From: Chitinophaga pinensis | Lineage (GTDB): Bacteria > Bacteroidota > Bacteroidia > NS11-12g > UBA955 | Assembly (NCBI GenBank): GCA_945877575.1 | Contig: CAMDUE010000003.1 | Location: forward strand, 88,174-152,173 | Direction: 5' to 3' | DNA: 64,000 nt | Part shown: one piece after another, positions 1 to 64,000 of the stretch | Numbering within the stretch: the stretch's first letter is position 1 | Layout of the letters: the number at the start of each line of letters is the position of its first letter | Program-made: the position numbers and the translations under genes | The notes under the pieces: model-generated | Told to the model about the DNA's origin: nothing | Database searches by the model: none | Seen by the model: only the letters and a program-made list of their open reading frames with translations

Positions 1-408
1 GAACTTTTAAGAATGTTCTTATACCATGAACTACCTGAGAAAATTCACCAAGGACTTATTGATCGTTACCAATTAACCAAAGAGTCTATTTTTGAAGCGG
101 TTTACAATAAGCCCAATCCAAACGTTTATCTAGCATCTTTTATGCGCTTCTTGAGCGATAATCGCGACAGCAAATGGGTTCGTGATTTCATTTATAATGG
201 ATTTAGTAAATTCATCAATATCCATATCTGGAAATACGAAAACCACAAAGACGTTCCTGTACACTTTGTAGGTTCAGTGGCATTCCACTTCCAAGATTTG
301 CTCCGTGAAGCTTGCAAAATTCACCGCTTAAACATTGGTGTAATCACCAGCGAGCCCGTGGTTAATTTGGTGGAATACCATCTGAAAAAATTGGGCGTTC
401 ACGCATGA
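1..408 (+). CDS. 3' fragment of a BadF/BadG/BcrA/BcrD-type sugar kinase (N-acetylglucosamine-kinase-like). The ORF runs off the window start.
   Basis: The ORF is open to the window edge. The C-terminal region (HFVGSVAFHF...VVNLVEYHL) looks like the ROK/BadF-family sugar kinase C-terminus. The stop overlaps the pgmB start (ATGA), which suggests an operon with pgmB and the GH65 gene. Confidence 0.4.
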   Translation, partial: ELLRMFLYHELPEKIHQGLIDRYQLTKESIFEAVYNKPNPNVYLASFMRFLSDNRDSKWVRDFIYNGFSKFINIHIWKYENHKDVPVHFVGSVAFHFQDLLREACKIHRLNIGVITSEPVVNLVEYHLKKLGVHA

Positions 409-1046
409 AACAAGGAATCATCCTTGACTTAGATGGAGTAATTTGCGATACCGCCGAATTCCATTTCAAAGCTTGGAAAAGGCTCGCCGCTGAGTACGAC
501 CTTCTCCTTACTCATGATCACAACGAACAACTCAAAGGAGTTTCTCGTGGGGACTCACTTAAGCTAATTTTAAAATGGGCCGGTCGAGTACTAAGTACAG
601 ATCAATTTAACAGAGATCTTGAACGAAAAAACGGTTGGTACCTTGAACTAGTTGATTCTATGTCAACCAAAGACTTGCTACCGGGTGTTCGCGATTTTTT
701 TGAACGCGCCGTGCGATACAACGTTCCCCTTGCATTAGGTTCTGCCAGTAAGAATGCTCGTTTGGTGCTATCTAAAGTAGGATTGGTTGACACTTTTAAA
801 GGAATTGTAGATGCCTCTACCGTCACCTACGGTAAACCTCATCCCGAAACCTTTTTGAAAGCCGCTGAAATACTGAATATAGCTCCCGAAAACTGCATCG
901 TTTTTGAAGATAGCCTTTCCGGTGTTCAAGCTGCAAAGGCTGCCAACATGTATACCGTTGGAGTTGGAATTCCTCAAGATTTGCCTCTAGCCGATGAATA
1001 CGTGACAAATCTCGGCAATTACGATTTTCACACCTATTTGAATTAA
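405..1046 (+). CDS. pgmB: beta-phosphoglucomutase (HAD superfamily)
   Basis: The N-terminal HAD motif LDLDGVICDT is present. It is the right length at 213 aa. The conserved pairing is kept, with a GH65 phosphorylase gene 15 nt downstream. Confidence 0.85.
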   Translation: MKQGIILDLDGVICDTAEFHFKAWKRLAAEYDLLLTHDHNEQLKGVSRGDSLKLILKWAGRVLSTDQFNRDLERKNGWYLELVDSMSTKDLLPGVRDFFERAVRYNVPLALGSASKNARLVLSKVGLVDTFKGIVDASTVTYGKPHPETFLKAAEILNIAPENCIVFEDSLSGVQAAKAANMYTVGVGIPQDLPLADEYVTNLGNYDFHTYLN

Positions 1047-1061
1047 CAACACATTATTTCC

Positions 1062-3368
1062 ATGAAATCCTATTTCAAAGTTCACCCTTGGAAGGTCATT
1101 GAAGAAGGTTTTGACCCTCAATACAACGAAGTTGCTGAAAGCGTTTTTGCCATCGGAAATGGCATGATGGGGCAACGCGCAAATTTAGAAGAAACGTACA
1201 CCGGTCATACCCTTCAAGGTACCTATGTGGGTGGGGTTTATTACCCAGATAAAACCCGAGTGGGCTGGTGGAAAAACGGCTATCCAGAATATTTTGCCAA
1301 AGTCATAAACAGTACTTATTGGAGCGGTATTGTATTGAAAATCAACAATGAAGAAGTTGATTTAAAGAATGCCACCATCAACCAGTTCTATCGTGAATTA
1401 GACATGTTCAACGGTGTGTTAAATCGCCGTAGCACCATCACCTTATACAACGGCATTGAGGTTACCATTGAGTCTACCCGTTTTTACAGCCTCATCAACA
1501 AAGAATATTCCGCCCTCCGATACCGCGTTAAAACCAATCAGAATTGCGAGGTTTCCTTAACCAACTACCTAGATGGTGATATATCCAACAAAGACAGCAA
1601 CTACGACGAGAAATTCTGGCTCGAAGAGCATCAAGAAAGCACGTCCAACGAGCTTCATCTATTGGTTAGAACCAAGAAACTCGATTGGCTTTTAGCTACC
1701 TCTTGCGTGGCTCAGTTTTTCCTCGACGGCGAAACTTTTTCTCCCGAACCGCATCACCAAACGCGCTCTAAATATGCGGAAAGTACTTATTCTTTTTCTC
1801 TTTCCGGGGGACATGAATTCGTGTTTGTGAAACACGTCATCTCTGCCAGCAACTTCAATCATCCTAATGATGCTGTCTTAATTCACGCGAAAAATGCCGT
1901 AAAAAAAATGGCTTCCTCCACTTTTGAATCTCACCTCGAAATGAGTTCAAAAGCATGGAACGAAAAATGGAACAACCACGATGTAGTTGTTGAAGGCGAT
2001 GATGCTGCCCAACAAGCCGTTCGTTTCAATATTTATCATCTTAACCAAACCTACTGCGGCGACGACCCACGATTGAACATCGGTCCTAAAGGATTCACCG
2101 GCGAAAAATACGGCGGAAGTACCTATTGGGACACTGAAGCGTATTGCCTCCCGTTCTATCTCGTTTCCAGCCATTCCAGCATATCCAAGCAACTGCTTGT
2201 TTACAGATATAAACAGCTCAATAAGGCCATTGAAAATGCCGCAAAACTAGGATTCAATAACGGTGCGGCTTTATATCCCATGGTTACCATGAACGGTGAA
2301 GAATGCCACAACGAGTGGGAAATCACCTTCGAAGAAATCCACCGAAACGGAGCCATTGCTTATGCCATTCACAACTACATTGAGCATACTGGAGATCGCG
2401 CATACCTTGCCGAAGGCGGATTTGAAGTCCTTTTGGGGATATCCAGATTTTGGGCACAACGAGTTCATTGGAACGCGAGAAAGGAACGTTATGAAATGCA
2501 CGGCGTAACCGGCCCCAACGAATACGAAAATAACGTAAACAACAATTGGTATACCAGTTACATTGCTATGTGGTGTTTGAAATACACCCGTCAATCTGCT
2601 GAATTTTTACAATCCAAATTCCCACAAATTTTTGCAGAAATCAGTCGTAAAACTGCATTTGACCTAGCTGGTGAAACGGCAAAGTGGAATCACGTGGTTG
2701 AAAATATGTATCTCCCCTACGACAAGGAAGATAATGTTTTTGTGCAGCACGATGGTTTCTTAGATAAAGAACTCATTCCCGTTAATGATCTTCCTGCCGC
2801 TGATAGACCCCTAAACCAAAAATGGAGTTGGGACCGAATTTTGCGCAGCGTTTACATCAAACAAGCCGATGTCTTACAAGGTCTCTATTTCTTTGAAGAC
2901 GACTTTGATCAGGAAACACATAAGCGAAACTTCCTATTCTACGAACCCTTCACCGTGCACGAAAGCTCGTTAAGTCCTTGTGTTCACAGCATTTTGGCGG
3001 CCAAAATAGGAGAATTTGACAAGGCATATGAAATGTACTTACGTACTGCTAGGTTAGACCTTGACAATTACAACAACGACACCGAAGACGGACTCCACAT
3101 TACCTCTATGGCAGGAAGTTACTTGAGCATTGTTCAGGGTTTCGGGGGACTAAGAATCAAAAATCTGCATCTTCAACTGTCTCCTTCCCTACCCAATCAG
3201 TGGAAGAAATATGCCTTTAAGATTCTTTATCACAATCAACCTGTAAACATTGAGGTTTCACAGAATCAAGTTTGCATCAGCAACTTGGGTGAATCTACCA
3301 TTGAATTCAGTTTGTATGATCAATTGCATACCTTAAATGCTGGTCAGAGTTCGGTTTTCAATCGTTAA
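1062..3368 (+). CDS. GH65 family disaccharide phosphorylase (maltose/kojibiose/trehalose phosphorylase-like)
   Basis: The 768 aa length and the N-terminal region (HPWKVIEEGFDP...FAIGNGMMGQRANLEE) are typical of GH65 phosphorylases. It sits directly downstream of beta-PGM. Confidence 0.85.
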   Translation: MKSYFKVHPWKVIEEGFDPQYNEVAESVFAIGNGMMGQRANLEETYTGHTLQGTYVGGVYYPDKTRVGWWKNGYPEYFAKVINSTYWSGIVLKINNEEVDLKNATINQFYRELDMFNGVLNRRSTITLYNGIEVTIESTRFYSLINKEYSALRYRVKTNQNCEVSLTNYLDGDISNKDSNYDEKFWLEEHQESTSNELHLLVRTKKLDWLLATSCVAQFFLDGETFSPEPHHQTRSKYAESTYSFSLSGGHEFVFVKHVISASNFNHPNDAVLIHAKNAVKKMASSTFESHLEMSSKAWNEKWNNHDVVVEGDDAAQQAVRFNIYHLNQTYCGDDPRLNIGPKGFTGEKYGGSTYWDTEAYCLPFYLVSSHSSISKQLLVYRYKQLNKAIENAAKLGFNNGAALYPMVTMNGEECHNEWEITFEEIHRNGAIAYAIHNYIEHTGDRAYLAEGGFEVLLGISRFWAQRVHWNARKERYEMHGVTGPNEYENNVNNNWYTSYIAMWCLKYTRQSAEFLQSKFPQIFAEISRKTAFDLAGETAKWNHVVENMYLPYDKEDNVFVQHDGFLDKELIPVNDLPAADRPLNQKWSWDRILRSVYIKQADVLQGLYFFEDDFDQETHKRNFLFYEPFTVHESSLSPCVHSILAAKIGEFDKAYEMYLRTARLDLDNYNNDTEDGLHITSMAGSYLSIVQGFGGLRIKNLHLQLSPSLPNQWKKYAFKILYHNQPVNIEVSQNQVCISNLGESTIEFSLYDQLHTLNAGQSSVFNR

Positions 3369-3371
3369 TGA

Positions 3372-4640
3372 TTACTTCATCAGTTTGTAAAGGAATTCCA
3401 AATTCACCTCATCTATTCTTGTCATACCATTGGATTTAATTACCGTTTGGGCATTGACAATCTGTACATTGAAATAAGGCAACAACTGTGATAGATCAGT
3501 TGCTTGACTTTCACTCAATTCAACGGCTTTGCTAAAATCAAATCCCAAAGGGGTACAAATGAGCATTGCTGCATACTTTACTTCATCTGAATTCTTAAAC
3601 AAAGCCTTATCAGCTTCTGTCAATTGACTGTTCCTCAAATCAGGAAACGTCTTCACCATGCGCTGCACGTTCACAAACTTAGATTCAAACCCTTGTATCA
3701 TCCAGGCTGCAGAAATGTATTTACCAGTTTTAAATGGTAGAGGGGTGTTGGTAGTTGGTACTGGGTTGTTGGTAGTTGGTAGGGGGTCGTTGGTAGGGGG
3801 CAGAGGGTCGGGGGTAGTTGGTAGACTGTCTTGATTTATTACTGAGCCGACGGGGAATTCACTATATAGTAGTCTTTTTCCATAGCGATAACGGTCTTTA
3901 TTTACCATGGCAATATAATTTTGCATATTGTCTTGGCGGTAGTTGATTCTAAATTTGACTTTTTTGGAGGTATTTTGAAGTTCATGAATCACTACCTCTG
4001 GAATGGCCGTCCAATTCAATACGAAGCCTGCCCCTAAAACTGCACCAATGGGGGCTAATATTAAACCTGCTACTGGCTCTTCAATTTCATAATTCACAAT
4101 AACAAAGGTAATAATCGCACCAGCAACAGCACCAACAGAACCATCTCTAATCAACTTATCTTCTAAGGTATTTCCGCGTCTGATATACCAAATATCATTA
4201 TATGGCACAAAGCCCAATTTCTTGACTGATTTTCGATACAAATAAACTCCGTTTGAATCTGCTGCAATTAATTTCCCTTTTGTAAGCTTCCGTTTTTGAG
4301 AAAAGATCTTGTCTTTCCTTTTTTGATCTCCGAATTTCAAATAAACCTGCTGTCTTACTAAACCACTCCTTGAAAACTGTCCAATTGACATTTTCACTTT
4401 ATAATAAGGCGTCTTCTGTAAGCGATATCTATTTCGCAGAGAATCAAGCAGTTCTTGGGTGATATCGTAATATGAAATGGTGCCAAGATTCGTATTATTT
4501 AAAGGCGGCAAAGGTCTATTGGAAATACTGAGAGCCGATTCGCTTCCACTTCCCATAAGTCCTTGCCCGAAGGAATATCCCCCGGAAAAAAAAGAAAAAA
4601 CTAACGCAATAATCCTTAAAGACAAAGCACTTTTTTGCAT
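3372..4640 (-). CDS. hypothetical membrane protein with a Pro/Thr-rich repeat linker
   Basis: There is an N-terminal signal or TM segment and an internal PTTPDPLPPTNDPLPTTNNPVPTTNTPLP repeat (a GTTGGTAG DNA repeat at 3740..3830). Hydrophobic segments follow downstream. There is no recognisable catalytic domain. Confidence 0.5.
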   Translation of the reverse strand: MQKSALSLRIIALVFSFFSGGYSFGQGLMGSGSESALSISNRPLPPLNNTNLGTISYYDITQELLDSLRNRYRLQKTPYYKVKMSIGQFSRSGLVRQQVYLKFGDQKRKDKIFSQKRKLTKGKLIAADSNGVYLYRKSVKKLGFVPYNDIWYIRRGNTLEDKLIRDGSVGAVAGAIITFVIVNYEIEEPVAGLILAPIGAVLGAGFVLNWTAIPEVVIHELQNTSKKVKFRINYRQDNMQNYIAMVNKDRYRYGKRLLYSEFPVGSVINQDSLPTTPDPLPPTNDPLPTTNNPVPTTNTPLPFKTGKYISAAWMIQGFESKFVNVQRMVKTFPDLRNSQLTEADKALFKNSDEVKYAAMLICTPLGFDFSKAVELSESQATDLSQLLPYFNVQIVNAQTVIKSNGMTRIDEVNLEFLYKLMK

Positions 4641-4702
4641 GGAACGAAACTAACAACTCTCATTCAAACAAATTTTGCATTTTTTGCAAATGACCCAAAA
4701 AG

Positions 4703-4723
4703 AATTACGGAAAATCCTTAATT
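4703..4723. promoter_or_regulatory. dyad motif AATTACGGA-AAA-TCCtTAATT, with one mismatch, about 60 nt upstream of the 3372..4640 gene
   Basis: The sequence was read directly. It is a near-identical copy of the perfect dyad at 46112..46132. Confidence 0.45.
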
Positions 4724-4725
4724 GT

Positions 4726-6264
4726 CTAATTCTTTATGAATCTAAATATTGAATCCCCTTGCGAGCCAGCGCTATGAATAATATATACGCCAACCGGCCA
4801 ATCCTGAATATTGATGGAGATTGTGGGAGAAATTACATTATCTCCATACATCAGATTGCCAACGGAATTGTACACGCGAATATTAGACCTGTAAGGCAAA
4901 TTAATAACTCTGATCTCATTGGTTGAGGGATTTGGATAAGCCACGATTTTATTTTTATTTATCCCTGAAACATTCAACATCTTTAAAGGTGTGGTATCTA
5001 ACTCCAAGTTTTCATCGCCCGTTTTATAGAGGGTATACCAATAATAAATGAGAAACATTTCATCAGCAGTTCCCTCACCCGCGGCAACATCTCTGGGCGG
5101 CATGTTGGGATTGTGAGGATTGGCATACGTATTGTCATAGGTGGCCTTGCCCCATAATACGGAACCCTTGGGTGATACGATAGGTTTCCTGAATTGATAA
5201 GCCATTTGCCAGTGAAAATCCCACTTTGGAATGTCAATAATATCTGTGGTATCAACGCCGTTTACGAGGAAAGATTTAATCGAATCCCCCAAAAGATGCA
5301 TATGAGGTGCAACAGCAAGGAGGCTGATTTTAGCGGGCATAACAAATCGATTGGAAAAGGATTTAATGGTATTAGCCTCGATATACAAAGGTCCGTTTAT
5401 CAATGAGTTGTTGCTAAAATTCAAAGGGGATTGCACAAAAACCTCCCTTTGACTTTTGGGGTCTTCTAACATTAAATTCAACTTAGTAGAATCCCAAATT
5501 TGATTGATACCCGGAGGATAGTGTATTTGTATAACAATGACACTGTTCTTTTTCAATCTTGCAGCAAAGTCCAAAGGATAGATAAAAGGAGATTGACCAG
5601 GAACATACATACCCATTAGGACCGACGTAGCACTACCGGTACTTCCAAAAGCGGAATATCCCGGCTCCGGATCGGCATTATCCAATTGAAGTGGTTTTTG
5701 AGAAGTATCTTGAAAGATCAATACGTGATGTACAATTTTTCGATTACCAGGAACAACTTCCATTCCCTTAATCATTTTATCAATAAATAAATTACTTGGA
5801 ATAGCGAAACATCGATAAACATCATCATTGGTTTTCACCAAATAAGGAGTCATTTTATAGGTAGCATCAACCCTTGGCAAATCACTTTTTGAATTTTGAA
5901 CGGGCTTCTTCGGCTCTTTGGAAGTATCTCCTTGGGGATGATTGTTCTCGTTCCAACGCTTAATTACATCTATTTCATAAGCTGATAATACATTTTCATG
6001 GGCATACCTATTCTTCTCGAGGCTTGCTGGGAATGGTGGCATTCGCTTTGCTTGTGTAGCGGAAACCACAGCATTACCTAAATATTTCACCTCATTATAA
6101 TTGCTCAATGCGAAAGGAGCAATACCTCCCGCACTGTGGCAGGGTGTGCAACTCTTATAGATGATGGGTGCCACATGCTCGCTCCAGTTGGGGCCAGATT
6201 GAGCGTCGATCTTTAATACCGAAAAAATCAAAAAAGATAAAACTGAAAACCGCTTGAATTGCAT
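4726..6264 (-). CDS. secreted fusion protein: c-type cytochrome (CXXCH) domain plus a copper monooxygenase (PHM/DBH-like) domain, with a T9SS C-terminal sorting domain
   Basis: A signal peptide is present. The CTPCH heme-binding motif lies near the N-terminus. HHVLIF and PHMHLLG, with ...ADEMF, look like the CuH/CuM His/Met ligand motifs of type II copper monooxygenases. The last ~75 aa (YPNPSTNEIRVINL...VGVYIIHS...) are a typical Por/T9SS sorting tail. Confidence 0.5.
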   Translation of the reverse strand: MQFKRFSVLSFLIFSVLKIDAQSGPNWSEHVAPIIYKSCTPCHSAGGIAPFALSNYNEVKYLGNAVVSATQAKRMPPFPASLEKNRYAHENVLSAYEIDVIKRWNENNHPQGDTSKEPKKPVQNSKSDLPRVDATYKMTPYLVKTNDDVYRCFAIPSNLFIDKMIKGMEVVPGNRKIVHHVLIFQDTSQKPLQLDNADPEPGYSAFGSTGSATSVLMGMYVPGQSPFIYPLDFAARLKKNSVIVIQIHYPPGINQIWDSTKLNLMLEDPKSQREVFVQSPLNFSNNSLINGPLYIEANTIKSFSNRFVMPAKISLLAVAPHMHLLGDSIKSFLVNGVDTTDIIDIPKWDFHWQMAYQFRKPIVSPKGSVLWGKATYDNTYANPHNPNMPPRDVAAGEGTADEMFLIYYWYTLYKTGDENLELDTTPLKMLNVSGINKNKIVAYPNPSTNEIRVINLPYRSNIRVYNSVGNLMYGDNVISPTISINIQDWPVGVYIIHSAGSQGDSIFRFIKN

Positions 6265-6326
6265 ACCTTAATTAGACGACTTAAACCTAAAAAGGTTTAC
6301 TTGCATTTTAAAATTATCTTTGCAAT

Positions 6327-7220
6327 GTGCTTTTAACCGTAACTCCAGATACGCTGCCCGAATACGAACTCATTGACAGCGGCAACTTCGAAAAATTAGA
6401 ACGCTTCGGCAAGTGGGTCCTCAGAAGGCCAGAACCACAAGCAGTTTGGAGTAAAAGTCTTCCCGAAGAACAATGGAAGAATCTATCTCATGCCGAATTC
6501 TTCAGAAAGACCAACGATAAATTGGATGCAGATGCTGGTAACTGGACCATTAAAAGAGGAATGCCAGACAGATGGTTAGTCAATTACAAAAAAGGAAGTC
6601 TTAATTTCAACATGAGGTTGGCTTTGACCTCTTTCAAACATGTGGGAATTTTCCCTGAGCAAGCGAGCAATTGGGACTTTATTGCAACCAAATGTAAGAC
6701 ATTCAAACACCAACCTAAAGTATTGAACTTGTTTGCCTACACTGGAGGTGCATCGCTAGCTGCATGTCAATCGGGCGCAGACATTACTCACGTTGATAGC
6801 GTGAAACAAGTAGTAACATGGAGCAGAGAAAATATGGAATCATCTAACCTAGACGGAATTCGTTGGGTCATTGAAGATGCCTTTAAATTTGTTCAACGAG
6901 AAGTGAAACGAGGCAAAAAATACGACGGCATTATACTTGATCCACCCGCTTATGGAAGGGGACCGCAAGGCGAAAAATGGGTACTTGAAAAACAGATCAA
7001 TGAGTTGTTGCAAATGTGCTCGGAAATTCTTGCCCCTCAAGGGTTTTTCATCATTAATTTATATTCTTTGGGATTTTCAGCGTTGATCACTGAGAACTTA
7101 ATTTATCAGCATTTTAAAACCCATTTAAAGAATTCCAATGCAAAGATTGAGCTGGGTGAATTATATTTAACTGATAAATTCAAGAAGAAACTTCCGTTGG
7201 GTACGTTTTTGAGGTTTTAA
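6327..7220 (+). CDS. class I SAM-dependent methyltransferase (RlmI/YccW-like, Methyltrans_SAM type)
   Basis: The LNLFAYTGGASL (SAM-binding) and ILDPPAY (catalytic DPPxF/Y) motifs match. Confidence 0.7.
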   Translation: MLLTVTPDTLPEYELIDSGNFEKLERFGKWVLRRPEPQAVWSKSLPEEQWKNLSHAEFFRKTNDKLDADAGNWTIKRGMPDRWLVNYKKGSLNFNMRLALTSFKHVGIFPEQASNWDFIATKCKTFKHQPKVLNLFAYTGGASLAACQSGADITHVDSVKQVVTWSRENMESSNLDGIRWVIEDAFKFVQREVKRGKKYDGIILDPPAYGRGPQGEKWVLEKQINELLQMCSEILAPQGFFIINLYSLGFSALITENLIYQHFKTHLKNSNAKIELGELYLTDKFKKKLPLGTFLRF

Positions 7221-7261
7221 ACACTTCAAACGATACCCTTATCGCAAAAAGAAACCTACTT

Positions 7262-7393
7262 TTAAAACGAAGGACAAGATCTAACTGATTTTCTCTTTAT
7301 GGGATTAAAATCAGCCCTGTGCGTTGATTTACAGGCACTTAAAAACACAATAAGACCTAAAACAAGTGTAATAATCTTAAAAGACTTTTTCAT
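7262..7393 (-). CDS. possible small lipoprotein ORF (43 aa)
   Basis: Translated by hand: MKKSFKIITLVLGLIVFLSACKSTHRADFNPIKRKSVRSCPSF. It has a signal peptide plus an LSAC lipobox. It is short and unsupported otherwise. Confidence 0.25.
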   Translation of the reverse strand: MKKSFKIITLVLGLIVFLSACKSTHRADFNPIKRKSVRSCPSF

Positions 7394-7572
7394 TTACGAA
7401 TTATTTATGATGCAAAGTTAAGATATAAAATAGTTAACGCAGAAGCTCAAAATTTATTTTACAAATGATTAATCTACTACTAACAGGTTTAAAACCTCAA
7501 ATAATTTGGACTAGCAAGTTGTTACATCTTGAAAAATAAATAAAAATACGAATCCAATTATGTTTTAAATCA

Positions 7573-7624
7573 AAAAGAGATACCCTATTGTAAATGATTA
7601 ATATTTACAATAGGGTATCTCTTC
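7573..7624. terminator. rho-independent terminator-like hairpin (about 20 bp perfect stem) downstream of the TonB-dependent receptor gene
   Basis: aaagagataccctattgtaaa / tttacaatagggtatctctt is a perfect inverted repeat with a ~10 nt loop. It lies 30 nt past the minus-strand stop at 7653 and is followed by T-rich sequence on the minus strand. Confidence 0.5.
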
Positions 7625-7652
7625 AAATGAAACTATTGAGTAAAAAAAAAGA

Positions 7653-10235
7653 TTAATCTAAGGTCCAGACAACACCTAAAGATACTGCACATGGGTCTCT
7701 GCGATGAGAAAAGATATTATCACCGGTCACAGCCGAACTATTTATATAACCATTATAAAACTGCAAAGAACCATTGGCATTGACGTCATTGTACAAAATA
7801 TCTGAAACATTAAGTACATTATCAACTTTGAATCTTAAATCAATATTCTTCTTGATATTATAATTTGAAGTTATATTCAACATGAATCCAGTTTTTTGGA
7901 TAATTGAAAAGAAATCAACTTCAGTTCCCGCAATCAGGTATCTATCTCCTTGGTAAAATCCAGAAATTGATACATAACCTTTATTCTTAGGGAATATACC
8001 CGTTATCTGAGCGTTAATCACGTAAGGTGATTGTCCTATCATTGGGGTCTTTGTTAAAACAATACTATCCTTCTCTTTAGTCCCTTGGTTTTCGAATAAT
8101 AATGAAATATTATAACTAAAATTCATCATCAACTCAATTCTTTCAAAATATTTTTTAGACCTTAGTTTGATCATCTTTTGAAGTTCAATTTCTCCACCAT
8201 AAGTGATTGAGTTGTGATAATTGCTAAAAATAAAAGCATTTTGACCTTGAATTTTACCAATTACGGGATCATGGATATTCTTATAAAACAAACCGTAATT
8301 AAGTGTAAGATTTTTTGCATAAGTCTCATATCGAATCTCAAAATTATCTACCACTGACACTGGCTTCAAACTTGCATTTCCGTATGCTTCTAACCAATTC
8401 TTAATATCCAAATACTCCAACGGTGAAAACTCCCTTAATTCAGGTCTATTACACGTTTTACCAGCCGCAAATCGAATTTGTTTCGCTGGATTAATCTTGT
8501 AAGTCACATTCAAACTTGGGAAGAAATTATTGCTCTTTCTAACAATTTCGCCAGTATTATATTTCAATTCAAATCCTTCACTTCTCAATGTGAAATTTGT
8601 ATATTCATAGCGAACTCCAGTGTTTATATTCCATTTCTTACCACTGTAATTATATTGTACGAAACCTGCATTAGTAGTTAATGTTGCCTCGTATGAATTG
8701 TAGGGCCAAGTATATTCATCTATCAACACACCGGTATGGCTATCCACAGTATCTGTCCATGTTGAATTTACCATACCTAAACAACGCAAGTCGAAATCTC
8801 TTTTGGTTTGATCTAATCTAAGCCCGGTTTTAAAACTAGAACTTTCATTTACCTTATAGGTAAAATCAAGTCTACCTTGAAGAGCATCCTCTGGAAGACT
8901 ATAAAACCACCTACCGTATTTCAATTGATCCATGATAAAGGCATATTCCTTTCGAAAGTCAAAAGTAGTTGTATTTCCAAGCGGGCTATCATCACGAGTC
9001 AATAAAGCATTTTTTCGATCCAAATCTAGAAATCTAGATAGATTCATACTTCCACCACCTTCAATTTTGAATTTCCCGTTATTGAAATCTTTAGAAAGAT
9101 TTAATGAACTAATTAAAAATCTTCTGTAAACATTAGAACTAGAATATTGCTTAAAGGAAATATATTCATAAATTCCATTCTCCCCATAATTGCCGGGAAG
9201 GGCATAACCTTGTCTATTTAAAACATTGAATTCCGCATTGTTAACCAATAACGTTTTAAAATCAGCCCTAAACCCAGTTTTATTCCCATACGTGAAATTA
9301 TTCAAAAGGCTCACTCTGTTAGTGGTTGTAAAGTTGTTGTCGGAAAAATTCAAAGTCCTAGAAATGTCTGGTATAGTTCTCAATGAAGATCGACGTAAAA
9401 CTCTATTCTCATGTCTATTCTCTACAACAAACATATGACTTGAACCGAAAAAACCGTTTCTAACTTTTACTCTATTAGTACGTAAGATTCTGAAATTAAA
9501 ATTGGGCACCAATTGCGATTTTAATTCAATCGGAAAATAATTATCATTAAATTCACTGGTTAACTGTTTTCTTTCAGCCACACTAATATCAGATTCATCA
9601 ATTCTCCTGTCTTTCCAGTCATTTGGAAGGTCATTGATTCCAGGATTTAATCCAAACAAATTTTTACCCTTATTATCCTGAACAAAAAATTTCTGACCCA
9701 AGGTTTGAAAATCTCCACCCATGGAAAAACTGAATTTCCATTGATTCTTATCGGGTAAGGATAAAGTTTCAATATTTACAATTCCACCGCAAAAATCAGC
9801 TGGATACTCTGCAGAAGCCGATTTCAAGACCTTAATATTGTCTAAAACTGCGGAAGGTAAAACATCCAAAGAAAACATACGAATATCTGGATCAAAACTT
9901 GGAGCTTTAAAGTTATCCAACATCACCACATTGTAACGTGGAGACACGCCACGTATTACGAGTTTTCCATCGTCCATGACATTAACACCTGAAATTTTCT
10001 TGACTGCATCGCTGGCGTTGTTAACCTGAATAACTCCTATGGTTTCTGCACTAAGACCATTCATTACCAAACCAGCACTTTTAATATCCTGGTTCATTGC
10101 CTGTCTGCTTCGTGAATTTCTAAATACTTTTATGTTCACTTCTTCAGATCTCATAGTATCTGAATCTTCATTCAAATTTTGCGAAAAAGAAAAATGAACG
10201 CTAAATATTAAGACGAATAAAAATATATGTCTCAT
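7653..10235 (-). CDS. TonB-dependent outer-membrane receptor (plug plus beta-barrel)
   Basis: A signal peptide is present. The N-terminal plug-like region reads VLKSASAEYPADFCGGIVNIET. The 860 aa protein is rich in beta-strand and aromatic residues. Confidence 0.65.
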   Translation of the reverse strand: MRHIFLFVLIFSVHFSFSQNLNEDSDTMRSEEVNIKVFRNSRSRQAMNQDIKSAGLVMNGLSAETIGVIQVNNASDAVKKISGVNVMDDGKLVIRGVSPRYNVVMLDNFKAPSFDPDIRMFSLDVLPSAVLDNIKVLKSASAEYPADFCGGIVNIETLSLPDKNQWKFSFSMGGDFQTLGQKFFVQDNKGKNLFGLNPGINDLPNDWKDRRIDESDISVAERKQLTSEFNDNYFPIELKSQLVPNFNFRILRTNRVKVRNGFFGSSHMFVVENRHENRVLRRSSLRTIPDISRTLNFSDNNFTTTNRVSLLNNFTYGNKTGFRADFKTLLVNNAEFNVLNRQGYALPGNYGENGIYEYISFKQYSSSNVYRRFLISSLNLSKDFNNGKFKIEGGGSMNLSRFLDLDRKNALLTRDDSPLGNTTTFDFRKEYAFIMDQLKYGRWFYSLPEDALQGRLDFTYKVNESSSFKTGLRLDQTKRDFDLRCLGMVNSTWTDTVDSHTGVLIDEYTWPYNSYEATLTTNAGFVQYNYSGKKWNINTGVRYEYTNFTLRSEGFELKYNTGEIVRKSNNFFPSLNVTYKINPAKQIRFAAGKTCNRPELREFSPLEYLDIKNWLEAYGNASLKPVSVVDNFEIRYETYAKNLTLNYGLFYKNIHDPVIGKIQGQNAFIFSNYHNSITYGGEIELQKMIKLRSKKYFERIELMMNFSYNISLLFENQGTKEKDSIVLTKTPMIGQSPYVINAQITGIFPKNKGYVSISGFYQGDRYLIAGTEVDFFSIIQKTGFMLNITSNYNIKKNIDLRFKVDNVLNVSDILYNDVNANGSLQFYNGYINSSAVTGDNIFSHRRDPCAVSLGVVWTLD

Positions 10236-10241
10236 AATAAA

Positions 10242-11168
10242 TTAAAAAGGCATTAAATAACTTTGGAAATAAATACTATCAAATTTTACAAAATCGGTCT
10301 GATTGGTGGTATCATAAAAAATAACTTGCTTCAAGGTCCCTACAAAACTACTTTCAAACACATATTCATTTAAACTTAATACACTCCCTACCTCACTATT
10401 GTAGAATTTACCCTTTCTTTTGTATTGTATATCTTTTGAATCCAAGATAATATTACTCCTATTTGATAAATTCAAATTCCCAAAATCAAACCTTCCTAAA
10501 ATGAAATCATTTGGGGACTTATAATCATTTTTGAATAATATCGTTGGAGATGGAAAATATTTACTCCCACCCTTCACATCAATATCCCAAGAAGATTTCT
10601 CCACTTCAATCGGTTGGTTCTTCCCCTTTTCAAAAACTAAGAAACAAGAATTGTTAACTTTTAAATTTATTGAATTACTCAAGTTAAAAACCTGAATCTT
10701 TCCGTTTTCTTTATATTTCATAGAAATATTCATTATTTCTATTACGTCAATAGTTAACGTTGAATACTTACGCTTAAAATTAAATCCATCTATAGTAAAC
10801 GAGTCTTTGTTCAACCTTCCCTTTCGAGAACTATAAACCTCAAAATCTAAAAGATCTTTAAGTTCAATTTGAGCGTTAGAAAAACTGCTAGAATTGTACT
10901 TGTAACTAACTTCTGAAATACCAGAAATATTATTTTGAAATTGCAATGTAACAGTTTTAATGGTATCATTACCAACAGTAAAATAATTAGAACTAGTCTT
11001 ACATTTTACTTCAGTCGAATTCAATATTACGGTCTCATCAAATTGATTGATTTTAGACCAGTCAGTTAGATTCAATGGTGGTGACAATTCAAAAATTGGC
11101 TCGTTCTTGCATGCAGCAATTACAGAGCCCGCAATGATCAAAATTGCGACCTTCTGAAATAGTTTCAT
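10242..11168 (-). CDS. hypothetical lipoprotein
   Basis: A signal peptide ends in AACKNE (lipobox). There are no recognisable domains. Confidence 0.45.
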   Translation of the reverse strand: MKLFQKVAILIIAGSVIAACKNEPIFELSPPLNLTDWSKINQFDETVILNSTEVKCKTSSNYFTVGNDTIKTVTLQFQNNISGISEVSYKYNSSSFSNAQIELKDLLDFEVYSSRKGRLNKDSFTIDGFNFKRKYSTLTIDVIEIMNISMKYKENGKIQVFNLSNSINLKVNNSCFLVFEKGKNQPIEVEKSSWDIDVKGGSKYFPSPTILFKNDYKSPNDFILGRFDFGNLNLSNRSNIILDSKDIQYKRKGKFYNSEVGSVLSLNEYVFESSFVGTLKQVIFYDTTNQTDFVKFDSIYFQSYLMPF

Positions 11169-11178
11169 GTTCTAATTA

Positions 11179-13122
11179 TTAATCAATGATAACTACTTTC
11201 TTAGACCATCCTAAGTCACCCTTAAGAATGTATAATCCAACATCACATTTTGAAATATCCAAATGATTTGAATCTTCTTCACGCAGTATTAAATTGCCCG
11301 AAAAGTCATACAAATTCAAGTTATCTTTAATATTGATATTTAATACTTTACCATTTACATTACCAATACTAATTGGATTAGGGAAAGCAATAACCTCAAC
11401 CATTTGTTTCTCCATTTCAATAATTGTATTCGACTCTTCACATTTTATAGGATCGATGAATTGTTCAGCAAAACCCTTTAATACAGTTATTGAATCTGAT
11501 GTTAAATTTGAAGAATTACCTAAAACAATCAAGGGTAAATAAGCTTCAGAATATTTGGCAATAGAAATTGAAGCTCCAGAAGTTTCAACCCCAACCAAGC
11601 GATAATCTAATTTGGTAAAATCTACTGAGACACCTTCAAAATCAACTCCATTTAAATTTGCCAAATAAATTTCATTTTGAAAATTATTAACTCCCGTTTT
11701 ATGCGAAGGATTCTGTCCTTGTTGATTAGAGAATACAGATTCACTAAATACTAAAAATTGAGCATCCTGTGGGATTGAATTTTCATCTTCATACTGCACG
11801 TTATACAAGTTTATTGAAACTGGATTAGTGAATTTACGACCTCTACCAAAATCAAAATTACATTTGGTGATTAATGCTAAATCATCTGATCCCTTTATTT
11901 CTATGATCGAACCATAAGGGTCACTTACTAAACCACTGCTTAAAAATTCTTTCAGATTAGAAGCCAACACAGGTCCTGATGTTTCTGTAGTTTTCAAACC
12001 ATAACTATTTATAAATTGATCGAAATCTTCAGTTCCACCCTGACTAGTTAAAATGATGTTTTGATTGGCTCTATTGTAATGCAAATCTTTAACATTCAAG
12101 AATACAGTGTATTGCAATGTAGAATCCTTAATTATGCTTGAATACAAATCTATGAGATAATTTTTACCCAAGGACTCAACCTTTCCTGATACCTCTGGGT
12201 TAATTCTTGTCCAATGATTCTCTTGTGCTGTTTCTTCTTCTGAATATACATAGAACTCATGCACCTTGTTATTCTCAACGGTTTTAATTAGAATATTAAA
12301 TCCATCATCACCTAAGACCTGATAAGTTTCAGTTATTTTAGAAGTAGTTGCATCGCTAATTCGCTCAGACACTATTTTAAATGCACTGCGAGGAGAGCGA
12401 CCCAAATCAAATCTTCTGTATTGTACGTTATTGTTAATTCTATCCAATTCCAAAATCCAACCCTCATATTCGGATGAAGATAGTTTAGAAAGTAAAGTTT
12501 TAAAATTAGTTTTTAAACCCTCAAATTGTGGTGTGATAACTCCTTTATCATTTGCACTACTAAATGTATCTTTGTTTACTATGTATAAATCATTATTATT
12601 TCTGTAAAACTTGGTAGTGACAAACAAATTACCTCTAGAATTTGAAGAACTAAAACTTGATTCACCCGTAATCATTTTTTGAAGACGTGTAGGTATTGGA
12701 ACTATATTTGATGCATAAGGAACTGTTTCTGTGCCACTAAGTGCAGGTTGTCCTAGTACGGGAAGGGAAACAGAATTTTTATTAATCGCAGTCAATTGAC
12801 TTCCTGAACTGAAATTGTGTAGTGTATATAAAATACCTGATTCGAATGATTTCAACTTACCTTTACCTTCGTAATTGGTAAATGTTGAACTCCTATTAAA
12901 TCCTATACCCGAAATTTCACCGTTTAATTGACCATCAGCAAAATTGCTAGTTTTCAAAGAATTTATTATAGTTGTTGAGTTAACAGTATTTGAAAAGCGT
13001 TTGGCGCTATTAAATAATGTGTCACTTGAACATAAATAATCCGTAAAGGGAACCTGCGCTTTAGCAGCTTTTACGCAAGTCAAACTCAAAAAGAGAATTT
13101 TAAAATAATTATATGCTTTCAT
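11179..13122 (-). CDS. hypothetical secreted protein with a T9SS C-terminal sorting domain
   Basis: The C-terminal tail ...CDVGLYILKGDLGWSKKVVIID is a Por_Secre_tail. I moved the start to the internal Met (MKAYNYFKILFLSL..., a signal peptide), because the 5' extension in the ORF track (to 13155) overlaps the terminator hairpin. Confidence 0.55.
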   Translation of the reverse strand: MKAYNYFKILFLSLTCVKAAKAQVPFTDYLCSSDTLFNSAKRFSNTVNSTTIINSLKTSNFADGQLNGEISGIGFNRSSTFTNYEGKGKLKSFESGILYTLHNFSSGSQLTAINKNSVSLPVLGQPALSGTETVPYASNIVPIPTRLQKMITGESSFSSSNSRGNLFVTTKFYRNNNDLYIVNKDTFSSANDKGVITPQFEGLKTNFKTLLSKLSSSEYEGWILELDRINNNVQYRRFDLGRSPRSAFKIVSERISDATTSKITETYQVLGDDGFNILIKTVENNKVHEFYVYSEEETAQENHWTRINPEVSGKVESLGKNYLIDLYSSIIKDSTLQYTVFLNVKDLHYNRANQNIILTSQGGTEDFDQFINSYGLKTTETSGPVLASNLKEFLSSGLVSDPYGSIIEIKGSDDLALITKCNFDFGRGRKFTNPVSINLYNVQYEDENSIPQDAQFLVFSESVFSNQQGQNPSHKTGVNNFQNEIYLANLNGVDFEGVSVDFTKLDYRLVGVETSGASISIAKYSEAYLPLIVLGNSSNLTSDSITVLKGFAEQFIDPIKCEESNTIIEMEKQMVEVIAFPNPISIGNVNGKVLNINIKDNLNLYDFSGNLILREEDSNHLDISKCDVGLYILKGDLGWSKKVVIID

Positions 13123-13144
13123 ATTTTCAAAGTGCAAATTAAAC

Positions 13145-13175
13145 ACAAAGAGCACTCCAAATTGGAGTGCTCTTT
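13145..13175. terminator. perfect 13 to 14 bp hairpin downstream of the 13196..15196 gene
   Basis: caaagagcactcca-aat-tggagtgctctttg, read directly from the sequence. Confidence 0.55.
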
Positions 13176-13195
13176 GTTAACTTTTTGTTATTGAA

Positions 13196-15196
13196 TTACT
13201 TTACAAATACTTTAACTGAATCTTCGAAACTAGCTCCACTAACTAAAACAGTGTATAAACCAGTTTGGAAACCATTTAATTCAAAAGTATTACCAGTTGA
13301 TTTAGTGCTACGCACCAATTTACCAGACATATCATAAATTTGAACATCATACATTTCGTTTGATTTAGCTCCATCAATTTTCGCATTGATAGCGCCTTCA
13401 ACAGAACCTAGAGCGATTAAAGAAGTCTCAGCGATATTCATAGACAAATCGTTTGATTTATCTGAGTTATCACCACCAAAAGGAGTAGTAACTGAGCAAT
13501 AATCATCAGTAGGATCTAAATCAGAGAACCCACCTAAAGTTGAATTCTTTACACCACGATTAGCGAATACCTTGAAAGTAGATTTCAGAGCAGAATCTAA
13601 AGTTTTATTTGAACCAAATCCTGAACCGAATTTGTTAAATGCATAAGCCAAATTTCCGTAATCTTTAGCAAAAGTGCTGTAGAATGTAATAGCAGAAATT
13701 GCTGGTATTGAACCTTGTGTAGTGGTCACATTATAACCTAAGTTCTTAACGTTATCAGTTTTTCCCTTGTAGTTACCTTCTTGGTAATACAAACCCCAGT
13801 TGTTTACATTATCATATGGGAATGCAGAATCCTTATTAAAGGTTACACCACTTGTTGTTGTGAAATCAGATTTACACAAATTCCAAGAATTGTAAGCAAA
13901 TTCTGGACCTCTCCATTTACCAACATTCTTTGCTTCGTTTTCACCATCAATGTTAAATGCTTGATCGTAACCGTGAACGATACAGTTGTAAATTCTCGCA
14001 GAAGCAGTTTTGTCAATGCTGAATCCAAAAACTGAAGGTCTCCATTCGTTACCAGTAATACCACTAGATTTAGCAGCTCCACCAAATGAAGCATCCTTAC
14101 CGAAATGTCCACGAGGACCAAAAGCAGTAACATTTGAAATGATTGGGAAAGTGTTACGAGCGTTTGATGTGCCATTAGCATCTGATATCTCTGCAACTCT
14201 AGAACGTGAAATATCTCTAGAAGCAGTATCCATGCGGTAAATCAACACGTTTTGAATTGTACCTTGATATCCAGCATCTAAATCCAAATCATCATCTAAA
14301 GTGTTGATGATTACCATATCTTGAACGTTAACAGAACCACCGAAAATTTCGATAGCATCATCGTTAGCTTCAAAAACTTGCAAACCCTTCATGATTGTAG
14401 CATTACCAACACCATAAAGTGAAAAAGAATTTAACTCATTACCAGAACCAGCTGCACCAACGTTCATACCCGCATAGTTACACTGTACGTTAACCCACTG
14501 ACCTGAGTTATCAGCTTCAGTAGATCCACCAACCAAGTATCTATTTAAAGTTACTGGAAGTCCTTCAATGTGAGACTGAACACCTGATTTAGAAGCTGTA
14601 CCATTCTTGGCAACTTCACCAGCAATAGGTGCTCTACCAGAAATAACGATACCAGCCCAGTCTCCGCGCTTTCTAACAGCTTTTGCAGAAGTGAAAACAA
14701 TAGGAGCACTTGCAGTACCTTTCGCCATAACCGTTGATTTTGGCAACTGAACAAATGCACTGTAAGTTAAAGTAGAACCATAAATTACTACTCCAGCTGG
14801 AATGTTCAATCTAATTCCTGAGTCAAGATGAACAACACCTGGTAGATAATAACACTCACTAGATTTCAACGTGATTTGAGTACCGTTTACAGTCCAAGCG
14901 TTACCATTTACCACTTCTGTTCCATTTCCAGTTTTAGTTAAATCATAACCTGATCCGTCACCTTTTAGTCTACCACCGCGGTGAGCAGTAATTTTGTTAC
15001 TAGCATTCATACCTAAGTGGAAAGTTGTATCCATAACGTAACAACCACAACCGTTAGCATAAGCAGTTGCAATCGAATCCAATACAACTTTTTGGCCAAT
15101 TCTCTTAAGAGCATACTGCTCTCCAGATTGAGCAGCTACCATTCCGATAGATGCTACACTAAATAATAATACAAGAAGTTTTTTCATACGGTACAA
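13196..15196 (-). CDS. hypothetical secreted protein (probably beta-helix-like) with a T9SS C-terminal sorting domain
   Basis: A signal peptide is present. The C-terminal tail reads ...YDVQIYDMSGKLV...GLYTVLVSGASFEDSVKVFVK. Confidence 0.55.
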   Translation of the reverse strand: MYRMKKLLVLLFSVASIGMVAAQSGEQYALKRIGQKVVLDSIATAYANGCGCYVMDTTFHLGMNASNKITAHRGGRLKGDGSGYDLTKTGNGTEVVNGNAWTVNGTQITLKSSECYYLPGVVHLDSGIRLNIPAGVVIYGSTLTYSAFVQLPKSTVMAKGTASAPIVFTSAKAVRKRGDWAGIVISGRAPIAGEVAKNGTASKSGVQSHIEGLPVTLNRYLVGGSTEADNSGQWVNVQCNYAGMNVGAAGSGNELNSFSLYGVGNATIMKGLQVFEANDDAIEIFGGSVNVQDMVIINTLDDDLDLDAGYQGTIQNVLIYRMDTASRDISRSRVAEISDANGTSNARNTFPIISNVTAFGPRGHFGKDASFGGAAKSSGITGNEWRPSVFGFSIDKTASARIYNCIVHGYDQAFNIDGENEAKNVGKWRGPEFAYNSWNLCKSDFTTTSGVTFNKDSAFPYDNVNNWGLYYQEGNYKGKTDNVKNLGYNVTTTQGSIPAISAITFYSTFAKDYGNLAYAFNKFGSGFGSNKTLDSALKSTFKVFANRGVKNSTLGGFSDLDPTDDYCSVTTPFGGDNSDKSNDLSMNIAETSLIALGSVEGAINAKIDGAKSNEMYDVQIYDMSGKLVRSTKSTGNTFELNGFQTGLYTVLVSGASFEDSVKVFVK

Positions 15197-15310
15197 AATT
15201 CAAACTCTAAAATGATTGAAATATTATTGAATAGTCAAATCATCAAGATGATTTGTTAATGTTTTTATACCCATAAATTAACAATTTAATTACTTTGGAT
15301 ATTTTGAAAC

Positions 15311-16579
15311 TCAACTAATCATTCCAACAGCGATGGTCTCATTCGTGGTCTGATCGATTACTATCAATGAACCCGTCTTACGGTTTCTGTGATAGGAGTC
15401 TACAAATAAATCTTGACTAACTCGAATTTTAGCCTTGAAAATATCATTAATTCCAATGAATTTATCCTCTAAATTGCGGGTTAAGGTAGTGATTTCCATT
15501 TTATAAATAATTTCCTCAATTTTCCCAAATACTTCAGAAGTTCCTTGGCGAATGATATACTTGGTATTCGGATTCAGTGGTTTATCGTGAAACCAGCAGG
15601 CTGCAATCTCAAATTCTTTACTCGGTTCTGGTTGATTATTGACTTTTGCAATGATATTTCCTCGAGAAATATCAATATCATCGTTTAGAGTCATAGACAC
15701 CGACATGGGAGCAAAGCATTCTATTAATGATCTATCTCCCAAGAAAATTTCTTTTATTGTAGATCGTTTACCACTGGGCAATACAACAATTTCTTCCCCA
15801 ACCCGAAAAATTCCTCCATCAATGCGTCCAGCGTAACCCCGGAAATCATGATAAGCGTCTGAATGCGGCCTTATCACCGTTTGAATGGGGAACCGTGCAT
15901 CAGTATGATTTTCATCGCTTCCGATGTGAATGGTTTCTAAATTGTGCATCAATGTGGCACCTTGATACCAATCCATATTATTAGAACGATTTACTACATT
16001 ATCACCCTTTAAAGCAGAAATTGGTATGAATCGAATATCTTTTACCTCTAATTTCGAAGCGAACTCCTCGTATACTTTTACAATATTTTGGTATACTTCC
16101 TCAGAAAAACTAACCAAATCCATCTTGTTAATACAAACGATGATATGAGGAATTTGCAACAAACTTGCTATATATGAATGCCTGTAAGTCTGCTCAATTA
16201 CACCTTTCCTTGCATCTATCAAAATCAAAGCTACATTGGCTGTTGATGCACCCGTAACCATATTTCGTGTATATTGAATGTGCCCTGGAGTATCAGCAAT
16301 GATGAATTTCCGTTTTGGAGTGGCGAAATACCGGTAGGCTACATCTATGGTAATACCTTGTTCACGTTCATCTTTTAGTCCATCAGTCAGTAAACTTAAA
16401 TCAATATGATCCAATCCTTTTCGTTCAGAACTACCCTTTACTTGTTCTAATTGATCTTCAAAAATGGCCTTAGAATCGTATAACAATCTACCAATCAACG
16501 TACTTTTTCCATCGTCTACACTACCAGCAGTGGTGAAGCGAAGAAGCTCCATATCCAAATAATTATTGCTTTGTTCCAT
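15311..16579 (-). CDS. cysN: sulfate adenylyltransferase subunit 1 (GTPase)
   Basis: The GTPase P-loop is GSVDDGKSTLIGRL. The 422 aa length and a 1 nt overlap with cysD upstream fit. Confidence 0.9.
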   Translation of the reverse strand: MEQSNNYLDMELLRFTTAGSVDDGKSTLIGRLLYDSKAIFEDQLEQVKGSSERKGLDHIDLSLLTDGLKDEREQGITIDVAYRYFATPKRKFIIADTPGHIQYTRNMVTGASTANVALILIDARKGVIEQTYRHSYIASLLQIPHIIVCINKMDLVSFSEEVYQNIVKVYEEFASKLEVKDIRFIPISALKGDNVVNRSNNMDWYQGATLMHNLETIHIGSDENHTDARFPIQTVIRPHSDAYHDFRGYAGRIDGGIFRVGEEIVVLPSGKRSTIKEIFLGDRSLIECFAPMSVSMTLNDDIDISRGNIIAKVNNQPEPSKEFEIAACWFHDKPLNPNTKYIIRQGTSEVFGKIEEIIYKMEITTLTRNLEDKFIGINDIFKAKIRVSQDLFVDSYHRNRKTGSLIVIDQTTNETIAVGMIS

Positions 16580-17484
16580 TAAAAATATCCTTGCTTTTTA
16601 CGGTCCTCCATAGCAGTTTCTGATCTTTTATCATCAGCGCGAGAGCCGCGTTCAGTTGTGCGAGTAGTGGCCACTTCTTGAATGATTTTTTCTAAGGTAT
16701 CTGCTTCACTTTCAACAGCACCAGTAATAGGCATATCACCGCAAGTACGGTAGCGAATGCGTTTGGTTATAAGTATTTCAGTGGGTTTCAAATTCACGAA
16801 AGGACCATTGGAAATCCATGTATCGTTTCGCCAAAAAACCACCCGGTCATGAGCAAAATAAAGCGAGGGAAGGCTAATATTTTCAGCTAAAATGTATTGC
16901 CAAACATCCATCTCAGTCCAATTTGAAATAGGGAATACACGGAAATGCTCACCCATATTCTTGCGCCCATTGAACAGGTTCCATAATTCAGGTCTTTGGT
17001 TCTTGGGATTCCACTGCCCAAAATCATCACGATGCGAAAAAAAACGTTCCTTAGCACGGGCTTTTTCTTCATCCCTGCGAGCACCACCCATAGCAGCATC
17101 GAACCGGTACTTCTCGATGGTGTCTAACAACGTAGTAGTTTGTAGAGCATTTCTACTAGCATTTAGTCCAGTTTCTTCTTGTACTCTACCATTGTCGATT
17201 GACTCCTGTACCGAGCCAACAATAAGTTTTACACCCAATTCTTTCACCAAATTATCTCTATATTGAATGGTTTCAGGGAAATTATGACCTGTATCAATAT
17301 GTACTAATGGAAAAGGTATTTTAGCAGGCCAAAATGCTTTTTTAGCTAAATGAGTTACTAATATGCTGTCTTTACCCCCAGAAAACAAAATTGCTGGATT
17401 CTGGAATTGTGCATATACCTCACGAATAACAAAAATGGCTTCCGCCTCTAACTCTTGTAAATGACTCAATAAATATTTCATCAA
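16579..17484 (-). CDS. cysD: sulfate adenylyltransferase subunit 2
   Basis: The PAPS-reductase-like N-terminus is FSGGKDS. The 301 aa length and its place in the cysDN operon fit. Confidence 0.9.
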   Translation of the reverse strand: MMKYLLSHLQELEAEAIFVIREVYAQFQNPAILFSGGKDSILVTHLAKKAFWPAKIPFPLVHIDTGHNFPETIQYRDNLVKELGVKLIVGSVQESIDNGRVQEETGLNASRNALQTTTLLDTIEKYRFDAAMGGARRDEEKARAKERFFSHRDDFGQWNPKNQRPELWNLFNGRKNMGEHFRVFPISNWTEMDVWQYILAENISLPSLYFAHDRVVFWRNDTWISNGPFVNLKPTEILITKRIRYRTCGDMPITGAVESEADTLEKIIQEVATTRTTERGSRADDKRSETAMEDRKKQGYF

Positions 17485-17491
17485 ATGATCA

Positions 17492-18328
17492 TTAAAAACT
17501 AAACTTTGGAACTTCTCTTAACAGTATTCTAACACTTTCATCAACCGTAAGTTCAGAGGTTTTAATGTGAACTTTGGGCATTCTAGGAATTTCAAATGGG
17601 CTATCTATACCCGTAAATTGAGTTATTTCTCCATTTCTCGCTTTTTGGTAAAGCCCTTTAACATCACGTTTTTCACAAACTTCTAAAGGTGTATCAATAA
17701 AAACCTCACAAAAATTTTGCTCACCAATTATCTCAAGAGCTAATTTTCGGTCGCTCTCAAAAGGAGAGATGAAAGCAGTAATTACCACAAATCCCGAATC
17801 CAAAAACAATTTTGCCACCTCGGAAACACGTCGAATATTTTCATTTCTACTCAAATCTGAAAAATCAAGATCTTGATTCAACCCTTTTCTCATATTGTCC
17901 CCGTCTAATACCATAACTTGATACCCTTTAAGAAATAACTCATTTTGAAATGCGTTCGCAATGGTTGATTTCCCAGAACCACTCAAACCTGTCATCCAAA
18001 AAACTTTAGGTTCATGTTTATTCTTCCTAATTCTTTGTTCCAAAGACAATTGATATGCTTGTTTTTCTACATGCAATTTCTGATTTCCAATAGAATCATT
18101 GGTTTTCCATTTTCTATTTTTCAACCTCCCAATCGAAATATAGTTATACCAAACTCGTTCGTGCAAATAATAGAGCACCATTTTCGTGAAAACTTCAAAA
18201 CCGCCTATTGCTAACCCAATTTTAATTGAACCAGTAACAATGTATGAAACAATCATTGTGTCAATGGTGCCAACAATTCTCCATGAAATAGTCTTTAAAA
18301 TATGTCGTAATTGATCGCTATTTTTCAT
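17492..18328 (-). CDS. cysC: adenylyl-sulfate (APS) kinase with an N-terminal DUF2061-like membrane domain
   Basis: The C-terminal ~200 aa carry the P-loop GLSGSGKST and APS kinase motifs. The N-terminal ~75 aa are hydrophobic (ISWRIVGTIDTMIVSYIVTG...YYLHERVW) and resemble DUF2061. Confidence 0.85.
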   Translation of the reverse strand: MKNSDQLRHILKTISWRIVGTIDTMIVSYIVTGSIKIGLAIGGFEVFTKMVLYYLHERVWYNYISIGRLKNRKWKTNDSIGNQKLHVEKQAYQLSLEQRIRKNKHEPKVFWMTGLSGSGKSTIANAFQNELFLKGYQVMVLDGDNMRKGLNQDLDFSDLSRNENIRRVSEVAKLFLDSGFVVITAFISPFESDRKLALEIIGEQNFCEVFIDTPLEVCEKRDVKGLYQKARNGEITQFTGIDSPFEIPRMPKVHIKTSELTVDESVRILLREVPKFSF

Positions 18329-19104
18329 GATTTTCGCTTTACTAAAAAATGAGGATTTATTAAATCAACTTTGTTGTATACCAAGGGGAGCTGTGTTTCA
18401 AAATTTATGATTTCACAATTCGCATAATTAAGAATGGCATGAGCAGCTGCTGTATCCCATTCCATTGTAGGCCCTAATCTCGGATAAACTTCAGCCTTAC
18501 CCTCAGCCACTAAACAAATTTTCAAACTACTACCCATTGATACTATTTCTACATCACCATACTCCTGTCGCATTTGAGAAATGAATGCTTCCGTTTTCTC
18601 GTTATTGTGTGACCTGGAAGCAACTATCCTAAAGGATCTTGTATTCTCTTCGCTTTCATTTAATTGATGTTCTTCAAATTCCCTAAATTGATTCAACTCA
18701 AAAATTTGAAAACCGTGTTCGGGTGAACCACAATACATTCTATTAAGACAAGGAGCAAAAACAACTCCTCGCAAAGGAATTCCATTTTCCAAATAGGCAA
18801 TGTTTACAGTAAATTCCCCATTCTTTCGCAAAAACTCTTTGGTTCCATCTAAGGGGTCAATTAAAAAAAATCGGTCCCAATTTTGCCTTAATTCAAATGC
18901 TATTGATTTGTTTTCTTCTGAAATTATCGGAATACTTGGAAAGTATTTTTTAAGCTGAGATATTATAATAGTATTTGATCTCTGATCAGCCATTGTCAAA
19001 GGAGAACCATCAAGTTTATACTCTAATCCAACGTTCAATTGGTTGTATATACTCAATATCTCCTCGCCTGCTTCCAAAGAAATATTCATTAATTTATCAA
19101 TCAC
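18325..19104 (-). CDS. cysQ: 3'(2'),5'-bisphosphate nucleotidase
   Basis: Inositol-monophosphatase-family motifs are present (ISEEN, DPLDGTKEF). It overlaps cysC by 4 nt. Confidence 0.8.
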   Translation of the reverse strand: MIDKLMNISLEAGEEILSIYNQLNVGLEYKLDGSPLTMADQRSNTIIISQLKKYFPSIPIISEENKSIAFELRQNWDRFFLIDPLDGTKEFLRKNGEFTVNIAYLENGIPLRGVVFAPCLNRMYCGSPEHGFQIFELNQFREFEEHQLNESEENTRSFRIVASRSHNNEKTEAFISQMRQEYGDVEIVSMGSSLKICLVAEGKAEVYPRLGPTMEWDTAAAHAILNYANCEIINFETQLPLVYNKVDLINPHFLVKRKS

Positions 19105-19193
19105 TCAGCAAATATAAAACAAAACCCTATTAACCCATCGTTTTGATAGGTTTTTCATTTACAAATACCGTCTAAAAAAACTAATTTTGCCGA

Positions 19194-19604
19194 GTGCTTA
19201 CGAAAAAGGCTAAATACGCATTAAACGCTTTGGTGTATCTATCGAATAATGCTACAGAAAACATACCCATTACAGCTTTTAAAATTGCTCAAGACAATGA
19301 TATTTCACAGAAATTTCTTGAATCCATTTTGATAGAAATGAAAAAAGTTGGTTTACTCGGAAGCATGCACGGTAAGGGTGGAGGATATTATTTACGAAGA
19401 TCTCCAAATGAAATTCAATTGGTTGAAATTATTCGAATGTTCGATGGAGCTGTTGGCCTTATACCCTGTGTTACCCACCAATTTTTTGAGCCATGCAAGG
19501 AATGTAAAGACATTGAGACCTGTAAAATTAGATTTACTTTCAAAGAATTGAGAGATCTTAATGTTGAATTTTTGAAAAAAAGAACTCTAAAAGACCTATT
19601 GTAA
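19194..19604 (+). CDS. Rrf2-family transcriptional regulator
   Basis: The N-terminal winged HTH (KAKYALNALVYL...) and the 136 aa length fit. It is transcribed divergently from the cys operon. Confidence 0.8.
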   Translation: MLTKKAKYALNALVYLSNNATENIPITAFKIAQDNDISQKFLESILIEMKKVGLLGSMHGKGGGYYLRRSPNEIQLVEIIRMFDGAVGLIPCVTHQFFEPCKECKDIETCKIRFTFKELRDLNVEFLKKRTLKDLL

Positions 19605-19609
19605 GATGT

Positions 19610-20968
19610 TTAATGATTCACAGATTGAATTTTAGCTTTATTCTCTAACTCATCGTAGATCGTTCTTGCCTTGGTAAGTAATATTTTGTTCCTGATTTGT
19701 ATTTCTTTTTTGTCTTTGTAAAACTTCTGTAGCCCATCACAAGAAACAACTTCATTTGTATTCTTCGAAATAGTACTCAATATTTTTTCCGGAGATGATA
19801 AGAACTCTTCGTAGGAGAGAAAAGTGCATGCCTCAATGTTCAATGCATAGGAATAGTATTCAATCCAACATTCAACCCAATATTCAATATCGAAAGGCGT
19901 ATAACTCGACTTACCAAAATCTGAATTGAATAAAAACGGCTTGTGATTTAGACCAAACTCATGATGACCTAACCAATTCATATATTGCAGTGCAAATGGA
20001 TCATCCTTTTGAATTCTACAAAAATTCAAATGTTGTGATAATAAACTATAGGAATGTTCCAATGGATCTCTGTAAAGTATAAAAACATGAGTATCTCGGT
20101 GAAATTCCATTATACTTTTCAATCTGAGTATCTGATTATTATTTTTAGCTAGGTATGTTTTTCCCTTTGATATACTTACTTGATAAGAATAATAATGTTG
20201 CAATAATTCCTCTGACAATTCATGCTTCATTAAACCGTGTGGTTGTATGTATGAATCATTCAAAACAACTTTAAAGAAATACTCCTCCAATGCTTCAACA
20301 CTTGCCAAACCAACTTTAATACCATCATTGTGCGCTCTTTGCTTTAATTCAATTTTACTTGGCTTGTAAATTCTACTCCAAATTCTAGGGTACAATAAAA
20401 ATGGCATATTTGAATAATTCAAACTAGTAAAATTTCCATTCTTATTCAACAAATCAACCAAAGCCGTGGTTCCTGAACGAGCTAATCCGGTTATAATAAT
20501 TGACTTATGCGTAACAATATCGGTATTTGTAACAAACCTAATTTGCTTCATTAGCATCCACTTACCCAGATTATAATGATTCAATATTATTCTGTGAAGC
20601 AACTGAGATAAAAAAGAATAATCTGACTTATTAGTAATAAATCTTGAAACTATAAAAAAAGGCAAAGTAGATCCTAAAAAAAATAAAAAAACATGAAGTA
20701 AAGAAGAATTTTTTGAATCGAAATAATGAAGGTAAAATAAAATTGGAATTAATATAAAAACTACACAAAATATGAAAACAACTATATCCTTTACCGCTCT
20801 CTTCAAGTTTTGTTGAAGAGCAACAATAAATTCCTCTTCTTTTTCTTGAATCAATAATGTATCCAACAAACTTGTTGCTGACAATGCCAATCTTTCAAAT
20901 GGCTTTTTTGAAATAATTACAATAACTGAAGTTAAAAATCCAAATAAAAACTGAAGTGAATAACTCAC
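19610..20968 (-). CDS. membrane-anchored sulfotransferase
   Basis: About 120 aa of N-terminal TM region, then the 5'-PSB motif GLARSGTT. Confidence 0.65.
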   Translation of the reverse strand: MSYSLQFLFGFLTSVIVIISKKPFERLALSATSLLDTLLIQEKEEEFIVALQQNLKRAVKDIVVFIFCVVFILIPILFYLHYFDSKNSSLLHVFLFFLGSTLPFFIVSRFITNKSDYSFLSQLLHRIILNHYNLGKWMLMKQIRFVTNTDIVTHKSIIITGLARSGTTALVDLLNKNGNFTSLNYSNMPFLLYPRIWSRIYKPSKIELKQRAHNDGIKVGLASVEALEEYFFKVVLNDSYIQPHGLMKHELSEELLQHYYSYQVSISKGKTYLAKNNNQILRLKSIMEFHRDTHVFILYRDPLEHSYSLLSQHLNFCRIQKDDPFALQYMNWLGHHEFGLNHKPFLFNSDFGKSSYTPFDIEYWVECWIEYYSYALNIEACTFLSYEEFLSSPEKILSTISKNTNEVVSCDGLQKFYKDKKEIQIRNKILLTKARTIYDELENKAKIQSVNH

Positions 20969-20985
20969 AGGTAACTAACTAAAAT

Positions 20986-21123
20986 TTACTTTTTTCTTTT
21001 ATGGGTGATTTTATACCAAACAAAATAACCAAAAGAAAAAATTATCAATCCTAAGATAATGATTAAAAGTACTATCGCGCCGACACCTAATCCTGGTCCT
21101 ATATATAAAAAAGTATTCGTCAT
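20986..21123 (-). CDS. possible small hydrophobic peptide (45 aa) at the head of the polysaccharide operon
   Basis: Translated by hand: MTNTFLYIGPGLGVGAIVLLIIILGLIIFSFGYFVWYKITHKRKK. It has one TM helix plus a basic tail. It falls below the ORF-track cutoff. Confidence 0.3.
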   Translation of the reverse strand: MTNTFLYIGPGLGVGAIVLLIIILGLIIFSFGYFVWYKITHKRKK

Positions 21124-21176
21124 AATTTATTTCAGTTCTTTACTTTCGAGATTCTTAAAATGCCTGATTAATTTCA

Positions 21177-22397
21177 TTAAAAGGGTAATTCATGATATAA
21201 TCTAGGCCAATGTGTTCGTTCATTTACATTATTCAGCACACCGCGATACATTAATTCTCCGCTCTTCTTAAAATAGTAAACAACCCCATTATTTTGACTC
21301 TCAACAAAAATACTTCCATCGGGGCAAATTTCATGTAACCCTTGTGTCTTTGTAAAAATTCCTTGTTTTGAAATACTGTCTTTAATTGGGTAAGAGAAAC
21401 TCCGCGAATTAAAATTGTAAACACAAATATTTGATAGGTTAAATTTGCCTTTCAGTACATGATATTTACCCCAAATATTGGGATCCACATTATTGTTAAA
21501 AACCGATATTTGACTATCACTAAGAATATCAACATCGTGTTGCATTGCAAATGGACCACAAATCACGGATAAAATAGAATCAACATTGGGCCTGTAATGT
21601 ACAATGGATGATCGATGACGGAGACTTAAAAATAAATCGCCTTTTTTCCAATGTTTTGCGTCACTTTTTACAACTTCAACATCGTTCAGATGATAAGGAT
21701 CATTACCTTTGGGTGTAGATGTATTCGAATTCCCTAAGAGCCAATAATTATTTGATTCAAGGAATAATTTCGACAACGGTGAACTTCTGAAGACAGTTTT
21801 ACCTGTGTTAATGTCTAATGCAACCACATAATTTTCCCAAGCTCTTCGGTTAACCAATTCTCTGGTACAAACCCAAATGGTTTGTTCATCGACGTTAAAA
21901 GTATGATGAAAACGATGTTCATTATTGGACCATATGATATTCGAATTTGAATCTACCCGAAAAAAACAATCCAATCCTTCAAAATAAAAAACACAAGATT
22001 TATCCTTTAGGATATAGGGGGATCTGGGTTCAGAATGCGAAAATTTCCTATTTCGTTTGTTCGTTACTTGATTTCTTAACATTGTGTTTTCATCCATGGA
22101 CCAGCTGTAAATCACATTCTTATTACCCAAAGCCATTAACTCAATAACCCATTTATCTTCAACAAATCGCGCATTTGTATAATACAACTTTTCATTGTTC
22201 AAATTATTGACAAAACTATTCGTATCTAAATTTATCAGTCGAGAGTTGTTTGACTTTAAGCCATTTCTAATTTCATTGTAATAACCGAAAAACGTTTTAA
22301 GAGTTCTACTCTTGGTATTTAAAGCTATGACACCAATTATATTAACAAAAGTAACAAGTAGAAATAAAATTGAGATTAAGTAAAGGAATTTCTTCAT
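21177..22397 (-). CDS. hypothetical membrane-anchored protein (possibly a beta-propeller or arylsulfotransferase-like; uncertain)
   Basis: An N-terminal TM anchor is present. I could not verify any diagnostic motif. Confidence 0.4.
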   Translation of the reverse strand: MKKFLYLISILFLLVTFVNIIGVIALNTKSRTLKTFFGYYNEIRNGLKSNNSRLINLDTNSFVNNLNNEKLYYTNARFVEDKWVIELMALGNKNVIYSWSMDENTMLRNQVTNKRNRKFSHSEPRSPYILKDKSCVFYFEGLDCFFRVDSNSNIIWSNNEHRFHHTFNVDEQTIWVCTRELVNRRAWENYVVALDINTGKTVFRSSPLSKLFLESNNYWLLGNSNTSTPKGNDPYHLNDVEVVKSDAKHWKKGDLFLSLRHRSSIVHYRPNVDSILSVICGPFAMQHDVDILSDSQISVFNNNVDPNIWGKYHVLKGKFNLSNICVYNFNSRSFSYPIKDSISKQGIFTKTQGLHEICPDGSIFVESQNNGVVYYFKKSGELMYRGVLNNVNERTHWPRLYHELPF

Positions 22398-22556
22398 TCG
22401 TCGCGAATTTCGTTTATCAGCCCTGAAAGGTCATGAACTCAATGTAATTATTATGTTTATATAAAGTAACCAATTATTTATTTGAAACCCAAACAATTTC
22501 CTTAATCAGCCAGTTACACAACTCCACCAAACTCCCTAAAAAATCTTATGAATAAA

Positions 22557-23786
22557 TTAAGATACCGCCAATGGAATCTCTTCCATATTTACATAAATTG
22601 GTTTGGCTTTGGGCAATTCCTGTAAAGGACCATAAAATAGATTGACAGCTTTTAAGATATTATGATAAATAATATCACTACAGAATCTATTCTCAAACAA
22701 ACTTCTACTATTATTGGACATTACTTGATATTCTTCAGAAGTGCATTTTTCAAAATCAATCAAACTTTGCGCCAAGCAAATATTGCTTTTCTCACTCAAT
22801 ATAATACCATTATTAAAAGAGCACGTCTCTTTACTTCCCTTGTTATCGGTTGTTATTATTGGTAATCCGAATGCCAATGATTCAATTAAAATTCTTGGTA
22901 CCCCTTCCGGATAATTTGTAGGCAAAACTGAAACCTGACTTAATTTCAACAATGGCCTGACATCATTGATGTAGCCTAAAAAATGTATGGATTTTATACC
23001 CTCCGTTTGATCATTAAATCTTGGGATAATTGATTTATTTGGAAACCATCCAGCGATGATTAACTCCCAGTTTTTTAGGTGACCCAATCTTTTTGCTGTT
23101 TTAAATCCTTCAATTAACTCAAAAACCCCCTTCTCTTCCATTATTCTGCCACAATACAAAAAATAGTTAGACTGAGTACTTAAGTTATATTCTTGATAAA
23201 AATCTTTAGGTATGCTGTAATTTAAATTGAATCTAACTTCATCAACACCACTTCCGTCAGTTTGCATAATCTTCGCACGTTTACACCAACTTTGAATGAA
23301 TAAAAAATCCTCGAAATTCTGAACCACTATTAAGTCCGCACGGTCAATTACATAAATATACAATCGGAGAATTGCCAATTCATAAGAGGTTGGCTTTTTA
23401 TTATTTGAAAAAAATCTTCCTAACCCTGCTAATGTGACACAAATAAAATCAACCCCAAGTAACCTTCCAATTAATACACCTAAGAAATTTGGCACAAACT
23501 TATACGTAAAAATCATATCGGGTTTGAACCTGATTATTTCAAAGATTAATTGAAAAATAAGAACGGGCAATTTCCAAAAGTCACTCAATTTCATAATCTT
23601 AACAAGAAAACCTATAGAAAGATTCAACCTTTTCACTTCTTGTTTAAGTTCACCATTTGGCACCAATGCCCTTGAAGTAAAATTGTATTTATCTTTTAAA
23701 AAGTGAATAAAATTTACACGCGAATTCAAGAAGTCTTCGTCATGATTGGTGTAAATAAGTGCTTTCCTGTTCAAACTATTTTTCAT
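22557..23786 (-). CDS. glycosyltransferase family 4
   Basis: The C-terminal GT-B motif is EGVPRILIESLAFGLPIITTDNKGSKE. Confidence 0.7.
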   Translation of the reverse strand: MKNSLNRKALIYTNHDEDFLNSRVNFIHFLKDKYNFTSRALVPNGELKQEVKRLNLSIGFLVKIMKLSDFWKLPVLIFQLIFEIIRFKPDMIFTYKFVPNFLGVLIGRLLGVDFICVTLAGLGRFFSNNKKPTSYELAILRLYIYVIDRADLIVVQNFEDFLFIQSWCKRAKIMQTDGSGVDEVRFNLNYSIPKDFYQEYNLSTQSNYFLYCGRIMEEKGVFELIEGFKTAKRLGHLKNWELIIAGWFPNKSIIPRFNDQTEGIKSIHFLGYINDVRPLLKLSQVSVLPTNYPEGVPRILIESLAFGLPIITTDNKGSKETCSFNNGIILSEKSNICLAQSLIDFEKCTSEEYQVMSNNSRSLFENRFCSDIIYHNILKAVNLFYGPLQELPKAKPIYVNMEEIPLAVS

Positions 23787-23793
23787 ATTCCAA

Positions 23794-24948
23794 TCATTTA
23801 TTTAAAAGTTCTTCATAAACTGTATAAACCTCATCTGCCGTTTTATTCCAATCAAACTCTCTTGAATACGTCACCGCCTTTTGGCTTAAGGAGTCTCTCT
23901 GAAATTCATTAAGCTCATTTAATTCTCTCAAGGCCTGAACTATACCTTCCATTGACAATTCCTCCAACCGAATTCCTTGATTTTGTGCAATCTCTGAAAT
24001 AGAACTATTGTCTGGCCAAATCACAATACTTCCTAGTGACATGGCTTCAATCAATGGCAAACCAAAGCCTTCAAACAATGAAGGATAAATCAAAGCGGTG
24101 CAAGCTGTGTAATACAATTTTAATTCTTGGTTATCAACATAACCCATAAAATGCACGCGATCAGCTAATTGCAACTCCGAAACCAAATCCAATAAGCCTT
24201 CTTCACTACCGTCACTCCCTACCACAACCAAATGCAGGTCCAATTCTGAACGGAGATGATTGAGTGCTAATATTACATCTTTATAGTTCTTTCTGTAGCT
24301 TGATTTACCAACTAGCAAAATAAAATTATCTAAAATATTCCCCTTGGAATTTTTGAAGATTTCAATCTCTTCTTTCGTCGGAATGTCTTTGAATACCTTA
24401 TTGACACCTTCATAAATTACTTTGGTTTTAACGGAAACCTTTGGAAAGTTAGAGTCAACCCAATTTAGAAAAGTAGATTCCGTAAATTTTGAAACACAAA
24501 TAAAGCAATCGTATTGACTAAGCCCAAATTCGAGGGCTTTTGACAATTGCACATTTTTAAACGCAGGGAACCAACTCGAATATAAAAGTGGTGCAATATC
24601 GTGAATGGTTGCCACCGATTTCTTCCCAGTAGGCACCGGGTGTCCTAAAAATGTTGTGTGTAAAATATCAAATTGATGTTTAGAAAGTCTTTCAATTTTG
24701 GGAGCATTAAGATATGTCCAGGACAACATGTTGAGGTACCTTCCGAGCCCTAAAACTTCAAGTCCAATACTTGATTTCAACTCCGCTAAATGTTCACTAG
24801 GCAAATCACTCCAAGTCGATATGGGAATTAATTTCAACGCCTGTTTTTCATTTAAATGTTCCAATAGGTCGAGGGAGTATCGCTTCACCCCGTATCCGAA
24901 GGACATTGAAATTTGATTTGAAAAATACGCCACTCTCATCTGCACCAT
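23794..24948 (-). CDS. glycosyltransferase family 4
   Basis: The EX7E-like region is PSLFEGFGLPLIEAMSLGSIVI. Confidence 0.75.
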   Translation of the reverse strand: MVQMRVAYFSNQISMSFGYGVKRYSLDLLEHLNEKQALKLIPISTWSDLPSEHLAELKSSIGLEVLGLGRYLNMLSWTYLNAPKIERLSKHQFDILHTTFLGHPVPTGKKSVATIHDIAPLLYSSWFPAFKNVQLSKALEFGLSQYDCFICVSKFTESTFLNWVDSNFPKVSVKTKVIYEGVNKVFKDIPTKEEIEIFKNSKGNILDNFILLVGKSSYRKNYKDVILALNHLRSELDLHLVVVGSDGSEEGLLDLVSELQLADRVHFMGYVDNQELKLYYTACTALIYPSLFEGFGLPLIEAMSLGSIVIWPDNSSISEIAQNQGIRLEELSMEGIVQALRELNELNEFQRDSLSQKAVTYSREFDWNKTADEVYTVYEELLNK

Positions 24949-24951
24949 AGT

Positions 24952-25932
24952 TTAATGACTTTTAATTTGAAACCTATTCAAAAAAATCAAACGGTTCCAT
25001 TTGAGATGAATATTCCTTCTTAGATTAGGACTAAGATATATGCCTATCAGAACGAAATAGTGATCTAAATTAAATGGCCAAATCAAAATAGACTTGAAAA
25101 TATTCAAATTGGCCTTAATGAAATTCTTTTGATAATGAACGTTTACCCTCGCTTTTCTTTTATAAAAATTAGACCAAGATTGAAGTTTATAACCAAAACC
25201 AATATTTGAATTCTTAACATGATTTTTTAATATCCATAAATAGGACTCAATTTCATTATTGGAATTTGAATATGTTCTAACTCCCTGATGATTCCGATAG
25301 TAAACAAGAAATTCCTTCATGAATTGGACTTGCGTGTTTAATAATATCCGAATGCTCAGTTCCCAATCCTGTCTCGCCTTCAATTGTGGGTTAAACTGAC
25401 CAATACTTAACAGTGAACTACGACGAATCAATATGGTAGAAGTAGGCCCACAATGATCTTTTATTAAAATTCTGTTTGTGTCAACAAGCACTTTATCCTG
25501 TGGAATGCCATTTACGTCCATCAAATTACCGTTCTCGTCTATTTCCTCCCAGCCACAATAAACTGTATCACATTTGAATTCAATGTTATTTAAAAACTGA
25601 ATTTGTGAACTTAATTTATTTTTTCTCCATAAATCATCGGAATCTAAAAACCCTATCCACTCACATTGAGTAAAATGGATTCCTAAATTACGGGCAATAT
25701 TAGAACCTTTGTTTTCTTGGAAGAGATAGGTTACTTTACGATTTAAATAATTTTCTTGTACAAATTGCTGAATTACAGAGTTGGTTTCGTCTGTTGACCC
25801 ATCATCTACAATTAGTACTTCAATAAATCCTGAATAATCTTGTTCCAAGACTGATTTCAGTGCCAATACCAAATAATGGGCCCTATTAAAAGTGGGAATG
25901 ACAACTGAAACTGATGGATAAATCATAGTCAT
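24952..25932 (-). CDS. glycosyltransferase family 2
   Basis: VSVVIPTFNRAHYL...VDDGSTDET and a DSDD (DxD) motif are present. Confidence 0.8.
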   Translation of the reverse strand: MTMIYPSVSVVIPTFNRAHYLVLALKSVLEQDYSGFIEVLIVDDGSTDETNSVIQQFVQENYLNRKVTYLFQENKGSNIARNLGIHFTQCEWIGFLDSDDLWRKNKLSSQIQFLNNIEFKCDTVYCGWEEIDENGNLMDVNGIPQDKVLVDTNRILIKDHCGPTSTILIRRSSLLSIGQFNPQLKARQDWELSIRILLNTQVQFMKEFLVYYRNHQGVRTYSNSNNEIESYLWILKNHVKNSNIGFGYKLQSWSNFYKRKARVNVHYQKNFIKANLNIFKSILIWPFNLDHYFVLIGIYLSPNLRRNIHLKWNRLIFLNRFQIKSH

Positions 25933-26762
25933 TTTATCACCCCCTTCTGAATACTATTATCATGATAAATAACAACACAAGCTTGAAACCTAGCAATACC
26001 TGAATGTATTGCCCAAATCAACCCTCTTCTACCGTCAAATAGACCAAGTTTAAAAAAATACAATCGCAAAAAGTATAGAATTGGGAAAAGCAAAACAAAA
26101 TAAAACCCGAAAATCTTGTGATATTTATTTGTAATTTCTTGAACCAAATCATTCAGATATCTCCTTGACTTATCAATTCTATCAATATACAGTGGCTCAT
26201 TTAAATGAATCATCCGAGATCTCATTTGACCTATTCGGGTATTTGACGTATTCACCTGAACCAATTCGTGATTCAAACCTTCAAACTTAAGTATAGACTT
26301 GCGAGCCAAATGAACCTTATTCCAAAGATTTAAATCCCCAAAATTCATGGGCTTACCCAGGAAATAATTCAACCTTTTGAACCGAAAAGCATCATACGCT
26401 TCTAATGAATTACCTTCCAAGAAAATACTGCGAAGCTCTAAATAAAACTCCTTAGAGATCCGCTCATCAATATCCATGTGCAAAATCCAATTTGACCTGC
26501 ACAACGAAATTCCAAAATTTCTTAAGTGAGATAGATATTGTTTTTCAGATTTTTGAAATAGATGATAGGTTATTTTATCTGGAAATTTAGATTGATATTC
26601 CTTAATAATCTGAGCCGTTTGATCTTCAGAACTATCGTCAACTATAATAATCTCCTCTACCCAGTCAATCAATTGCTGAATGAACTCGCCAATTATGTGA
26701 GCTTCATTCTTGCAAATCGCACTAACTGCTATTCCCGGTATTATTTTTTTTGAACTCATCAA
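25929..26762 (-). CDS. glycosyltransferase family 2
   Basis: IIVDDSSEDQT and MDIDE motifs are present. Confidence 0.7.
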   Translation of the reverse strand: MMSSKKIIPGIAVSAICKNEAHIIGEFIQQLIDWVEEIIIVDDSSEDQTAQIIKEYQSKFPDKITYHLFQKSEKQYLSHLRNFGISLCRSNWILHMDIDERISKEFYLELRSIFLEGNSLEAYDAFRFKRLNYFLGKPMNFGDLNLWNKVHLARKSILKFEGLNHELVQVNTSNTRIGQMRSRMIHLNEPLYIDRIDKSRRYLNDLVQEITNKYHKIFGFYFVLLFPILYFLRLYFFKLGLFDGRRGLIWAIHSGIARFQACVVIYHDNSIQKGVIK

Positions 26763-27690
26763 AGGCCAACTTTACGTTTTTAATATATCGATAATAAACT
26801 TTTGATTTGATCGCTTTAACATAACGTTTGAACCTATTAAATTTTCCAAATTTCTTTAAATCTTTAATTTCAGAATCACCAGAACCGATGTGATTATGGT
26901 ATCCTACGAAATTCGCCAATATCTCAACATACATATTTAAGCCATTGTTAAGTAAAGATGAATTTTGCCACCTATTAACTGAGTCTTGCTTTATAGATTT
27001 AAACGATTTACTGTCCCAAACATCAATACCCAACCTACTCGAAATTTGACCGAAAATCAAAGCCGGTTGGTGTACCATGTCTTCGTACCTGATAATCTCA
27101 ACAGCATCCTCATCTAAGAGACCTTTAATGAAAAATAAATTTCTGTAAGCGTCTAACCACCCAAATTGTCTTAATTCAGGGTTAGTTCCAAAAAGTTCAT
27201 AAGCGCTATTCATGACTGCAAATGGATTGCGCACCAAGCCAAAAATAAAAACCTCTTTTTTAGTGATTTTCAACCATTTGACTAACAATAAAACAGCGGG
27301 AAAAGAGGCTATTAGTTGAGGTGATTTCTCAAAGAAAAAAAGGCTATTTACACTTTCAATAAGCTTCTCCCAATAATAAAAGATATCTTCAACAGTTAAA
27401 ATTTCTCTGTCTAATTCTACACCATTTTCGAGAAGTAAACGATTTAGTAATGTACGCGTAACCGACACATTTCCATAACCATTGTATTTATTGAAAATGG
27501 TCTGTTTATTCATTTTATCATCATCTAGAATGGTTGCAGCCATTGTCCAAAAATGTGTTTCACCATTGGAATGAGGGGTAAATTTGACAGAAGAGATCTC
27601 ATTTCTACCTTTCAACATTTCTTGAAAGAATGTTGAACCTGAGCGTTTATCTGACAACAAAATGATTACTTTATTTGTACAAACACCCAT
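26722..27690 (-). CDS. sulfotransferase
   Basis: The 5'-PSB motif is LSDKRSGSTFF. Confidence 0.65.
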   Translation of the reverse strand: MGVCTNKVIILLSDKRSGSTFFQEMLKGRNEISSVKFTPHSNGETHFWTMAATILDDDKMNKQTIFNKYNGYGNVSVTRTLLNRLLLENGVELDREILTVEDIFYYWEKLIESVNSLFFFEKSPQLIASFPAVLLLVKWLKITKKEVFIFGLVRNPFAVMNSAYELFGTNPELRQFGWLDAYRNLFFIKGLLDEDAVEIIRYEDMVHQPALIFGQISSRLGIDVWDSKSFKSIKQDSVNRWQNSSLLNNGLNMYVEILANFVGYHNHIGSGDSEIKDLKKFGKFNRFKRYVKAIKSKVYYRYIKNVKLAFDEFKKNNTGNSS

Positions 27691-27698
27691 ACTAATTA

Positions 27699-28991
27699 TT
27701 ATAAAATATTAGATTTCGTTTTAAAGAAATCTGCAGAAATAATAAAAATTGTAATCATTAAAATATTCATCCCACGTGTTTCTGAAATAATTGCATGTCC
27801 TAATAATTGCCAAATAAATATAACTACAAAAAATTGAACTTGATTCGGTCTATAAATACTGCTTGAATTTATTATTTTAAAAATCAAATACCCCAATAAT
27901 GAGATAAAAAGCATAGCAAAAACTAAACCATATGAATATATTGCACTTGCAAATACTGCATGATCTGACAAATTCCTTCCTTGAAAATCAATAATATTTC
28001 TTTCACTAATACCGAGTCCAAAAAAAATCAGAAATAAATTCCTACCAATAACTTCAAACGGCTCAATATAAGCCAATAACCTCTCATTCTCGCTTTCACC
28101 AAAACCTTCATTGCCATCAATTAATTTTTCTGATCCGTCAATCACTCGGTTAAAATAAAGCTCTAGATCACTGAGATCAAATACAAATGTAATACCAATG
28201 ATTATTACTGAGGAAATAACGATTGAACTAATTTTCCGAAACGAATTTAAATATAGAAAATCAACCAATATAACTAAGATCAACGTTAAAATTGGCCCTC
28301 TACTATTGGTGAACAACACACCAATAATGATTATATATTGAAATATCTTTTGGGTTATTTTACTTAAGGAATTTCGGTTAATCTTGGTTACAATCATGTT
28401 TAATACATAAACAAACACGAGATAGTATCCCGTTATTATGGAAACACCAATCAATGATCTTCCCCTCAACACTTCATCAATATCTGCCTTGTCCCATTTA
28501 TCTAAAAACCCTTTTGCGGGATCTAAAAAGCTTAATTCAAAAACATTTTTAGTGATAAAATCTCTTGTTTGTGGAATAGAAGATAAGACGACCAGTAAAA
28601 CCGTAACTAACGAAAATCTCACAACCCAAATAAATGCACGATAAAATTCTTGTTCACTTTGAATTCTCCTAAATAACAAAATAAGCAGTGAATAAGTTAG
28701 TAGAGTCCGTATTAGTGAATAAAATGGTTCAATTGAATAATTCAATGTTAAAAATGCGAAAAGTTCAGAAATAAAAATGAAAAAAATACTAGAAAAAAAA
28801 ATTGTAAATATTATTTTATCTAAGCTTTTTTGATTTTTCCTATCAACCACTAACCAATTTAAAATCAATAAAAAATCAATAATATAAAGCGGGATTCCAG
28901 CAAAATTCAAATTCAATTTTGGAAATGTAAACATCACAACCAATGTGATATTCAGTAAAACTTTATTAAATTCTAGATTTTTTGTAGACAT
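27699..28991 (-). CDS. O-antigen/EPS polymerase (Wzy-like, O-antigen ligase family)
   Basis: A 430 aa polytopic membrane protein with more than 10 predicted TM helices. It sits where Wzy would be expected in the cluster. Confidence 0.6.
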   Translation of the reverse strand: MSTKNLEFNKVLLNITLVVMFTFPKLNLNFAGIPLYIIDFLLILNWLVVDRKNQKSLDKIIFTIFFSSIFFIFISELFAFLTLNYSIEPFYSLIRTLLTYSLLILLFRRIQSEQEFYRAFIWVVRFSLVTVLLVVLSSIPQTRDFITKNVFELSFLDPAKGFLDKWDKADIDEVLRGRSLIGVSIITGYYLVFVYVLNMIVTKINRNSLSKITQKIFQYIIIIGVLFTNSRGPILTLILVILVDFLYLNSFRKISSIVISSVIIIGITFVFDLSDLELYFNRVIDGSEKLIDGNEGFGESENERLLAYIEPFEVIGRNLFLIFFGLGISERNIIDFQGRNLSDHAVFASAIYSYGLVFAMLFISLLGYLIFKIINSSSIYRPNQVQFFVVIFIWQLLGHAIISETRGMNILMITIFIISADFFKTKSNIL

Positions 28992-30051
28992 TTTGATATA
29001 AAGTTAAATATTCCTGAAACATCCTTTCATCGCTAAAATAACTAGCTCTTTCTATATTATTTAGACTCCAAATTTCCCATAAATCAATGTTATCCAGAAC
29101 AGTTTGTAAATTCGAATTAAAATCGTCTTGACTGTTTGGGTTCACTAAAAAAATTCCTTTATTAAGAGACTTATGGCAACATAACTCATTCAAACCATCC
29201 ACATCAGAAACTATACAAATCAAACCATTCGACATAGATTCGAGCACTGCCAGTCCAAACCCTTCATATTCACTCAACAAGAGAAATGTTGAATAAGACG
29301 TAAAATCTATATTATCACTGTAGCCTTTGAGCATAATGCAATTATCCAGATCACGAGAATTAATTAGGGCCTTCAGATTCTCAAATTCAGGACCTTCACC
29401 GTAAATATCTAAATTTATTCTTGCTTCTTTGGAATTTTTATTAAAAGAGTCAATATAACGTATCAACAAATCGAAGTTTTTCATATTTACTAATCTCCCG
29501 ATGGAAACAGCTCTAATATTCTTCCTATCAATAACTTGTAAAGTACTTTTCCCCTCCGTATTTTTTGAATAAGCTTGCTCAATTCCATTGTAAATTAGAA
29601 CTAATTTATCTTTAATGGTTGGCATATACTTCAATAATGACTCTCCTACACCATTACTTATGACCACAACTTTGTGTAATCCTGAGTAAATCCATCGATC
29701 TAATAAATAAAACAATCTCCTATTTCTGCGGTTGTTTTGGGTAGAATGTTCAGTAAAAATAATGAATGTTTGGGGCCAAAAATATTGTAATATTCTAACA
29801 TAAAATACCGCTGGAAATAAATGCACATGGATTAATTCATATTTCTTAATTTGTAATTTTTTTAATTGAAAATACAAATTAAAAATAGTCGAAATTGAAT
29901 AATATCCTATTTTGTCATATCTACTTTTCTTCAAGACTATTGAATGAATTTCAAATCCACTCACACCTAGGTAACTCGCTAACTTACAGACAATTTTCTG
30001 AGCACCACCGTTTTTTAATTCTAAATCATTGATTACTTGAATTACCCTCAT
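28966..30051 (-). CDS. glycosyltransferase family 4
   Basis: EYEGFGLAVLESMSNGLICIVSDVDG. Confidence 0.75.
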   Translation of the reverse strand: MRVIQVINDLELKNGGAQKIVCKLASYLGVSGFEIHSIVLKKSRYDKIGYYSISTIFNLYFQLKKLQIKKYELIHVHLFPAVFYVRILQYFWPQTFIIFTEHSTQNNRRNRRLFYLLDRWIYSGLHKVVVISNGVGESLLKYMPTIKDKLVLIYNGIEQAYSKNTEGKSTLQVIDRKNIRAVSIGRLVNMKNFDLLIRYIDSFNKNSKEARINLDIYGEGPEFENLKALINSRDLDNCIMLKGYSDNIDFTSYSTFLLLSEYEGFGLAVLESMSNGLICIVSDVDGLNELCCHKSLNKGIFLVNPNSQDDFNSNLQTVLDNIDLWEIWSLNNIERASYFSDERMFQEYLTLYQNVYKKSRI

Positions 30052-30863
30052 TTAAAAAATATATCACCTATTATTTTTTGCCATGCAGTTTCATTGTTAT
30101 TCTCAAAACTCCTGTTTGTAATGACCTTTCTATTTCCTGAAAAAAGATGTGAAATTCCTATTCCCCTTGGAACAGATTTCAAGGTATGTATTTTATCCTG
30201 AAGATACTGTATTTTTTGATCATTTGATAGTGCAATTAAGTCATCAAAATCTACTTCGCTTTTCAATCCTTTCCACTTTTTAAAGAAGTAATGAAATCTA
30301 ATATCCCTCCAAATCAAACCCAATGTTACCACCAATAATTTAAGTCGACCAAATTTAGAATATTTTTTAGGCCTAATAATCAAAGATCTGAAGACATCTC
30401 TTAGATTTCTTCTTAAGTAAACCAATTCAATTTGAACTCCTGTTTGCAATATTACTTTTAAAAAATCAATAGACTTAGAGGAATCTATAAATATGCCAGG
30501 ATGTTGTTGGCTTGAGGAGAGTACATTTAATATTTTACCGTATTGATTTTTAATTTCCAATTGCAGTTTTTTATGACAATTTAATTGCACATTAAGCATA
30601 AATTGTACCCTATTATTTAAAATATTGGCTTTCGCTATTTTTGAAACTTCTTTAAATATGGGTTTCCAAATTGGACATTCACAAAGTTTTCGTTCACAAC
30701 TGCATGGCCTGTCATCATTAAAATCCTTATTGAAAAAATACAGTTCCCCTAAATAATGTACCGTAAAAAACGAACTCATCCACGTACTAAAAATAGTACT
30801 CCCACTATGGGGCTGGCCCAATATATATATAACTTTTAATTCGCTATTTTTAAGCTCTGTCAA
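30048..30863 (-). CDS. sulfotransferase
   Basis: The 5'-PSB-like motif is ILGQPHSGSTIF. Confidence 0.6.
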   Translation of the reverse strand: MTELKNSELKVIYILGQPHSGSTIFSTWMSSFFTVHYLGELYFFNKDFNDDRPCSCERKLCECPIWKPIFKEVSKIAKANILNNRVQFMLNVQLNCHKKLQLEIKNQYGKILNVLSSSQQHPGIFIDSSKSIDFLKVILQTGVQIELVYLRRNLRDVFRSLIIRPKKYSKFGRLKLLVVTLGLIWRDIRFHYFFKKWKGLKSEVDFDDLIALSNDQKIQYLQDKIHTLKSVPRGIGISHLFSGNRKVITNRSFENNNETAWQKIIGDIFFK

Positions 30864-32055
30864 AATAATATCTTTTTAGAGCAAACATCAATGACTTCAA
30901 ATCACTGCTTGAGTAACTAGGTCTTTTAAACTTGAAATCACTCACATCCCTATCATTTTGAAATTCATCATTTTTCAACAATTCCTTGATGAGCCCCGCG
31001 TAACTTTCTGCAGAAACTAAATGTGAAAATCTCGTTTGATTTTTCATCCGGCGATTGATAGATCCTTCTCTTAATTCTTGTAAATTAAGTTGAGATAATT
31101 CATTTGCAATTCCAATGTAGTCAGCCATTTCAAATACTTTCCCAGAATGATCATCAATTATTTCGTCGGTGATACCTTTTAAATTCCATGATATTAAATA
31201 ATTACCTGAACATAAACTTTCAATTAAAACATTAGACATTCCCTCAAAGTGAGAAGGAAATAACAAAACATCAAATTTCTGATAATATTTCAACAACTCT
31301 GAACGATTTAACCCGCCCACTAATGAAACTAGATTTTTTTCTATGTGATGACCAAGTTCTTGTTCCAACTTATTTTTATCTTTCCCCGTCCCAACAATAT
31401 CTAGTTTATATTTTACTCCAAGTTTATCTAATTCTTCTAAAATTGGTTTTAGATGAAACACTCCTTTTTGGTTGTGTTCCAAACGACCGACAAAGCCTAT
31501 TTGAATTGCATTAGAATGGTAAAATAAGTCATCATCCTTACCTGAATTGCCTGTATCTTCGAAATTTAATTGAGATAGATCAAATCCGTTTGGAATCTTA
31601 GTTATTTTATTTTTTTGTATTCCTAAATTGAGCAGATCAAATTCTGATTTACTATTTAAAATGACGTATTGGTGAATATAATTGTCATACTCAGTGGCAA
31701 TTTGGTACCCAAGTTTAAAACTATTCGCAACTCTTGAAATTATTTTGACCCTTTTTGGTAGCAAAGTTACACTTGCGTTCATAGGCTCTGAGTTTACCGG
31801 TATGACTACCTGAATATTCTCTCTCTTAGCCCATTCCACAAATTTTATAGCCTGCTTTTCTAGCCTAAATTCATTTTTAGCCAAGTATATACAACCTTCA
31901 GAATGAAAGTTCTTATTAACCAAAAGATTAGACTGATAACCAACAGTTACACAATACAATTCAATTCCAAAAGATTTCAAGATATCTCTATGATTCAAAA
32001 AAAATGAATACGTGCCACCTTCTTTGGGTATTGAACCGTATGCAACTTTAATCAT
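30850..32055 (-). CDS. glycosyltransferase family 4
   Basis: FPSHFEGMSNVLIESLCSGNYLIS. Confidence 0.7.
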   Translation of the reverse strand: MIKVAYGSIPKEGGTYSFFLNHRDILKSFGIELYCVTVGYQSNLLVNKNFHSEGCIYLAKNEFRLEKQAIKFVEWAKRENIQVVIPVNSEPMNASVTLLPKRVKIISRVANSFKLGYQIATEYDNYIHQYVILNSKSEFDLLNLGIQKNKITKIPNGFDLSQLNFEDTGNSGKDDDLFYHSNAIQIGFVGRLEHNQKGVFHLKPILEELDKLGVKYKLDIVGTGKDKNKLEQELGHHIEKNLVSLVGGLNRSELLKYYQKFDVLLFPSHFEGMSNVLIESLCSGNYLISWNLKGITDEIIDDHSGKVFEMADYIGIANELSQLNLQELREGSINRRMKNQTRFSHLVSAESYAGLIKELLKNDEFQNDRDVSDFKFKRPSYSSSDLKSLMFALKRYYFDRA

Positions 32056-32972
32056 TGCGGTAATTTATAATTTGAACTTGATATCCAATGGGATAAATCT
32101 CGATTCATGATGCTCGACAATTGAATTACATCGTTTTTGTAAAATTCTATTAATTCAGGGTAATATTTTGTATGACCCAATTCAATTTCCGACGGCTTCA
32201 CATTACTAGATAAATTTTCAACTAATAACTTTCTTTTTGAACGCGATATATATTTATTTAATAATTTAAATAAGAAATTTCCAAAATAATTGTTTTTTAA
32301 TCTCTTAATTAAATTCTTTATTTGATCAGGAATTACACTTTTCACTACCAAGAAACTAATTTTCTCAGACAAATCTTCGACTTCAAGAAAATTAAATATT
32401 TTCGACAATTCCAATGCACCGTTTTTCTTCAAATTCTCAAAATCCATGAGATAAATCTCCTTAAACATTTCTCGATACTCAATTATTGAATCGCAGTATA
32501 GACCTTTATGAAGCTTTGACCTTTCTCCGTTATAGGCTTTGATTAATTCAGCATTGATAAAATCGTCATATGATATTGTTAGTCTTTCTTTATTCTTCAA
32601 TAACACATACTCAGAAAACAATCTATCAATAGGATTTCTTACACAAACAATGATTTTTGAATTCTCATTAAACGAATGTATCACTTTTGCATTTCCTGGG
32701 CGATACATATAATGCGAGCTCTCTCCAACTATTTTTTCTTTTTTTACAGCTGAAAACAACGAGATATAGCTATCATATGTTCTATACTTGCCTTTTTCTA
32801 TGTACTCTTGATAAACATTTAAATCTCCTTCTTTCCTCAATAGTTCGGATGTGAAAAATTGAGGTTCTTTAATTTCAGACATAAAAATATCTGGATGTAA
32901 ATTTAATGTAAGATGCAAACTGGTAGTAGCAGCCCTTTGGGCTCCTATAATAAAAAGATTAGGTTTCCTCAT
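32052..32972 (-). CDS. sulfotransferase (Sulfotransfer_1-like)
   Basis: The 5'-PSB motif is IIGAQRAATTSL. The 3'-PB motif is VRNPIDRLFSEY. Confidence 0.8.
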   Translation of the reverse strand: MRKPNLFIIGAQRAATTSLHLTLNLHPDIFMSEIKEPQFFTSELLRKEGDLNVYQEYIEKGKYRTYDSYISLFSAVKKEKIVGESSHYMYRPGNAKVIHSFNENSKIIVCVRNPIDRLFSEYVLLKNKERLTISYDDFINAELIKAYNGERSKLHKGLYCDSIIEYREMFKEIYLMDFENLKKNGALELSKIFNFLEVEDLSEKISFLVVKSVIPDQIKNLIKRLKNNYFGNFLFKLLNKYISRSKRKLLVENLSSNVKPSEIELGHTKYYPELIEFYKNDVIQLSSIMNRDLSHWISSSNYKLPQ

Positions 32973-33777
32973 TTTTTATTATCTCCGTATTGAATTTTCT
33001 AATAGGACCCATTAACAAGTAGGCAAGCAACCATTCATTTCTATGAAACCATCTGTAATCGTAAACAATTCTGTCGATATCAGAAGTTAATCTGGAATTA
33101 TTACCGGTTAAAATATGATGAACAGAATCAGCTTTTTTGGGGTTGATAATATTTAAGGGATTATTTAATCCATTCACCTTATTGAGAAACATAAAAGTCG
33201 GCTCAATGGCCCATTTTTCATAACTCATTAAAATAGAATTAAGTTGGTTATCATTTAAGAATTTTATAAGCCTTTGGTGTTGTTGCCACCAAAAAAAGTG
33301 ATGTCTAAAACCTGGTAATTTTCTACGGACGCCTTTTTTCAGTGCATTATCAATTTGAGAAACCGTATAATTTCGAACATCTTTTACTAAATGTATTACT
33401 CGTAAATCTACATTCTCAAATTCCATCCATGGGGAAATACCTTTGATGTATTTAGATGAATCAACAATTGTAAATTCCGGATATTGATTCATGCAAAATT
33501 TCACCAATTCCGAATATGCATTCTGCAATCCATGATTCAAATTCCAAATTGAAAATATCTCGCTCCAAAAATTACAGGATGCAGCAGATTGACCACAAGA
33601 ACAAATCTCCTTCATCAGTACATCTTTATCCGATAAATATTTTAGCCAGGTGAGATGTATCTCACCTAATGACAAAAAGCCCTTCTCTTTGCATAAATAT
33701 CGACTCAAAATCGTAGTCCCAGAATGACTTGATGAAGCAATATAGCAAACTCTTACAGGTTCATTTTGTTTTCCCAT
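32959..33777 (-). CDS. sulfotransferase
   Basis: The 5'-PSB motif is SSSHSGTTIL. Confidence 0.65.
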   Translation of the reverse strand: MGKQNEPVRVCYIASSSHSGTTILSRYLCKEKGFLSLGEIHLTWLKYLSDKDVLMKEICSCGQSAASCNFWSEIFSIWNLNHGLQNAYSELVKFCMNQYPEFTIVDSSKYIKGISPWMEFENVDLRVIHLVKDVRNYTVSQIDNALKKGVRRKLPGFRHHFFWWQQHQRLIKFLNDNQLNSILMSYEKWAIEPTFMFLNKVNGLNNPLNIINPKKADSVHHILTGNNSRLTSDIDRIVYDYRWFHRNEWLLAYLLMGPIRKFNTEIIKNEET

Positions 33778-34766
33778 ATTGATACTGCTTTTTTAACTGA
33801 ATATTCATTTCTCACATGCATTTGAGCATTAAACCCTATTTCATTCCTTAGTTTGGTGTTGTGAATCAATAAACGAATTTGACTGATCCAGTCGTCAGAC
33901 TTATCACACAACATGCCTGTAACACCGTTGTTAATATACGCGTTCATCCCCAATATGTTACTAGCAACTGTTGGTACACCGCAGGCTCCATATTCTAGAG
34001 CTTTAAAACCGCACTTGTACAAATTGAAATTTTGCTCCAACAAGGGATAGATACCAATATCAAATTTACCAATCCAAGAACTAACCTCTTGAGTGTCTGA
34101 CCAATTCAAATCTTCAATCATAGCAAACTTATCGGTTAATTTTAAACTTTCAATCAAAGAAAACAATTTATTGCAGTTTTTCACACCAATAAAACAAAAT
34201 TGCAAGGGTGTTTCTAAATAATGCTTGGTCAATGGTGTAACAATCTCATTTACAAACCAAATTAACTCCTCCTCATAATGCGATCCATTGCCTATCCATC
34301 CAACAATCACTTTTTTATCATTCAATTTTAAATTGTACTGACCATATAAATCAACATCAATGCAGGTTGGAATTAAAAAACTATTTTTATTATATAAAAG
34401 ACAATAATTTAACAGATTGATATTCCCACAAGATATTCCATGTACCGATTCAGAAAACCTTTGGAAATTTTTTAAAGTAACCTCTGAAAATGACCTCGAA
34501 GGAAAATCATCAATGTCTAAATAAATCGATTTCCCTAAATACTTCAAATACCACAACAAATATAAATGCCACCTAGAAAATACCTTTTGGAAAATAATTA
34601 TTTGATAATTGTGAACTGTGAAAAATAAAATTAATATGTCAAGTGGATTGTTTGACACTTTAATTTTAGTTTGAAGTTTGTTTATTCTCGGGAATACCCA
34701 AAAAACCCTGGCTCTACTGCTGGCTTTATTAATATCGCCAACGGAAACAACCAATAATTTTTTCAT
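33753..34766 (-). CDS. glycosyltransferase (GT-B, family 4-like)
   Basis: The C-terminal region is GACGVPTVASNILGMNAYINNGVTG. Confidence 0.6.
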   Translation of the reverse strand: MKKLLVVSVGDINKASSRARVFWVFPRINKLQTKIKVSNNPLDILILFFTVHNYQIIIFQKVFSRWHLYLLWYLKYLGKSIYLDIDDFPSRSFSEVTLKNFQRFSESVHGISCGNINLLNYCLLYNKNSFLIPTCIDVDLYGQYNLKLNDKKVIVGWIGNGSHYEEELIWFVNEIVTPLTKHYLETPLQFCFIGVKNCNKLFSLIESLKLTDKFAMIEDLNWSDTQEVSSWIGKFDIGIYPLLEQNFNLYKCGFKALEYGACGVPTVASNILGMNAYINNGVTGMLCDKSDDWISQIRLLIHNTKLRNEIGFNAQMHVRNEYSVKKAVSIWENKMNL

Positions 34767-35860
34767 TGAAAATTCAATAGAATCTCGTTCAACATAGTTC
34801 TTGCATTCTCCTCTGAGTAGCTGTTCAAAATCTTCGATCTAGAATCACTTATTTTGAAAAAATAATCTTTCTCTCTCAAAGCTTTATAATTTGCAATGAA
34901 CCTTAACGTTTTATAAATCCTTGAATAATCAAAATTATTTACTTCGAAAAAACTCTGTTTATCAAGAAATTCTCTACCTCCGCCTGCTGAAGACCCTACA
35001 ATAATGTTTCCGCAAGCAATTGCTTCAGCCAATGGCAATCCAAATCCTTCGAATTCCGAAAAACTAAGAAAAACATGTGAACTAAGCAGAATCGAGAACA
35101 CATCTTCTTGTGGTAATCCATCAATCTTTATAAATTCAAAATCATCTGTTTTTACATTTTTATGATTCAAATAATTCAATAATGCACCGAAGAAATTATT
35201 ACCTCGTCTAGGCATATAAGCTATTTTTAATTTACTTGAATGTGATTTTTTTTCTAATAGTTCTTCATCTGCAACTTGCAAATAGAGTTTAGGATTTAAA
35301 ATCACTGTAAATCTATGTAAATTCTTGTTTTCTGTCTGTAATAATGGATTATTTGAACCTATCAAATTGTACATTATCTGAAAATTCAACTGAGAAAAGC
35401 AAATCAAATGAACCTTTTCATTTTTAAACAACCTTAATAATCTATCAATTAATTGATTTTCTTTATTCAATAAAAAATAGGAATTTTGAATTGCAAACCA
35501 AACATTGAATTCTTCCTCAATAATTTTTAACGTTTGATTGGATAGCCAAGTTTCTGGAAAAATGAGTAAATCTTCGTTTTTATTAATTTCAATTACATCA
35601 GAGTAAATAATGGAATACACAAATTGCTTTAGTCTGCTCTTAATTGACTTTTGATACAAATAATCCAATTTGTTAGGGAAGTATTTTACAGTGGTTTGAT
35701 TGCTAAACCAACTTAATTTAAATCTGGGATTTTTATGAACAACGCATGCCTCAATATTCATTGAATTAAGAGTATCAGACATCCAATAAATCATTTTGCG
35801 CCCGCCTGAAGGAGCCTCTAAATCATGACAAAAAAACAATACTCGTTTGAATCTAAACAT
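34763..35860 (-). CDS. glycosyltransferase family 4
   Basis: EFEGFGLPLAEAIACGNIIV. Confidence 0.7.
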   Translation of the reverse strand: MFRFKRVLFFCHDLEAPSGGRKMIYWMSDTLNSMNIEACVVHKNPRFKLSWFSNQTTVKYFPNKLDYLYQKSIKSRLKQFVYSIIYSDVIEINKNEDLLIFPETWLSNQTLKIIEEEFNVWFAIQNSYFLLNKENQLIDRLLRLFKNEKVHLICFSQLNFQIMYNLIGSNNPLLQTENKNLHRFTVILNPKLYLQVADEELLEKKSHSSKLKIAYMPRRGNNFFGALLNYLNHKNVKTDDFEFIKIDGLPQEDVFSILLSSHVFLSFSEFEGFGLPLAEAIACGNIIVGSSAGGGREFLDKQSFFEVNNFDYSRIYKTLRFIANYKALREKDYFFKISDSRSKILNSYSEENARTMLNEILLNFQ

Positions 35861-35866
35861 AAATTC

Positions 35867-36676
35867 TCAACTTCCCGAATTTTGAAAATAATCGGTTAAT
35901 TTAGAAATAATTTCAGCTTTTGATGAATTTCCTAAAAACCCATTATTGATATAATACTTATTGAACCAATCAAAATTAAAATCGACTTTTGTATTCAAGA
36001 AAGTCTCCAATTTAGGAATATAATTAATTGCAGTGTACTTAGAATCAAATAAATTATCATAATCAATGATTAATAAGGATTCACTGCCAAACTTTGAAAC
36101 AATATTATCAATTTGCCATTGATATTGGCCCAACTTCAGTGCATTAAAAACAGGTCTCGAACTAAATTCTACCTCACAAAATCTCTCTAATGAAAAACTC
36201 TCATTTTCAGAGAGAAACTTAAATACCTTTTTATTGTACTCGGTAGGGTATTTTTTAAGAATATATTGAACTTTAGAGGAGAAATAATAGTTATATGCTA
36301 AAAAAAATCTTTCAATTGGATCTCGTTTAATGAATACAAAAATTTTCTTGGCTTCTAATGAAGCTATGCGATCTAAATTTAATCCTTCTGTGCAATAATC
36401 CCAACTTAAGTCTATATTCACATCAACCAAATTACTTTTCTTTGTTGATTTGAATGATTTTTTATAAAAATCTAAGGATTTGCTTTCAAATAAACCACTG
36501 TTGAAGAAATTAGCTTCACGGCCGAGGTTGCTATAATTCAAATTTAAACTTTTACTTAAACTTTGTGTAAATTCAAACCCGCCACAATGTTGACCACCCA
36601 CAACGAACAAAAATGCACCTTCATCCACCAATTTTAGTTTGTTTTTTGATATAAGTTTTTGTATAAGCATTCCCAA
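35867..36676 (-). CDS. sulfotransferase
   Basis: The 3'-PB motif is IKRDPIERFFLAY. The N-terminal P-loop-like stretch is VVGGQHCGG. Confidence 0.55.
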   Translation of the reverse strand: MGMLIQKLISKNKLKLVDEGAFLFVVGGQHCGGFEFTQSLSKSLNLNYSNLGREANFFNSGLFESKSLDFYKKSFKSTKKSNLVDVNIDLSWDYCTEGLNLDRIASLEAKKIFVFIKRDPIERFFLAYNYYFSSKVQYILKKYPTEYNKKVFKFLSENESFSLERFCEVEFSSRPVFNALKLGQYQWQIDNIVSKFGSESLLIIDYDNLFDSKYTAINYIPKLETFLNTKVDFNFDWFNKYYINNGFLGNSSKAEIISKLTDYFQNSGS

Positions 36677-36743
36677 GATTTTGTGGGGCGAAATAAACCA
36701 ATTCTTATTATCGATATATCACTGAATTATTGTTTTACAAATG

Positions 36744-38414
36744 CTACAACTCTGTGACTCTATCGGCAACTTCATCAAACTCGTTATCGTGTGTGATAAC
36801 AATCACAAATTTGTCTTTCTTGAGTTTGTTGATTTCGTTCAAAACTAGTTTGGTTGAATCAGTATCTAATTGGCTCGATGGCTCATCAAAAATCCAAACA
36901 TCAGAATCAGTCAAAAGACTCCTCATCAAATTAACTCGCTGAAGCTCTCCTGCACTCAATTGAGACTCTAGCGGGGGTGTTTCAGACAATTGAAACAGAT
37001 TCTGAATGTTTAAGTTAGAGGAAATTGAATTAATGCCAAACTCATTCTTTGCATCTGAATGAAAACAGCTGTGATAGTATTTCAATTCTCCAGAAAACAG
37101 AAAATACCGACCTCCAGAATAACTAGTTGCCATTCTTAGGGAGTTAAAATCATCTTCTGAAGGTTGAATACCATCAAACAAAATATGCCCGTTTACAGGT
37201 TGTATTAACCCAACAAACAACCTAATTAAAGTAGATTTCCCCTTACCACTTTGTCCTTTGATTATATGTAACTCCCCTCGATTAAATGTTAAATTAATGT
37301 TATGCAGGATGATTTTGTTTGAATTCGGATAACTAAAACAAACATCCTCGAACACAATTTTTTCAAATTGGAAAACTGTATTTCTAACTTCGGTTGGTTT
37401 CTTATGACTAGCATGAGTTTCCAAAAAATCTGTAATCAACTTGACTGAACCGAATGACATTAAAAAGCTATTCCAACTGTTTTGTATGATCACAGAATTC
37501 CCCATGATTCTATACAACAGCAATAAAGGTAAAATTGTACTTTTAATCTCGAGACCGAAATACACCACTTCTATAAAAACAACAAACAAGACTACCGAAA
37601 GAGATAAAAATTCTCTTGAACTCATTGCGAAAGATTGCAATCTGCCCATCTTTTCGTATTCAACCTCTACATCTTTGGAAACATCGTTAAACTCTTTATT
37701 AGGGTCTGTAAAATTACCGTTGATTTTAAAATACTCCCAATTATAAATAAAGTTGCTTATTGTTTTTGAAAGCCTTCCTTGTAGTTGGGCAATATTTGCA
37801 GATGAATTTTTAGTCAGTGAATAAATTTTTCGATAAATAATAAACACGAAAAAAGAACATATCAAAATCAATAAAGTGAATTTGGTATAAAGCAAGATTG
37901 CCAGAATAAAATATGAGGCGACTTGAATTACTCCGCTCCAAGACTTGAAATAAGAATCAAAAGCACCGAATAATTTTTGTACCTCATTATTCAATAAAGA
38001 ATACAGAGAATCGCTGCTCAAATCATGAAAAGTAGAAAATTCTAAATTAAAAACCGAAGTATAAATTCTTTGTCTAATTGATTTGATAAAATAGGAACGC
38101 ATTTGTATTCGTATGAAATTCAAACTAAAACGCATAATTGCTTTTAATAAAAAAACAACAACCACAAAAACTATTGCCTCTCTTAACTCTAAATTAAAAT
38201 CCAAATTGAACCTGGATAATAATCCAACACTGCTGTTACCAAAAGAATAGTGTAAATCATTTCCATTACTGTTTAAAAGGGGAACTATTATTCCAATACC
38301 AAAACCATCAAAAATTGCAATTAGTAATGACAACAGTAAAATAATGAACACTGATTTTCGCCTAGAATATTTAACTAGAATATTCGGCTTAAATAGAGAC
38401 TTTAAATTTATCAT
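36744..38414 (-). CDS. ABC exporter with fused TMD and NBD (MsbA/PglK/Wzk-like), a candidate flippase for the lipid-linked oligosaccharide
   Basis: The N-terminal half has 6 TM helices. Walker A is GQSGKGKST. The variant signature motif is LSAGELQR. Walker B is IFDEPSSQLD. Confidence 0.75.
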   Translation of the reverse strand: MINLKSLFKPNILVKYSRRKSVFIILLLSLLIAIFDGFGIGIIVPLLNSNGNDLHYSFGNSSVGLLSRFNLDFNLELREAIVFVVVVFLLKAIMRFSLNFIRIQMRSYFIKSIRQRIYTSVFNLEFSTFHDLSSDSLYSLLNNEVQKLFGAFDSYFKSWSGVIQVASYFILAILLYTKFTLLILICSFFVFIIYRKIYSLTKNSSANIAQLQGRLSKTISNFIYNWEYFKINGNFTDPNKEFNDVSKDVEVEYEKMGRLQSFAMSSREFLSLSVVLFVVFIEVVYFGLEIKSTILPLLLLYRIMGNSVIIQNSWNSFLMSFGSVKLITDFLETHASHKKPTEVRNTVFQFEKIVFEDVCFSYPNSNKIILHNINLTFNRGELHIIKGQSGKGKSTLIRLFVGLIQPVNGHILFDGIQPSEDDFNSLRMATSYSGGRYFLFSGELKYYHSCFHSDAKNEFGINSISSNLNIQNLFQLSETPPLESQLSAGELQRVNLMRSLLTDSDVWIFDEPSSQLDTDSTKLVLNEINKLKKDKFVIVITHDNEFDEVADRVTEL

Positions 38415-40978
38415 TATTTAAATGTAAAGAAGGCTCTAAATGGCATTACAACTATATGCACCAAGAATGAAAGAGTTTTATTAATGACTGTTGGATTTTT
38501 ATTATTATCGCTTCCATTTGAGTTATAAGCGAGGTATTTAGAATCATAATTATAGTTGTACGCCCCATAGTCATGAAAATAGTAATTCCCTAATGTGTAA
38601 TAGGCACCACTGTAATTTGAGTAAGCCTTTAAATTACCGTATCCATAATCATAACCATAACCATAACCAGCAATACCACCTTTGACCCCGTTTAACAAGC
38701 AGGCGATGTTGTTTGATTTGCTTAATTTCTTGAATGTCAAAGCAATTTCCTTGACTTTATTCAACTCGGAAACACCAAAGCGAACCACAAAAATACTTAA
38801 ATCAGCAAAACGAGAAACCTCAAGAGAGTCACTCACCAAACCTATTGGTGGACAATCAAAAATGATAATATCAAACTTACTTTTTAAGTCATCCATAACT
38901 TCCAACATTCGGTCTGAAGCTAATAGTTCTAGTGGATTTGGCGGGATAGGACCTGAGGAAATAATAGACAAATTTTCATACCCTACATCTTTAATCACTT
39001 GATCAACAGTTATTTGTGAATTTGAAAGCAAATTACTCAGTCCTATTTCACGTTTGGATATGTTGAAGTTCCTACTAATGCCTGGTTTCCGTAAGTCACC
39101 CTCAATAACTAGCGTTTTCTTACCTGAAATAGCATAAACAGCTCCTAAATTTAAACTGCAAAATGACTTACCCTCTGTTGAAATTGAACTGGTAATGAGT
39201 ATGACTTTCGTATTGATACTTTCTTCAGTGATGAATCCTATGTTGGTTCTAATACTTCTGAATTGTTCTGCAACAATATTTCTTGAATTATCTTGTTCAA
39301 TAACCAACGAAGATTTATCAGATGTTTCAGTGTATATGATGGAACCTAAAATTGGAATATTTAATACTTCACGTAATTCACCTACATTATAAACCTTATT
39401 TCTCAAGATGCTTTTGACCACCAAGATTATCGTTACCAAAAGAAATCCAATAAACGTGAAAAGTATTTGTGTAAGTTTTACCTGAGGAACAACTAGTTTC
39501 TCTCCGGTAGTATTTTCTAAAATCCTGACATTAGATAAGGTTCCAGCCATTTGTATTGCCGACTCCTCTCTTTTTTGGAGAAGATATTGATACAGTGAGT
39601 TTAAAACATTTTGTTGCCTCGTTAAATTTAGCAAAGTCCTTTCCTTTTCAGGAATTGACCTAATTAATTTGTTATAATTAGTATTGGTTCCAGACCGGTC
39701 TTGTAAAATTCCTTCTTTTATTTTATATAGATTTTCCAAGGAATTATCTATTAGATTATCTATGGCCGTTCTAACTAAGTTTAACTCCGATTTAACAACA
39801 CCTAACTGATTGTTTTTATTTCCCACCAAACTATTAAGCTTGTTGTAGTTTAATTTCAATTCATTAAATCGATCAAAATAGGGTTGTATCTGCCTCATAT
39901 TACCCTCGCTCAGACCCGTTAATCCTGGGGCAATTTGATCTGATGCAACACCACGCAAAATGTAACTTTTGATTTGTTTTAAAACAATTATTTCAAATTC
40001 AAATTCCCAAATTTTATTATCACTCAATCTCATTTTATCTAAGAAATACTCAGACTCTTTAGATAATCTTGAAATATCATTAGTACTTTTAAATACTTCA
40101 ATTCTTCTTTCTATTGTGTCTAAATCTCTTCCCAGAAAATCTAGCCTGCGATCAATAAATTCTACAGTAAATTTCGCTTTTTTCCGTTTCTCAGATTGAG
40201 TGTAGCTTTGATAGCTTTCAACCAGAGAATTCAACATTTTTTCCGAATACCGTGGTGAAACTGATTCTGCAAATAAATGAATAATAGAGCTCCTTTTATC
40301 TTTCTCTATCCTGACATTTTCTAAAAATTGCTTTGCCGCTTTCCTATTGTCTAAAATCTCAATCCAATTGTTGTTCTTGAATTGCATTTTTAAAAACTCA
40401 TCAACAATTTTATCTCCTTTTTTGAAATTATAATTTCGCCGAAAAATTAACTTATTTCCATCAATTTCAGTAATAACTTCATATTTAACTATTTTTCCTT
40501 TTACACGAAGTCTTCCATCATTCAACAGTTTGAAAGCAAACTTTGAATTGGATATTTTATCTTTATTGATTACGTCTATATAAAAAGGCAATCCCTCTAA
40601 AGGTATATTGACTTTTTTCATAACACCTTCTGACTTGATAGTAAAAAAATAACCACATTTCTCTACAGCTCCTTTGATTACTTGAAATCCCTTAATCACT
40701 CCAATTTCATCATCAATGAAGGTAGGAGATTTACCAGCCACCTGTTGCAATATTTGATCACTTGAAGTATTGGACTCATCTTTCAACAAAAGTCCAGTTT
40801 CAGTTTCAAATATCGATTGAGTGTAATTGATTTTTAGGTTACCAAGGAATAGAAATAACAGAATAAAGAATGCATATACCGGCCAAAATGGTAAAAAATC
40901 TCTTAAAACCGTATGATATATTTTTAATGCACTTTTATCGTCACTATTCTGAATATTATTTTGTTGTAATTGATCCAC
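38414..40978 (-). CDS. polysaccharide co-polymerase / tyrosine autokinase (Wzc/EpsB-type, PCP-2a)
   Basis: The Wzz-like periplasmic domain lies between two TM segments. The Walker A is ISTEGKSF, the Walker A' DxD motif is LVIEGDLRKP, and the Walker B is IIIFDCPP. The C-terminal tail is tyrosine-rich (GYGYGYDYGYG...YNYNYDSKY). Confidence 0.8.
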   Translation of the reverse strand: MDQLQQNNIQNSDDKSALKIYHTVLRDFLPFWPVYAFFILLFLFLGNLKINYTQSIFETETGLLLKDESNTSSDQILQQVAGKSPTFIDDEIGVIKGFQVIKGAVEKCGYFFTIKSEGVMKKVNIPLEGLPFYIDVINKDKISNSKFAFKLLNDGRLRVKGKIVKYEVITEIDGNKLIFRRNYNFKKGDKIVDEFLKMQFKNNNWIEILDNRKAAKQFLENVRIEKDKRSSIIHLFAESVSPRYSEKMLNSLVESYQSYTQSEKRKKAKFTVEFIDRRLDFLGRDLDTIERRIEVFKSTNDISRLSKESEYFLDKMRLSDNKIWEFEFEIIVLKQIKSYILRGVASDQIAPGLTGLSEGNMRQIQPYFDRFNELKLNYNKLNSLVGNKNNQLGVVKSELNLVRTAIDNLIDNSLENLYKIKEGILQDRSGTNTNYNKLIRSIPEKERTLLNLTRQQNVLNSLYQYLLQKREESAIQMAGTLSNVRILENTTGEKLVVPQVKLTQILFTFIGFLLVTIILVVKSILRNKVYNVGELREVLNIPILGSIIYTETSDKSSLVIEQDNSRNIVAEQFRSIRTNIGFITEESINTKVILITSSISTEGKSFCSLNLGAVYAISGKKTLVIEGDLRKPGISRNFNISKREIGLSNLLSNSQITVDQVIKDVGYENLSIISSGPIPPNPLELLASDRMLEVMDDLKSKFDIIIFDCPPIGLVSDSLEVSRFADLSIFVVRFGVSELNKVKEIALTFKKLSKSNNIACLLNGVKGGIAGYGYGYDYGYGNLKAYSNYSGAYYTLGNYYFHDYGAYNYNYDSKYLAYNSNGSDNNKNPTVINKTLSFLVHIVVMPFRAFFTFK

Positions 40979-41304
40979 AAATTTTTAGATTGAAGGGTTA
41001 TTTTGAATGATTAATCCGTTAACTCTTTCAAATTTATGTCTCCATTGTTAATTGTGTGTTAATTTAGAGTTTATACTTTGAGAATCTATGAGTTTACCAT
41101 TTTTTGAATGGCACTTAATGGCACCTTATTAATATCGGCATCTCCTACGAAATGTGAACGCCAAGAAATATTGGAAATAACAGAAGTAAATATTGATTAT
41201 TTCTCATCCAATAATGATTGGAGTGAAGTGGGAGTTAAATCTAGAATCTGGGCCTGAAAAGGAGAATGTCATTCACATCAACAAAGGAGATGACCGCACA
41301 AAAA

Positions 41305-42108
41305 TCATCTATCAATAATTGCATCCCAAAGTAGCGATCTCTGTTTCAGCGATTCGATAGAAAATTTTTCAGCTTCTGACCATTTTTGAGCGTCATCGCC
41401 ACAAAGTTGAGCCACCATTTCCAAGGCGAGGTGCGAGTGATGATCGCCATCTACCTCAATATGTCTTTCTATGTAATATTTGAATGTAGATACTTTTTCA
41501 GGGAATTCTTGGTGGATTTCTCTGAGGATTTCAACAAACATATCGGGAATCAAGTCTTCACGTCCGAAGGTAAAAACAGCAGCCTTAATATGAGCAGGTT
41601 GATTGATGGCAACATCAAACGTGAAATTCAAGAATGATTTAACTTTGGGGTGGAGTTCGGCATTTTCTATAGCATTGAAAATATTTTTATCAATGGCTTG
41701 GGACAAAAATGCTTGAATGGTTAGGGTGTCGGCACCCATTTGTTGCATGGCTTTGAGATACAATTCAAAATGCGATATTCTCACTCCGTGTTCGTCTACG
41801 TCAGATTCTTCTCCGAGTACAATTTCATTGATTAGATATCGAGTATCAGCTGTACCAACGGGCCTCCATGGCAATTCAACGCAAGTCAAATCTCTTTGGA
41901 GCGATTTCAACAAGCTCATAAAGTCCCAAACCGCATACACATGCTTTTCTGAGAACTGAATCAATCCATTGAGGTCATTGATACTCTTATACACCGGATG
42001 TTGAAGTAACAATTCTCTCTGCGCTTGGATGTTTTTCTGTAGGGATTCAATGAAATTATTTGACATGATGCTGCAAAAATACGCTGAAATGTCAGTGAAT
42101 TTTGTCAA
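41305..42108 (-). CDS. DUF3050-family (heme-oxygenase-like fold) protein
   Basis: I recognise the overall pattern (HVYAVWDFMSLLKSL...HSHLALEM) from memory. Confidence 0.45.
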   Translation of the reverse strand: MTKFTDISAYFCSIMSNNFIESLQKNIQAQRELLLQHPVYKSINDLNGLIQFSEKHVYAVWDFMSLLKSLQRDLTCVELPWRPVGTADTRYLINEIVLGEESDVDEHGVRISHFELYLKAMQQMGADTLTIQAFLSQAIDKNIFNAIENAELHPKVKSFLNFTFDVAINQPAHIKAAVFTFGREDLIPDMFVEILREIHQEFPEKVSTFKYYIERHIEVDGDHHSHLALEMVAQLCGDDAQKWSEAEKFSIESLKQRSLLWDAIIDR

Positions 42109-42139
42109 GTTTTGGTAGTGAAAAGTCTAATTTCGCACC

Positions 42140-42919
42140 ATGAAAAATAAGTGGAATGTGATTCTTGCCGCCATCATTCTTGGGGGATGCTCATTGTTTT
42201 CAAATGGCATCAACGTATTTCCTGTCACTACAGATTTAGCCTTCGGAGCTCAAGTTGCCGCTGATATCGATAAAGAAAACAGCAAAAACTTGCTTGACAG
42301 TGCATCTAACAGCGTTATTTACCGTTACTTATATTCCATAAGAGACAGTATCCTTAGAAACAATGAAATTGAGCACGAAAACAAATTCCCTTGGCGAATC
42401 AGAATCATTAAAGACGATCAAACCCTGAACGCCTTTTGCACCCCAGGAGGATACATTTATTTCTACACCGGAATATTGAAATATTTACAATCAGAAGACG
42501 AATTAGCCGGTGTCATGGGGCACGAAATGGCACATGCCGCTAAACGCCACAGCACCGACGCTTTAACCCGTCAATACGGTGTCACCATCTTTACCCAGTT
42601 GTTAATTGACACACAATACCATGATCTGACCCAAATTGCTGCAGGCCTAGCGCTGTTGAAATACGGCCGAAAAGATGAATTGCAATCCGATGAATTTAGT
42701 GTTCGTTGGTTGTATAACACCAGTTATAATCCCACAGGTGCTGCAGGATTTTTTGAGAGAATGAACGCCTCAGGCGGACAAAGAGTGCCTGCATTTTTAA
42801 GTACTCACCCCGATCCAGGCAAAAGAGTAGAAAAAATTCATGCCTTGCATAAAAAATTGGGTGGAAAATCAGGGAATAAATACGAAGAGCGCTACAAACA
42901 GATGATTAAGTACATCTAA
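42140..42919 (+). CDS. M48-family zinc metallopeptidase lipoprotein
   Basis: The lipobox is LGGC. The zinc-binding motif is HEMAHAAKRH (HExxH). Confidence 0.75.
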   Translation: MKNKWNVILAAIILGGCSLFSNGINVFPVTTDLAFGAQVAADIDKENSKNLLDSASNSVIYRYLYSIRDSILRNNEIEHENKFPWRIRIIKDDQTLNAFCTPGGYIYFYTGILKYLQSEDELAGVMGHEMAHAAKRHSTDALTRQYGVTIFTQLLIDTQYHDLTQIAAGLALLKYGRKDELQSDEFSVRWLYNTSYNPTGAAGFFERMNASGGQRVPAFLSTHPDPGKRVEKIHALHKKLGGKSGNKYEERYKQMIKYI

Positions 42920-45225
42920 TATATAGCCAATCCCATCAAATACCGCAAAGCCGTTTTTACCACTCGTCCAGCAAATTCATAGTGCGATTCAGATCCTCCG
43001 GAAACGCAGTACAAGGAGAATCTCGTTAATATCAAGCTTTTTAAAGAATAGCGCGCCGTTTTTACATATTCCAACCAATCTTCATCTAAAAGAGCTGCAT
43101 GTTTCTTTGCGTGTCCCTCGAAATCATCATACGGCAAGTCTAGAAAGCTCAAAAACTCCATGATGTCGCGGTGAGGATAGTCGTTCATGCATAATTCCCA
43201 ATCGTAAATCACGGGCTCACCGTTGTTCAATATCATGATATTCCGTGGATTAAAATCATTGTGAATGACACAAATACGCGAACTAAGTGTAGAGAACTCA
43301 AGTTCCAATTGACTCAATTGTAACGATTCCAAACAACGAAAATCAACTTCGTCAAACTGAATATCTTTGCGAACGGAATCCAAAAATAATGCATTCAATC
43401 GTTGATAGAATTTCATTGCCTTCCAAGGCCGTTGCAGTGGAAACTCATTTGCAATTTCAGCTTTGAATTGAAGATTATGGAAATCATGAATCGCTTCAAT
43501 ACAAGCATCTATATCACCCAAACTCCATTTTTCAGGCTCATTCTCGCAGTTCAGAATCTTTGTTTCTGTTGGATGTATGAACCGTTGAAGAAGCAAATAA
43601 ATCTCTCGCTTTTCATCTTGTTTGATGCCAAATAATTTGGGAAAATACGGATATTCAACCTCGTTAAGCCATTGAGCCATTGAAACTTCTTTCAGATGGC
43701 ATTGATCAAATTCTAGTTTCTTTCTGTCTTCCAAAATGGCAGCAGCTAAGGCAGAATCAATTCCACTGGCTACCAAATGCAACCCTTTATAAACTTCTTC
43801 ACTTGTGGGTCTAGACTTCAATAGCACACGATCAACTTCGTTGATCTTCAACAAATAATAGCCTTGCAACTTCGAAGTGACCCGAGTGGTCAGCTGGGTA
43901 ATGATACCGTTATCAAAATACTCGTGACTTTGCCACTCAATTTTTTCTACTTTAGATTTGTAGGAATCATACAAGCAGGCCCTCAGAAAATCAACATCCA
44001 CTTCCGATTTCAACAACCAATCAACTGGTTTATTTCGTCCTAACTTTTGATGCGCTCGAGCAAATTCTCCACTAACAATGGCTCCAAAAGTAGAAATCTC
44101 TAACCCTAGAGCCGCACCCGCAATGATCCTAGAAAAACGCTGTAATTGACCACGGCCATGACAACCCATCATCTGAAGTGCTTCTTTTTGCTTGGGAAGA
44201 TGAGTACCACCGCCCACGGTTCCAACCACTAAATTGGGAAACGTAATTTCAAAACAAAGTCCTTTTTGCGTCTTTTCAATATTCAAAAACGCCGTTGATG
44301 ATTCATGCAAACACGCTGCATCTTGCCCAGTAGCCAAAAATATCGAAGCCAAGGCATTAGCTACATTGATATTGTAACCCACCATACCTTCTTTTTCAGC
44401 AGCCTCTTTCGAAGGATGATAGAATTTGAAAAATTGATTTGAATCTACCCTTAATACATCTTTCAACACTTCGTCTGAAACCTCTACCGACGCAGATACT
44501 TTGCAACCGCGGCCATGATCAATGTTGTACTGAGATATTTTCTTATCGGCGGCGCCATTTCCTTCAATGACATAATCTAAATGCACATGGGGATACAGTT
44601 CCCCAAACTCTGCCGCAATATGCAACAAAGCATGCCAAGTGCAAGTAGTTGTCATATTTTGACCCGCTGCATCACCCGTTTGGTAATAAAACTTGGTATT
44701 TAAATTAGATCCAAATACATCTGTTTTCATTTCGAGTAGCTTGGCGTGATTGCTGTAAGACTCAGCCACTGATTTAATTTCTTCAAAATGGGAGTTTAAA
44801 TATTCTTCAAGCAATTTCGCATTTTGATTTGAATCCAAAATAAACAGTGGCGCGCGCAACATTCGTTGATAATGAAAGTCAGAATCAAATCCTCCTGAAA
44901 GAGCGATTACGCGAGCTCCGCGATTCATGGAATACACCAATGCACCTTCAAGGGTTGCGGCGGGTAAAAAAACAACTTCAGCTGGAAATTCTGATAATTC
45001 TTTATATGCAATGGGACCAACCAATCCAACGGGAATTTCAACGCTACCAACAAAAGATTCGATGTTGTGATTGATTTCATCAAGGGGAAGCTGATGGCTG
45101 AAAAGTCGAGACGAGTCTAATTGCAAGCCCTTCAAAAAATCTTGCCTCAACAAAACCGCTTGGCTTGTGTTAAACCCTCTTCCTGGTACTTTTGGTGCTC
45201 TATCAAAAAAATGCCCCTCTGACAT
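42916..45225 (-). CDS. fusion protein: HMG-CoA-reductase-like domain (N-terminal ~400 aa) plus an APH/choline-kinase-type phosphotransferase domain (C-terminal ~350 aa)
   Basis: The N-terminal half has HMGR class I-like blocks (...GSVEIPVGLVGP..., DAAGQNM, GTVGGGT). The C-terminal half has the APH catalytic loop IHNDFNPRNIMI and the DWE metal-binding block IYDWELCMND. Confidence 0.65.
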   Translation of the reverse strand: MSEGHFFDRAPKVPGRGFNTSQAVLLRQDFLKGLQLDSSRLFSHQLPLDEINHNIESFVGSVEIPVGLVGPIAYKELSEFPAEVVFLPAATLEGALVYSMNRGARVIALSGGFDSDFHYQRMLRAPLFILDSNQNAKLLEEYLNSHFEEIKSVAESYSNHAKLLEMKTDVFGSNLNTKFYYQTGDAAGQNMTTTCTWHALLHIAAEFGELYPHVHLDYVIEGNGAADKKISQYNIDHGRGCKVSASVEVSDEVLKDVLRVDSNQFFKFYHPSKEAAEKEGMVGYNINVANALASIFLATGQDAACLHESSTAFLNIEKTQKGLCFEITFPNLVVGTVGGGTHLPKQKEALQMMGCHGRGQLQRFSRIIAGAALGLEISTFGAIVSGEFARAHQKLGRNKPVDWLLKSEVDVDFLRACLYDSYKSKVEKIEWQSHEYFDNGIITQLTTRVTSKLQGYYLLKINEVDRVLLKSRPTSEEVYKGLHLVASGIDSALAAAILEDRKKLEFDQCHLKEVSMAQWLNEVEYPYFPKLFGIKQDEKREIYLLLQRFIHPTETKILNCENEPEKWSLGDIDACIEAIHDFHNLQFKAEIANEFPLQRPWKAMKFYQRLNALFLDSVRKDIQFDEVDFRCLESLQLSQLELEFSTLSSRICVIHNDFNPRNIMILNNGEPVIYDWELCMNDYPHRDIMEFLSFLDLPYDDFEGHAKKHAALLDEDWLEYVKTARYSLKSLILTRFSLYCVSGGSESHYEFAGRVVKTALRYLMGLAIY

Positions 45226-45287
45226 ATCAAAGGGGCAAATATATCGTGTTAACAGACAATTGATTTACGATTTATCACAAATCGCAA

Positions 45288-45305
45288 ATTTGAAATTACG
45301 GATTT
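45288..45305. promoter_or_regulatory. half-site of the AATTACGGA dyad motif (as TCCGTAATTTCAAA on the minus strand), about 65 nt upstream of the HMGR-kinase gene start
   Basis: aaatccgtaatt(t)caaa occurs both here, on the minus strand, and at 46121..46136. Confidence 0.35.
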
Positions 45306-45317
45306 ACGCAACTACCC

Positions 45318-46060
45318 TTACCTCGGATGTCCAAGGGCACTTTCTATCAGGAAGCGTCTCATCAAATGGTTGTTGGTTGCGGTACCTGTCCAAGCTCCGA
45401 CACCAAAATAATTTCCACCAGCTGTAAATGAACCAATGTATGAAGTACCAATGAAGGTTCCATCAATTTTAATATCCAGGTTCCATCGCCACCATTTGTG
45501 ACGCTTCCTGCGTACAAATTAGCAGCAATATGCAAAGGCTTGCTCCAATCAATGGTTTGTTGCCAATAGATCTTGCCGTTTTGATTTGCTGAATTGGGTG
45601 TAAGTTGAACGTATCCCGTAGTATTTGAAGCGTTGCCAACAAAAGTAGCTGCTGGAGATAATGATGTGGGATTTCCGAGTGTCCAGTTCCATTCCATTAC
45701 ACCAGGGCTCGTGGTTTGATCTTCAAATCTAACCCATGCAGTTCCGTTCCAATAGTAATACCCAGGAGTAACGTTGTTAGGATAAGACCCTGCAGTGGCA
45801 GTATTGTATACCAACATGGATGTAGTTGGCGAGGTTAACGGTGAAGCAGAAGTCAAAGAAGTAAGTGCCACTCTCGACAACAAAACACCCTTTGTGCTCG
45901 ATGTAACATCCAACTGTGCTGAACTAGAAGGCGTTGTAGTACCAATTCCGACTTGTGCTTTCACAGTGCAAAATGGCGTTGTGATCAAGACAAATAAGGA
46001 GAAGAATCTAAGCGGAGACATAGTATTTAAGTTGATAAATTTACAAACAAAATAGTTCAC
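45318..46060 (-). pseudogene. disrupted paralog of the L-type lectin-like secreted protein family (an internal deletion of about 80 codons with a frameshift)
   Basis: The N-terminal ~190 aa (to NGGDGTW) align with the 55329 and 56260 paralogs. After a frame change the C-terminal homology continues in another frame (...DIKIDGTFIGTSYIGSFTAGGNYFGVGAWTGTATNNHLMRRFLIESALGHPR) and ends at the TAA at 45318..45320. Confidence 0.6.
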
Positions 46061-46111
46061 ATAAAACCGATTATTTACATCACTTTTTTTTCTATATTTA
46101 CACTACCCTGA

Positions 46112-46132
46112 AATTACGGAAAATCCGTAATT
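46112..46132. promoter_or_regulatory. perfect dyad AATTACGGA-AAA-TCCGTAATT, about 65 nt upstream of the UbiA operon start. A candidate operator.
   Basis: The 9 bp inverted-repeat arms were read directly. A related copy lies at 4703..4723 and a half-site at 45288..45305. Confidence 0.5.
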
Positions 46133-46198
46133 CAAAGTTGTGTATTTGCGTTTATCCTTTTTGTACAATAACCAAAACTGCATAGATTCGCCGCCCTA

Positions 46199-47146
46199 TT
46201 GAAAACCCAATTCAACCCAATGAACCAAAATCAACCCCTATACTCCCGTTTTTGGATATATCTTACCGAACGATTTCCACTTCACTCACACGGAATTTTA
46301 ATTGCCGCATTTAGTTTTAGCGCCATTGGTTACTCCCGATTGTGCCAACAACTGCCTCATTTTATTGACCTCAAGGCCTTCTTAGTTTGCATCTTCAATA
46401 CCGTTTCCTTGTTTTTTCTTCTTCGTGTATTCGATGAACACAAAGACGCTGAAGACGATGCAAAATTCAGATCGGAATTACCCGTTCCACGCGGACTTAT
46501 TTCGCTCAAAGAACTACGCAACATTGGCTTGACCATATTTGTTTTTCAACTGATCATCAGCGCTGTAACCTTTCCTAAAATGCTTCCGCTTTATGCGGTG
46601 GTTATTGCTTATTTATTGCTCATGGGAAAAGAATTTTTCATGGCTGATTGGCTTAAAAAACACCAATTCTGGTACGTCACCAGTCACATGATCATCATTC
46701 CACTCATTGACATTTATGCCTCTGGTTACGATTGGCATTTAAATCAACGTCCTGCGCCGTTCGGATTGATCTACTTTTTTGGTGTCTCCTTCTTTAATGG
46801 AATTGTGCTAGAGCTCGGCCGGAAAATCCGTGCCCCCCACGATGAAAAACCAGGAGTTCAGACGTATTCCAGCATGTTGGGATTGTATAAATCAGTCTAT
46901 CTATGGATAGCAGTCCTTTTTGCAACTCTAGTTCTCGCTTTGCTTGCCGCAGAATTTGCAAAACTTCCAACGGGCGTTTTTACCGCTCTTTGTGTTTACT
47001 TTGTTTTGACCTTGTTGGCCGCCGTTTGGCACCTAAAAAAGCAAAGTTCTGCTTCTGCTAAAATCATTGAAATTGCCAGCGGAGCTTGGACCATACTCAT
47101 GTATTTAACCCTTGGCGGTATTCTAACCATTACTCACATTTTATGA
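46199..47146 (+). CDS. UbiA-family prenyl/alkyl-transferase (integral membrane)
   Basis: The Asp-rich motif is RVFDEHKDAEDD (NDxxDxxxD-like). There are about 8 TM helices in 315 aa. Confidence 0.7.
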   Translation: MKTQFNPMNQNQPLYSRFWIYLTERFPLHSHGILIAAFSFSAIGYSRLCQQLPHFIDLKAFLVCIFNTVSLFFLLRVFDEHKDAEDDAKFRSELPVPRGLISLKELRNIGLTIFVFQLIISAVTFPKMLPLYAVVIAYLLLMGKEFFMADWLKKHQFWYVTSHMIIIPLIDIYASGYDWHLNQRPAPFGLIYFFGVSFFNGIVLELGRKIRAPHDEKPGVQTYSSMLGLYKSVYLWIAVLFATLVLALLAAEFAKLPTGVFTALCVYFVLTLLAAVWHLKKQSSASAKIIEIASGAWTILMYLTLGGILTITHIL

Positions 47147-49620
47147 GTAAATTCATCGATACAAATAGCCCGTTTGACATCCAGTTTAATCAAATGTATA
47201 CGGGTGGCAAAGGATTTCACCTATTGCAACTTGCTCGAAACGGATTTCAAGTTCCTGAATTCATCATTTATAACGCGACTGAAACATCCATCAAAACACC
47301 CTTGAATCCAGATGAAATTCAACTCATCAAAGAATCTCTGGGCTTCCCTCATAGGGTATCGATAAGATCTTCGGCTCTTGGTGAGGATGGATTTTCACAC
47401 AGTTTTGCTGGACAATTTCTCACTGAGCTCAATGTTTCTTGGGAAACCCTTAACGATAGCATTGAACGCGTTTGGAACTCCTTGAACCGCACCGAAATCG
47501 AAACGTATTGCAAAGAACACGGAATCAATGTCCCAAATAAAATGTCCATCATCATCCAAACCATGCTCCAACCTGACTTTTCAGGCGTTGCATTTGGTGT
47601 AAATCCGGTGAATGGACACCGCAACGAAATGATCATTACGGCAGCCCCGGGACTTGGAGAAGCACTTGTGAGTGGGGCCGTAAATGGCGATACTTTTGTT
47701 GTGAAGGATGACTCAGTTGAATGTATTTCAGGCGAAGCCGCATCCCCAGAAACACTAAGCACTGAACAGGTAGTTGCCGTGGGCGAACAACTCAAACGGC
47801 TCAAAAAACTATACGGAAAACCCCAAGACATTGAATTTTCTTGGGTCAAAAATGAGTTGTTTTTACTTCAAACAAGACCAGTAACTTCCTTAGATAAATT
47901 GGCTGATACCGGGGCAGAGATGATTCTCTGGGACAATTCAAACATCATTGAATCTTACCCCGGCGTAACCACCCCTTTGACGTTTAGTTTCATCATCAAA
48001 ATGTATGAATCCGTCTATCTGCAACTTTGCAGATTGTTGGGAGTAAGCGAAAAAGACTTACGTGAAAATGCCGCCGTATTTTCCAATATGCTCGGCCTAA
48101 TTGAAGGAAGGGTTTACTACAATTTATTGTCGTGGTATAAAGCGTTGGCGCTGCTTCCTGGATATCATTTGAACGCAGAGTTCATGGAAAAAATGATGGG
48201 GGTTAAAGAACGATTTGAGTTGAAAAATCGGCCTCAAAGAAGTAAGCTAATTGAGCGCTTAAGAGTTTTGGTCATGGTAAAATCCATGATATCCAATCTC
48301 AGGGCATTGCCTAAAATGCGAATCAACTTTCAAAGTGATTTCCAAAAAGAATTAGACCGGTTCAATGCCATAGCTTTGGATAAAAAGAACGTTGTTGAAC
48401 TGATGGAACTCATGATTGATTTCCAAAGCACGCTTCTTAAAAAATGGAAAGCACCCTTGGTGAACGATTTTTACGCCATGATTTACTTCGGCTTACTTCA
48501 AAAAACTGCCGAAAAATATGGTTTACCTCCAGGAATACACAACGATCTTTTATGCGGGGCTAGCGATATTATTTCTACCGAACCCATAAAGCGCATGAAG
48601 GAAATCAGTTCAGCCATTGTACAATTTCACACCCTTGAAAATGCATTTCTCATTGAGTCGCCAGAACAAATTCTGAGGTTGATCAATGAACCTAATTATG
48701 AACCGGTGCAAAAACTCTTCGATACCTATTTGAATCAATTTGGCGACCGAACTGTGGGAGAGTTAAAATTAGAAACCATCACCTATAAACAAGAACCTAC
48801 CGCTTTGATTCAATTGATCCAATCGTACATAAGACAAGGCTTTGGGCATTCTGAAAATGTGAATGAACGAGTGGATCTCAAAATGCGTAAAAACGCAGAA
48901 GAAAAAGTAGGTCACATTTTGAAAGGTAAGCCTTTCAAAAAATGGTTCTTCCACTATTTACTGAAGCGCACTCGCATATTGGTCAGTGCCAGAGAAAACC
49001 TCCGATTTGAACGAACCCGAGGATTTGGAAAAGTACGCGAAATATTTTTGGCTATAGGCAATCAATTCTTCAGTGAAGGCATTTTGGAGCATCCCAGAGA
49101 TATTTTTTACCTTACCCAAGAGGAAATCTTCGACTTCATCAAAGGCACATCGGTAACCCCAGAAATTTCAGAATTGGTATCCTTCCGAAAGGAAAAATTT
49201 GCAAAATACGAAACCACTACCACATCTGAACGCATCAGAACTTACGGAGCAGTTTACCACGGGAACTCATTCTCACAAGAAAAATCAACATCCCTTGACG
49301 GAGAAGATCTGAAAGGCATTGGTTGTTGCCCAGGAATCGTAAAAGCAAAGGTGCGTATAGTTTTAGACCCCAAAGAGGTGAGCGATTTAAACGGTGACAT
49401 ATTGGTAACCGCCTCAACTGACCCCGGCTGGGTAACACTATTCCCCACGGCTTCAGCCATCATTGTAGAACGAGGTTCACTGCTCTCGCACAGTGCCATC
49501 GTATCTCGCGAATTAGGCAAACCCTGCATTGTAGGTGTGACCCATCTGTTATCAAAAATCAAAACCGGCGACTGGGTAGAGATGGATGGTTCAACAGGAC
49601 AAATCAAAATAATCAAATAA
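47143..49620 (+). CDS. PEP-synthase-family dikinase with rifampin-phosphotransferase-like architecture (ATP-grasp N-domain, central domain, C-terminal swivelling phospho-His domain; no PEP/pyruvate TIM barrel)
   Basis: The N-terminal PPDK_N block is YTGGKGFHLLQL. The C-terminal mobile domain is ...GDILVTASTDPGWV...SLLSHSAIVSRELGKPCIVG (catalytic His), and the protein ends straight after it. I moved the start to MSKFIDTN (ATGA overlap with the UbiA stop). Confidence 0.7.
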   Translation: MSKFIDTNSPFDIQFNQMYTGGKGFHLLQLARNGFQVPEFIIYNATETSIKTPLNPDEIQLIKESLGFPHRVSIRSSALGEDGFSHSFAGQFLTELNVSWETLNDSIERVWNSLNRTEIETYCKEHGINVPNKMSIIIQTMLQPDFSGVAFGVNPVNGHRNEMIITAAPGLGEALVSGAVNGDTFVVKDDSVECISGEAASPETLSTEQVVAVGEQLKRLKKLYGKPQDIEFSWVKNELFLLQTRPVTSLDKLADTGAEMILWDNSNIIESYPGVTTPLTFSFIIKMYESVYLQLCRLLGVSEKDLRENAAVFSNMLGLIEGRVYYNLLSWYKALALLPGYHLNAEFMEKMMGVKERFELKNRPQRSKLIERLRVLVMVKSMISNLRALPKMRINFQSDFQKELDRFNAIALDKKNVVELMELMIDFQSTLLKKWKAPLVNDFYAMIYFGLLQKTAEKYGLPPGIHNDLLCGASDIISTEPIKRMKEISSAIVQFHTLENAFLIESPEQILRLINEPNYEPVQKLFDTYLNQFGDRTVGELKLETITYKQEPTALIQLIQSYIRQGFGHSENVNERVDLKMRKNAEEKVGHILKGKPFKKWFFHYLLKRTRILVSARENLRFERTRGFGKVREIFLAIGNQFFSEGILEHPRDIFYLTQEEIFDFIKGTSVTPEISELVSFRKEKFAKYETTTTSERIRTYGAVYHGNSFSQEKSTSLDGEDLKGIGCCPGIVKAKVRIVLDPKEVSDLNGDILVTASTDPGWVTLFPTASAIIVERGSLLSHSAIVSRELGKPCIVGVTHLLSKIKTGDWVEMDGSTGQIKIIK

Positions 49621-49625
49621 ATTGA

Positions 49626-51539
49626 ATGGCGGAGCAATCTGAACTCAATATATCTCAAAAAGCCTCGTTTGATTTCATCCGATATGCCACGGTTTGGGAA
49701 GACCCCGTGGTACTTCTTCAGGCGCTCAACATCGAAAAAAACGACCAGGTTTTGAGCATCGCTTCTGCCGGAGATAATTGCTTCAGCTTATTGATGGCAG
49801 ACCCAAAATTGATTGTTGCAGCCGACATCAATCCCGTTCAATTGCATCTCACGGAGCTAAAAATCAAAGCCATTCAGGAGCTTTCTTACCAGGAAGTTCT
49901 TGCTTTTTTGGGATATTCATCTGAGTCAAATCGAGCGGAATTATTCAATAAAATCGAGCCCCACCTTTCCAAAGAAGCTGCTCATTATTTTAGAAATTCC
50001 CTTCCCACTTGGGAAAAAACAGGCATCATACATCAAGGAAAATTCGAAAAATACTTCCAAATTTTCTCCAGAAAAGTACTGCCCCTGATTCACAGTTACA
50101 AAACCATTGAACAGTTGCTTACACCCAAATCGGAACATGAGCAACGCCAATTTTTCCTCCGACATTGGAACACCTGGCGTTGGCGATGGTTGTTCAAATT
50201 ATTCTTCAGTCGTACCGTCATGGGTTGGTTGGGCCGCGATCCAGAATTCCTAAAACAGGTAGAAATTCCAGTTTCAGAATTCATCTTAAGGCAAGCAGAA
50301 ATACACCTCAGCTCCAGTCGGGCCGCACAAAATCCGTTTTTAAGATACAACCTAACAGGCAGTTTTGGAACCCTTTTACCGCACTACCTTCAACCCGAAA
50401 ACTTCGAATTCATCAAAGACAGAATTCACCGAATTTCACTCTTTCACGGCTTCGCCGAGGATGCAATAGCTCAATACGGACATTTTCACGCCATGAACCT
50501 GAGCAACATCTTCGAGTACATGAATGTTCAAGAATTTGAGCAAACAGCTCAAAAATTAGTAAGTGGCCTATTCCCTGGCGGACGATTAGCCTATTGGAAT
50601 CTCATGGTAAAACGAAGGTGCTCAGAGGTAGTTGCTGACTGCACAGAACAGACCAATCTCATGTCCGAGCTTCGGCTCAAAGACGATGGCTACTTTTACA
50701 GCACCATTGTAACGGATGTTTGTCTTAAATCTTTTGACTTTGGAATTTATAGGCTCAATTCAGAAACACTTGCAGTAGGTTACCCATCGAAAGAGGGAAG
50801 CAATTTAAATTTAACCGAGCAACTCAAAGCCCTTACACTATGGGCCAAAAATGAGGGATTCAAACACCTAATAGGCCCAATGAATGGCAGCACTTGGGAA
50901 AATTATCGTTTAAAAACCTCTTCCCATCGCATTTTTTTGGGGGATCTCTCGTATCAGCCACAAGTTGTAGAAAGCTTTGAAAGTGCAGGATTTAAAACCA
51001 TTGAGAGATATGTGAGTGCCCTGATGCATGAAATTCCAGGTAGTATTTCCAGATTGGATGAGCGAAAGAGCCAACTAGAGAAACAAGGAATCAAATTCCG
51101 ACACTTAAACATGGAGTCTTGGGAACAAGAACTTCAAAAAATCCACGAGCTCAGCCTCGTGGCCTTCCAAAATAACCCTTTCTACACCCCCATTCTTTGG
51201 AAAGACTTCTTGTTGAAGTACAACGAAATCAAACAATTCATTGACCCGCAATGGGTCCTTTTAGCAGAATTGGAACAAAATTTGCAGGGGTTTGTCTTTG
51301 CTTACTTAGACCTTGAATATAAATGCATCATCATGAAAACTGTTGCTCGAAAACCTGACTTTAGACTTGGTGGATTGGGATTGGTGATGACCGATATTTT
51401 ACAACAAAAAGCCAAAAAAGAAGGCATTTTTCAAGTCGTTCACTCATTCATGCATCAAGACGCTGCATCTCTTAGATGCTCTGAATCTTTAGAAGCTGAA
51501 ATTATTTCTGAATACCATCTGTACGGAATAGAACTTTAA
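49626..51539 (+). CDS. fusion protein: DUF3419 (BtaA-like SAM 3-amino-3-carboxypropyl transferase) N-domain plus a GNAT-like acyltransferase C-domain
   Basis: The N-terminal ~400 aa carry a ...YATVWEDPVVLL... block typical of BtaA/DUF3419. The C-terminal ~230 aa carry a GNAT motif-A-like FRLGGLGLVM (R-x-x-G-x-G). Confidence 0.5.
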   Translation: MAEQSELNISQKASFDFIRYATVWEDPVVLLQALNIEKNDQVLSIASAGDNCFSLLMADPKLIVAADINPVQLHLTELKIKAIQELSYQEVLAFLGYSSESNRAELFNKIEPHLSKEAAHYFRNSLPTWEKTGIIHQGKFEKYFQIFSRKVLPLIHSYKTIEQLLTPKSEHEQRQFFLRHWNTWRWRWLFKLFFSRTVMGWLGRDPEFLKQVEIPVSEFILRQAEIHLSSSRAAQNPFLRYNLTGSFGTLLPHYLQPENFEFIKDRIHRISLFHGFAEDAIAQYGHFHAMNLSNIFEYMNVQEFEQTAQKLVSGLFPGGRLAYWNLMVKRRCSEVVADCTEQTNLMSELRLKDDGYFYSTIVTDVCLKSFDFGIYRLNSETLAVGYPSKEGSNLNLTEQLKALTLWAKNEGFKHLIGPMNGSTWENYRLKTSSHRIFLGDLSYQPQVVESFESAGFKTIERYVSALMHEIPGSISRLDERKSQLEKQGIKFRHLNMESWEQELQKIHELSLVAFQNNPFYTPILWKDFLLKYNEIKQFIDPQWVLLAELEQNLQGFVFAYLDLEYKCIIMKTVARKPDFRLGGLGLVMTDILQQKAKKEGIFQVVHSFMHQDAASLRCSESLEAEIISEYHLYGIEL

Positions 51540-51540
51540 A

Positions 51541-53118
51541 ATGTCTAACATCATTCATATCGCAAAAACCCTGAAAAATGGAAACATCATGGAGCATTTC
51601 CATGCTGCCGCGATCATGAATTCAAATCGCCTTGCCATTGCCGATCAGCATTCGCAAGTGACTTTTGATGAATTAAGACATAAAATTGAAAACGCTCATT
51701 CATTATTTATGGAGCGTGGCCTTAAATCCGGCGACCGTGTTTTGGTCTTTGTGCCCATGAGTATTGATTTATACATCAGCGTTTTAGCTTTATTCAAAAT
51801 GGGCTGTACCGCCGTTTTCATTGATGAGTGGGCCAAAATAGACCGTTTAAAAAAGTCATGCCAAATAGCAGATTGTAAAGGATTTATAGGCATTCCCGCT
51901 GCATCTTCTTTGGGATTCTTAATCCAGGAAATTAGAAAAATCCCCGTCCGCATGACCACACGAGAAATTCGACATGCAAAGAAAAGTCATTACCATGATT
52001 TGGCAACTATTGATGGTTCAAACGACACCGCGCTCATCACTTTCACTACGGGCAGCACAGGCACACCCAAAGCGGTAAAACGCAGCCATGAAATTCTCCA
52101 TCAACAGTTTTTGTCCCTCCAAAACACCATACAAACCCGCGATGACACTGTAGATATGCCGGTGTTACCCATTGTTTTATTGATTAATTTAGGGTTAGGG
52201 GTCAGCAGCGTAATCGTAAAATGGAGCAGCAAAAAGCCTTACGCACTGAAGGCAAAAAAGATCATCAAAACCATACAAAAATTTCGGGTCAATCGCATCA
52301 TTGCTTCCCCTTATTTCATTGATCAACTTTGCATTAAGAGCCTTACCGAAAACAATTCTCCAAAATTAAGTTCGGTGCGCGAAGTCTTCAGCGGAGGAGC
52401 GCCTGTTTTCCCATCTGAAGCCAAATTATGGCTCACTGCATTTCCAGACTCTAAAGTTGAAATTGTATACGGAAGCACCGAGGCCGAACCTATTTCAAGC
52501 ATCAATGCACGGAAACTCATGCAAACCACCGACTCCACTTTTGAGGATGGGCTTTTTGTGGGAAGAGTAGAATCTTGTACACAAGTTAAAATTCTAAATC
52601 TAAAAACTCAGGAAACTCTCAAACCCATAGAAATCGGGGAGATTGCGGTTGCAGGAAATCATGTTGTAAAAGAGTATTTTGGTCCTGATTCTGCTGCTCA
52701 AATGGCTGAATCAAAGCTTCTCATTGATGGACATTTATTCCACAAAACGGGAGATTCCGGCTACATTGACCACCAAGGAAACCTTCATTTATTGGGCCGC
52801 TGCCAACAAATCATTGAGTGGCAGGGACAACCGTTGTACCCATTTCTGATGGAATATCAACTGCGCCACATTCCTGGCGTAATTATGGGTACCGTCTTAA
52901 AAATCAACGATAAACTCGTTTACTTCTTAGAGTTAAAACGCTGTAAATCCTTCCAGCATCTAGCATACCCAAAACTGGGTTGCTTCTCGCCCATTACCGA
53001 GGATTTGCGTTCCTTGGGACTGCCTGACGGCGACATTCGACTGGTCAAGATACCAAGAGATCCCAGACATTTCAGCAAGATTGATTATAGAGTTTTGCAA
53101 AAAATGCAAAAAATGTAA
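51541..53118 (+). CDS. AMP-forming acyl/aryl-CoA (or carrier-protein) ligase
   Basis: The AMP-binding motif is TFTTGSTGTPKAV, with ...YGSTE... The start is 2 nt after the upstream stop. Confidence 0.75.
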   Translation: MSNIIHIAKTLKNGNIMEHFHAAAIMNSNRLAIADQHSQVTFDELRHKIENAHSLFMERGLKSGDRVLVFVPMSIDLYISVLALFKMGCTAVFIDEWAKIDRLKKSCQIADCKGFIGIPAASSLGFLIQEIRKIPVRMTTREIRHAKKSHYHDLATIDGSNDTALITFTTGSTGTPKAVKRSHEILHQQFLSLQNTIQTRDDTVDMPVLPIVLLINLGLGVSSVIVKWSSKKPYALKAKKIIKTIQKFRVNRIIASPYFIDQLCIKSLTENNSPKLSSVREVFSGGAPVFPSEAKLWLTAFPDSKVEIVYGSTEAEPISSINARKLMQTTDSTFEDGLFVGRVESCTQVKILNLKTQETLKPIEIGEIAVAGNHVVKEYFGPDSAAQMAESKLLIDGHLFHKTGDSGYIDHQGNLHLLGRCQQIIEWQGQPLYPFLMEYQLRHIPGVIMGTVLKINDKLVYFLELKRCKSFQHLAYPKLGCFSPITEDLRSLGLPDGDIRLVKIPRDPRHFSKIDYRVLQKMQKM

Positions 53119-53120
53119 GG

Positions 53121-53160
53121 AATGTGTATTTTTTTTAATCATACACATTGTTTATTTTTG
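53121..53160. terminator. hairpin plus T-run after the ligase gene
   Basis: aatgtgtat-N11-atacacatt followed by gtttattttt. Confidence 0.4.
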
Positions 53161-53164
53161 ATGT

Positions 53165-53566
53165 ATGAATAAAATCAGGGTAAACATTACCATTAACAAA
53201 GAAATACACGAGAAGGCCAAATTTTTTTCATTAAAGGAAGGAAAAAGCCTGAGTGAAAATATCGAAGATTTACTCACTCAATATTATTGGCAAAAAGCAG
53301 AGGGTATTGTATCTGAGCCTACTTCTCATTACAATTCCACATTGGAGCTGAATGGAATGTCTCCATTGCAAAATTCAATGTCCGATATTTTCAATCAATT
53401 ACACCCAGAACAGCAGATTGAACTGTTCCATTATGGGGAATACTTATTATCTAAGAATCCTTCTCCCACAAAAAAAATAAGTCTGCACGGAATTTTCAGA
53501 GACCAAATCATGATATCTGAAGATTTCGATGAACCTCTCGACATTTTCAAAGATTACATGCCATGA
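53165..53566 (+). CDS. type II antitoxin (RHH-like N-domain plus DUF2281-like C-terminal motif)
   Basis: The C-terminal DFDEPLDIFKDY motif is present. There is a 4 nt overlap (ATGA) with the downstream PIN gene. Confidence 0.55.
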   Translation: MNKIRVNITINKEIHEKAKFFSLKEGKSLSENIEDLLTQYYWQKAEGIVSEPTSHYNSTLELNGMSPLQNSMSDIFNQLHPEQQIELFHYGEYLLSKNPSPTKKISLHGIFRDQIMISEDFDEPLDIFKDYMP

Positions 53567-53949
53567 ATCACTTGATTGATACTCATACATTATTGTGGTA
53601 TTTGAATGCAGACAAAAAACTGTCAAAAAATGCTTTACATACCATCGAAGACCCCAATAACCGAATTTTCATCAGTCAAGCAACCCTCATTGAAATGGCC
53701 ATTAAAGTAAGCATGGGGAAATTAAAATTACCTTGCGAATGGGATGAATTATTTTTTCAGTTCAATAAAATAGGCTGGTCTATTTTGCCCTTTCGAAACG
53801 TCGATTTTGCAAGGTTGAGTAAACTACCCTTCCACCACGGTGACCCATTCGATAGATTGATGGCATGTCAGTGTTTAAATCAGAAACTTGACATTATTAG
53901 CAAGGACCCAATCTTTGAAAAACACAAAATAAAACGGATTTGGAATTAG
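53563..53949 (+). CDS. PIN-domain ribonuclease toxin (VapC-like)
   Basis: The N-terminus MNHLIDTHTLLWY (catalytic Asp) and the 128 aa length fit. Confidence 0.7.
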   Translation: MNHLIDTHTLLWYLNADKKLSKNALHTIEDPNNRIFISQATLIEMAIKVSMGKLKLPCEWDELFFQFNKIGWSILPFRNVDFARLSKLPFHHGDPFDRLMACQCLNQKLDIISKDPIFEKHKIKRIWN

Positions 53950-54557
53950 GCTGAAAACGCCTGAGGAATTTTTCTCAAATTCTTGAAAACAAGAGTGAAA
54001 AATCCTAATAAGGAATATTGCGAAATCACTTTGTAATCTTCTGAAGACTTTTTAAAGATTGATTTGAGTGATTTATTGCTCGCTCCATCTACACGCATAT
54101 GTGTGGTGTAAATATTTAAATACTTGATTTGAAATTTATTTGAAGAAAAGAGTCTTAAAATAAAATCGTAATCGGCTGCTATCCTAAAATTGGTGTTGAA
54201 TCCACCTAGAGTATTGTAAAAGTCTCTCTTTAAAAATAGGGTTGGATGAGGTGGCATCCATCCGTATTTCAAATTTTCAGACTTAAAAGGCTTTGACTTC
54301 CAATCTCTCACTACTTTATTTGAATCGCTCTGAGACACATATTTCAAGTTTGCATACACGCCATCAACTTGTTCTGAATGCAGTGATTTATAAAGATTCT
54401 CGAGCACATTAACATCTGGAAAGAAATCATCGGAATGAATAAATCCAACCACATCACCGGTTGCCATTGAGATTCCTTTATTCAAAGCATAATACAGGCC
54501 GTCATCTTTTTCAGATATAACCTTAATTCTTGGATCATTGAATTGCTGAATTTTCAA
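53946..54557 (-). pseudogene. 5'-truncated family 2 glycosyltransferase
   Basis: The DxD region (GFIHSDDFF) and the ISEKDDGLYYALNKGI block are kept. The ~60 aa N-terminal (V)DDGSxD region is missing. The ORF starts about 120 nt from a tRNA gene. Confidence 0.45.
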
Positions 54558-54681
54558 AAGAGTTTAGTACCTAATGGGGTGTGCGTATAACCTAGTTAGT
54601 CGTGTGTAATCTTTGCAATAGAAATAGTAAAGGATTGAAACAAGCCATAAAAAAAGCCCCCAATTACTTGGAGGCTTCTTG

Positions 54682-54755
54682 TGGGCCCACTTGGAATCGA
54701 ACCAAGCACCTACTGATTATGAGTCAGTTGCTCTAACCGAATGAGCTATAGGCCC
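54682..54755 (-). tRNA. tRNA-Met (anticodon CAT; elongator or possibly Ile-lysidine type), copy 1
   Basis: Hand-folded: GGGCCTA-TA-GCTC-ATTCGGTT-AGAGC-A-ACTGA-CTCATAA-TCAGT-AGGTG-CTTGG-TTCGATT-CCAAG-TGGGCCC-A. G1-C72 are paired. CCA is not encoded. Confidence 0.8.
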
Positions 54756-54897
54756 GAAATAGGTTGCAAAGATACACATTTTGAGGATTTTTAAAGTCCA
54801 ATTGCAACCTATTTGTAATTAGGGCTGTTTATCTTACCTACTATGAACCCAACTATCCATAAAGGTTTATTCGGTCTTATTCAATAACTCCCCCATC

Positions 54898-55023
54898 CTA
54901 CTGTATGATTAAACGGGTTGAAAACACGTTTCCAGACGCCATAACTTGAATTTGATAAACCCCAGCACCCAACTTAAGATCTAGTGTTTCATTGCTTACG
55001 TCTTCAAAAGATTGCTCCAAAAC
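54898..55023 (-). pseudogene. remnant: the C-terminal ~41 codons of a T9SS sorting domain
   Basis: The reverse-strand translation is VLEQSFEDVSNETLDLKLGAGVYQIQVMASGNVFSTRLIIQ*, with no upstream ORF (stops in frame). Confidence 0.45.
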
Positions 55024-55328
55024 CTATAGTCGTTATAATTACTTAATTAGACATCGGTCATTCCAATCTTATATATCTCAAAATCTATCAGCGCTTATGG
55101 TGCTAGATCATATAATAAAGTGTATTTTTTTAAAATAAGTCCGATTGATTTTGTCACAAAATTGTACCCTCATAATAAATTTAATCCCCGCGACTAAAAG
55201 AGTTCGTCTGTGTTCATCATTTTTTTCGTATAATTGTAACGAATTTATGTACCACCAAACAACAAACTGAAATAAAAATCTTAAACGTTAGAAATTTATA
55301 TAAGTCTTTTATTATTGCTTTTGTTGGC

Positions 55329-56213
55329 TTGTCGGTACAAACTCTTTTTGCCCAAGTGGGAATTGGAACCACAACCCCGTCGAATTCATCACAATTGGAA
55401 ATTTCATCAAGTGCTAGGGGTTTATTAATTCCACGTGTAGCGTTAACCAGTTTAACTTCTGCTTCACCAGTAACCTCTCCTGCTACTTCCTTAATGGTTT
55501 ACAATTCAGCAAGTGCAGGAACATATCCAAACAATGTAACCCCTGGGCACTACTATTGGAATGGAACCGCTTGGCAACGTCTGGAAAATCAAACAAGCAA
55601 TCCTGCCGAGTTTCATTGGAATCATGTCGAAGGAAATCCGACCCAAAATGGTTTGGGCGCCACATTGGTGGGCAACGCTTCATGGCAAACCAATTTTGTT
55701 AGATTAACACCTGCACAGAATAATCAAAATGGCAGTGTTTATTGGGTAAAAGATATCGATTGGAACGCACCACTACATATTTCAGCTCAAACGTCTGCCG
55801 GTGGTGGAAACGGTGGGGATGGTATTTGGTTGTTTTGGGGTGCTACCTCATCTGCCGTGGGTTCCACTGCAAGAGCCAATACCGTTGCCGGTGGAATATC
55901 CATTTACTATGAAGAAATTGGCGATAAAGTCCAAGTGTACAAAAATGGAACACTCGTACAAACATTCTCAGATATTTCTACCTTTGATAACGGAAAATGG
56001 CAAGTTCAAGATGTTTATTTTGGCGTAAATTCAGACGGCACTCGATATTTAGACATTCGCATAAATAATGGTATTTATTTGGGAACTGTGCAACTAGGCT
56101 CCTTTACTGCTGGAGGAGATTATTTTGGCTTTGGTTCTTTCACCGGTCTATCCGACCACAATCATGACGTACGCAGAATACTAATCCAATCGGGAGTTCA
56201 TAAACCACGATAA
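55329..56213 (+). CDS. secreted L-type (legume-like) lectin-domain protein, paralog 1. It may lack a canonical start.
   Basis: It is homologous throughout to 56260..57186. The blocks GDGIWLFWGATSS and GFGSFTG look like the legume-lectin ADGLAFF and VGFSASTG blocks. The signal-peptide-coding sequence (…KSFIIAFVGLSVQTLFAQ) lies in frame upstream, from about 55272. No ATG, GTG or TTG precedes it, and the only candidate starts are ATA or ATC. Confidence 0.5.
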   Translation: MSVQTLFAQVGIGTTTPSNSSQLEISSSARGLLIPRVALTSLTSASPVTSPATSLMVYNSASAGTYPNNVTPGHYYWNGTAWQRLENQTSNPAEFHWNHVEGNPTQNGLGATLVGNASWQTNFVRLTPAQNNQNGSVYWVKDIDWNAPLHISAQTSAGGGNGGDGIWLFWGATSSAVGSTARANTVAGGISIYYEEIGDKVQVYKNGTLVQTFSDISTFDNGKWQVQDVYFGVNSDGTRYLDIRINNGIYLGTVQLGSFTAGGDYFGFGSFTGLSDHNHDVRRILIQSGVHKPR

Positions 56214-56259
56214 CCAAATAACAATATTTAAAAACTAGCGCTCTTCGCCATTAAGAATT

Positions 56260-57186
56260 ATGAAAAATTTCAATAGGCAACTCGCCATAATTTCTATGCT
56301 GATTTTATCGGCAAATTTGAATGCCCAAATCGGGATTGGAACTACCAGTCCTGCTGCATCGGCTGAATTGGATGTAACTTCCACTACCAAAGGGGTTTTA
56401 ATTCCGAGATTAGCGTTGGGCAGTATAACGTCAGCATCTCCTGTTACGAGTCCCACAACTTCATTATTGGTTTACAATACGGCGACTGCCGGGACATTCC
56501 CCAACAATGTTACCCCAGGATATTACTACTGGAATGGAACCACTTGGCAACGTTTAGAAGATCAAACTAACAATCCCGGTGAATTCCATTGGAATTATGT
56601 GGAAGGAAATCCAACTACCGGTGGTTTGGGAGCAACATTGGTAGGCAATGCATCGTGGCAAACCAGTCATGTACGTCTAACCTCTGCAGGTGGCAGTCTA
56701 ACGGGCAACGTTTATTGGGTTAAAGATATCGATTGGACTGCTCCGCTATATTTCTCAGTACAAACCTGGGCCGGTGGAGGCACCGGTGCGGATGGAATTT
56801 GGTTATTTTTCGGAGCTACCTCCTCTGCTGTGGGTTCCACTGCATTACATTCTACGGCTGCCAGTGGAATTTCGGTTTTTTTGGATGAAATAGGTGACCA
56901 AGTTTCCGTTTACAAAAACGGGACATTGGTAAAATCATTATCCACCGTTACGAACTTAGACAATAGCCAGTGGCAAGTTCATGAGTTCTTCTTTGGTAAA
57001 AATGCGGATGGAACACGCTTTTTGGATGTCAAAACCAATAACGGCGAATATCTAGGCACCGTTGATGTAGGTTCGTTCACTGCAGGTGGAGACTATGTTG
57101 GCGTTGGGGGTTGGACAGGAGCCTCAACAAACGAACACAGAGTGAGACGATTATTGATACAAAGCGCTGTTCACAAACCGCGTTAA
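56260..57186 (+). CDS. secreted L-type (legume-like) lectin-domain protein, paralog 2
   Basis: The signal peptide is MKNFNRQLAIISMLILSANLNAQ. The lectin-like blocks are ADGIWLFFGATSS, YVGVGGWTGAS and HRVRRLLIQS. Confidence 0.55.
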   Translation: MKNFNRQLAIISMLILSANLNAQIGIGTTSPAASAELDVTSTTKGVLIPRLALGSITSASPVTSPTTSLLVYNTATAGTFPNNVTPGYYYWNGTTWQRLEDQTNNPGEFHWNYVEGNPTTGGLGATLVGNASWQTSHVRLTSAGGSLTGNVYWVKDIDWTAPLYFSVQTWAGGGTGADGIWLFFGATSSAVGSTALHSTAASGISVFLDEIGDQVSVYKNGTLVKSLSTVTNLDNSQWQVHEFFFGKNADGTRFLDVKTNNGEYLGTVDVGSFTAGGDYVGVGGWTGASTNEHRVRRLLIQSAVHKPR

Positions 57187-57216
57187 TACGAAATAGATAG
57201 CCCCGTTACCAACTGT

Positions 57217-57253
57217 CCTCTGCGTAAGACCCTAATCAGGTCTTACGCAGAGG
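57217..57253. terminator. perfect 15 bp GC-rich hairpin between convergent genes (bidirectional terminator)
   Basis: cctctgcgtaagacc-ctaatca-ggtcttacgcagagg. Confidence 0.6.
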
Positions 57254-57268
57254 TTGTGCCCAATACAT

Positions 57269-57752
57269 TTATTCTGATTCAACCCAAATCCCTAATCGTC
57301 TAAACACGTATTGGTGATTCATAAAGTCGAGTACCATAGTTTCAGGGGTTAATTCTTTCAAGTTGAATTTCCCGTTGGAGGAAATACCGCCCATTCCCAT
57401 GATTTTGGTCTTTTTAATGATCAAACTGGTCGTATTGAACAGCCATTCACTTTCGAATCCGTATGCATCGCAATTTTCAATGGGTTGGCATTTAACTAGT
57501 AATCTGCGGGTGGTACTGTCTTTATAGAACACCCAAGGCATTGAGGGTTAAAGGCATGCGCTTTTTAGACTGAGGTCCGTGCTTGAACCTTACTAATTTC
57601 CACGATCCGATAATATCATTTTCGGTAATTTTCTTTTTGGTGGAAGACAGCCTGGCCCTGCCGGTGCTTCTACTGGTATTGGCATGTTGTGAAACAGCTT
57701 CCCCCGAAAGGAAAAACAAGAGGGCTGTAAGTAGTGCAAATTTCAGGTTCAT
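57269..57752 (-). pseudogene. lipocalin-like lipoprotein gene split by a frameshift near 57522..57541
   Basis: Two overlapping ORFs in different frames (76 aa with a signal peptide and GSWKLV, then 90 aa) read as one protein across the junction. This is either a real frameshift or a sequencing error. Confidence 0.4.
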
Positions 57753-57797
57753 GGGACAAAAATATCGATATTTAACGAATTATATTAAATTGCAAAA

Positions 57798-57896
57798 ATG
57801 AAAAAAGCATTGCAACTGGGTATTTTATTTTTTGGAATGTCGGGCTGTGCAGTAACGATTCCCATTGTAAGTGGACCTAAAATTCGGACTGGATAA
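57798..57896 (+). CDS. possible small lipoprotein (32 aa, entericidin-like)
   Basis: Translated by hand: MKKALQLGILFFGMSGCAVTIPIVSGPKIRTG. It has a signal peptide plus Cys. Confidence 0.3.
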   Translation: MKKALQLGILFFGMSGCAVTIPIVSGPKIRTG

Positions 57897-57927
57897 AATT
57901 CGGCAAAAAAATGCTGAGAGGCTTTCG

Positions 57928-58001
57928 TGGGCCCACTTGGAATCGAACCAAGCACCTACTGATTATGAGTCAGTTGCTCTAACCGAATGAGCTATAGGCC
58001 C
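57928..58001 (-). tRNA. tRNA-Met (CAT), copy 2, identical to copy 1
   Basis: It has the same 74 nt as 54682..54755. The 3' flanks are partly similar (gaggcttcttg versus gaggctttcg). Confidence 0.8.
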
Positions 58002-58125
58002 GCCCTTAAAGGACTGCAAATATAAGGATTTTTCATTTATTTAAACCAACTATCACACCACATTTGCAGTACTTCATCTACTTTTATACTATACTTGTGA
58101 CTGAATCTAACATACCCTAAAGCCT

Positions 58126-58791
58126 ATGAAAATTGGATTGTTGCTTTGCTTGAGCTGGATCAGCGCCTTTTTTCCAACTAATATTTACCAGAATCCACAG
58201 AAAGAAAAAGAGTGGCATAAAAGTCGTGAAGGTGATGGAATCACCGTTTATACCCGATCACAAGAGGGCACTCCCTTCAAAGAAATCAAGGCCATTGTTA
58301 CCATTGAGAGTTCTTTAAATGCAATCGTCGGAGCATTAATTGATTACGACAACTACAAGAACTGGGTATACTCCACTTCAAAGTCCAAATTAGTCAAAAA
58401 AATCAACGAAAAAGAATTCCTGGCCTATCACTACATTGACGCTCCATGGCCTGTAAACGATAGAGATGTAGTCATGTATATTTCCCTAAGTCAAGATGCC
58501 AAAACGCACAAAACCACTGTTTATTCAACATCTCAACACAACTATTTAAAATCGGTAGAAAATGTAGTGCGGGTTAAAAATAATGTAGCGATTTGGGAAC
58601 TTCAGCCTGTAGCCAAAAACAAAATTGAATGTACTTACTACCTTAAATCTGATCCCGGCGGAAGCGTCCCTGCTTGGATTCTCAATATGTTCATAACCGA
58701 AGGGCCTTATGAAAGCATAAAAAAACTTAAAAATATCGAGGTGCAGAAACACAGCAGCTTCAAACACCCCGATATCAAAGAGAAGTTTTAA
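58126..58791 (+). CDS. START/SRPBCC lipid-binding domain protein (secreted)
   Basis: A signal peptide is present. The START-like length and pattern fit (…YHYIDAPWPVNDRDVV…). Confidence 0.45.
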   Translation: MKIGLLLCLSWISAFFPTNIYQNPQKEKEWHKSREGDGITVYTRSQEGTPFKEIKAIVTIESSLNAIVGALIDYDNYKNWVYSTSKSKLVKKINEKEFLAYHYIDAPWPVNDRDVVMYISLSQDAKTHKTTVYSTSQHNYLKSVENVVRVKNNVAIWELQPVAKNKIECTYYLKSDPGGSVPAWILNMFITEGPYESIKKLKNIEVQKHSSFKHPDIKEKF

Positions 58792-60926
58792 TCAATCATC
58801 AACCTGCCTAAATATGCTCCTTTGTTTGATTGAATTTTCAAGGAATAAATTCCAGAACTCAAGAATAATTTCAAATCTTTATCTTGAAACTCTCCTAAAA
58901 ACTCGGTATAAATCAGTTGACCAGCAGAGTTAAACACTTGTATTTCTGCATTTTGAACCACATCCGCCAAACGTATTTGGAACTTTCCATTCGAAGGATT
59001 CGGAACGATTTGCATTGAATTATGAGCTAAATCTTTAATTCCTGTGTAAGCAAACACCAGGCAGGTACTGGTATCAGTACAACCATTTTGTTTCACCTCC
59101 ACAGCAAACTTACCGTTGCCCGAAGGAGAATATGAAGACGTTGTCTCTCCATTTATTGGTGCATTGGCTTGGTTGCAATCCAACCATTGGAAACCAGCGC
59201 CGGTGGCTTTGGAATTCAATGTATTCCAATCGCGAGTCACGCCAATTTCCACATTAACAATGGTCACATCAATGCTGTAAATAATACTATCACAGCCCAG
59301 CTTAGATTTAACCGACTCTGAAACCTTGCCTGATGTGTATACCTTTTTACCCAAGGGGGTTACATACAATCCGCAACCTTTTTCGGTCAAATTGACTGTG
59401 GTTGGCTTCAAAATGGTCAAATCGATGTTAATGAAACTATCACATGCCTTATAATTTCCACCAATCAAGGTGTCGCGGTATTTTCCAGAAACATTCCAAG
59501 TATATTCACCGCTTGGGCTTTTATAGTTTCCACAAGATCTTACACTGATATTTCCGGTAGATTTAGTAGACTTCACTTCGTATTCTATGATGCTGTCGCA
59601 GCCCAAATAATTGGAGATGGTATCGTAATAAAGTCCCTCAGATCTATAAATCACATTTTTATCGGTTGGACAAACCACAAATCGGCAAAAATCGAGTCGC
59701 TTTTTTGCAAAACTGCGTTGTTTGATAATTACATCGTGTATCAATATTGAATCGCATCCACCCCAACCTTTAAGTGTGTCATAGTATTTGCCTGATTTAG
59801 TCACTGTTCTGCCTGAAGGTCCCTTCAAAGAAACTGAGTAACACGCCGAATATTTAAAATTGGTTTCTGCCTTAGATGTCACCGTCAAAAAGATGGTAAT
59901 GATGGAATCACATCCCAAATAGTTGGAAGTTCTTTCTTGATATTTGCCCGAAGTATAATAATATGAACCTTTGTTCGTGGGACTTTCAAATGAATCACAA
60001 ACAACGGTCTTAACGTTGTATGAACTGCTCTTTTTGATGGTCACGTCAAAGGTTATAACTGAATCACAACCATTTACGGAAACAATGGTATCAGAATATG
60101 TACCGGTTTTTGAAGCGAACCTTTTTTTCGAGGGAAAGGTGTACTTATCGCAAGCGGTAACCGTAGCTTTACCGTAAACCGTAGAGTCACAAAACGACCT
60201 ACCAATGACAAAATTCGATGTAGAATCATCCAAATAGAAATTATTCAATTTTCCGTCGTTTCCGTTGGGGGTATCGTCGTTTACTGATGAAATACTGGTG
60301 TTCTTTTTGTAAGGAATACCATCTTCATAGCTGAGCTGCAACAACAACCCTTTTTCGGTTGGAGGGAACTTTTTATACATCCCGTCTTGAATCTGTTTTT
60401 TAGACCTAGCATAATCCCAGATACGGGTTTCCTCTACTATTCCGCCGTAACCAGTAGCTGGATCGCCAATCCAAATGGGTGTAGATGTTGAGCTATAAAC
60501 TAAAGCGCTAAATTTTGCTGTTGAAGAATCTTTTAAAACTCCATCTAAATAGATGCGCATAAAATTTCCGTCAAAAGTACCTGCAATGTGGTGCCATTGA
60601 TTTTGATTCAACCCACTAGATATCGTAAAAGATTGAGTATTGCTTCCATCGCTAATATCAAAATGAATGCCTTTACCATTACCCGTTCCGAATCTATAAG
60701 CGTCATCCTGATGCCAAACCACGGGAGCGCAAACATTGCAAGGGGAGCTATTAAAATTGTCGACGTAAATCCACGTTTCAATGGTAATATACTTTGGGCC
60801 ACTCAGTCCAGTATAATTGGATATTTCTACATAATCATCAACTCCATCAAAATGGAGGGCTCTATTTTGGGCATTCAAGTGGCTTGTAGCCCAATAAAAC
60901 ATTAAAAAAAGTAAAGATTTTTTCAT
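58788..60926 (-). CDS. secreted protein: LamG/ConA-like N-domain, six Cys-containing ~48 aa repeats, and a T9SS C-terminal sorting domain
   Basis: The LamG_3-like block is HFDGVDDYVEI…WHHIAGTFDGNFMRIYLDGV. Six repeats follow, with consensus C-x3-5-[ST]P-x-G-x-Y-x-DT-x4-6-GCDSI-x4-V-x-I. The C-terminal tail is VPNPSNGKFQIRL…GIYSLKIQ. Confidence 0.55.
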   Translation of the reverse strand: MKKSLLFLMFYWATSHLNAQNRALHFDGVDDYVEISNYTGLSGPKYITIETWIYVDNFNSSPCNVCAPVVWHQDDAYRFGTGNGKGIHFDISDGSNTQSFTISSGLNQNQWHHIAGTFDGNFMRIYLDGVLKDSSTAKFSALVYSSTSTPIWIGDPATGYGGIVEETRIWDYARSKKQIQDGMYKKFPPTEKGLLLQLSYEDGIPYKKNTSISSVNDDTPNGNDGKLNNFYLDDSTSNFVIGRSFCDSTVYGKATVTACDKYTFPSKKRFASKTGTYSDTIVSVNGCDSVITFDVTIKKSSSYNVKTVVCDSFESPTNKGSYYYTSGKYQERTSNYLGCDSIITIFLTVTSKAETNFKYSACYSVSLKGPSGRTVTKSGKYYDTLKGWGGCDSILIHDVIIKQRSFAKKRLDFCRFVVCPTDKNVIYRSEGLYYDTISNYLGCDSIIEYEVKSTKSTGNISVRSCGNYKSPSGEYTWNVSGKYRDTLIGGNYKACDSFINIDLTILKPTTVNLTEKGCGLYVTPLGKKVYTSGKVSESVKSKLGCDSIIYSIDVTIVNVEIGVTRDWNTLNSKATGAGFQWLDCNQANAPINGETTSSYSPSGNGKFAVEVKQNGCTDTSTCLVFAYTGIKDLAHNSMQIVPNPSNGKFQIRLADVVQNAEIQVFNSAGQLIYTEFLGEFQDKDLKLFLSSGIYSLKIQSNKGAYLGRLMID

Positions 60927-61048
60927 AGAAATTGTTGTTGTATTATCAAATGTTCATTTTTTTAATGAACATTCAAAACAATTTTTAATAAAAAACCTAT
61001 TTTTTTACTAACAAAACCAACGACTTACAAAATCTTTAGTCGAAAAAA

Positions 61049-61678
61049 TTACTTTACTATAAATAACTCTTCTTTTGATTTGCGAACTTTTTTCGCTTTC
61101 GCCAAAAAGTCTTTTTCGCTGTCTCTATATCCCAATGCCAGCATCACCGTTGAAAACAAACCCTGTTTCTCGAGTTGAAGCAATTCATCCATAGCTTTGT
61201 TGTCAAATCCTTCCATGGGAGTAGTATCAACTTCCAAATGAGCGGCAACGGTCATCGCGGTTCCCATAGCGATATAGGTCTGTTTAGCACACCAATTTCG
61301 AAGATCGCTCACTTCCATCTTAGATGTAAATCCCTGTATGCCCATTTTGAATTTCTCCAACTCCGCCAATGCTTGACTGCGGGTGGTTGCAATTCGGTGC
61401 ATATAATGATCAATTTGCTCTTGCTTCAATTCTGAATATGCGGCAAAAACCAACAAATGACTGGCTTCTACCGTCTGAGGTTGTTTACACACCTTCAAAT
61501 GCATCTCAGCTCTTAACTCAGGATTCTCAATCAAAAAAACTTTAAAAGTCTGCAACCCCAACGATGTAGGTGTCAGTCGAATAGACTCCAGAATTTGCTC
61601 CACTTTCTCTTGTTCAACTATTTGGTTGTTATAGTTTTTAACGGCGTATCTCCAATTCAGCGATTCAATCAATGACAT
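61049..61678 (-). CDS. NAD(P)H nitroreductase family protein
   Basis: The N-terminus is RYAVKNY. The 209 aa length and overall nitroreductase pattern fit. Confidence 0.6.
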   Translation of the reverse strand: MSLIESLNWRYAVKNYNNQIVEQEKVEQILESIRLTPTSLGLQTFKVFLIENPELRAEMHLKVCKQPQTVEASHLLVFAAYSELKQEQIDHYMHRIATTRSQALAELEKFKMGIQGFTSKMEVSDLRNWCAKQTYIAMGTAMTVAAHLEVDTTPMEGFDNKAMDELLQLEKQGLFSTVMLALGYRDSEKDFLAKAKKVRKSKEELFIVK

Positions 61679-61735
61679 AGTCCAAAATTAACACACCGCC
61701 GACACAAAGGTTTGTGTAATTCTTATATTTGTTCC

Positions 61736-62143
61736 ATGAAATACTTTTTATTGTTTCTGGGGATGTTTTTATCGCTTACTTCTCATGCTCAAACACCCGA
61801 TATCAATGTGGTCGACCTTGACGCTATGACCGGCCCTGATTATGTACAAGCAAGCTACCCCGGAGGAAATGAAAAGTTCTACCAATTCATATCTAAAAAT
61901 ATTCAGTATCCCGCACGCTGCATGGATGAAAATATCCAAGGAGAAGTGCGCATCCAATTCACGGTTAACAAAAACGGCGAACTGAGCAACTTCAAACCCA
62001 TTAAAAAGGTTGATGCCTGTCCAGAATTCACCCACGAAGCCATCCGCATACTTAAAAAATCAAAACGCTGGAATCCCGGCACCAAAAACGGACTTCCAAT
62101 CAACAGTTATTTCGCCATTCCGTTGAAGTTTAATTTACAATAA
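61736..62143 (+). CDS. secreted TonB C-terminal-domain-like protein
   Basis: Signal peptide, then YPGGNEKFYQFISKNIQYPARCMDENIQGEVRIQFTVNKNG…WNPGTKNGLPINSYFAIPLKF, which matches the TonB_C fold pattern. I took the start at the second Met. Confidence 0.55.
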   Translation: MKYFLLFLGMFLSLTSHAQTPDINVVDLDAMTGPDYVQASYPGGNEKFYQFISKNIQYPARCMDENIQGEVRIQFTVNKNGELSNFKPIKKVDACPEFTHEAIRILKKSKRWNPGTKNGLPINSYFAIPLKFNLQ

Positions 62144-62145
62144 TG

Positions 62146-62336
62146 GTACTAGGTACCGGGTACCGGGTACCGGGTACCGGGTTTCAGGTACCGGGTTTCG
62201 GGTTTCGGGTTTCGGGGTTCGGGGCTCGGGTACCGGTTTACGGGCTGCAGACCACGGACCACGGACCACGGACCACGGACCACGGACTACCGACTACCGA
62301 CTACCAACTACCAACTACCAATTACCGCCTACCAAC
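62146..62336. repeat. GC-rich array of degenerate heptanucleotide tandem repeats, about 26 units
   Basis: (GGTACCG)x4, (GGGTTTC)x3, GGGGTTC, GGGGCTC … ctgcag … (CCACGGA)x5, (CTACCGA)x3, (CTACCAA)x3. It sits intergenic between convergent genes. The 62143..62340 ORF is only a translation of this repeat. Confidence 0.85.
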
Positions 62337-63326
62337 ATAAACAAGCGCATTCTTTCCCTCGCCTACCGTGTAGTATTTTCGGGAATCGTTTGACCAACAA
62401 ACCGCTTCGCCTTGGGTTTCGATTTTGTAGGGTACAACCTTGGGTTTCTTGCTTAAAGCAGATGTAAGGGGCTCACCGTCGTTGCGGTCCCAAATAAATA
62501 TTTGTCCGTAGTTCTTGATGAGAATCTGGCGTCCATCTGGACTAATATCCCCACCAACCAAACCACTGAAAGGAAGTTGAGCCACCTTTTGCAAAGTGAT
62601 TTTTGACTGTCCCACGGGAACTACGAAAGGATATTCGGCCTTGTAAACACGGGCCTTTGCTTCGCGCTTGGTGACAATGTATAAATGATGGCTCCAGGGG
62701 TCAACCAACAGAGTCTCGGCATCGCGAGGGCCATCGGGATAAACAAACGTTAGTTTTTCGGCAAACGGAACAGAAGTATCCCCAGCGGCTGATGTCAAAA
62801 TAGGTTCGGGGAACCTGTAAATATAAATCTCCGGGTAAACTGCGTTGTTGTCTCCAAAATCAGCCAAATACATGTACTTTTTGCCGTCTATGGGATTGTG
62901 ATCTATGCCCATGTCTTCGCAATCTCGGTTTGAAAAACCAGGCACGGTGATGTGTCTGATGTTTTTTCCTGTAGTATCAAAAACAAAAAATCGATTGAAA
63001 TCTCCGCCGTCATTGTGTCCGTAAAGCCAATCGTTTCGGTAGGTGCAGGCCGCCAAGCCAGAATTTTCTTTGAGGCCCGGATTTTCCAAGGAACCAATCT
63101 GCACAAACGGTCCAAATGAACTATCCAAAACAACATCGCTCACTGAATAATTGAATTCGGTGTACACTTCTTTCCAAGGATCAGGAGTCTGAGGCGGATA
63201 CAGGCCGGGTTTTTGACATCCCCAACAAATAAATCCCGCGAAAAATGCAACAATAGTTTTCAATTGAAGTACCTGCCTCGTCATATAATTGTGCAAATTA
63301 TAATTATTTTTGGGACATGCAATCAC
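62322..63326 (-). CDS. hypothetical lipoprotein (possible beta-propeller fold)
   Basis: The internal Met followed by TIVAFFAGFICWGC looks like a lipoprotein signal, so the true start is probably near 63284. The last 4 codons overlap the repeat array. Confidence 0.45.
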   Translation of the reverse strand: MIACPKNNYNLHNYMTRQVLQLKTIVAFFAGFICWGCQKPGLYPPQTPDPWKEVYTEFNYSVSDVVLDSSFGPFVQIGSLENPGLKENSGLAACTYRNDWLYGHNDGGDFNRFFVFDTTGKNIRHITVPGFSNRDCEDMGIDHNPIDGKKYMYLADFGDNNAVYPEIYIYRFPEPILTSAAGDTSVPFAEKLTFVYPDGPRDAETLLVDPWSHHLYIVTKREAKARVYKAEYPFVVPVGQSKITLQKVAQLPFSGLVGGDISPDGRQILIKNYGQIFIWDRNDGEPLTSALSKKPKVVPYKIETQGEAVCWSNDSRKYYTVGEGKNALVYVGRR

Positions 63327-64000
63327 TCAAGCCAAAGTGGTACCTATTATTCACTTGCTTATTTTATATCACTGCAATATCTGCGCAAACCATTATCACT
63401 ACCCACGATAAAGTCCTTATCCAAACCGATCCCTCTCGCGGAAGTACAGACTATAGCGGTTGGGGAGTCTTCCCTAAAGATAAGAATTTCCAGAAAATGT
63501 ATTGTGAACTTTCGTTTCAATGTCCAACAGGAATGACCTGCGGAGAATGGGACTACCTGAATTACATTTATTTAGACAACCGCCGCGGCACGTTCAATGA
63601 TTCCTTGGGATGGGAAATCATGCGATTCATCACACCTTACGGACTTACCTTCAACAACCAGTGGAAGCACACTTGGAGATTTGATATCACCGATTTTCAA
63701 TCGCTATTTAGGGACTCCATTCAAATCAAATATAGGCATACCGGTTACGAAGCCCGCAATGGACGAGGATGGATCATCACGGTAAAATTCATCATGCATG
63801 AAGGGCCATCCATTAGAGATGTTATTGGCATCCAAAGAATGATGCAAAAGAGCATTCCCTACGGAAATGACTCCATGTTTGAAGCCCGAAGCGAAGAGTT
63901 TTCATGGATACCATCTGAAGGAACCAAATATTCTCGCTTCAAAATCATCCAAACCGGACATGGAATGGACCAGCCGAGCAATTGTGCGGAGTTTTGTCCC
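63317..64000 (+). CDS. PNGase F-like (peptide-N-glycosidase F family) secreted protein, 5' part. It runs off the window end.
   Basis: The signal peptide is MQSLKPKWYLLFTCLFYITAISAQ. Blocks CGEWDYLNYIYL, EIMRFITPY, DITDFQSLF and NCAEFC align with the PNGase F blocks CDEWDRYANVYV, EIGRFITPY, DVTDFKSLL and GCAEWC, recalled from memory. Confidence 0.5.
   Translation, partial: MQSLKPKWYLLFTCLFYITAISAQTIITTHDKVLIQTDPSRGSTDYSGWGVFPKDKNFQKMYCELSFQCPTGMTCGEWDYLNYIYLDNRRGTFNDSLGWEIMRFITPYGLTFNNQWKHTWRFDITDFQSLFRDSIQIKYRHTGYEARNGRGWIITVKFIMHEGPSIRDVIGIQRMMQKSIPYGNDSMFEARSEEFSWIPSEGTKYSRFKIIQTGHGMDQPSNCAEFCP

Follow-up and report, generated by a model that had tools for sequence, protein, structure and literature searches.

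A strain-variable gene island predicted to direct synthesis of a multiply sulfated polysaccharide in an uncultured freshwater Bacteroidia bacterium

When PAPS genes and sulfotransferases (STs) occur together in a polysaccharide gene cluster, the combination has been described as a "hallmark" of sulfated polysaccharide synthesis (PMC11641403). The xss cluster of Synechocystis PCC 6803, proven to make synechan, encodes eight glycosyltransferases (GTs), two STs, a Wzx flippase, Wzy and a PCP protein for a Wzy-dependent pathway, together with its own two-component regulators; it occupies a mobile or variable element, the gene of the outer-membrane exporter (OPX) lies elsewhere, and there is no PAPS operon (PMC8205485). 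In the case of the Vibrio sp. KMM 8419 capsule locus, second copies of cysN, cysD and cysC are located inside the cluster with three STs and nucleotide-sugar genes, and export is of the Kps type and ABC-transporter-dependent (PMC11641403).

The locus described here, positions 15311-40978 of the window (the whole stretch of 64,000 nucleotides that was analysed), belongs with these clusters. It shares with xss the Wzy-dependent layout, the eight GTs, the STs, the PCP protein, a variable location and an outer-membrane exporter presumably encoded elsewhere, and with the Vibrio locus the cysN, cysD and cysC genes accompanied by several STs. Compared with xss, it contains six genes of the PAPS-type ST fold, a propeller resembling Cpz4 of caprazamycin biosynthesis and an adjacent cysQCDN operon; an ABC protein replaces Wzx, no priming transferase is present, and the host phylum is Bacteroidota. 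The Vibrio locus, unlike the present one, has no Wzy, Wzc or ASST-type enzyme (PMC11641403). The locus and its assembly genes are as follows.

15311-40978: sulfated-polysaccharide locus, a 26 kb gene island; host, an uncultured freshwater Bacteroidia bacterium
22557..23786, minus strand: GT4 glycosyltransferase, 409 aa (Glycos_transf_1, 82 bits)
23794..24948, minus strand: GT4 glycosyltransferase, 384 aa (Glycos_transf_1, 94.5 bits)
24952..25932, minus strand: GT2 glycosyltransferase, 326 aa (Glycos_transf_2, 106.6 bits)
25929..26762, minus strand: GT2 glycosyltransferase, 277 aa (Glycos_transf_2, 62.4 bits)
27699..28991, minus strand: Wzy-like polymerase, 430 aa (Wzy_C, 30.0 bits, just under the cut-off of 31.7)
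28966..30051, minus strand: GT4 glycosyltransferase, 361 aa (Glycos_transf_1, 91.6 bits, and Glyco_transf_4)
30850..32055, minus strand: GT4 glycosyltransferase, 401 aa (Glycos_transf_1, 71.4 bits)
33753..34766, minus strand: GT4 glycosyltransferase, 337 aa (Glyco_trans_1_4, 55 bits)
34763..35860, minus strand: GT4 glycosyltransferase, 365 aa (Glycos_transf_1, 34.8 bits)
36744..38414, minus strand: fused TMD-NBD ABC exporter, HepA/MsbA/PglK-like (ABC_membrane and ABC_tran)
38414..40978, minus strand: Wzc-type co-polymerase/tyrosine autokinase (GNVR and AAA_31; TIGR01007, 160.6 bits, cut-off 108)

The near-gapless minus-strand operon reported by the initial annotation for 19610-40978 agrees with the ORF coordinates and the gene content. 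Neighbouring genes overlap by up to 41 bases or lie up to 159 bases apart, the widest spacing being directly upstream of the propeller gene (21177-22397). Along the operon, ST genes are interspersed with GT genes; this alternation and the gene families support the earlier view of a polysaccharide assembly locus with a dedicated PAPS-supply operon alongside. The locus has a G+C content of 0.29-0.35, whereas the right flank from position 42001 and the opening 4 kb of the window both have 0.40-0.42. Furthermore, collinearity with a relative of 94% identity (L009) extends from 58793 to 42128 and then breaks down, so that the locus is missing in this relative at that junction. The locus is thus a strain-variable, low-G+C island.

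The assembly functions named in the initial annotation are recovered: Pfam assigns six of the eight GTs to GT4 and two to GT2, the polymerase has at least eight hydrophobic segments in addition to its near-threshold Wzy_C score, the ABC exporter possesses both expected domains, and the autokinase, with a Tyr-rich C-terminal tail, exceeds its TIGR01007 cut-off. The best NCBIfam scores of the ABC exporter (HepA 167.7, MsbA 134 and PglK 127 bits) are all far under the cut-offs of these models; hence, it is a candidate flippase in place of Wzx. A domain search of window ORFs of at least 90 aa returns no Bac_transf, Glycos_transf_4, Polysacc_synt or Poly_export domain, in line with the reported lack of an initiating transferase, Wzx and Wza, and the pathway is therefore incomplete within the window.

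Sulfate activation is encoded by the operon at the left end, together with a regulator gene.

15311..16579, minus strand: cysN, sulfate adenylyltransferase large subunit (TIGR02034, 543 bits, cut-off 336; GTP_EFTU)
16579..17484, minus strand: cysD, sulfate adenylyltransferase small subunit (NF003587, 454 bits, cut-off 195)
17492..18328, minus strand: cysC, APS kinase (APS_kinase, 211.6 bits; TIGR00455, 241 bits, cut-off 139)
18325..19104, minus strand: cysQ, 3'(2'),5'-bisphosphate nucleotidase, which removes PAP (TIGR01331, 281.6 bits, cut-off 228.8)
19194..19604, plus strand: Rrf2-family regulator (Rrf2, 102 bits; TIGR00738, 96.9 bits, cut-off 73.3)

All five genes, previously named as cysQ, cysC, cysD, cysN and a divergent Rrf2 regulator, exceed NCBIfam cut-offs; CysD also matches TIGR02039 (422 bits, cut-off 397), and the N-terminus of CysC is a DUF2061 membrane domain (83 bits). 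The Rrf2 gene is divergent from cysQ, across a 90 bp spacer, and convergent with the large operon; it scores under the cut-offs of the CymR and IscR models and is probably the regulator of the cys operon.

Five of the STs are dispersed among the GT genes, and the sixth, ST_A, belongs to the module described further below.

26722..27690, minus strand: ST_B, PAPS-type sulfotransferase (Sulfotransfer_3, 39.1 bits, above the gathering score)
30048..30863, minus strand: ST_C, sulfotransferase of a CSC...C...W subfamily (Sulfotransfer_3, 17.3 bits, below the cut-off)
32052..32972, minus strand: ST_D, HS-3-OST/NDST-like sulfotransferase (Sulfotransfer_1, 50.7 bits, above the gathering score)
32959..33777, minus strand: ST_E, sulfotransferase of the CSC...C...W subfamily (homologues carry PF13469/PF00685)
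35867..36676, minus strand: ST_F, sulfotransferase fold with degenerate PAPS-binding motifs (AF2 and Foldseek, homologues)

The claim of six STs holds for the fold, which all six possess, and only five retain intact PAPS motifs. Three of the six pass the Pfam gathering scores, and the other three are supported by profiles, homologues or, for ST_F, an AF2 model. The motifs KRSGST and VRNP..NS can be read in ST_B, and ST_D, matched by the A2 profile at 134.7 bits, retains the catalytic motif KE..FF. ST_C aligns with the ST_E profile at 98.3% probability (hhalign, E 1.3e-14); ST_E itself has no Pfam match, and its profile (A6) matches the CurM sulfotransferase at 1.2e-11 and TPST1 at 1e-8. ST_F likewise has no Pfam match of its own, but 43 of the 46 aligned members of its family (the ORF and 45 homologues) match Sulfotransfer_1/3, and its AF2 model (pLDDT 89) has heparan-sulfate 3-O-sulfotransferases as top Foldseek matches (TM 0.62). 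The PAPS-binding Lys, Thr-Thr and Ser are lacking: ST_F reads GGQHCGGFEF against a family consensus of GxQKCGTTSL, and RDPIERFFLAY against RDPVxRAxSAY. Identical substitutions are retained in two orthologues (P0002 and P0003), and ST_F is possibly a pseudo-enzyme.

Two other freshwater lineages (L003 and L007) keep the operon gene order at about 50% protein identity. The order common to both is Wzc-ABC-ST_F-GT-ST_E-ST_D-GT-ST_C-GT-Wzy-ST_B-GT2-GT2-GT4, in which the GT4 at 34763..35860 has no counterpart. Such a shared order at this identity points to selection acting on the entire gene set. Taken as encoded, the locus probably makes a heteropolysaccharide, sulfated at several positions, that is either located at the surface or extracellular. 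The label "glycosaminoglycan-like or fucoidan-like" given to the product earlier has no basis; the locus is without nucleotide-sugar genes.

In the proposed pathway, PAPS would be made by CysD/CysN and the membrane-tethered CysC, and inhibitory PAP would be cleared by CysQ. On a lipid carrier primed by a transferase encoded elsewhere, the eight GTs would assemble a repeat unit with a maximum of some eight or nine sugars. The lipid-linked unit would then be sulfated in the cytoplasm at distinct hydroxyls by the soluble ST_B, ST_C, ST_D and ST_E, with ST_F more likely a non-catalytic partner, since the fold is present and the PAPS-binding residues are absent. The MsbA/PglK-like ABC protein may act as the flippase, the Wzy-like protein would polymerise the units under chain-length control by Wzc, and an outer-membrane exporter encoded elsewhere would finish the export. 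It is very unlikely that the product is instead another sulfated glycoconjugate, such as a protein O-glycan or a lipo-oligosaccharide, or that several STs are inactive and sulfation is light. Such an outcome would fit the window's lack of a PGT, Wzx and Wza, the missing cofactor-binding residues of ST_F, and the His that replaces Arg/Lys in the PSB loop of ST_C and ST_E. However, this His is usual in their subfamily, whose members match PF13469 and PF00685, five STs with intact motifs are kept across lineages, and a Wzc autokinase with a Wzy-like polymerase typifies high-molecular-weight capsule or EPS assembly.

Downstream of the 159 bp gap, three genes complete the operon.

21177..22397, minus strand: propeller, a Cpz4-like Arylsulfotran_2 beta-propeller, module gene 1 (PF14269, 106.5 bits)
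20986..21123, minus strand: 45-aa microprotein with a YIGPGLGVG motif, one TM helix and a basic tail, module gene 2
19610..20968, minus strand: ST_A, membrane-anchored PAPS-type sulfotransferase, module gene 3 (Sulfotransfer_3, 33.5 bits, above the gathering score)

The propeller had been described as a membrane protein of unknown function; by its PF14269 match it is a seventh sulfate-related enzyme of the locus, predicted to be PAPS-independent and overlooked in the first reading. Its AF2 model (pLDDT 89) has the Cpz4 structures 9kf6 and 9kf4 as top Foldseek matches (E 1e-11, TM 0.62), with about 15% sequence identity, and FAMQHDV aligns with FAWQHDV of Cpz4. H164, H165, H236 and Q286-H287-D288 are invariant in the family. 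The protein sits on an N-terminal signal-anchor, and a positive-charge excess on the N side in 41 of 46 family members predicts a periplasm-facing propeller. The microprotein, formerly taken for a leader-like peptide, is a conserved gene with no family in Pfam or NCBIfam, and phmmer finds it in loci L010 and L090. A motif peptide is present in 63 of the 71 loci that have room for one, 63 of the 66 motif matches in 505 kb fall at the module position, and the Tyr is found in all 63 peptides, although the search pattern permitted F and W. Long forms carry an S-F-A|Y site resembling a signal-peptidase site, cleavage of which would make the Tyr the first periplasm-facing residue. ST_A possesses three N-terminal TM segments and a sulfotransferase domain with GLARSGTT and YRDP..S motifs, placed on the cytoplasmic side by charge bias; the best PDB match of its family profile is TPST1 (6.5e-7, fragmentary).

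The three genes are a co-oriented, conserved, widespread and previously undescribed module. Dozens of metagenome loci contain it, in most cases next to surface-glycan genes, and in 51 of 80 loci the propeller gene is immediately followed by an ST_A homologue. Where at least 1.6 kb of room exists, peptide and ST occur together in 38 loci, the peptide alone in none, the ST alone in two (one of which, L019, has a variant peptide that the search pattern missed) and neither in five.

Three described systems resemble parts of this module. The caprazamycin proteins Cpz8/Cpz6/Cpz4 likewise combine a PAPS-dependent ST with a PAPS-independent Arylsulfotran-type propeller, Cpz4, which uses as donor the phenol sulfates that the PAPS-dependent partner makes, its preferred acceptor being a sugar hydroxyl (PMC4257720, PMC13426309). 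Among solved structures, Cpz4 (PDB 9kf4, 9kf6) comes closest to the propeller; in that Streptomyces system a type III polyketide synthase makes the carrier phenol and the acceptor is an antibiotic. The Cpz sulfation proteins of Streptomyces are soluble, and the module differs in being membrane-bound in all its parts, with a propeller predicted to be periplasmic, no polyketide synthase, and a Tyr microprotein where the carrier would stand. In DltB-DltX-DltD, PatA-PatB and OatA, a membrane microprotein or tail with an invariant extracytoplasmic Tyr stands between an activated donor in the cytoplasm and an envelope-polymer transferase outside it, but acyl groups pass through an MBOAT/AT3 funnel and the FxYxxF motif lies near the extracellular C-terminus (PMC12148441); here a sulfuryl group is proposed, Y[IL]GPGxGxG is on the N-terminal side and no MBOAT/AT3 protein is encoded. 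The assT-dsbL-dsbI system of uropathogenic E. coli also utilizes a periplasmic PAPS-independent beta-propeller ST with His-based ping-pong chemistry, of another Pfam family (PF05935) and with Dsb oxidoreductases as partners (PMC13426309), instead of a PAPS sulfotransferase and a microprotein; it is not among the PDB matches of the propeller family profile at E ≤0.01.

One idea, unlikely on balance, is that the module is a transmembrane two-step relay moving sulfate over the inner membrane. The PAPS-dependent domain of ST_A would charge a phenol, the invariant Tyr of the microprotein, and the propeller, via a sulfo-His intermediate, would hand the sulfuryl group on to the exported glycan, at a sugar hydroxyl; if true, this would be the sulfation counterpart of DltB-DltX-DltD and PatA-PatB in acylation. 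The Cpz4 relationship, the tight co-occurrence of the three genes, the invariant Tyr, the signal-peptidase-like site leaving it periplasmic and the charge bias (propeller outside, ST domain inside) are all in favour, as are the tyrosylprotein sulfotransferases found as best PDB matches of the ST_A profile and the proven role of such a microprotein or tail Tyr as transmembrane carrier in envelope acylation (PMC12148441). However, the Tyr and the PAPS-dependent domain are predicted on opposite membrane faces, the membrane part has just three helices with no sign of an MBOAT/AT3-type funnel, the Tyr lacks the flanking acidic residues of known TPST substrates, and the TPST similarity is fragmentary and also common to ST_E.

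More broadly, the module may be an add-on that works outside the cytoplasm, sulfating the glycan or some other acceptor in the envelope. Given the 159 bp gap, the operon maximum, and the independent travel of the module, its tie to this polymer is by adjacency only. It could be independent of the polysaccharide operon and sulfate a different component of the envelope (for example, an LPS O-chain, glycolipid or small phenolic metabolite), with its place next to the cys genes explained by its own consumption of PAPS. This is rather doubtful, even though many module loci are without homologues of the operon's GTs, and GT, ABC or Cys homologues occur in only one to three of 80 (phmmer). Against such independence, the module shares the orientation of the operon, and no intrinsic-terminator-like site is found in 15000-23000, gap included, where shuffled sequence yields 4.2. 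Its neighbours in other genomes are again surface-glycan genes, which makes a glycan acceptor the best guess; among 12 long loci, they include Epimerase (8), Polysacc_synt_2 (6), GT2 (4), and DegT, Bac_transf, Wzy_C and APS_kinase (2 each).

The sulfotransferase genes are carried by a minus-strand operon of 19 genes running from 40978 to 19610, in which neighbouring genes overlap by as much as 41 bases or stand up to 159 bases apart (ORF listing). The features discussed here are located as follows.

15311-19104, minus strand: cys operon (cysN, cysD, cysC, cysQ)
19194-19604, plus strand: Rrf2 gene
19610-40978, minus strand: the 19-gene operon
19610-20968, minus strand: ST_A, sulfotransferase-fold gene
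20986-21123, minus strand: 45-aa microprotein
21177-22397, minus strand: 406-aa propeller protein
26722-27690, minus strand: ST_B, sulfotransferase-fold gene
30048-30863, minus strand: ST_C, sulfotransferase-fold gene
32052-32972, minus strand: ST_D, sulfotransferase-fold gene
32959-33777, minus strand: ST_E, sulfotransferase-fold gene
35867-36676, minus strand: ST_F, sulfotransferase-fold gene

Read from 40978, the gene order is Wzc, ABC exporter, ST_F, GT4, GT4, ST_E, ST_D, GT4, ST_C and GT4, followed by a Wzy-like gene, ST_B, GT2, GT2, GT4, GT4, the 406-aa protein, the 45-aa ORF, and ST_A. The ORF listing and the Pfam and NCBIfam scans agree with the operon anatomy in the initial annotation, whose observation is confirmed and whose interpretation is partly supported; the conserved propeller–microprotein–sulfotransferase module and the degenerate ST_F are additions to that account.

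The Wzc protein, a PCP-2a co-polymerase with a BY-kinase, is indeed the autokinase proposed earlier, with GNVR and AAA_31 matches, TIGR01007 at 160.6 bits (cut-off 108), and a Tyr-rich tail. The Wzy-like membrane protein contains at least eight hydrophobic segments and scores 30.0 bits against Wzy_C (cut-off 31.7). The ABC exporter is a fused protein whose best NCBIfam matches, HepA, MsbA, and PglK, all fall below cut-off, and this MsbA/PglK/HepA-like protein is present in the operon in place of a Wzx. In agreement with the initial annotation, the ORFs of at least 90 aa in the 64 kb window include no initiating phosphoglycosyltransferase (Bac_transf or WecA type), no Wzx flippase (Polysacc_synt/MOP), and no Poly_export domain of a Wza/OPX outer-membrane exporter; the gene for the initiating enzyme may lie outside the window.

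Past the plus-strand Rrf2 gene lie cysQ, a DUF2061–cysC fusion, cysD, and cysN, each above its NCBIfam cut-off, as expected from the earlier assignment of four cys genes and a divergent Rrf2 gene beside the operon. The Rrf2 gene is divergent from cysQ across a 90 bp spacer and alone separates cysQCDN from the 19-gene operon. PMC11641403 describes the pairing of PAPS genes with sulfotransferase genes in one polysaccharide cluster as a hallmark of sulfated-polysaccharide synthesis. CysC (17492-18328) has a DUF2061 domain (83 bits), predicted to lie in the membrane, at its N-terminus, so the making of PAPS may be membrane-tethered close to the glycan assembly machinery.

HMM searches and structure prediction place the sulfotransferase fold in all six proteins, by Pfam for ST_A, ST_B, and ST_D, by homologues and a profile for ST_E, by hhalign for ST_C, and by AF2 and Foldseek for ST_F. 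ST_A, ST_B, and ST_D exceed the Pfam gathering scores and possess both the PSB loop (K/R-x-G-T/S-T) and the 3'-PB motif (R...S). In the case of ST_E, the protein itself is without a Pfam match, but 8 of 11 database homologues carry PF13469 or PF00685, and a profile built from ST_E and nine homologues (A6) finds both CurM sulfotransferase (1.2e-11) and the tyrosylprotein sulfotransferases (1e-8). ST_C aligns with the A6 profile from the PSB loop to the 3'-PB motif (hhalign probability 98.3%), and the PSB loop of both ST_C and ST_E reads HSG[ST]T, typical of their subfamily. Single-sequence phmmer searches of the PDB with ST_F, ST_E, and the ST_A domain returned chance hits alone, and profiles were required. 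ST_C and ST_E also have in common a CSC...C..W insertion, invariant in the subfamily as CSCG...C..W after the PSB loop, which could be a metal-binding or disulfide knuckle; we know of no description of such an insertion.

A search of 5.8 billion proteins yields just three close relatives of ST_F, and an exhaustive profile search finds 94 remote ones; a Sulfotransfer_1/3 match is found in 43 of 46 aligned members (ST_F and 45 homologues). An alignment scan requiring exact peptide words, and hence weak evidence of rarity, found no relatives among 185,579 species genomes. The AF2 model (pLDDT 89) is closest to heparan-sulfate 3-O-sulfotransferases in Foldseek (TM about 0.62). ST_F and its orthologues contain GGQ[HF]CGGFEF (GGQHCGGFEF in ST_F itself) against the family consensus GxQKCGTTSL, and RDPIERF[FL]LAY (RDPIERFFLAY in ST_F) against RDPVxRAxSAY. 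ST_F and its orthologues have thus lost Lys and Thr-Thr from the 5'-phosphosulfate loop and Ser from the 3'-phosphate motif, while the KE..FF glutamate is retained. These residues bind the cofactor in sulfotransferase structures; because they are missing, ST_F is more likely to be a paralogue without catalytic activity, or else an enzyme whose chemistry has changed, judging from its sequence. The count of six PAPS sulfotransferases in the initial annotation therefore holds for the fold but not for the PAPS-binding motifs, which are degenerate in ST_F.

Taking the family functions together, PAPS would be produced beside the operon and PAP removed, a large repeat unit would be assembled on a lipid carrier, and the four soluble motif-intact sulfotransferases would place sulfate on different positions of this unit. 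The ABC protein would serve as a flippase replacing Wzx, with polymerisation by Wzy and regulation by Wzc, and the module would contribute an extra step outside the cytoplasm. Sulfate in the product is a prediction.

The closest known systems to the whole locus are synechan xss and the Vibrio KMM 8419 capsule locus. Synechan xss comprises eight GTs, two STs, Wzx, Wzy, and PCP, with OPX elsewhere; this proven cluster is likewise without an outer-membrane exporter gene (PMC8205485). The Vibrio locus combines cysNDC with three STs (PMC11641403). Compared with both, the present locus differs in the number and diversity of its sulfotransferases, in the ABC protein that replaces Wzx, in belonging to another phylum, and in its Cpz4-like module. 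The glycosaminoglycan-like or fucoidan-like product envisaged earlier is unsupported: the locus has no nucleotide-sugar genes, and the likeness of ST_D and ST_F to heparan-sulfate 3-O-sulfotransferases is generic for carbohydrate sulfotransferases.

The 406-aa protein, previously taken for a membrane protein of unknown function, is an Arylsulfotran_2 protein (PF14269, 106.5 bits) with a Cpz4-like propeller. Its model (pLDDT 89) has as top Foldseek matches 9kf6 and 9kf4 (E 1e-11, TM 0.62), structures of Cpz4, the PAPS-independent sulfotransferase of the caprazamycin pathway, which stands ahead of generic propellers by a clear margin. This likeness was found by fold search only, and the propeller-family profile reached neither E. 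coli ASST nor Cpz4 in the PDB at E <= 0.01. In the sequence alignment, FAMQHDV of the propeller corresponds to FAWQHDV of Cpz4, and Q286-H287-D288, aligned to the QHD of Cpz4, provides a candidate catalytic His; these three residues and three further His are invariant across 47 family members.

A survey with the propeller-protein alignment retrieved 80 metagenome loci. An ST_A homologue occurs in 51 of them, nearly always directly downstream of the propeller gene on the same strand, and a small ORF lies between the two genes in 63 of the 71 loci with room. In the encoded peptide, the motif Y[ILVM]GPGxGxG precedes a single TM helix, which is followed by a basic tail; the motif Tyr is present in all 63 peptides, although the search pattern permitted Phe and Trp. 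Across 505 kb, 63 of 66 motif matches fall at the exact propeller/ST_A intergenic position. Where at least 1.6 kb of room exists, peptide and sulfotransferase are both present in 38 loci, both absent in five, and the peptide never occurs alone. In the commoner locus class, with mostly marine contig names, the gap is about 540 nt, the peptide bears a signal-peptide-like extension ending S-F-A directly before the Tyr, and the membrane part of ST_A, with its three helices, is encoded by a gene of its own (120 aa). The module neighbours in 12 long loci are mostly surface-glycan genes. The microprotein has no family in Pfam or NCBIfam, and a limited literature search found no published description of the arrangement. 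An exosortase-type sorting signal, suggested by the motif, TM helix, and basic tail, was set aside, no sortase-like gene being alongside; a prenyltransferase match of the ST_A membrane part (NCBIfam 23 bits, cut-off 278) was taken as hydrophobic noise.

In the caprazamycin pathway, a PAPS-dependent sulfotransferase first sulfates a phenol, and the PAPS-independent Cpz4 then hands the sulfate on, preferably to a sugar hydroxyl (PMC4257720, PMC13426309). The module resembles Cpz8-Cpz6-Cpz4 in pairing a PAPS-dependent sulfotransferase gene with an ASST-type gene (51 of 80 loci; nearly all with room), but no PKS is encoded in the window or among the module neighbours, whereas the caprazamycin system has a dedicated type III PKS for its phenolic sulfate carrier. 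The Tyr microprotein is the sole conserved phenol-bearing candidate carrier in the module. A relay in which its Tyr acts as the phenol between ST_A and the propeller would follow a logic like that of Cpz8-to-Cpz4 and of the Dlt, Pat, and Oat Tyr acyl shuttles (PMC12148441). By charge bias, the propeller lies outside in 41 of 46 members of its family, and, in our reading, the basic peptide tail and the ST domain of ST_A lie inside. The topology is a weak point of the relay: the PAPS-dependent domain is predicted to face one side of the membrane and the Tyr the other, with only three helices between them; moreover, acidic residues are absent around the Tyr, and such a relay is improbable. On this reading, the module would be a previously undescribed machine carrying sulfuryl groups from cytoplasmic PAPS to the periplasm on the Tyr of a 45-70 aa microprotein. 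DltX has FxYxxF near its extracellular C-terminus and an MBOAT partner, whereas the microprotein has Y[IL]GPGxGxG before the TM helix, and a Pfam scan of the window found no MBOAT or AT3 protein; the two are alike in logic only, and the microprotein is no member of the DltX class.

The natural substrates of periplasmic ASST-type enzymes are largely unidentified (PMC13426309). If the relay were true, it would supply a natural donor for them and would be both a sulfation counterpart of the Dlt/Pat/Oat Tyr acyl shuttles and a membrane version of the two-step Cpz8-to-Cpz4 sulfation; Bacteroidota could then sulfate surface glycans after export, a new route to envelope-polymer modification. The module is also of interest in itself: it joins two sulfotransferases, one dependent on PAPS and one independent of it, with a microprotein whose Tyr is invariant, and it recurs beside glycan genes in dozens of metagenome loci, mostly marine judging by contig names.

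Sulfated polysaccharides are common in animals and algae; to our knowledge, those of bacteria are rarely documented beyond cyanobacteria and a few marine Proteobacteria. Granular sludge and anammox granules have been found to contain glycosaminoglycan-like polymers that are sulfated, the producing community members not being known (PMC7356697). With five or six sulfotransferases and a PAPS supply of its own, the conserved Bacteroidia locus points to a concrete candidate for such a producer; for enzymatic sulfation, it is also a source of polysaccharide sulfotransferases that differ in specificity.

Two further lineages from freshwater metagenomes share the order of the genes between Wzc and the GT4 genes, at about 48-60% protein identity, and lack only a single GT4. 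The window sequence is identical to an ENA metagenome contig. A related MAG (L009), with 94% nucleotide identity, follows the window collinearly between 58793 and 42128 and diverges right after the M48 peptidase gene, beyond which tblastx of its tail against the window gave no match. The G+C content of the locus is 0.29-0.35, whereas the right flank (from 42001) and the window's first 4 kb have 0.40-0.42. Such divergence and low G+C are the usual behaviour of a strain-specific surface-polysaccharide island. A sigma-70 promoter scan is uninformative for Bacteroidota.

The host is an uncultured member of the Bacteroidia: proteins with T9SS sorting domains are encoded in the window, and one cluster mate (>= 90% identity) is named Bacteroidia bacterium. 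The public MAG L009 (CAYPBJ010000016.1) bears the title "uncultured Rhizobium sp.", yet one of its proteins has a T9SS sorting domain; because of this domain and the 94% identity to the Bacteroidia window, its label looks wrong and is treated as an error.

Low G+C (0.31-0.34) extends left of the cys operon over 7653-15196, which contains a TonB-dependent-receptor-like gene, a 308-aa ORF without family, and two proteins of ~660 aa with T9SS C-terminal sorting domains and no other Pfam domain; these genes may belong to the same island, e.g., as secreted enzymes acting on the polymer. On the other side, a DUF3050/HamA haem-oxygenase-like gene (41305-42108) shares the strand of Wzc and is found 327 bp upstream of it; the gene falls to the island side of the end of L009 collinearity (about 42128). 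The 769-aa protein encoded at 42916-45225 combines HMG-CoA reductase with a C-terminal APH (aminoglycoside/choline-kinase-like) domain, a fusion that is unusual for an enzyme of the mevalonate pathway; a genome scan with it found one MAG, labelled "uncultured Rhizobium". Betaine-lipid synthesis in this Bacteroidia lineage is hinted at by a 637-aa DUF3419 protein (49626-51539), which is encoded between a PEP-utilising and an AMP-binding enzyme; its cluster mates bear the name S-adenosylmethionine-diacylglycerol 3-amino-3-carboxypropyl transferase (BtaA-like). In addition, a DUF2281/DUF6364 antitoxin-like gene and a PIN-domain toxin gene (53165-53949) are directly followed by a truncated GT2 fragment (53946-54557), the match of which begins at profile position 49.

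Follow-up and report, generated by a model that had tools for sequence, protein, structure and literature searches.

The window analysed here, a 64-kb stretch of Bacteroidota DNA to which all positions refer, carries the five enzyme genes that a first-pass annotation had described, at exactly the coordinates of the ORF listing. They form two divergent units, and the genes and features relevant to the following are:

42916-45225, minus strand: HMGR-kinase fusion gene, 769 aa
45212-45237, minus strand: terminator-like hairpin, an 11-bp stem followed by U7, with the ATG of the HMGR-kinase gene in its loop
45262-45312, no strand assigned: region upstream of the HMGR-kinase gene with the half-site TGAAATTACGGA (45291-45302) and the imperfect dyad TTTACGATTTATCACAAATCGCAAA
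45362-46060, minus strand: intervening ORF for a secreted lectin-like protein, 232 aa, with a weak Lectin_L-type match in Pfam
46112-46132, no strand assigned: perfect dyad AATTACGGA-AAA-TCCGTAATT, approximately 70-90 nt upstream of the UbiA operon, a candidate operator
46199-47146, plus strand: gene of a UbiA-like membrane transferase, 315 aa, starting probably at ATG 46220
47086-49620, plus strand: ORF of an RPH-like dikinase, the true start of which is likely ATG 47143
49626-51539, plus strand: DUF3419-GNAT fusion gene, 637 aa
51541-53118, plus strand: gene of an AMP-forming ligase, 525 aa

The four plus-strand genes are tightly packed with stop and start codon overlaps, the dikinase start overlapping the UbiA stop (ATGA). 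The divergent units had been proposed to be linked by a shared dyad operator, which holds in part. A motif is common to both promoters, the exact 12-mer TGAAATTACGGA at 45291-45302 recurring at 46109-46120 on the UbiA side, and it is conserved in the related locus L001, where a near-copy of the dyad occupies the same relative position upstream of the UbiA side and TCCGTAATT lies upstream of the HMGR-kinase orthologue. However, the perfect dyad is present only upstream of UbiA, while the HMGR side has the half-site beside a different, imperfect dyad, and the 232-aa ORF separates the units. That the orthologous cluster has the motif at the two equivalent promoters supports a shared regulator that would control both units. 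A third near-copy of the dyad was observed at 4704-4722 of the window. The hairpin, whose leader folds at z = -3.3, may be the terminator of the upstream ORF or an attenuator; an Rfam search with the leader of the HMGR-kinase gene yielded no family at threshold, and in L001 a comparable hairpin immediately precedes the start codon of the HMGR-kinase orthologue. The lectin-like ORF, a paralogue of which is located at 55329-56213, is absent at this position in all other loci, L001 having a different small ORF there, and is probably not part of the pathway. Its C-terminus looks degenerate.

An HMM check of the domain assignments resulted in Pfam matches for HMG-CoA_red, APH, UbiA, PPDK_N together with PEP-utilizers, DUF3419 and AMP-binding. 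The HMG-CoA_red domain of the fusion protein comprises aa 27-397 (nt 44035-45147; E 5e-91, 305.9 bits versus a cut-off of 27) and the APH domain aa 512-717 (nt 43075-43692; E 1.5e-12, 48.2 bits versus 23.2), and the kinase domain also gives a weak Choline_kinase match. The HMGR equivalog TIGR00533 of NCBIfam was not reached (245.9 bits, cut-off 441.8), and the best solved structure for the reductase domain is the archaeal HMGR 6HR7 (E 1e-65). Intact catalytic motifs were identified both in the reductase (ENxxG/IESxxG, DKK, GQD and the C-terminal His in AH(E/Q)KLGR) and, in invariant form, in the kinase (HNDFNPRN with H655, D657 and N662; the metal-binding DWE, D675-W-E677), and an alignment demonstrated the catalytic residues of the protein to be invariant across 20 homologues. 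The fusion had been considered new, a view that does not stand: it is widespread in databases and merely unnamed, with 1,645 matches among 90% identity clusters and occurrences in Kordia, Flavobacterium gilvum, Streptomyces, Paenibacillus, gammaproteobacteria and others. The family of the kinase domain has few members, which are nearly always fused to HMGR. In a neighbour-joining tree without support values, the HMGRs linked to a cluster, whether fused or not, are separated from cluster-less HMGRs. The reductase domain of the window falls into the clade of fused HMGRs, which differs from housekeeping HMGRs and carries a specific His-to-Asn change. Two Riflebacteria MAGs encode fusions of AMP-binding, PP-binding (DSL serine) and HMG-CoA_red domains, with an adenylation domain closest to long-chain fatty-acid-CoA ligases. 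These adenylation-carrier-HMGR fusions independently support the earlier assumption that the HMGR-like domain would reduce an activated acid to an alcohol, and they suggest that thioesters other than HMG-CoA may be the substrates.

The UbiA domain of the membrane transferase (E 8.5e-12, 45.3 bits versus a Pfam cut-off of 34.2) was described as having an intact Asp-rich motif, in agreement with the first motif R..DE.KD...D (D72-E-x-K-D76-xxx-D80), which is intact and invariant in all 26 cluster-linked relatives. At the position of the second Asp-rich motif (DxxxD), a conserved E..RK...E (E198-xx-R-K...E209) is found instead. The protein reached no NCBIfam equivalog cut-off and had no relative in the PDB at the sequence level. 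For the PEP-synthase-family enzyme, the assignment of a rifampin-phosphotransferase architecture was likewise substantiated: the protein matches PPDK_N at aa 33-216 (E 3e-44) and C-terminal PEP-utilizers at aa 769-838 (E 8e-24) in Pfam, its N-terminal ATP-grasp is followed by a middle domain and a C-terminal swivel domain with an intact catalytic His within LSHSAIVSRE, and among solved structures it is closest to the Listeria rifampin phosphotransferases 5HV1/5FBS (E 2e-54). The RPH equivalog NF041857 was not reached (241.6, cut-off 999), and the best-scoring NCBIfam model, NF004881, gave 666 with a cut-off of 883. In relatives, the RPH-like gene nearly always directly adjoins the UbiA gene.

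The DUF3419 domain (aa 13-326; E 6e-71, 240 bits versus a Pfam cut-off of 28.2) shows a non-significant TYW2-type match (E 0.008). In PMC10685587, DUF3419 is the annotation given to a betaine-lipid synthase homologue; membership of this family would in itself be no proof of aminocarboxypropyl transfer. The GNAT assignment of the C-terminal half remained below the cut-off in Pfam (Acetyltransf_1, 15.7 bits versus 20.7, E 0.018), but a tandem GNAT fold for this domain (approximately aa 375-637) was confirmed at the level of the predicted structure, the AlphaFold2 model (mean pLDDT 80.3, pTM 0.77) being matched by Foldseek to VipF, MshD, MAB_4324 and a glucosamine N-acetyltransferase (E 7e-12 to 3e-9). 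The DUF3419-GNAT fusion, also taken to be new, is better described as rare, since it was found only in the window, L001 and P0121; in Dyadobacter-type clusters each half is a gene of its own, and a CTP_transf_1 gene lies between the two. In Bacteroidota the companions of DUF3419 are tandem GNAT and AMP-ligase, in Riflebacteria a formyltransferase, which fits the suggestion that an amine installed by DUF3419 would then be N-acylated. The AMP-binding domain of the ligase (E 2e-44, 152 bits in Pfam) has an intact A3 motif, TGSTGTPKA. No NCBIfam equivalog cut-off was reached by the ligase, the nearest model being PRK09274 of the fatty acid CoA ligase family (303 versus 478 bits), and its gene always adjoins the tandem GNAT in relatives.

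A survey of 83 loci from more than 10 phyla, many of them from MAGs, revealed the same genes to be syntenic across many phyla and to neighbour each other more than by chance. The dedicated HMGR lineage recurs beside a divergent UbiA-like gene and the RPH-like dikinase, and this core is usually accompanied by one of two add-on modules, namely module A, a CarS-like (CDP-archaeol-synthase-like) protein with a CDP-alcohol phosphatidyltransferase and sometimes ICMT/PEMT, or module B, the form present in the window, with DUF3419, tandem GNAT and AMP-ligase; MMPL and LolA-like exporters are frequent companions. At least one partner was found in 37 of the 41 loci with a fused HMGR-kinase (RPH-like in 26, CarS/CDP-alcohol transferase in 22, UbiA in 19, DUF3419/GNAT in 13, AMP-ligase in 11, MMPL in 8, LolA-like in 6 and ICMT/PEMT in 4). 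The full set HMGR-UbiA-RPH-DUF3419-CTP_transf_1-GNAT-ligase is present in 12 loci with unfused HMGR from Bacteroidota, Verrucomicrobiota, Gemmatimonadota and Acidobacteriota. CTP_transf_1 is the family of CdsA, and its short form, detected in none of the 41 APH-fused loci versus 11 of 30 loci, is mutually exclusive with the APH fusion, which would fit equivalent roles of the two on a lipophilic alcohol. The nearest relatives have the order HMGR-APH, CarS-like, CDP-OH_P_transf and ICMT/PEMT, convergent with UbiA and RPH; Kordia has HMGR-APH, CarS-like and CDP-OH_P_transf without UbiA nearby, and in clusters of the Oleispira type genes for MMPL and LolA-like proteins are present in addition. The cluster is carried by Bacteroidota, Gammaproteobacteria, Bdellovibrionota, Verrucomicrobiota, Acidobacteriota, Gemmatimonadota, Riflebacteria, Firmicutes and Actinobacteria, among others. 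A tblastn search of the 64-kb window with the relatives' proteins detected no CarS-like, CTP_transf_1, CDP-alcohol transferase or MMPL gene, and the lipid argument is therefore borrowed from the relatives.

Given that the HMGR domain retains most of the HMG-binding residues of characterised enzymes in the alignment, it could simply make mevalonate. An ordinary HMGR of the mevalonate pathway, with its kinase replacing mevalonate kinase and with unrelated genes beside it, would agree with the strong HMG-CoA_red match and with the use of this pathway by many Bacteroidota (PMC6107057). We nevertheless regard this explanation as highly improbable. The same partners recur in more than 10 phyla including gammaproteobacteria, for most of which the MEP route is the expected one (PMC6107057); the HMGRs form a clade apart from cluster-less ones, the TIGR00533 score is 246 versus 442 bits, and mevalonate and phosphomevalonate kinases of the GHMP type are native to Bacteroidetes according to a passage of PMC6107057 that cites Hayakawa 2017. 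Furthermore, none of the ORFs annotated from 36 to 58 kb of the window (approximately 6 kb around the cluster) encodes an HMG-CoA synthase, GHMP kinase or decarboxylase, and these genes are likewise absent from the annotated recurrent neighbour families of the 83 loci, for which part of the neighbours were annotated. The partner genes, the separate HMGR lineage and the lack of such neighbours are in line with the previous exclusion of the canonical mevalonate pathway, and the recurring partners point to a membrane-lipid pathway instead.

A secondary-metabolite cluster with a soluble prenylated product, in which HMGR would raise the supply of mevalonate, UbiA would prenylate a core, the RPH-like protein would act as a PigC-type ATP-dependent condensing enzyme and DUF3419, GNAT and ligase would perform tailoring, also appears improbable. 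UbiA enzymes are common in meroterpenoid clusters, and the PigC and RedH models score approximately 250-258 bits on the dikinase, although far below their cut-offs. However, no core-forming enzyme (PKS, NRPS or terpene cyclase) was found among the annotated neighbour families of the window or its relatives (part of the neighbours annotated), the partners that recur belong to the phospholipid-type membrane enzymes and the lipid exporters MMPL/LolA, and a specialised metabolite would not typically have so broad a phyletic spread.

The first-pass annotation had combined the five enzymes into a scheme that begins with activation of an acid by the ligase and its reduction to an alcohol by HMGR. APH followed by RPH would make an alkyl diphosphate from this alcohol, UbiA would transfer the alkyl group, and the DUF3419-GNAT protein would add an N-acyl-homoserine head, resulting in an ether amino lipid. 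The adenylation-carrier-HMGR fusions favour the acid-to-alcohol reduction, UbiA and RPH are nearly always neighbours, DUF3419 pairs with N-acyl or N-formyl transferases, and the sequence from alcohol to phosphate, diphosphate and UbiA-family transfer parallels phytol salvage. In relatives, however, the AMP-ligase travels with the GNAT and not with HMGR. The diphosphate donors required by UbiA enzymes are normally allylic or anomeric, and saturated primary alkyl diphosphates are poor donors. Moreover, the CarS-like protein and the CDP-alcohol transferase, the commonest partners of HMGR-APH, need a retained monophosphate, whereas the scheme discards the phosphate as diphosphate in the UbiA transfer; these partners, and CTP_transf_1, instead indicate that the product often retains the phosphate installed by the kinase. 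As a whole, the scheme is unlikely in our opinion.

Such a retained phosphate is part of a second possibility, which follows archaeal lipid logic and which we hold with considerable doubt. HMGR-APH would make a phosphorylated backbone or linker (e.g. 5-phosphomevalonate or a related hydroxy-acid phosphate), UbiA would add an ordinary prenyl chain, RPH would supply or recycle prenyl diphosphate, and the phosphate would be kept and then CDP-activated in relatives, or the molecule decorated by DUF3419-GNAT in the window. The retained HMG-binding and catalytic residues and the weak Choline_kinase match are compatible with it, and the order HMGR-APH, CarS-like, CDP-OH_P_transf mirrors DGGGPS, CarS and CDP-alcohol transferase, and the Kordia CarS-like protein gives a match of 5e-14 to the model for CDP-archaeol synthase; several clusters also encode an ICMT-type carboxyl methyltransferase, as would suit a prenylated molecule with a free carboxylate. 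Against it, the fatty-acid-type adenylation domain of the Riflebacteria fusions points away from HMG-CoA, the only free hydroxyl of mevalonate is tertiary, and the Kordia operons have no nearby UbiA.

The domain identities, the intact catalytic motifs, the conserved synteny and the separate HMGR lineage are established here, and we consider it rather likely that this locus represents a variant form of a modular pathway, widespread and uncharacterised, by which a membrane or envelope lipid is made. Full-text literature searches gave no description of this gene set, consistent with its initial designation as undescribed, and to our knowledge no member of the cluster family has been characterised. 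The substrates, the order of the steps and the product of this lipid pathway are all what we infer as follows. The dedicated HMGR-fold enzyme would convert the CoA or pantetheine thioester of a carboxylate to a primary alcohol by a four-electron reduction, the fused APH-type kinase would phosphorylate this alcohol, and the RPH-like dikinase (ATP to AMP and Pi via phospho-His) would perform a second phosphoryl transfer, although we know of no RPH-type enzyme that makes a diphosphate. The UbiA-like membrane enzyme would join a diphosphate-activated hydrocarbon group to the growing molecule. In the window, the head group would be a phosphorus-free module, for which the BtaA-like DUF3419 domain would add the 3-amino-3-carboxypropyl group of SAM and the fused tandem GNAT would N-acylate the new amine with an acid activated by the AMP-ligase; in sister clusters, a phospho head group would be made via the CarS-like protein and the CDP-alcohol phosphatidyltransferase, sometimes with a PEMT/ICMT methyltransferase. 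The exchange of phospholipids and betaine lipids is known, and the module swap would mirror it. Tentatively, the cluster family may make an unseen class of bacterial membrane lipids, either with an acid-derived unit from HMGR-fold reductase, kinase and RPH-type dikinase, which would be a new way of making an alkyl or prenyl (di)phosphate, or with a UbiA-prenylated, non-glycerol phosphorylated backbone, bearing interchangeable phospho (CarS/CDP-alcohol) or phosphorus-free (BtaA-like/N-acyl) head groups, so that archaeal-style assembly would be wide in bacteria.

If true, a lipid pathway in more than 10 bacterial phyla has been overlooked so far, HMGR gains a role as a general thioester-to-alcohol reductase, an antibiotic-resistance-type dikinase works in biosynthesis and a BtaA-like enzyme acts outside betaine lipids. 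This would bear on the "unidentified aminolipids and phospholipids" of polar-lipid profiles and on the extent of archaeal-style lipid enzymes (UbiA, CarS, CDP-alcohol transferases) in bacteria, and hundreds of genes now termed "phosphotransferase" or "phosphoenolpyruvate synthase" would be re-annotated. Given that carriers in culture exist (Dyadobacter, Sphingobacterium, Kordia, Flavobacterium gilvum), the question is directly testable.

In comparison with known systems, the window enzyme shares the fold and catalytic residues of class I HMGR, and reduction followed by phosphorylation is common to the mevalonate pathway. In contrast, its kinases are of the APH and PEP-synthase/RPH types and not GHMP kinases, the cluster lacks HMG-CoA synthase and decarboxylase, and the HMGR lineage is set apart by its separate position, the His-to-Asn change and the fusion to adenylation and carrier domains in relatives. 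Carboxylic acid reductases and the fatty acyl reductases of ether-lipid synthesis (A-T-R; myxobacterial ElbD) also adenylate an acid and hold it as a thioester, which is then reduced to the alcohol used in lipid assembly, and the Riflebacteria relatives have this A-T-reductase order, but the cluster reductase has the HMGR fold and not that of an SDR, and the window ligase is a separate gene without carrier domain. Phytol salvage (the CTP-dependent kinase VTE5, VTE6 and UbiA-family phytyltransferases) and the Kennedy pathway (choline kinase, cytidylyltransferase and CDP-alcohol transferase) likewise lead from an alcohol via its phosphate and an activated form to a membrane transferase, and the cluster family has CTP_transf_1, APH/choline-kinase and CDP-OH_P_transf members; here, however, HMGR-like reduction would be the source of the alcohol, and the second kinase is RPH-type. 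RPH and the PigC/RedH ligases share with the window dikinase the ATP-grasp, middle and C-terminal swivel domains and the catalytic His, whereas the dikinase is encoded in a biosynthetic operon beside UbiA and not in a resistance or prodiginine context. As in betaine-lipid synthesis (BtaA/BtaB, BTA1), the window has a DUF3419 protein, and a phosphorus-free amino-acid head group would be the alternative to a phospho one. The window operon differs in having neither a BtaB-type N-methyltransferase nor any other methyltransferase gene, and the fusion of DUF3419 to a tandem GNAT together with the AMP-ligase suggests N-acylation over N-methylation; diacylglycerol is unlikely to be the lipid acceptor. 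The archaeal phospholipid pathway, with its UbiA-family DGGGP synthase, CarS and CDP-alcohol phosphatidyltransferases, is resembled by the relatives, which encode UbiA-like, CarS-like and CDP-alcohol transferase proteins together, but the sequences are far below equivalog cut-offs, the window has the UbiA-like member only, and the cluster has an HMGR-kinase in place of GGGP synthase and G1P dehydrogenase.

The ORF map of the window reproduced exactly the positions at which the first-pass annotation had placed five enzymes of a supposed lipid or metabolite pathway:

42916-45225, minus strand: HMGR-kinase gene, 769 aa (ORF map and Pfam)
46199-47146, plus strand: UbiA-like gene (ORF map and Pfam)
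47086 or 47143 (alternative starts) to 49620, plus strand: dikinase gene (ORF map; ATG overlapping the UbiA stop)
49626-51539, plus strand: DUF3419-GNAT fusion, 637 aa (ORF map; DUF3419 by Pfam, GNAT by fold)
51541-53118, plus strand: AMP-ligase gene (ORF map and Pfam)

According to this map, the four plus-strand genes form a densely packed operon. Pfam bore out most of the proposed domains, namely HMG-CoA_red (5e-91) and APH (1.5e-12) in the 769-aa protein, PPDK_N and a C-terminal PEP-utilizers domain in the dikinase, DUF3419 (6e-71) in the 637-aa protein and AMP-binding in the ligase, while the UbiA-like protein scored past the Pfam UbiA gathering score. The exception was GNAT: in the 637-aa protein, the C-terminal half fell short of the Pfam cut-off (E 0.018), but the fold upheld the assignment, as an AlphaFold2 model of this half (pLDDT 80) matched the tandem-GNAT structures VipF, MshD and MAB_4324 (E 1e-11 to 1e-9). 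The homologues of this half are stand-alone proteins of ~335 aa, some of them annotated as GNAT. The solved structures nearest to the dikinase are Listeria rifampin phosphotransferases (2e-54), and the swivel-domain His is retained. The catalytic Glu, Lys, Asp and His are intact in the HMGR domain, whose closest solved structure is the archaeal class I HMGR 6HR7 (1e-65), as are HxDxxxxN and DxE in the kinase domain. By sequence, the PDB contained no useful match to the kinase domain, to the UbiA-like protein or to a 422-aa ORF near the start of the window.

The HMGR-kinase gene and the UbiA operon are accompanied by these features:

45212-45237, minus strand: terminator-like hairpin, 11-bp stem then U7, its loop containing the HMGR-kinase ATG
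45291-45302: exact 12-mer TGAAATTACGGA upstream of the HMGR-kinase gene, adjoining a different, imperfect dyad
45362-46060, minus strand: secreted lectin-like ORF, 232 aa, between the HMGR-kinase gene and the UbiA operon, with a weak legume-lectin-type match and a C-terminus that looks degenerate
46112-46132: perfect dyad AATTACGGA-AAA-TCCGTAATT, ~70-90 nt upstream of UbiA

To speak of a shared operator linking two divergent units, as had been done, overstates this motif pair. The units are not back to back, the 232-aa ORF lying between them, and the perfect dyad is found on the UbiA side only, with the 12-mer as the sole part that the upstream region of the HMGR-kinase gene has in common with it. 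What holds is the shared 12-mer and the recurrence of the motif in L001, a Bacteroidia MAG with an orthologous cluster (56-81% protein identity), where a near-copy of the dyad precedes UbiA and a TCCGTAATT half-site precedes the HMGR-kinase gene. Given these sites at the corresponding L001 promoters, a common regulator of both units is plausible. The window has the dyad a third time, as the near-copy ATTACGGAAAATCCTTAAT (4704-4722, one mismatch), ~65-85 nt upstream of the 422-aa minus-strand ORF (3372-4640), which has neither a Pfam nor a PDB match and may belong to the same regulon. The 176-nt leader of the HMGR-kinase gene has a folding z of -3.3, and the start-codon hairpin may serve as an attenuator or may terminate the upstream ORF; in L001 a hairpin that differs from it, with a T-run (~9949-9983), lies directly 5' of the HMGR-kinase start codon. 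For the two regulatory regions, hairpin included, no Rfam family scored above its gathering threshold.

Beyond the cluster, a paralogue of the lectin-like ORF, also secreted and with a weak legume-lectin-type match, lies at 55329-56213 on the plus strand. A VapB-like antitoxin and a PIN-domain toxin (53165-53949) immediately follow the AMP-ligase and occupy the same place in L001. The HMGR-kinase gene is flanked by a DUF3050 gene (41305-42108, minus) and an M48 peptidase gene (42140-42919, plus); since both are kept near it in L001 and in no other loci, they probably stand outside the pathway. The GC content is 0.29-0.34 from ~8000 to 42000 and ~0.40 in the cluster. The low-GC stretch, with a Wzc-like GNVR/AAA_31 gene (38414-40978) at its end, is probably a neighbouring polysaccharide biosynthesis locus, and the GC of the cluster gave no sign of horizontal transfer. 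A GH65 phosphorylase (1062-3368) and a T9SS-sorted protein (4726-6264) are consistent with Bacteroidota.

The HMGR-kinase fusion had been thought new. As a sequence it is common, with 1,645 matches among 90% identity clusters, nearly all named only 'phosphotransferase' or 'HMG-CoA reductase'; its function, though, is undescribed. Scanning species-representative genomes turned up full-length fusions in Bacteroidota, Gammaproteobacteria, Bdellovibrionota, Rickettsiales, Planctomycetota, Desulfobacterota, Myxococcota, Entotheonella, Paenibacillus and Streptomyces. The kinase-domain family is small, 1.84 billion proteins yielding 294 representatives at 50% identity, and the domain nearly always forms the C-terminal end of a 750-930-aa protein. 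Forms of ~900 aa in gammaproteobacteria, Firmicutes and Desulfobacterota (L018, L022, L025, L032, L033, L039, L041, L043 and L078) carry a conserved N-terminal extension of ~125 codons; by eye it resembled PilZ, but Pfam matched nothing in it even at E<=10. The supposed novelty of the DUF3419-GNAT fusion was roughly right. This fusion is rare; it was seen in the window, in L001 and in one partial protein from a MAG, and in no other locus. An apparent DUF3419-HMGR-APH triple fusion in locus L024 was an artefact, the DUF3419 match lying in another reading frame than the long ORF.

Clustering all ORFs of 83 loci (a set to which two further relatives, L083 and L084, do not belong) and annotating the recurrent families revealed a core of HMGR, kinase-fused or unfused, a divergent UbiA-like enzyme and an RPH-like dikinase, the UbiA and RPH genes being neighbours in nearly all loci. 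At least one of the recurrent partners was present in 37 of the 41 fused loci. One set of additional genes, module A, comprises a CarS-like enzyme (PF01864; 5e-14 against the CDP-archaeol synthase model) and a CDP-alcohol phosphatidyltransferase, to which some loci add an ICMT/PEMT-type membrane methyltransferase. In Kordia, HMGR-APH is followed by CarS-like and CDP-OH_P_transf genes; the nearest relatives of the window (48-50% identity) have the same order plus ICMT/PEMT, convergent with UbiA and RPH. Module B consists of DUF3419, a short CTP_transf_1 protein, a tandem GNAT and an AMP-ligase, and was found in Dyadobacter, Sphingobacterium, Saprospiraceae, Verrucomicrobiota, Longimicrobiaceae and Thermoanaerobaculia, in every case with an unfused HMGR directly upstream. 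The window and L001 combine the core with module B, DUF3419 and GNAT being merged into one gene and the CTP_transf_1 gene being absent; the whole 64-kb window is without any homologue of CarS, CTP_transf_1 or CDP-alcohol transferase. Gammaproteobacterial versions join UbiA, HMGR-APH, RPH, GNAT, ligase and CarS-CDP-alcohol transferase with an MMPL transporter and a LolA-like protein; further variants add P-loop kinases with a nucleotidyltransferase, and still others a methyltransferase, a PlsC-type acyltransferase and a fatty-acid desaturase. The variant in L005, L007, L008, L010 and L013 (HMGR-APH, DUF454, two thymidylate-kinase-like P-loop kinases, an NTP_transf_5 nucleotidyltransferase, RPH-like, an NAD-dependent epimerase) may indicate that the HMGR-kinase product becomes nucleotide-activated. 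The Pfam context of the Streptomyces and Entotheonella fusions was uninformative.

The observations comprise domain identities, motifs, synteny and a separate HMGR lineage, and from these we infer a membrane or envelope lipid pathway together with its substrates and order of steps. The HMGR-fold enzyme would reduce a thioester to a primary alcohol, which the fused kinase would phosphorylate; the RPH-type dikinase would make a second phosphoryl transfer and the UbiA-type enzyme would perform a coupling in the membrane. In the window, the BtaA-like domain would then build a phosphorus-free head group, to be N-acylated by the tandem GNAT with the ligase-activated acid. DUF3419 has an N-acylating system as its partner in Bacteroidota and a formyltransferase in Riflebacteria, which speaks for an amine-bearing head group with a subsequent capping step. 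The donor for UbiA may be an alkyl diphosphate, as originally proposed, which agrees with the adjacency of UbiA and RPH and with the analogy to phytol salvage, but leaves unexplained the commonest partners of HMGR-APH, enzymes that require a retained monophosphate. Alternatively, HMGR-APH may supply a phosphorylated backbone that UbiA prenylates in an archaeal-like manner, which accounts for the CarS/CDP-alcohol and ICMT partners and for the conserved HMG-binding residues.

Full-text literature searches, which subscription-only papers might escape, found the gene set described nowhere; the lipocone paper reports only HMGR and a GHMP kinase beside Skillet proteins. None of the five cluster proteins reached an NCBIfam equivalog cut-off; judged by sequence, all five enzymes belong to known superfamilies and none is orthologous by these cut-offs to a characterised enzyme. 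We rate the cluster as a lipid biosynthetic cluster assembled from known folds, with a lesser but real chance that its chemistry is new in kind.

A neighbour-joining tree of HMGR domains (without support values) joined the fused clade with the unfused clade linked to the cluster and set both apart from cluster-less HMGRs. The only change specific to the fused clade is an Asn where other HMGRs, including the human enzyme (H752), have His. Substrate specificity could not be read from the HMG-binding residues, as bona fide HMGRs themselves differ at the positions equivalent to human S684 and K735. No locus has both the APH fusion and the short CTP_transf_1 protein (0 of 41 versus 11 of 30 loci); the CTP_transf_1 family also includes CTP-dependent dolichol and phytol kinases, and equivalent roles on a lipophilic alcohol would fit. 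A housekeeping role for the cluster HMGR is unlikely, since mevalonate-using Bacteroidetes possess their own GHMP kinases, according to a passage in PMC6107057 citing Hayakawa 2017, and the cluster occurs in gammaproteobacteria, for most of which the MEP route is expected (PMC6107057). Two Riflebacteria MAG ORFs (L048:8099-11134 and L080:8126-11140) unite AMP-binding, PP-binding (DSL serine) and HMG-CoA_red in one protein, followed by formyltransferase, UbiA, RPH-like, DUF3419 and LolA-like genes, and the adenylation domain is similar to long-chain fatty-acid-CoA ligases. This fatty-acid-type fusion fits poorly with an archaeal-like prenylated backbone. It is the best evidence supporting reduction of a dedicated, activated acid to an alcohol by this HMGR lineage; the Riflebacteria protein has the same A-T-R architecture as carboxylic acid reductase, with an HMGR-fold domain as its reductase.

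Follow-up and report, generated by a model that had tools for sequence, protein, structure and literature searches.

A Conserved HMG-CoA Reductase-Like/Kinase Fusion Protein of Bacteroidota and Its Probable Link to a Membrane-Lipid Pathway

A 769-aa protein encoded in the window (the whole 64-kb stretch of DNA that was analysed) unites an HMG-CoA reductase (HMGR)-like reductase with a kinase of the APH/choline-kinase fold, and it represents a real two-domain enzyme of an uncharacterised family, not an artefact. Based on the observed domain identities, intact catalytic residues, conservation of the fusion, remodelled substrate pocket and gene linkage, we propose, with a probability of roughly 0.6, that this reductase-kinase yields a phosphorylated alcohol for a specialised membrane-lipid pathway, its substrate probably being a compound other than HMG-CoA. 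No published description of an HMGR-APH fusion was found in the literature searched.

Architecture, catalytic residues and conservation of the fusion protein

The fusion gene and its functional elements, all on the minus strand, are as follows.

42916..45225, minus: fusion gene (HMGR-like reductase plus APH/choline-kinase-fold kinase), 769 aa plus stop; ORF list, translation and 120 full-length fused homolog clusters
44035..45147, minus: HMGR-like reductase domain, aa 27-397; PF00368, PDB 6hr7 (E 4.7e-65), invariant columns, pocket mapping and Foldseek
45058-45060, minus: reductase catalytic residue E56
44542-44544, minus: reductase catalytic residue K228
44320-44322, minus: reductase catalytic residue D302
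44050-44052, minus: reductase catalytic residue H392
44563-44565, minus: E221, family-specific, in place of human Ser684
44653-44673, minus: DAAGQNM, aa 185-191
44203-44223, minus: GTVGGGT, aa 335-341
42919..44028, minus: kinase domain, aa 400-769, APH/choline-kinase (eukaryotic-like kinase) fold; PF01636, AF2, Foldseek and invariant columns
43240-43263, minus: catalytic loop HNDFNPRN, aa 655-662 (H655, N, D657, N662)
43195-43203, minus: Mg-binding D675-W-E, aa 675-677, DFG-equivalent

A single ORF starting with ATG contains DAAGQNM, GTVGGGT, HNDFNPRN and DWE, the four motifs on which an earlier note on this DNA had based its identification of both domains. In Pfam searches, HMG-CoA_red matched aa 27-397 (E 5e-91, 306 bits) over the full model length (PF00368 positions 5-368 of 368, comprising the N, L and S domains), and APH (PF01636) matched aa 512-717 (E 1.5e-12, 48 bits; cutoff 23), both scores being far beyond chance. 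The Choline_kinase profile remained sub-threshold (20.7 bits vs a cutoff of 29). Profile searches and structure prediction, two of the checks suggested in that note, recovered both domains with confident models. The AlphaFold model of the full-length protein reached a pLDDT of 87.9, with an interdomain geometry that is uncertain (pTM 0.62), so that channelling between the two halves is unsupported.

When searched with Foldseek, the N-terminal half retrieved class I HMGRs (6hr7 and 1dqa, E 1e-22 to 4e-26) with a target-normalised TM of 0.77. Residues E56, K228, D302 and H392 correspond to human Glu559, Lys691, Asp767 and His866 and are invariant in 71 family members, as are the equivalents of human N755, D690, K692 and R590. 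The cofactor-motif residues D185, G188, N190 and G338-T341 of the NAD(P)H-binding motifs (DAMGxN and GTVGGGT) are likewise invariant in the family, and the contacts to the 3-OH and 5-O of HMG, provided by the equivalents of R590, D690, K691 and N755, are kept.

The site for the distal carboxylate of HMG, on the other hand, is remodelled. In canonical enzymes, Ser684 is one of the conserved residues in polar contact with the HMG moiety, and Lys735 forms a salt bridge to its terminal carboxylate (PMC9500038). All 120 canonical HMGRs compared have Ser at position 684, whereas 119 of the 120 fusion proteins have Glu and one has Asp; among 76 distant fused representatives, the 51 that could be scored (the other 25 fall outside the motif pattern) comprise 43 Glu, 8 Asp and no Ser. 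Lys735 is lost through conversion of the NxxKNL motif to FxPS, its column being variable (H/E/K/L) and followed by Pro, and His752 and Leu853 are replaced by Asn and Thr, respectively. The HMGR equivalog model TIGR00533 scores 245.9 bits vs a cutoff of 441.8. Given this remodelling, the substrate is probably not HMG-CoA; the acidic pocket residue suggests a loss of HMG binding, for which another basic residue could compensate.

The kinase half was modelled with high confidence (AF2 pLDDT 91.7, pTM 0.91), and its structural neighbours in Foldseek include NahK, choline kinases (including alpha), LicA, homoserine kinase II and APH(2'')/(9) (E 5e-8 to 1e-6, TM 0.45-0.6, probability 1.00) at only 10-16% identity. 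By sequence, the best PDB matches, LicA (4r77) among them, reach only E about 1e-3. H655, D657, N662 and D675 are invariant in the 71 family members, and E677 is invariant as well. K470 is present in at least 90% of the 71-member alignment and, together with E477, is invariant in a 14-sequence kinase alignment; these residues map to a predicted beta3 strand and a predicted alphaC helix and were assigned as the beta3 Lys/alphaC Glu pair by their place in the AF2 model, not by superposition. The kinase half could be assigned to no characterised subfamily, such as choline kinase, APH(3') or homoserine kinase II. Pfam and NCBIfam scans of the fusion protein gave no match to the GHMP family, which agrees with the earlier view that the kinase fold is unrelated to that of mevalonate kinase.

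The two domains are fused in 120/120 of the best homolog clusters (42-95% identity, coverage at least 98%), and at least 579 reference (species) genomes, mostly of Bacteroidota, carry a relative. Culturable carriers include Kordia jejudonensis, Flavobacterium gilvum and a Psychroserpens sp. The distribution of the family is patchy and accessory, with F. gilvum the only representative within Flavobacterium among the matches listed. The junction G396-R-N-K-P400...W403 is invariant across the family alignment, and the sole apparent split form that was traced to its contig (P0121) proved to be a contig-edge fragment. In a search with the kinase domain alone, at least 76 of the 149 matches listed were longer than 700 aa, and in all seven long matches scanned an HMGR domain precedes the kinase. 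Since the fusion is conserved and both catalytic sets, compared with human HMGR in the case of the reductase, are intact and invariant across the family, neither always-split orthologs nor missing catalytic residues, the two objections anticipated in the earlier note, were found. Reduction followed by phosphorylation is the natural reading of the two halves, whose coupling we infer from sequence.

Gene neighbourhood in the window and in relatives

The upstream region of the fusion gene and the linked operon comprise the following features.

45226..45361, minus: upstream intergenic region of the fusion gene
45293-45302, plus: exact dyad half-site AAATTACGGA
45243..45236, minus: putative Bacteroidetes-type -7 box TATATTTG, a promoter assignment from sequence
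45237..45212: terminator-like hairpin with the ATG of the fusion gene in its loop
45362..46060, minus: lectin-like 232-aa ORF with a weak Lectin_L-type match
46112..46132, unstranded: perfect dyad AATTACGGA-aaa-TCCGTAATT, candidate operator upstream of the UbiA operon
46199..47146, plus: UbiA-family membrane prenyltransferase, first gene of the linked operon; PF01040, 45 bits; NCBIfam PRK05951/PRK13592 sub-threshold
47086..49620, plus: PEP-synthase/rifampin-phosphotransferase-like (PEPS-like) protein, PPDK_N ATP-grasp plus phosphohistidine swivel; Pfam and NCBIfam
49626..51539, plus: DUF3419 protein (BtaA-like, SAM-dependent), domain aa 13-326 (PF11899, 240 bits), its C-terminal region weakly matching GNAT
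51541..53118, plus: AMP-binding acyl-CoA ligase family protein; PF00501; NCBIfam PRK09274, 303 bits, sub-threshold

The fusion gene had been described as divergent from the UbiA operon; the orientation is correct, but the two are not adjacent in the window, being separated by the lectin-like ORF on the strand of the fusion gene. This ORF has no counterpart at loci L002, L003 and L031 and is probably outside the system; at L003, the fusion gene directly adjoins the UbiA operon in divergent orientation. The half-site of the shared dyad was located upstream of the fusion gene as reported, and a copy of the dyad with one mismatch lies at 4704-4722. Dyad and half-site are conserved only in L001, the 95%-identical relative.

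UbiA genes accompany fusion homologs at L001-L003, L031 and L081, and the acyl-CoA ligase gene, whose product may supply the CoA thioester, is kept beside the fusion in L001-L003 and L031. Homologs of the PEPS-like protein also contain an Rph_4th domain. The GNAT signal in the DUF3419 protein of the window is sub-threshold (E 0.018), and its C-terminal region has a putative counterpart in a separate L031 protein, c226, with a GNAT match at E 3.6e-5.

Additional fusions tie the gene to the UbiA-PEPS-DUF3419-ligase operon of the window. DUF3419 is fused to HMGR-APH in P0249, and at L081 a single DUF3419-HMGR-APH polypeptide is followed by UbiA and the PEPS-like gene. P0128 carries a thymidylate-kinase-like (TMK-like) P-loop kinase at its N terminus, as does P0138, judging by length and layout, and a TMK-like-HMGR-APH gene at L082 shares an operon with PEPS-like, NTP_transf_5, TMK-like, ACP and desaturase genes. 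At L031, UbiA, PEPS, DUF3419, GNAT, ligase, fusion and CarS all lie on one strand. The arrangements at L081 and L031 strongly support the prediction that the fusion gene is functionally linked to the UbiA operon.

Across the family, the conserved partners of the fusion are membrane-lipid enzymes. A CarS-like gene adjoins it, typically directly downstream, in 50 of the 70 loci with enough sequence. Among the 46 fully flanked loci, CarS-like genes were found in 32, PEPS-like genes in 26 and CDP-OH transferase genes in 22, with at least one of the latter two present in 41. Overall, PEPS-like proteins occur in 45/80 loci and PF01066 (CDP-alcohol phosphatidyltransferase) proteins in 38/80, the CarS-like and PEPS-like proteins being the two most widespread partners. 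The PEPS-like gene lies beside UbiA or the c9 membrane-protein gene in 19 of its 26 fully flanked loci, and also at L081. PF01864 was matched by 17/20 CarS-like members, whose sole NCBIfam match was CDP-archaeol synthase, and the CDP-OH transferase comes closest to PgsA, AIPS and PIPS. Further recurrent neighbours include ICMT/PEMT, GtrA, a PlsC-like acyltransferase, desaturases, a methyltransferase and UbiA, and several loci (e.g., L076 and L077) contain the fusion with no recognisable partner nearby. None of the 20 annotated neighbour families represents a mevalonate-pathway enzyme (phosphomevalonate kinase, decarboxylase, IDI or HMG-CoA synthase), and neither GGGPS nor G1P dehydrogenase is among the annotated families at these loci. 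The CarS-like protein and CDP-alcohol phosphatidyltransferase, as the main conserved partners, had escaped the earlier note; no gene for either occurs within the 64-kb window.

Proposed function and alternative explanations

In the most likely mechanism, the N-terminal domain would use NAD(P)H to reduce a CoA thioester by four electrons, yielding a primary alcohol. Its substrate would be an acyl-CoA akin to HMG-CoA, probably 3-hydroxylated, whose distal group is neutral, a hydroxyl or cationic. The C-terminal APH/choline-kinase-fold domain would then use ATP to phosphorylate the new alcohol. The direction of the reaction, the class of substrate and the order of the pathway are what we infer here from domain and gene context. 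The phospho-alcohol would then enter a membrane-lipid pathway, which in most genomes may involve the CarS-like CTP transferase and the PgsA/PIP-synthase-like CDP-alcohol phosphatidyltransferase, resembling Kennedy-type or archaeal CDP-activation. In the clade of the window, the partners would be the UbiA-family transferase, the PEPS-like phosphotransferase, the BtaA-like DUF3419/GNAT protein and the acyl-CoA ligase.

As a preferred specific model, the product could be a small phosphorylated backbone or head-group unit serving as a surrogate of glycerol phosphate; UbiA would alkylate this unit, or the PlsC-like acyltransferase would acylate it, before CDP activation and the addition of a head group. 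Because the CarS-like and CDP-alcohol transferase genes are absent from the window, this order has been extrapolated from relatives sharing only 41-50% identity, and the model leaves the role of the PEPS-like enzyme unexplained. In its fullest form, which we put forward tentatively, the HMGR fold would have been recruited to a non-isoprenoid task: together with the fused kinase, it would turn a 3-hydroxyacyl-CoA-like thioester into a small phosphorylated diol or amino-alcohol not known before, to serve either as backbone in place of glycerol phosphate or as a new polar head group in undescribed membrane lipids of Bacteroidota and some Acidobacteriota. Archaeal-type UbiA/DGGGPS-like, CarS-like and CDP-alcohol phosphatidyltransferase enzymes would build these lipids. 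If so, these lipids would add a new bacterial branch to the discussion of the 'lipid divide', and the fusion would be, to our knowledge, the first member of the HMGR family whose physiological substrate is neither HMG-CoA nor mevalonate.

A different, rather unlikely explanation is that the reductase acts on a long-chain (e.g., 3-hydroxy) fatty or isoprenoid acyl-CoA, and that the resulting lipid-alcohol phosphate is either made into a CDP-alkanol by the CarS-like enzyme or phosphorylated further by the PEPS-like or TMK-like kinases to give UbiA a diphosphate donor. As is known for the family, all characterised CarS/CdsA/dolichol-kinase relatives use lipid substrates (review PMC9385802). The position of the CarS-like gene directly after the fusion, the ACP, desaturase and acyltransferase genes of the operons, the TMK-like fusions, which would fit a route from alcohol through monophosphate to diphosphate, and the frequent placement of PEPS-like genes beside UbiA or c9 all point in the same direction. 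However, polar residues kept in the pocket, together with an added charged Glu, would form an odd lining for an aliphatic chain, and most structural relatives of the kinase act on small polar substrates. Furthermore, UbiA-type donors normally require an allylic diphosphate, which a saturated acyl chain, once reduced, does not give.

It is still more doubtful that the protein combines a true HMG-CoA reductase with a non-orthologous mevalonate kinase, with mevalonate 5-phosphate leading to isoprenoid precursors for the neighbouring UbiA. The full-length HMGR fold, the four catalytic residues, both NAD(P)H motifs, the retained 3-OH and 5-O contacts and the UbiA prenyltransferase in the linked operon are consistent with this explanation, and HMG-CoA should be available, given that many Flavobacteriia use the mevalonate pathway. 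Against it stand the replacement of Ser684 by Glu or Asp in every scorable fused protein, the lost Lys735 salt bridge, the low TIGR00533 score, the lack of the four mevalonate-pathway enzymes among annotated neighbour families, the patchy accessory distribution, and partners (a cytidylyltransferase and a CDP-alcohol transferase) that play no part in isoprenoid precursor synthesis.

Finally, an assembly or frameshift artefact is effectively refuted by the 120 fused clusters, the many independent assemblies and the invariant junction, and an unrelated resistance-type or regulatory kinase that is not metabolically coupled is scarcely credible: many APH-family domains act on antibiotics, and the NCBI annotation of the homologs is simply 'phosphotransferase', but the long kinase matches with HMGR domains and the consistently lipid-related operon context argue otherwise.

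Comparison with known systems

The reductase half resembles class I HMG-CoA reductases (EC 1.1.1.34; Methanothermococcus thermolithotrophicus 6hr7 and human 1dqa) in its fold across the whole catalytic portion, the catalytic Glu/Lys/Asp/His, the cis-loop DKK, and the DAxGxNM and GTVGGGT cofactor motifs. Unlike these enzymes, the fusion family has Glu at 684, has lost Lys735, falls below the equivalog cutoff, carries a kinase fused to the C-terminal flap, and is surrounded by lipid and head-group enzymes instead of the mevalonate pathway. The functional analogy to HMGR plus GHMP mevalonate kinase (the first two dedicated mevalonate steps), as drawn in the earlier note, is probably only formal: both lead from a thioester through a primary alcohol to a phosphate ester, but the fusion has an APH/choline-kinase fold, a non-HMG pocket and no downstream mevalonate enzymes found nearby. 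The protein at 47086-49620 shares ATP-grasp, central (Rph_4th in homologs) and phosphohistidine swivel domains with rifampin phosphotransferase/PigC-type enzymes, while scoring below every equivalog cutoff.

Kennedy/Lic-type pathways (choline kinase LicA, cytidylyltransferase, phosphotransferase) offer a parallel in that most relatives encode a CTP transferase and a CDP-alcohol phosphotransferase after the choline-kinase-fold kinase. The alcohol would, however, be made in situ by the fused reductase instead of being imported, and the cytidylyltransferase is of the membrane CarS type, not the soluble LicC/CCT type, with the partner genes absent from the window. As for the late steps of archaeal phospholipid synthesis (DGGGPS/UbiA, CarS and CDP-alcohol phosphatidyltransferases), the matches are all sub-threshold and distant, GGGPS and G1P dehydrogenase were not seen at the loci, and the reductase-kinase has no archaeal counterpart, yet all three enzyme families recur around the fusion, with UbiA present in the window itself.

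A conserved reductase-kinase fusion and its distribution

The fusion gene and the sequence motifs of its product are arranged as follows.

42916-45225, minus strand: fusion gene, a single ATG-initiated open reading frame (ORF) of 769 codons
Amino acids 185-191 and 335-341: reductase motifs DAAGQNM and GTVGGGT
Amino acids 655-662 and 675-677: kinase motifs HNDFNPRN and DWE

In Pfam searches, a full-length HMG-CoA_red domain (PF00368) was assigned to amino acids 27-397 (E 5e-91, 306 bits, model positions 5-368 of 368) and an APH domain to amino acids 512-717 (E 1.5e-12), with an additional sub-threshold match to Choline_kinase. The top solved relative by sequence was 6hr7, the class I HMG-CoA reductase (HMGR) of Methanothermococcus thermolithotrophicus (E 4.7e-65). 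Confident AlphaFold2 models were obtained for the full-length protein (pLDDT 87.9, pTM 0.62) and for residues 400-769 alone (pLDDT 91.7, pTM 0.91). Using Foldseek, the N-terminal half was matched to archaeal and human class I HMGRs (E 1e-22 to 4e-26), and the C-terminal half to small-molecule kinases with the APH/choline-kinase fold (NahK, human choline kinase alpha, LicA, homoserine kinase II, APH(2'') and APH(9)), the latter group at a probability of 1.00, yet with an identity of only 10-16% and TM scores of 0.45-0.6. The ORF, its four motifs, the Pfam domains, the models and the Foldseek matches all agree with the proposal of the earlier note that one 769-aa ORF carries an HMGR-like and an APH domain, and both folds were recovered by domain HMMs as well as by structure prediction.

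A search of 5.8 billion protein clusters yielded 1645 matches to the fusion. Both Pfam domains were present in all of the best 120 clusters, at a query coverage of at least 98%, lengths of 751-829 aa and identities of 42-95%, and the source names of these homologs were either "phosphotransferase" or "hydroxymethylglutaryl-CoA reductase (NADPH)". When one genome per species was scanned, at least 579 genomes were found to encode a relative. The carriers are mainly Bacteroidota, namely Flavobacteriales (such as Kordia, Bizionia, Winogradskyella and Psychroserpens), Cytophagales, Chitinophagales and Saprospiraceae, and a few are labelled Acidobacteriota or Kapaibacterium. Four metagenome-assembled genome (MAG) records (L001, L003, L031 and L075) carry a Bacteroidota-type locus under the titles "uncultured Rhizobium sp.", "Bifidobacterium sp." or "Alphaproteobacteria", and these titles appear unreliable. 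The domain junction, G396-R-N-K-P400...W403, is invariant family-wide. The uniformly fused best clusters, the invariant junction and the number of carrier genomes rule out a frameshift or assembly artefact, the concern raised in the earlier note, and establish the fusion as conserved.

With the kinase half alone as query, only 294 matches at E <= 1e-3 were detected among 1.84 billion representatives; at least 76 of the 149 listed exceed 700 aa, and the HMGR domain lies N-terminal to the kinase in all seven long matches scanned. More distant APH proteins of 350-400 aa, with 23-28% identity to the kinase half, also exist and probably belong to a different subfamily. The reading frame of the best apparently standalone kinase (P0121, 39% identity) runs from the first base of a 3.8-kb contig, with genes for a CarS-like cytidylyltransferase and a PEP-synthase/rifampin-phosphotransferase-like (PEPS-like) enzyme downstream, which identifies P0121 as a truncated fusion. 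Since the long kinase-half matches scanned are fused and P0121 is a contig-edge truncation, it is also ruled out that orthologs are always split.

Catalytic residues and the substrate pocket

In a 71-sequence alignment, residues E56, K228, D302 and H392 of the fusion, corresponding to human E559, K691, D767 and H866, were invariant, as were the equivalents of human N755, D690, K692 and R590 and, on the kinase side, H655, D657, N662, D675 and E677. Residues K470 and E477, located on the beta3 strand and the alphaC helix of the predicted structure, were both invariant in a 14-sequence kinase alignment, with K470 nearly invariant among the 71 sequences. The four catalytic residues sought by comparison with human HMGR are thus all retained, and with invariant catalytic sets in both halves, the reductase and the kinase each appear catalytically competent.

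The pocket surrounding the distal end of the substrate is altered. In human HMGR, the HMG moiety is contacted by conserved polar residues that include Ser684, and its terminal carboxylate forms a salt bridge with Lys735 (PMC9500038). Ser occupies position 684 in all 120 canonical archaeal HMGRs compared, as it does in the human and Arabidopsis enzymes, whereas the 120 fusion-family proteins compared have Glu (119) or Asp (1); in the fusion of the window the residue is E221. Of a further 76 fused representatives, which are more distant, 51 were scorable at this position (43 Glu, 8 Asp and no Ser), the other 25 falling outside the motif pattern. In addition, F-x-P-S occupies the place of the canonical N-x-x-K735-N-L, without a conserved basic residue, and His752 and Leu853 are replaced by an invariant Asn and an invariant Thr, respectively. 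According to the numbering in PMC9500038 and a realignment, human K735 sits in the "NINKNL" helix and the GRGK lysine is K704; the human sequence used for numbering reproduced the published positions of D767, N755, H752 and K735. Against TIGR00533, the HMGR equivalog model, the fusion scores 246 bits vs a cutoff of 442. Judged from the aligned residues, thioester-reduction chemistry and the 3-hydroxyl contacts seem to be retained, and recognition of the HMG carboxylate appears lost or charge-reversed, so that HMG-CoA is probably not the substrate of the reductase.

Directly upstream of the fusion gene in one Acidobacteriota MAG lies a gene (L044:7982-9538, plus strand) for a standalone HMGR of 518 aa, which contains an HMG-CoA_red_N domain and scores 427 bits against PF00368. 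This HMGR also carries Glu at the position of human Ser684, indicating that the acidic-pocket variant is not confined to kinase-fused proteins.

Gene neighbourhood and regulatory sequences

All ORFs of 80 related loci were clustered de novo and representatives were annotated. The most common neighbor is a membrane protein of about 171 aa adjoining the fusion, typically directly downstream (57 of 80 loci); this CarS-like protein occurs in 50 of the 70 loci with at least 1.5 kb of downstream sequence. Of 20 members, 17 matched PF01864 (best E 8e-9) and 10 matched CTP_transf_1; the sole NCBIfam match was CDP-archaeol synthase, and in PDB the one noteworthy match, to 5guf, was marginal (E 0.079, 16 bits). 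The PEPS-like enzyme is found in 45 of the 80 loci and a CDP-alcohol phosphatidyltransferase in 38, the nearest relatives of the latter, all below cutoff, being ClsA, PgsA, archaetidylinositol-phosphate synthase and PIP synthase. At least one of these two genes lies within 8 kb in 41 of 46 fully flanked loci. Further partners include ICMT/PEMT-type methyltransferases, GtrA, fatty-acid-desaturase-family proteins, a PlsC-like acyltransferase, a SAM methyltransferase and UbiA-family proteins. No mevalonate-pathway gene (GHMP kinase, decarboxylase, IDI or HMG-CoA synthase) was detected by Pfam among 20 annotated neighbor families, which were taken from the larger neighbor gene clusters. The operon types that recur are the following.

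Operon types at the fusion loci
Fusion, CarS, CDP-alcohol transferase, GtrA
Fusion, CarS, CDP-alcohol transferase, ICMT; PEPS-UbiA nearby
(Desaturase), fusion, CarS, PEPS, c9, methyltransferase, acyltransferase, desaturase
Fusion facing PEPS, NTP_transf_5 and two thymidylate-kinase-like genes
Fusion divergent from UbiA, PEPS-like, DUF3419(+GNAT-like), AMP-ligase (the window and L001-L003)

The c9 family consists of a 246-aa membrane protein without annotation, encoded beside the PEPS-like gene in many operons; its only resemblance to UbiA was a weak match at the first Asp-rich motif (hhalign probability 10%, E 0.003), and PDB gave no match. Operons of a CarS-less type (L082:2096-12441, L027, L035, L059, L060, L062, L064, L067 and L080) carry an NTP_transf_5 nucleotidyltransferase, two thymidylate-kinase-like P-loop kinases and DUF454, with an acyl carrier protein in L082, which suggests another route to activate the same phospho-alcohol.

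A functional link between the fusion and the UbiA operon of the window (46199-53118, plus strand) is strongly supported by Rosetta-stone fusions. In one (P0249/L081), DUF3419, HMGR-like and APH domains share a 1109-aa polypeptide, with UbiA and a PEPS/Rph-like gene following it. In another (P0128/L082), a thymidylate-kinase-like domain is fused ahead of HMGR-APH, within an operon that also encodes a PEPS-like enzyme, NTP_transf_5, a second such kinase, DUF454, an acyl carrier protein, a desaturase and an MFS transporter. In L031, genes for UbiA, PEPS, DUF3419, a GNAT-like protein, the ligase, the fusion and CarS all lie on one strand. Within the 64-kb window, no homolog of the CarS-like protein, CDP-alcohol transferase, ICMT, GtrA, desaturase or acyltransferase was found. 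The divergent orientation described in the earlier note holds, but the two transcription units are separated by a 232-aa lectin-like ORF (45362-46060), which is present in L001. Because it is absent from L002, L003 and L031, this ORF is read here as an insertion outside the system. It is one of three paralogous ORFs (45362-46060, minus strand; 55329-56213 and 56260-57186, plus strand), two of which show weak L-type-lectin matches.

The candidate regulatory elements of the window are listed below.

46112-46132: perfect dyad AATTACGGA-aaa-TCCGTAATT, upstream of UbiA
45293-45302: exact half-site AAATTACGGA, within the 136-bp region upstream of the fusion gene
4704-4722: one-mismatch dyad copy ATTACGGAAAATCCTTAAT, 64 nt upstream of the gene for a 422-aa protein (3372-4640, minus strand)
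45243..45236, minus strand: Bacteroidetes-type -7 box TATATTTG, immediately 5' of the hairpin
45237..45212, minus strand: terminator-like hairpin, 11-bp stem with 6 GC pairs, then 7 T; fusion ATG in the loop

The window contains no exact copy of the 10-mer apart from those in the dyad and in the half-site upstream of the fusion gene, the latter as previously reported. Among relatives, an exact dyad copy occurs only in the 95%-identical locus L001, and neither L002 nor L003 yielded a comparable one. The 422-aa protein, which has no Pfam or NCBIfam match and whose hydrophobic N-terminus reads as signal-peptide-like, may be encoded in the same regulon. The -7 box is a putative promoter element of the fusion gene, and the hairpin could block read-through from the 232-aa ORF while the fusion's own transcripts begin inside the stem.

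Several other features of the window were recorded. The DUF3419 (BtaA-like) protein (49626-51539, plus strand) has 637 aa, of which the C-terminal 300 or so resemble GNAT proteins only below threshold (E 0.018). In L031, a GNAT-like protein, c226 (Acetyltransf_1, E 3.6e-5), is encoded by a gene of its own after that for DUF3419; the C-terminal part of the window protein would correspond to c226, which would make the window protein a DUF3419-GNAT-like fusion. A START-domain (lipid-binding) protein is encoded about 5 kb downstream of the UbiA operon (58126-58791, plus strand); such proteins are uncommon in bacteria. Co-oriented genes spanning about 33 kb (7653-40978, minus strand) have a G+C content of 0.29-0.34 vs 0.38-0.45 in the flanks, and those annotated at the 38-41 kb end encode an ABC exporter (36744-38414) and a Wzc-type tyrosine autokinase (38414-40978). 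This region looks like a polysaccharide biosynthesis/export locus and was possibly acquired horizontally. T9SS C-terminal sorting domains, which are typical of Bacteroidota, occur at 4726-6264 and 58788-60926.

A proposed lipid pathway and its relation to known systems

The best-supported interpretation has three parts: the N-terminal domain would reduce a CoA thioester to a primary alcohol using NAD(P)H, the fused kinase would phosphorylate this alcohol, and the phospho-alcohol would enter a membrane-lipid pathway via CDP-activated intermediates (CarS-like protein plus CDP-alcohol transferase), UbiA-type transfer, or both. In the clade of the window, the AMP-ligase may plausibly supply the thioester. 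In the preferred model, the product would be a small hydroxylated alcohol-phosphate serving as a glycerol-phosphate surrogate or head-group unit, to which a hydrophobic chain would be attached by UbiA, by analogy with DGGGPS, or by the PlsC-like acyltransferase; the resulting lipid phosphate would be activated by the CarS-like enzyme, a head group added by the PgsA/PIPS-like transferase, and the product tailored by methyltransferases and desaturases. In such a scheme, most of the conserved partners would carry out reactions canonical for their families, but the PEPS-like and DUF3419 proteins would have no defined step. Alternatively, a long-chain or isoprenoid acyl substrate might be converted to a lipid alcohol phosphate or diphosphate. 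A literal route from HMG-CoA to mevalonate-5-phosphate is opposed by the altered distal-end contacts, the TIGR00533 score and the absence of mevalonate-pathway genes from the annotated neighbor families; of the analogy to HMGR plus mevalonate kinase in the earlier note, the HMGR fold, the chemistry and the unrelated kinase fold stand, but the distal pocket and equivalog score depart from it.

To our knowledge, HMG-CoA reductase has been regarded as a single-substrate enzyme family. A large conserved kinase-welded clade with intact chemistry and a charge-reversed distal pocket would represent reuse of the HMGR fold for another thioester, and would provide enzymologists seeking that thioester with a defined target. 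The gene context, comprising CarS-like, CDP-alcohol phosphatidyltransferase, UbiA, rifampin-phosphotransferase-like, BtaA-like, acyltransferase and desaturase genes, suggests that a pathway for a lipid or head group has gone unrecognised in Bacteroidota that are abundant in the sea and in fresh water, among them Kordia, Winogradskyella, Psychroserpens and Bizionia, and in Saprospiraceae and Chitinophagales. Many unidentified polar lipids are routinely reported for these taxa, and the pathway would bear on them as well as on the reach of archaeal-type lipid enzymes in bacteria. The names under which these proteins are now annotated, "HMG-CoA reductase (NADPH)" or "phosphotransferase", are misleading, and surveys of metagenomes could wrongly infer a mevalonate pathway or antibiotic resistance from them. 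Biochemists who work on isoprenoids or lipids would have good reason to take an interest in the fusion.

Full-text literature searches turned up no account of the fusion or of its operons, and the Lipocone paper mentions only canonical HMGR and GHMP kinase. Compared with known systems, the fusion has the fold and chemistry of HMG-CoA reductase but lacks two features that define a functional HMG-CoA reductase, namely the distal-end contacts and a sufficient equivalog score. Its kinase is a member of the APH/choline-kinase superfamily, yet falls within no characterised subfamily, and is not a GHMP kinase. The pathway logic is similar to that of the Kennedy/Lic route (kinase, cytidylyltransferase and phosphotransferase) and of the late steps of archaeal phospholipid synthesis (UbiA/DGGGPS, CarS and CDP-alcohol transferases; PMC9385802), although all of the matches are distant.
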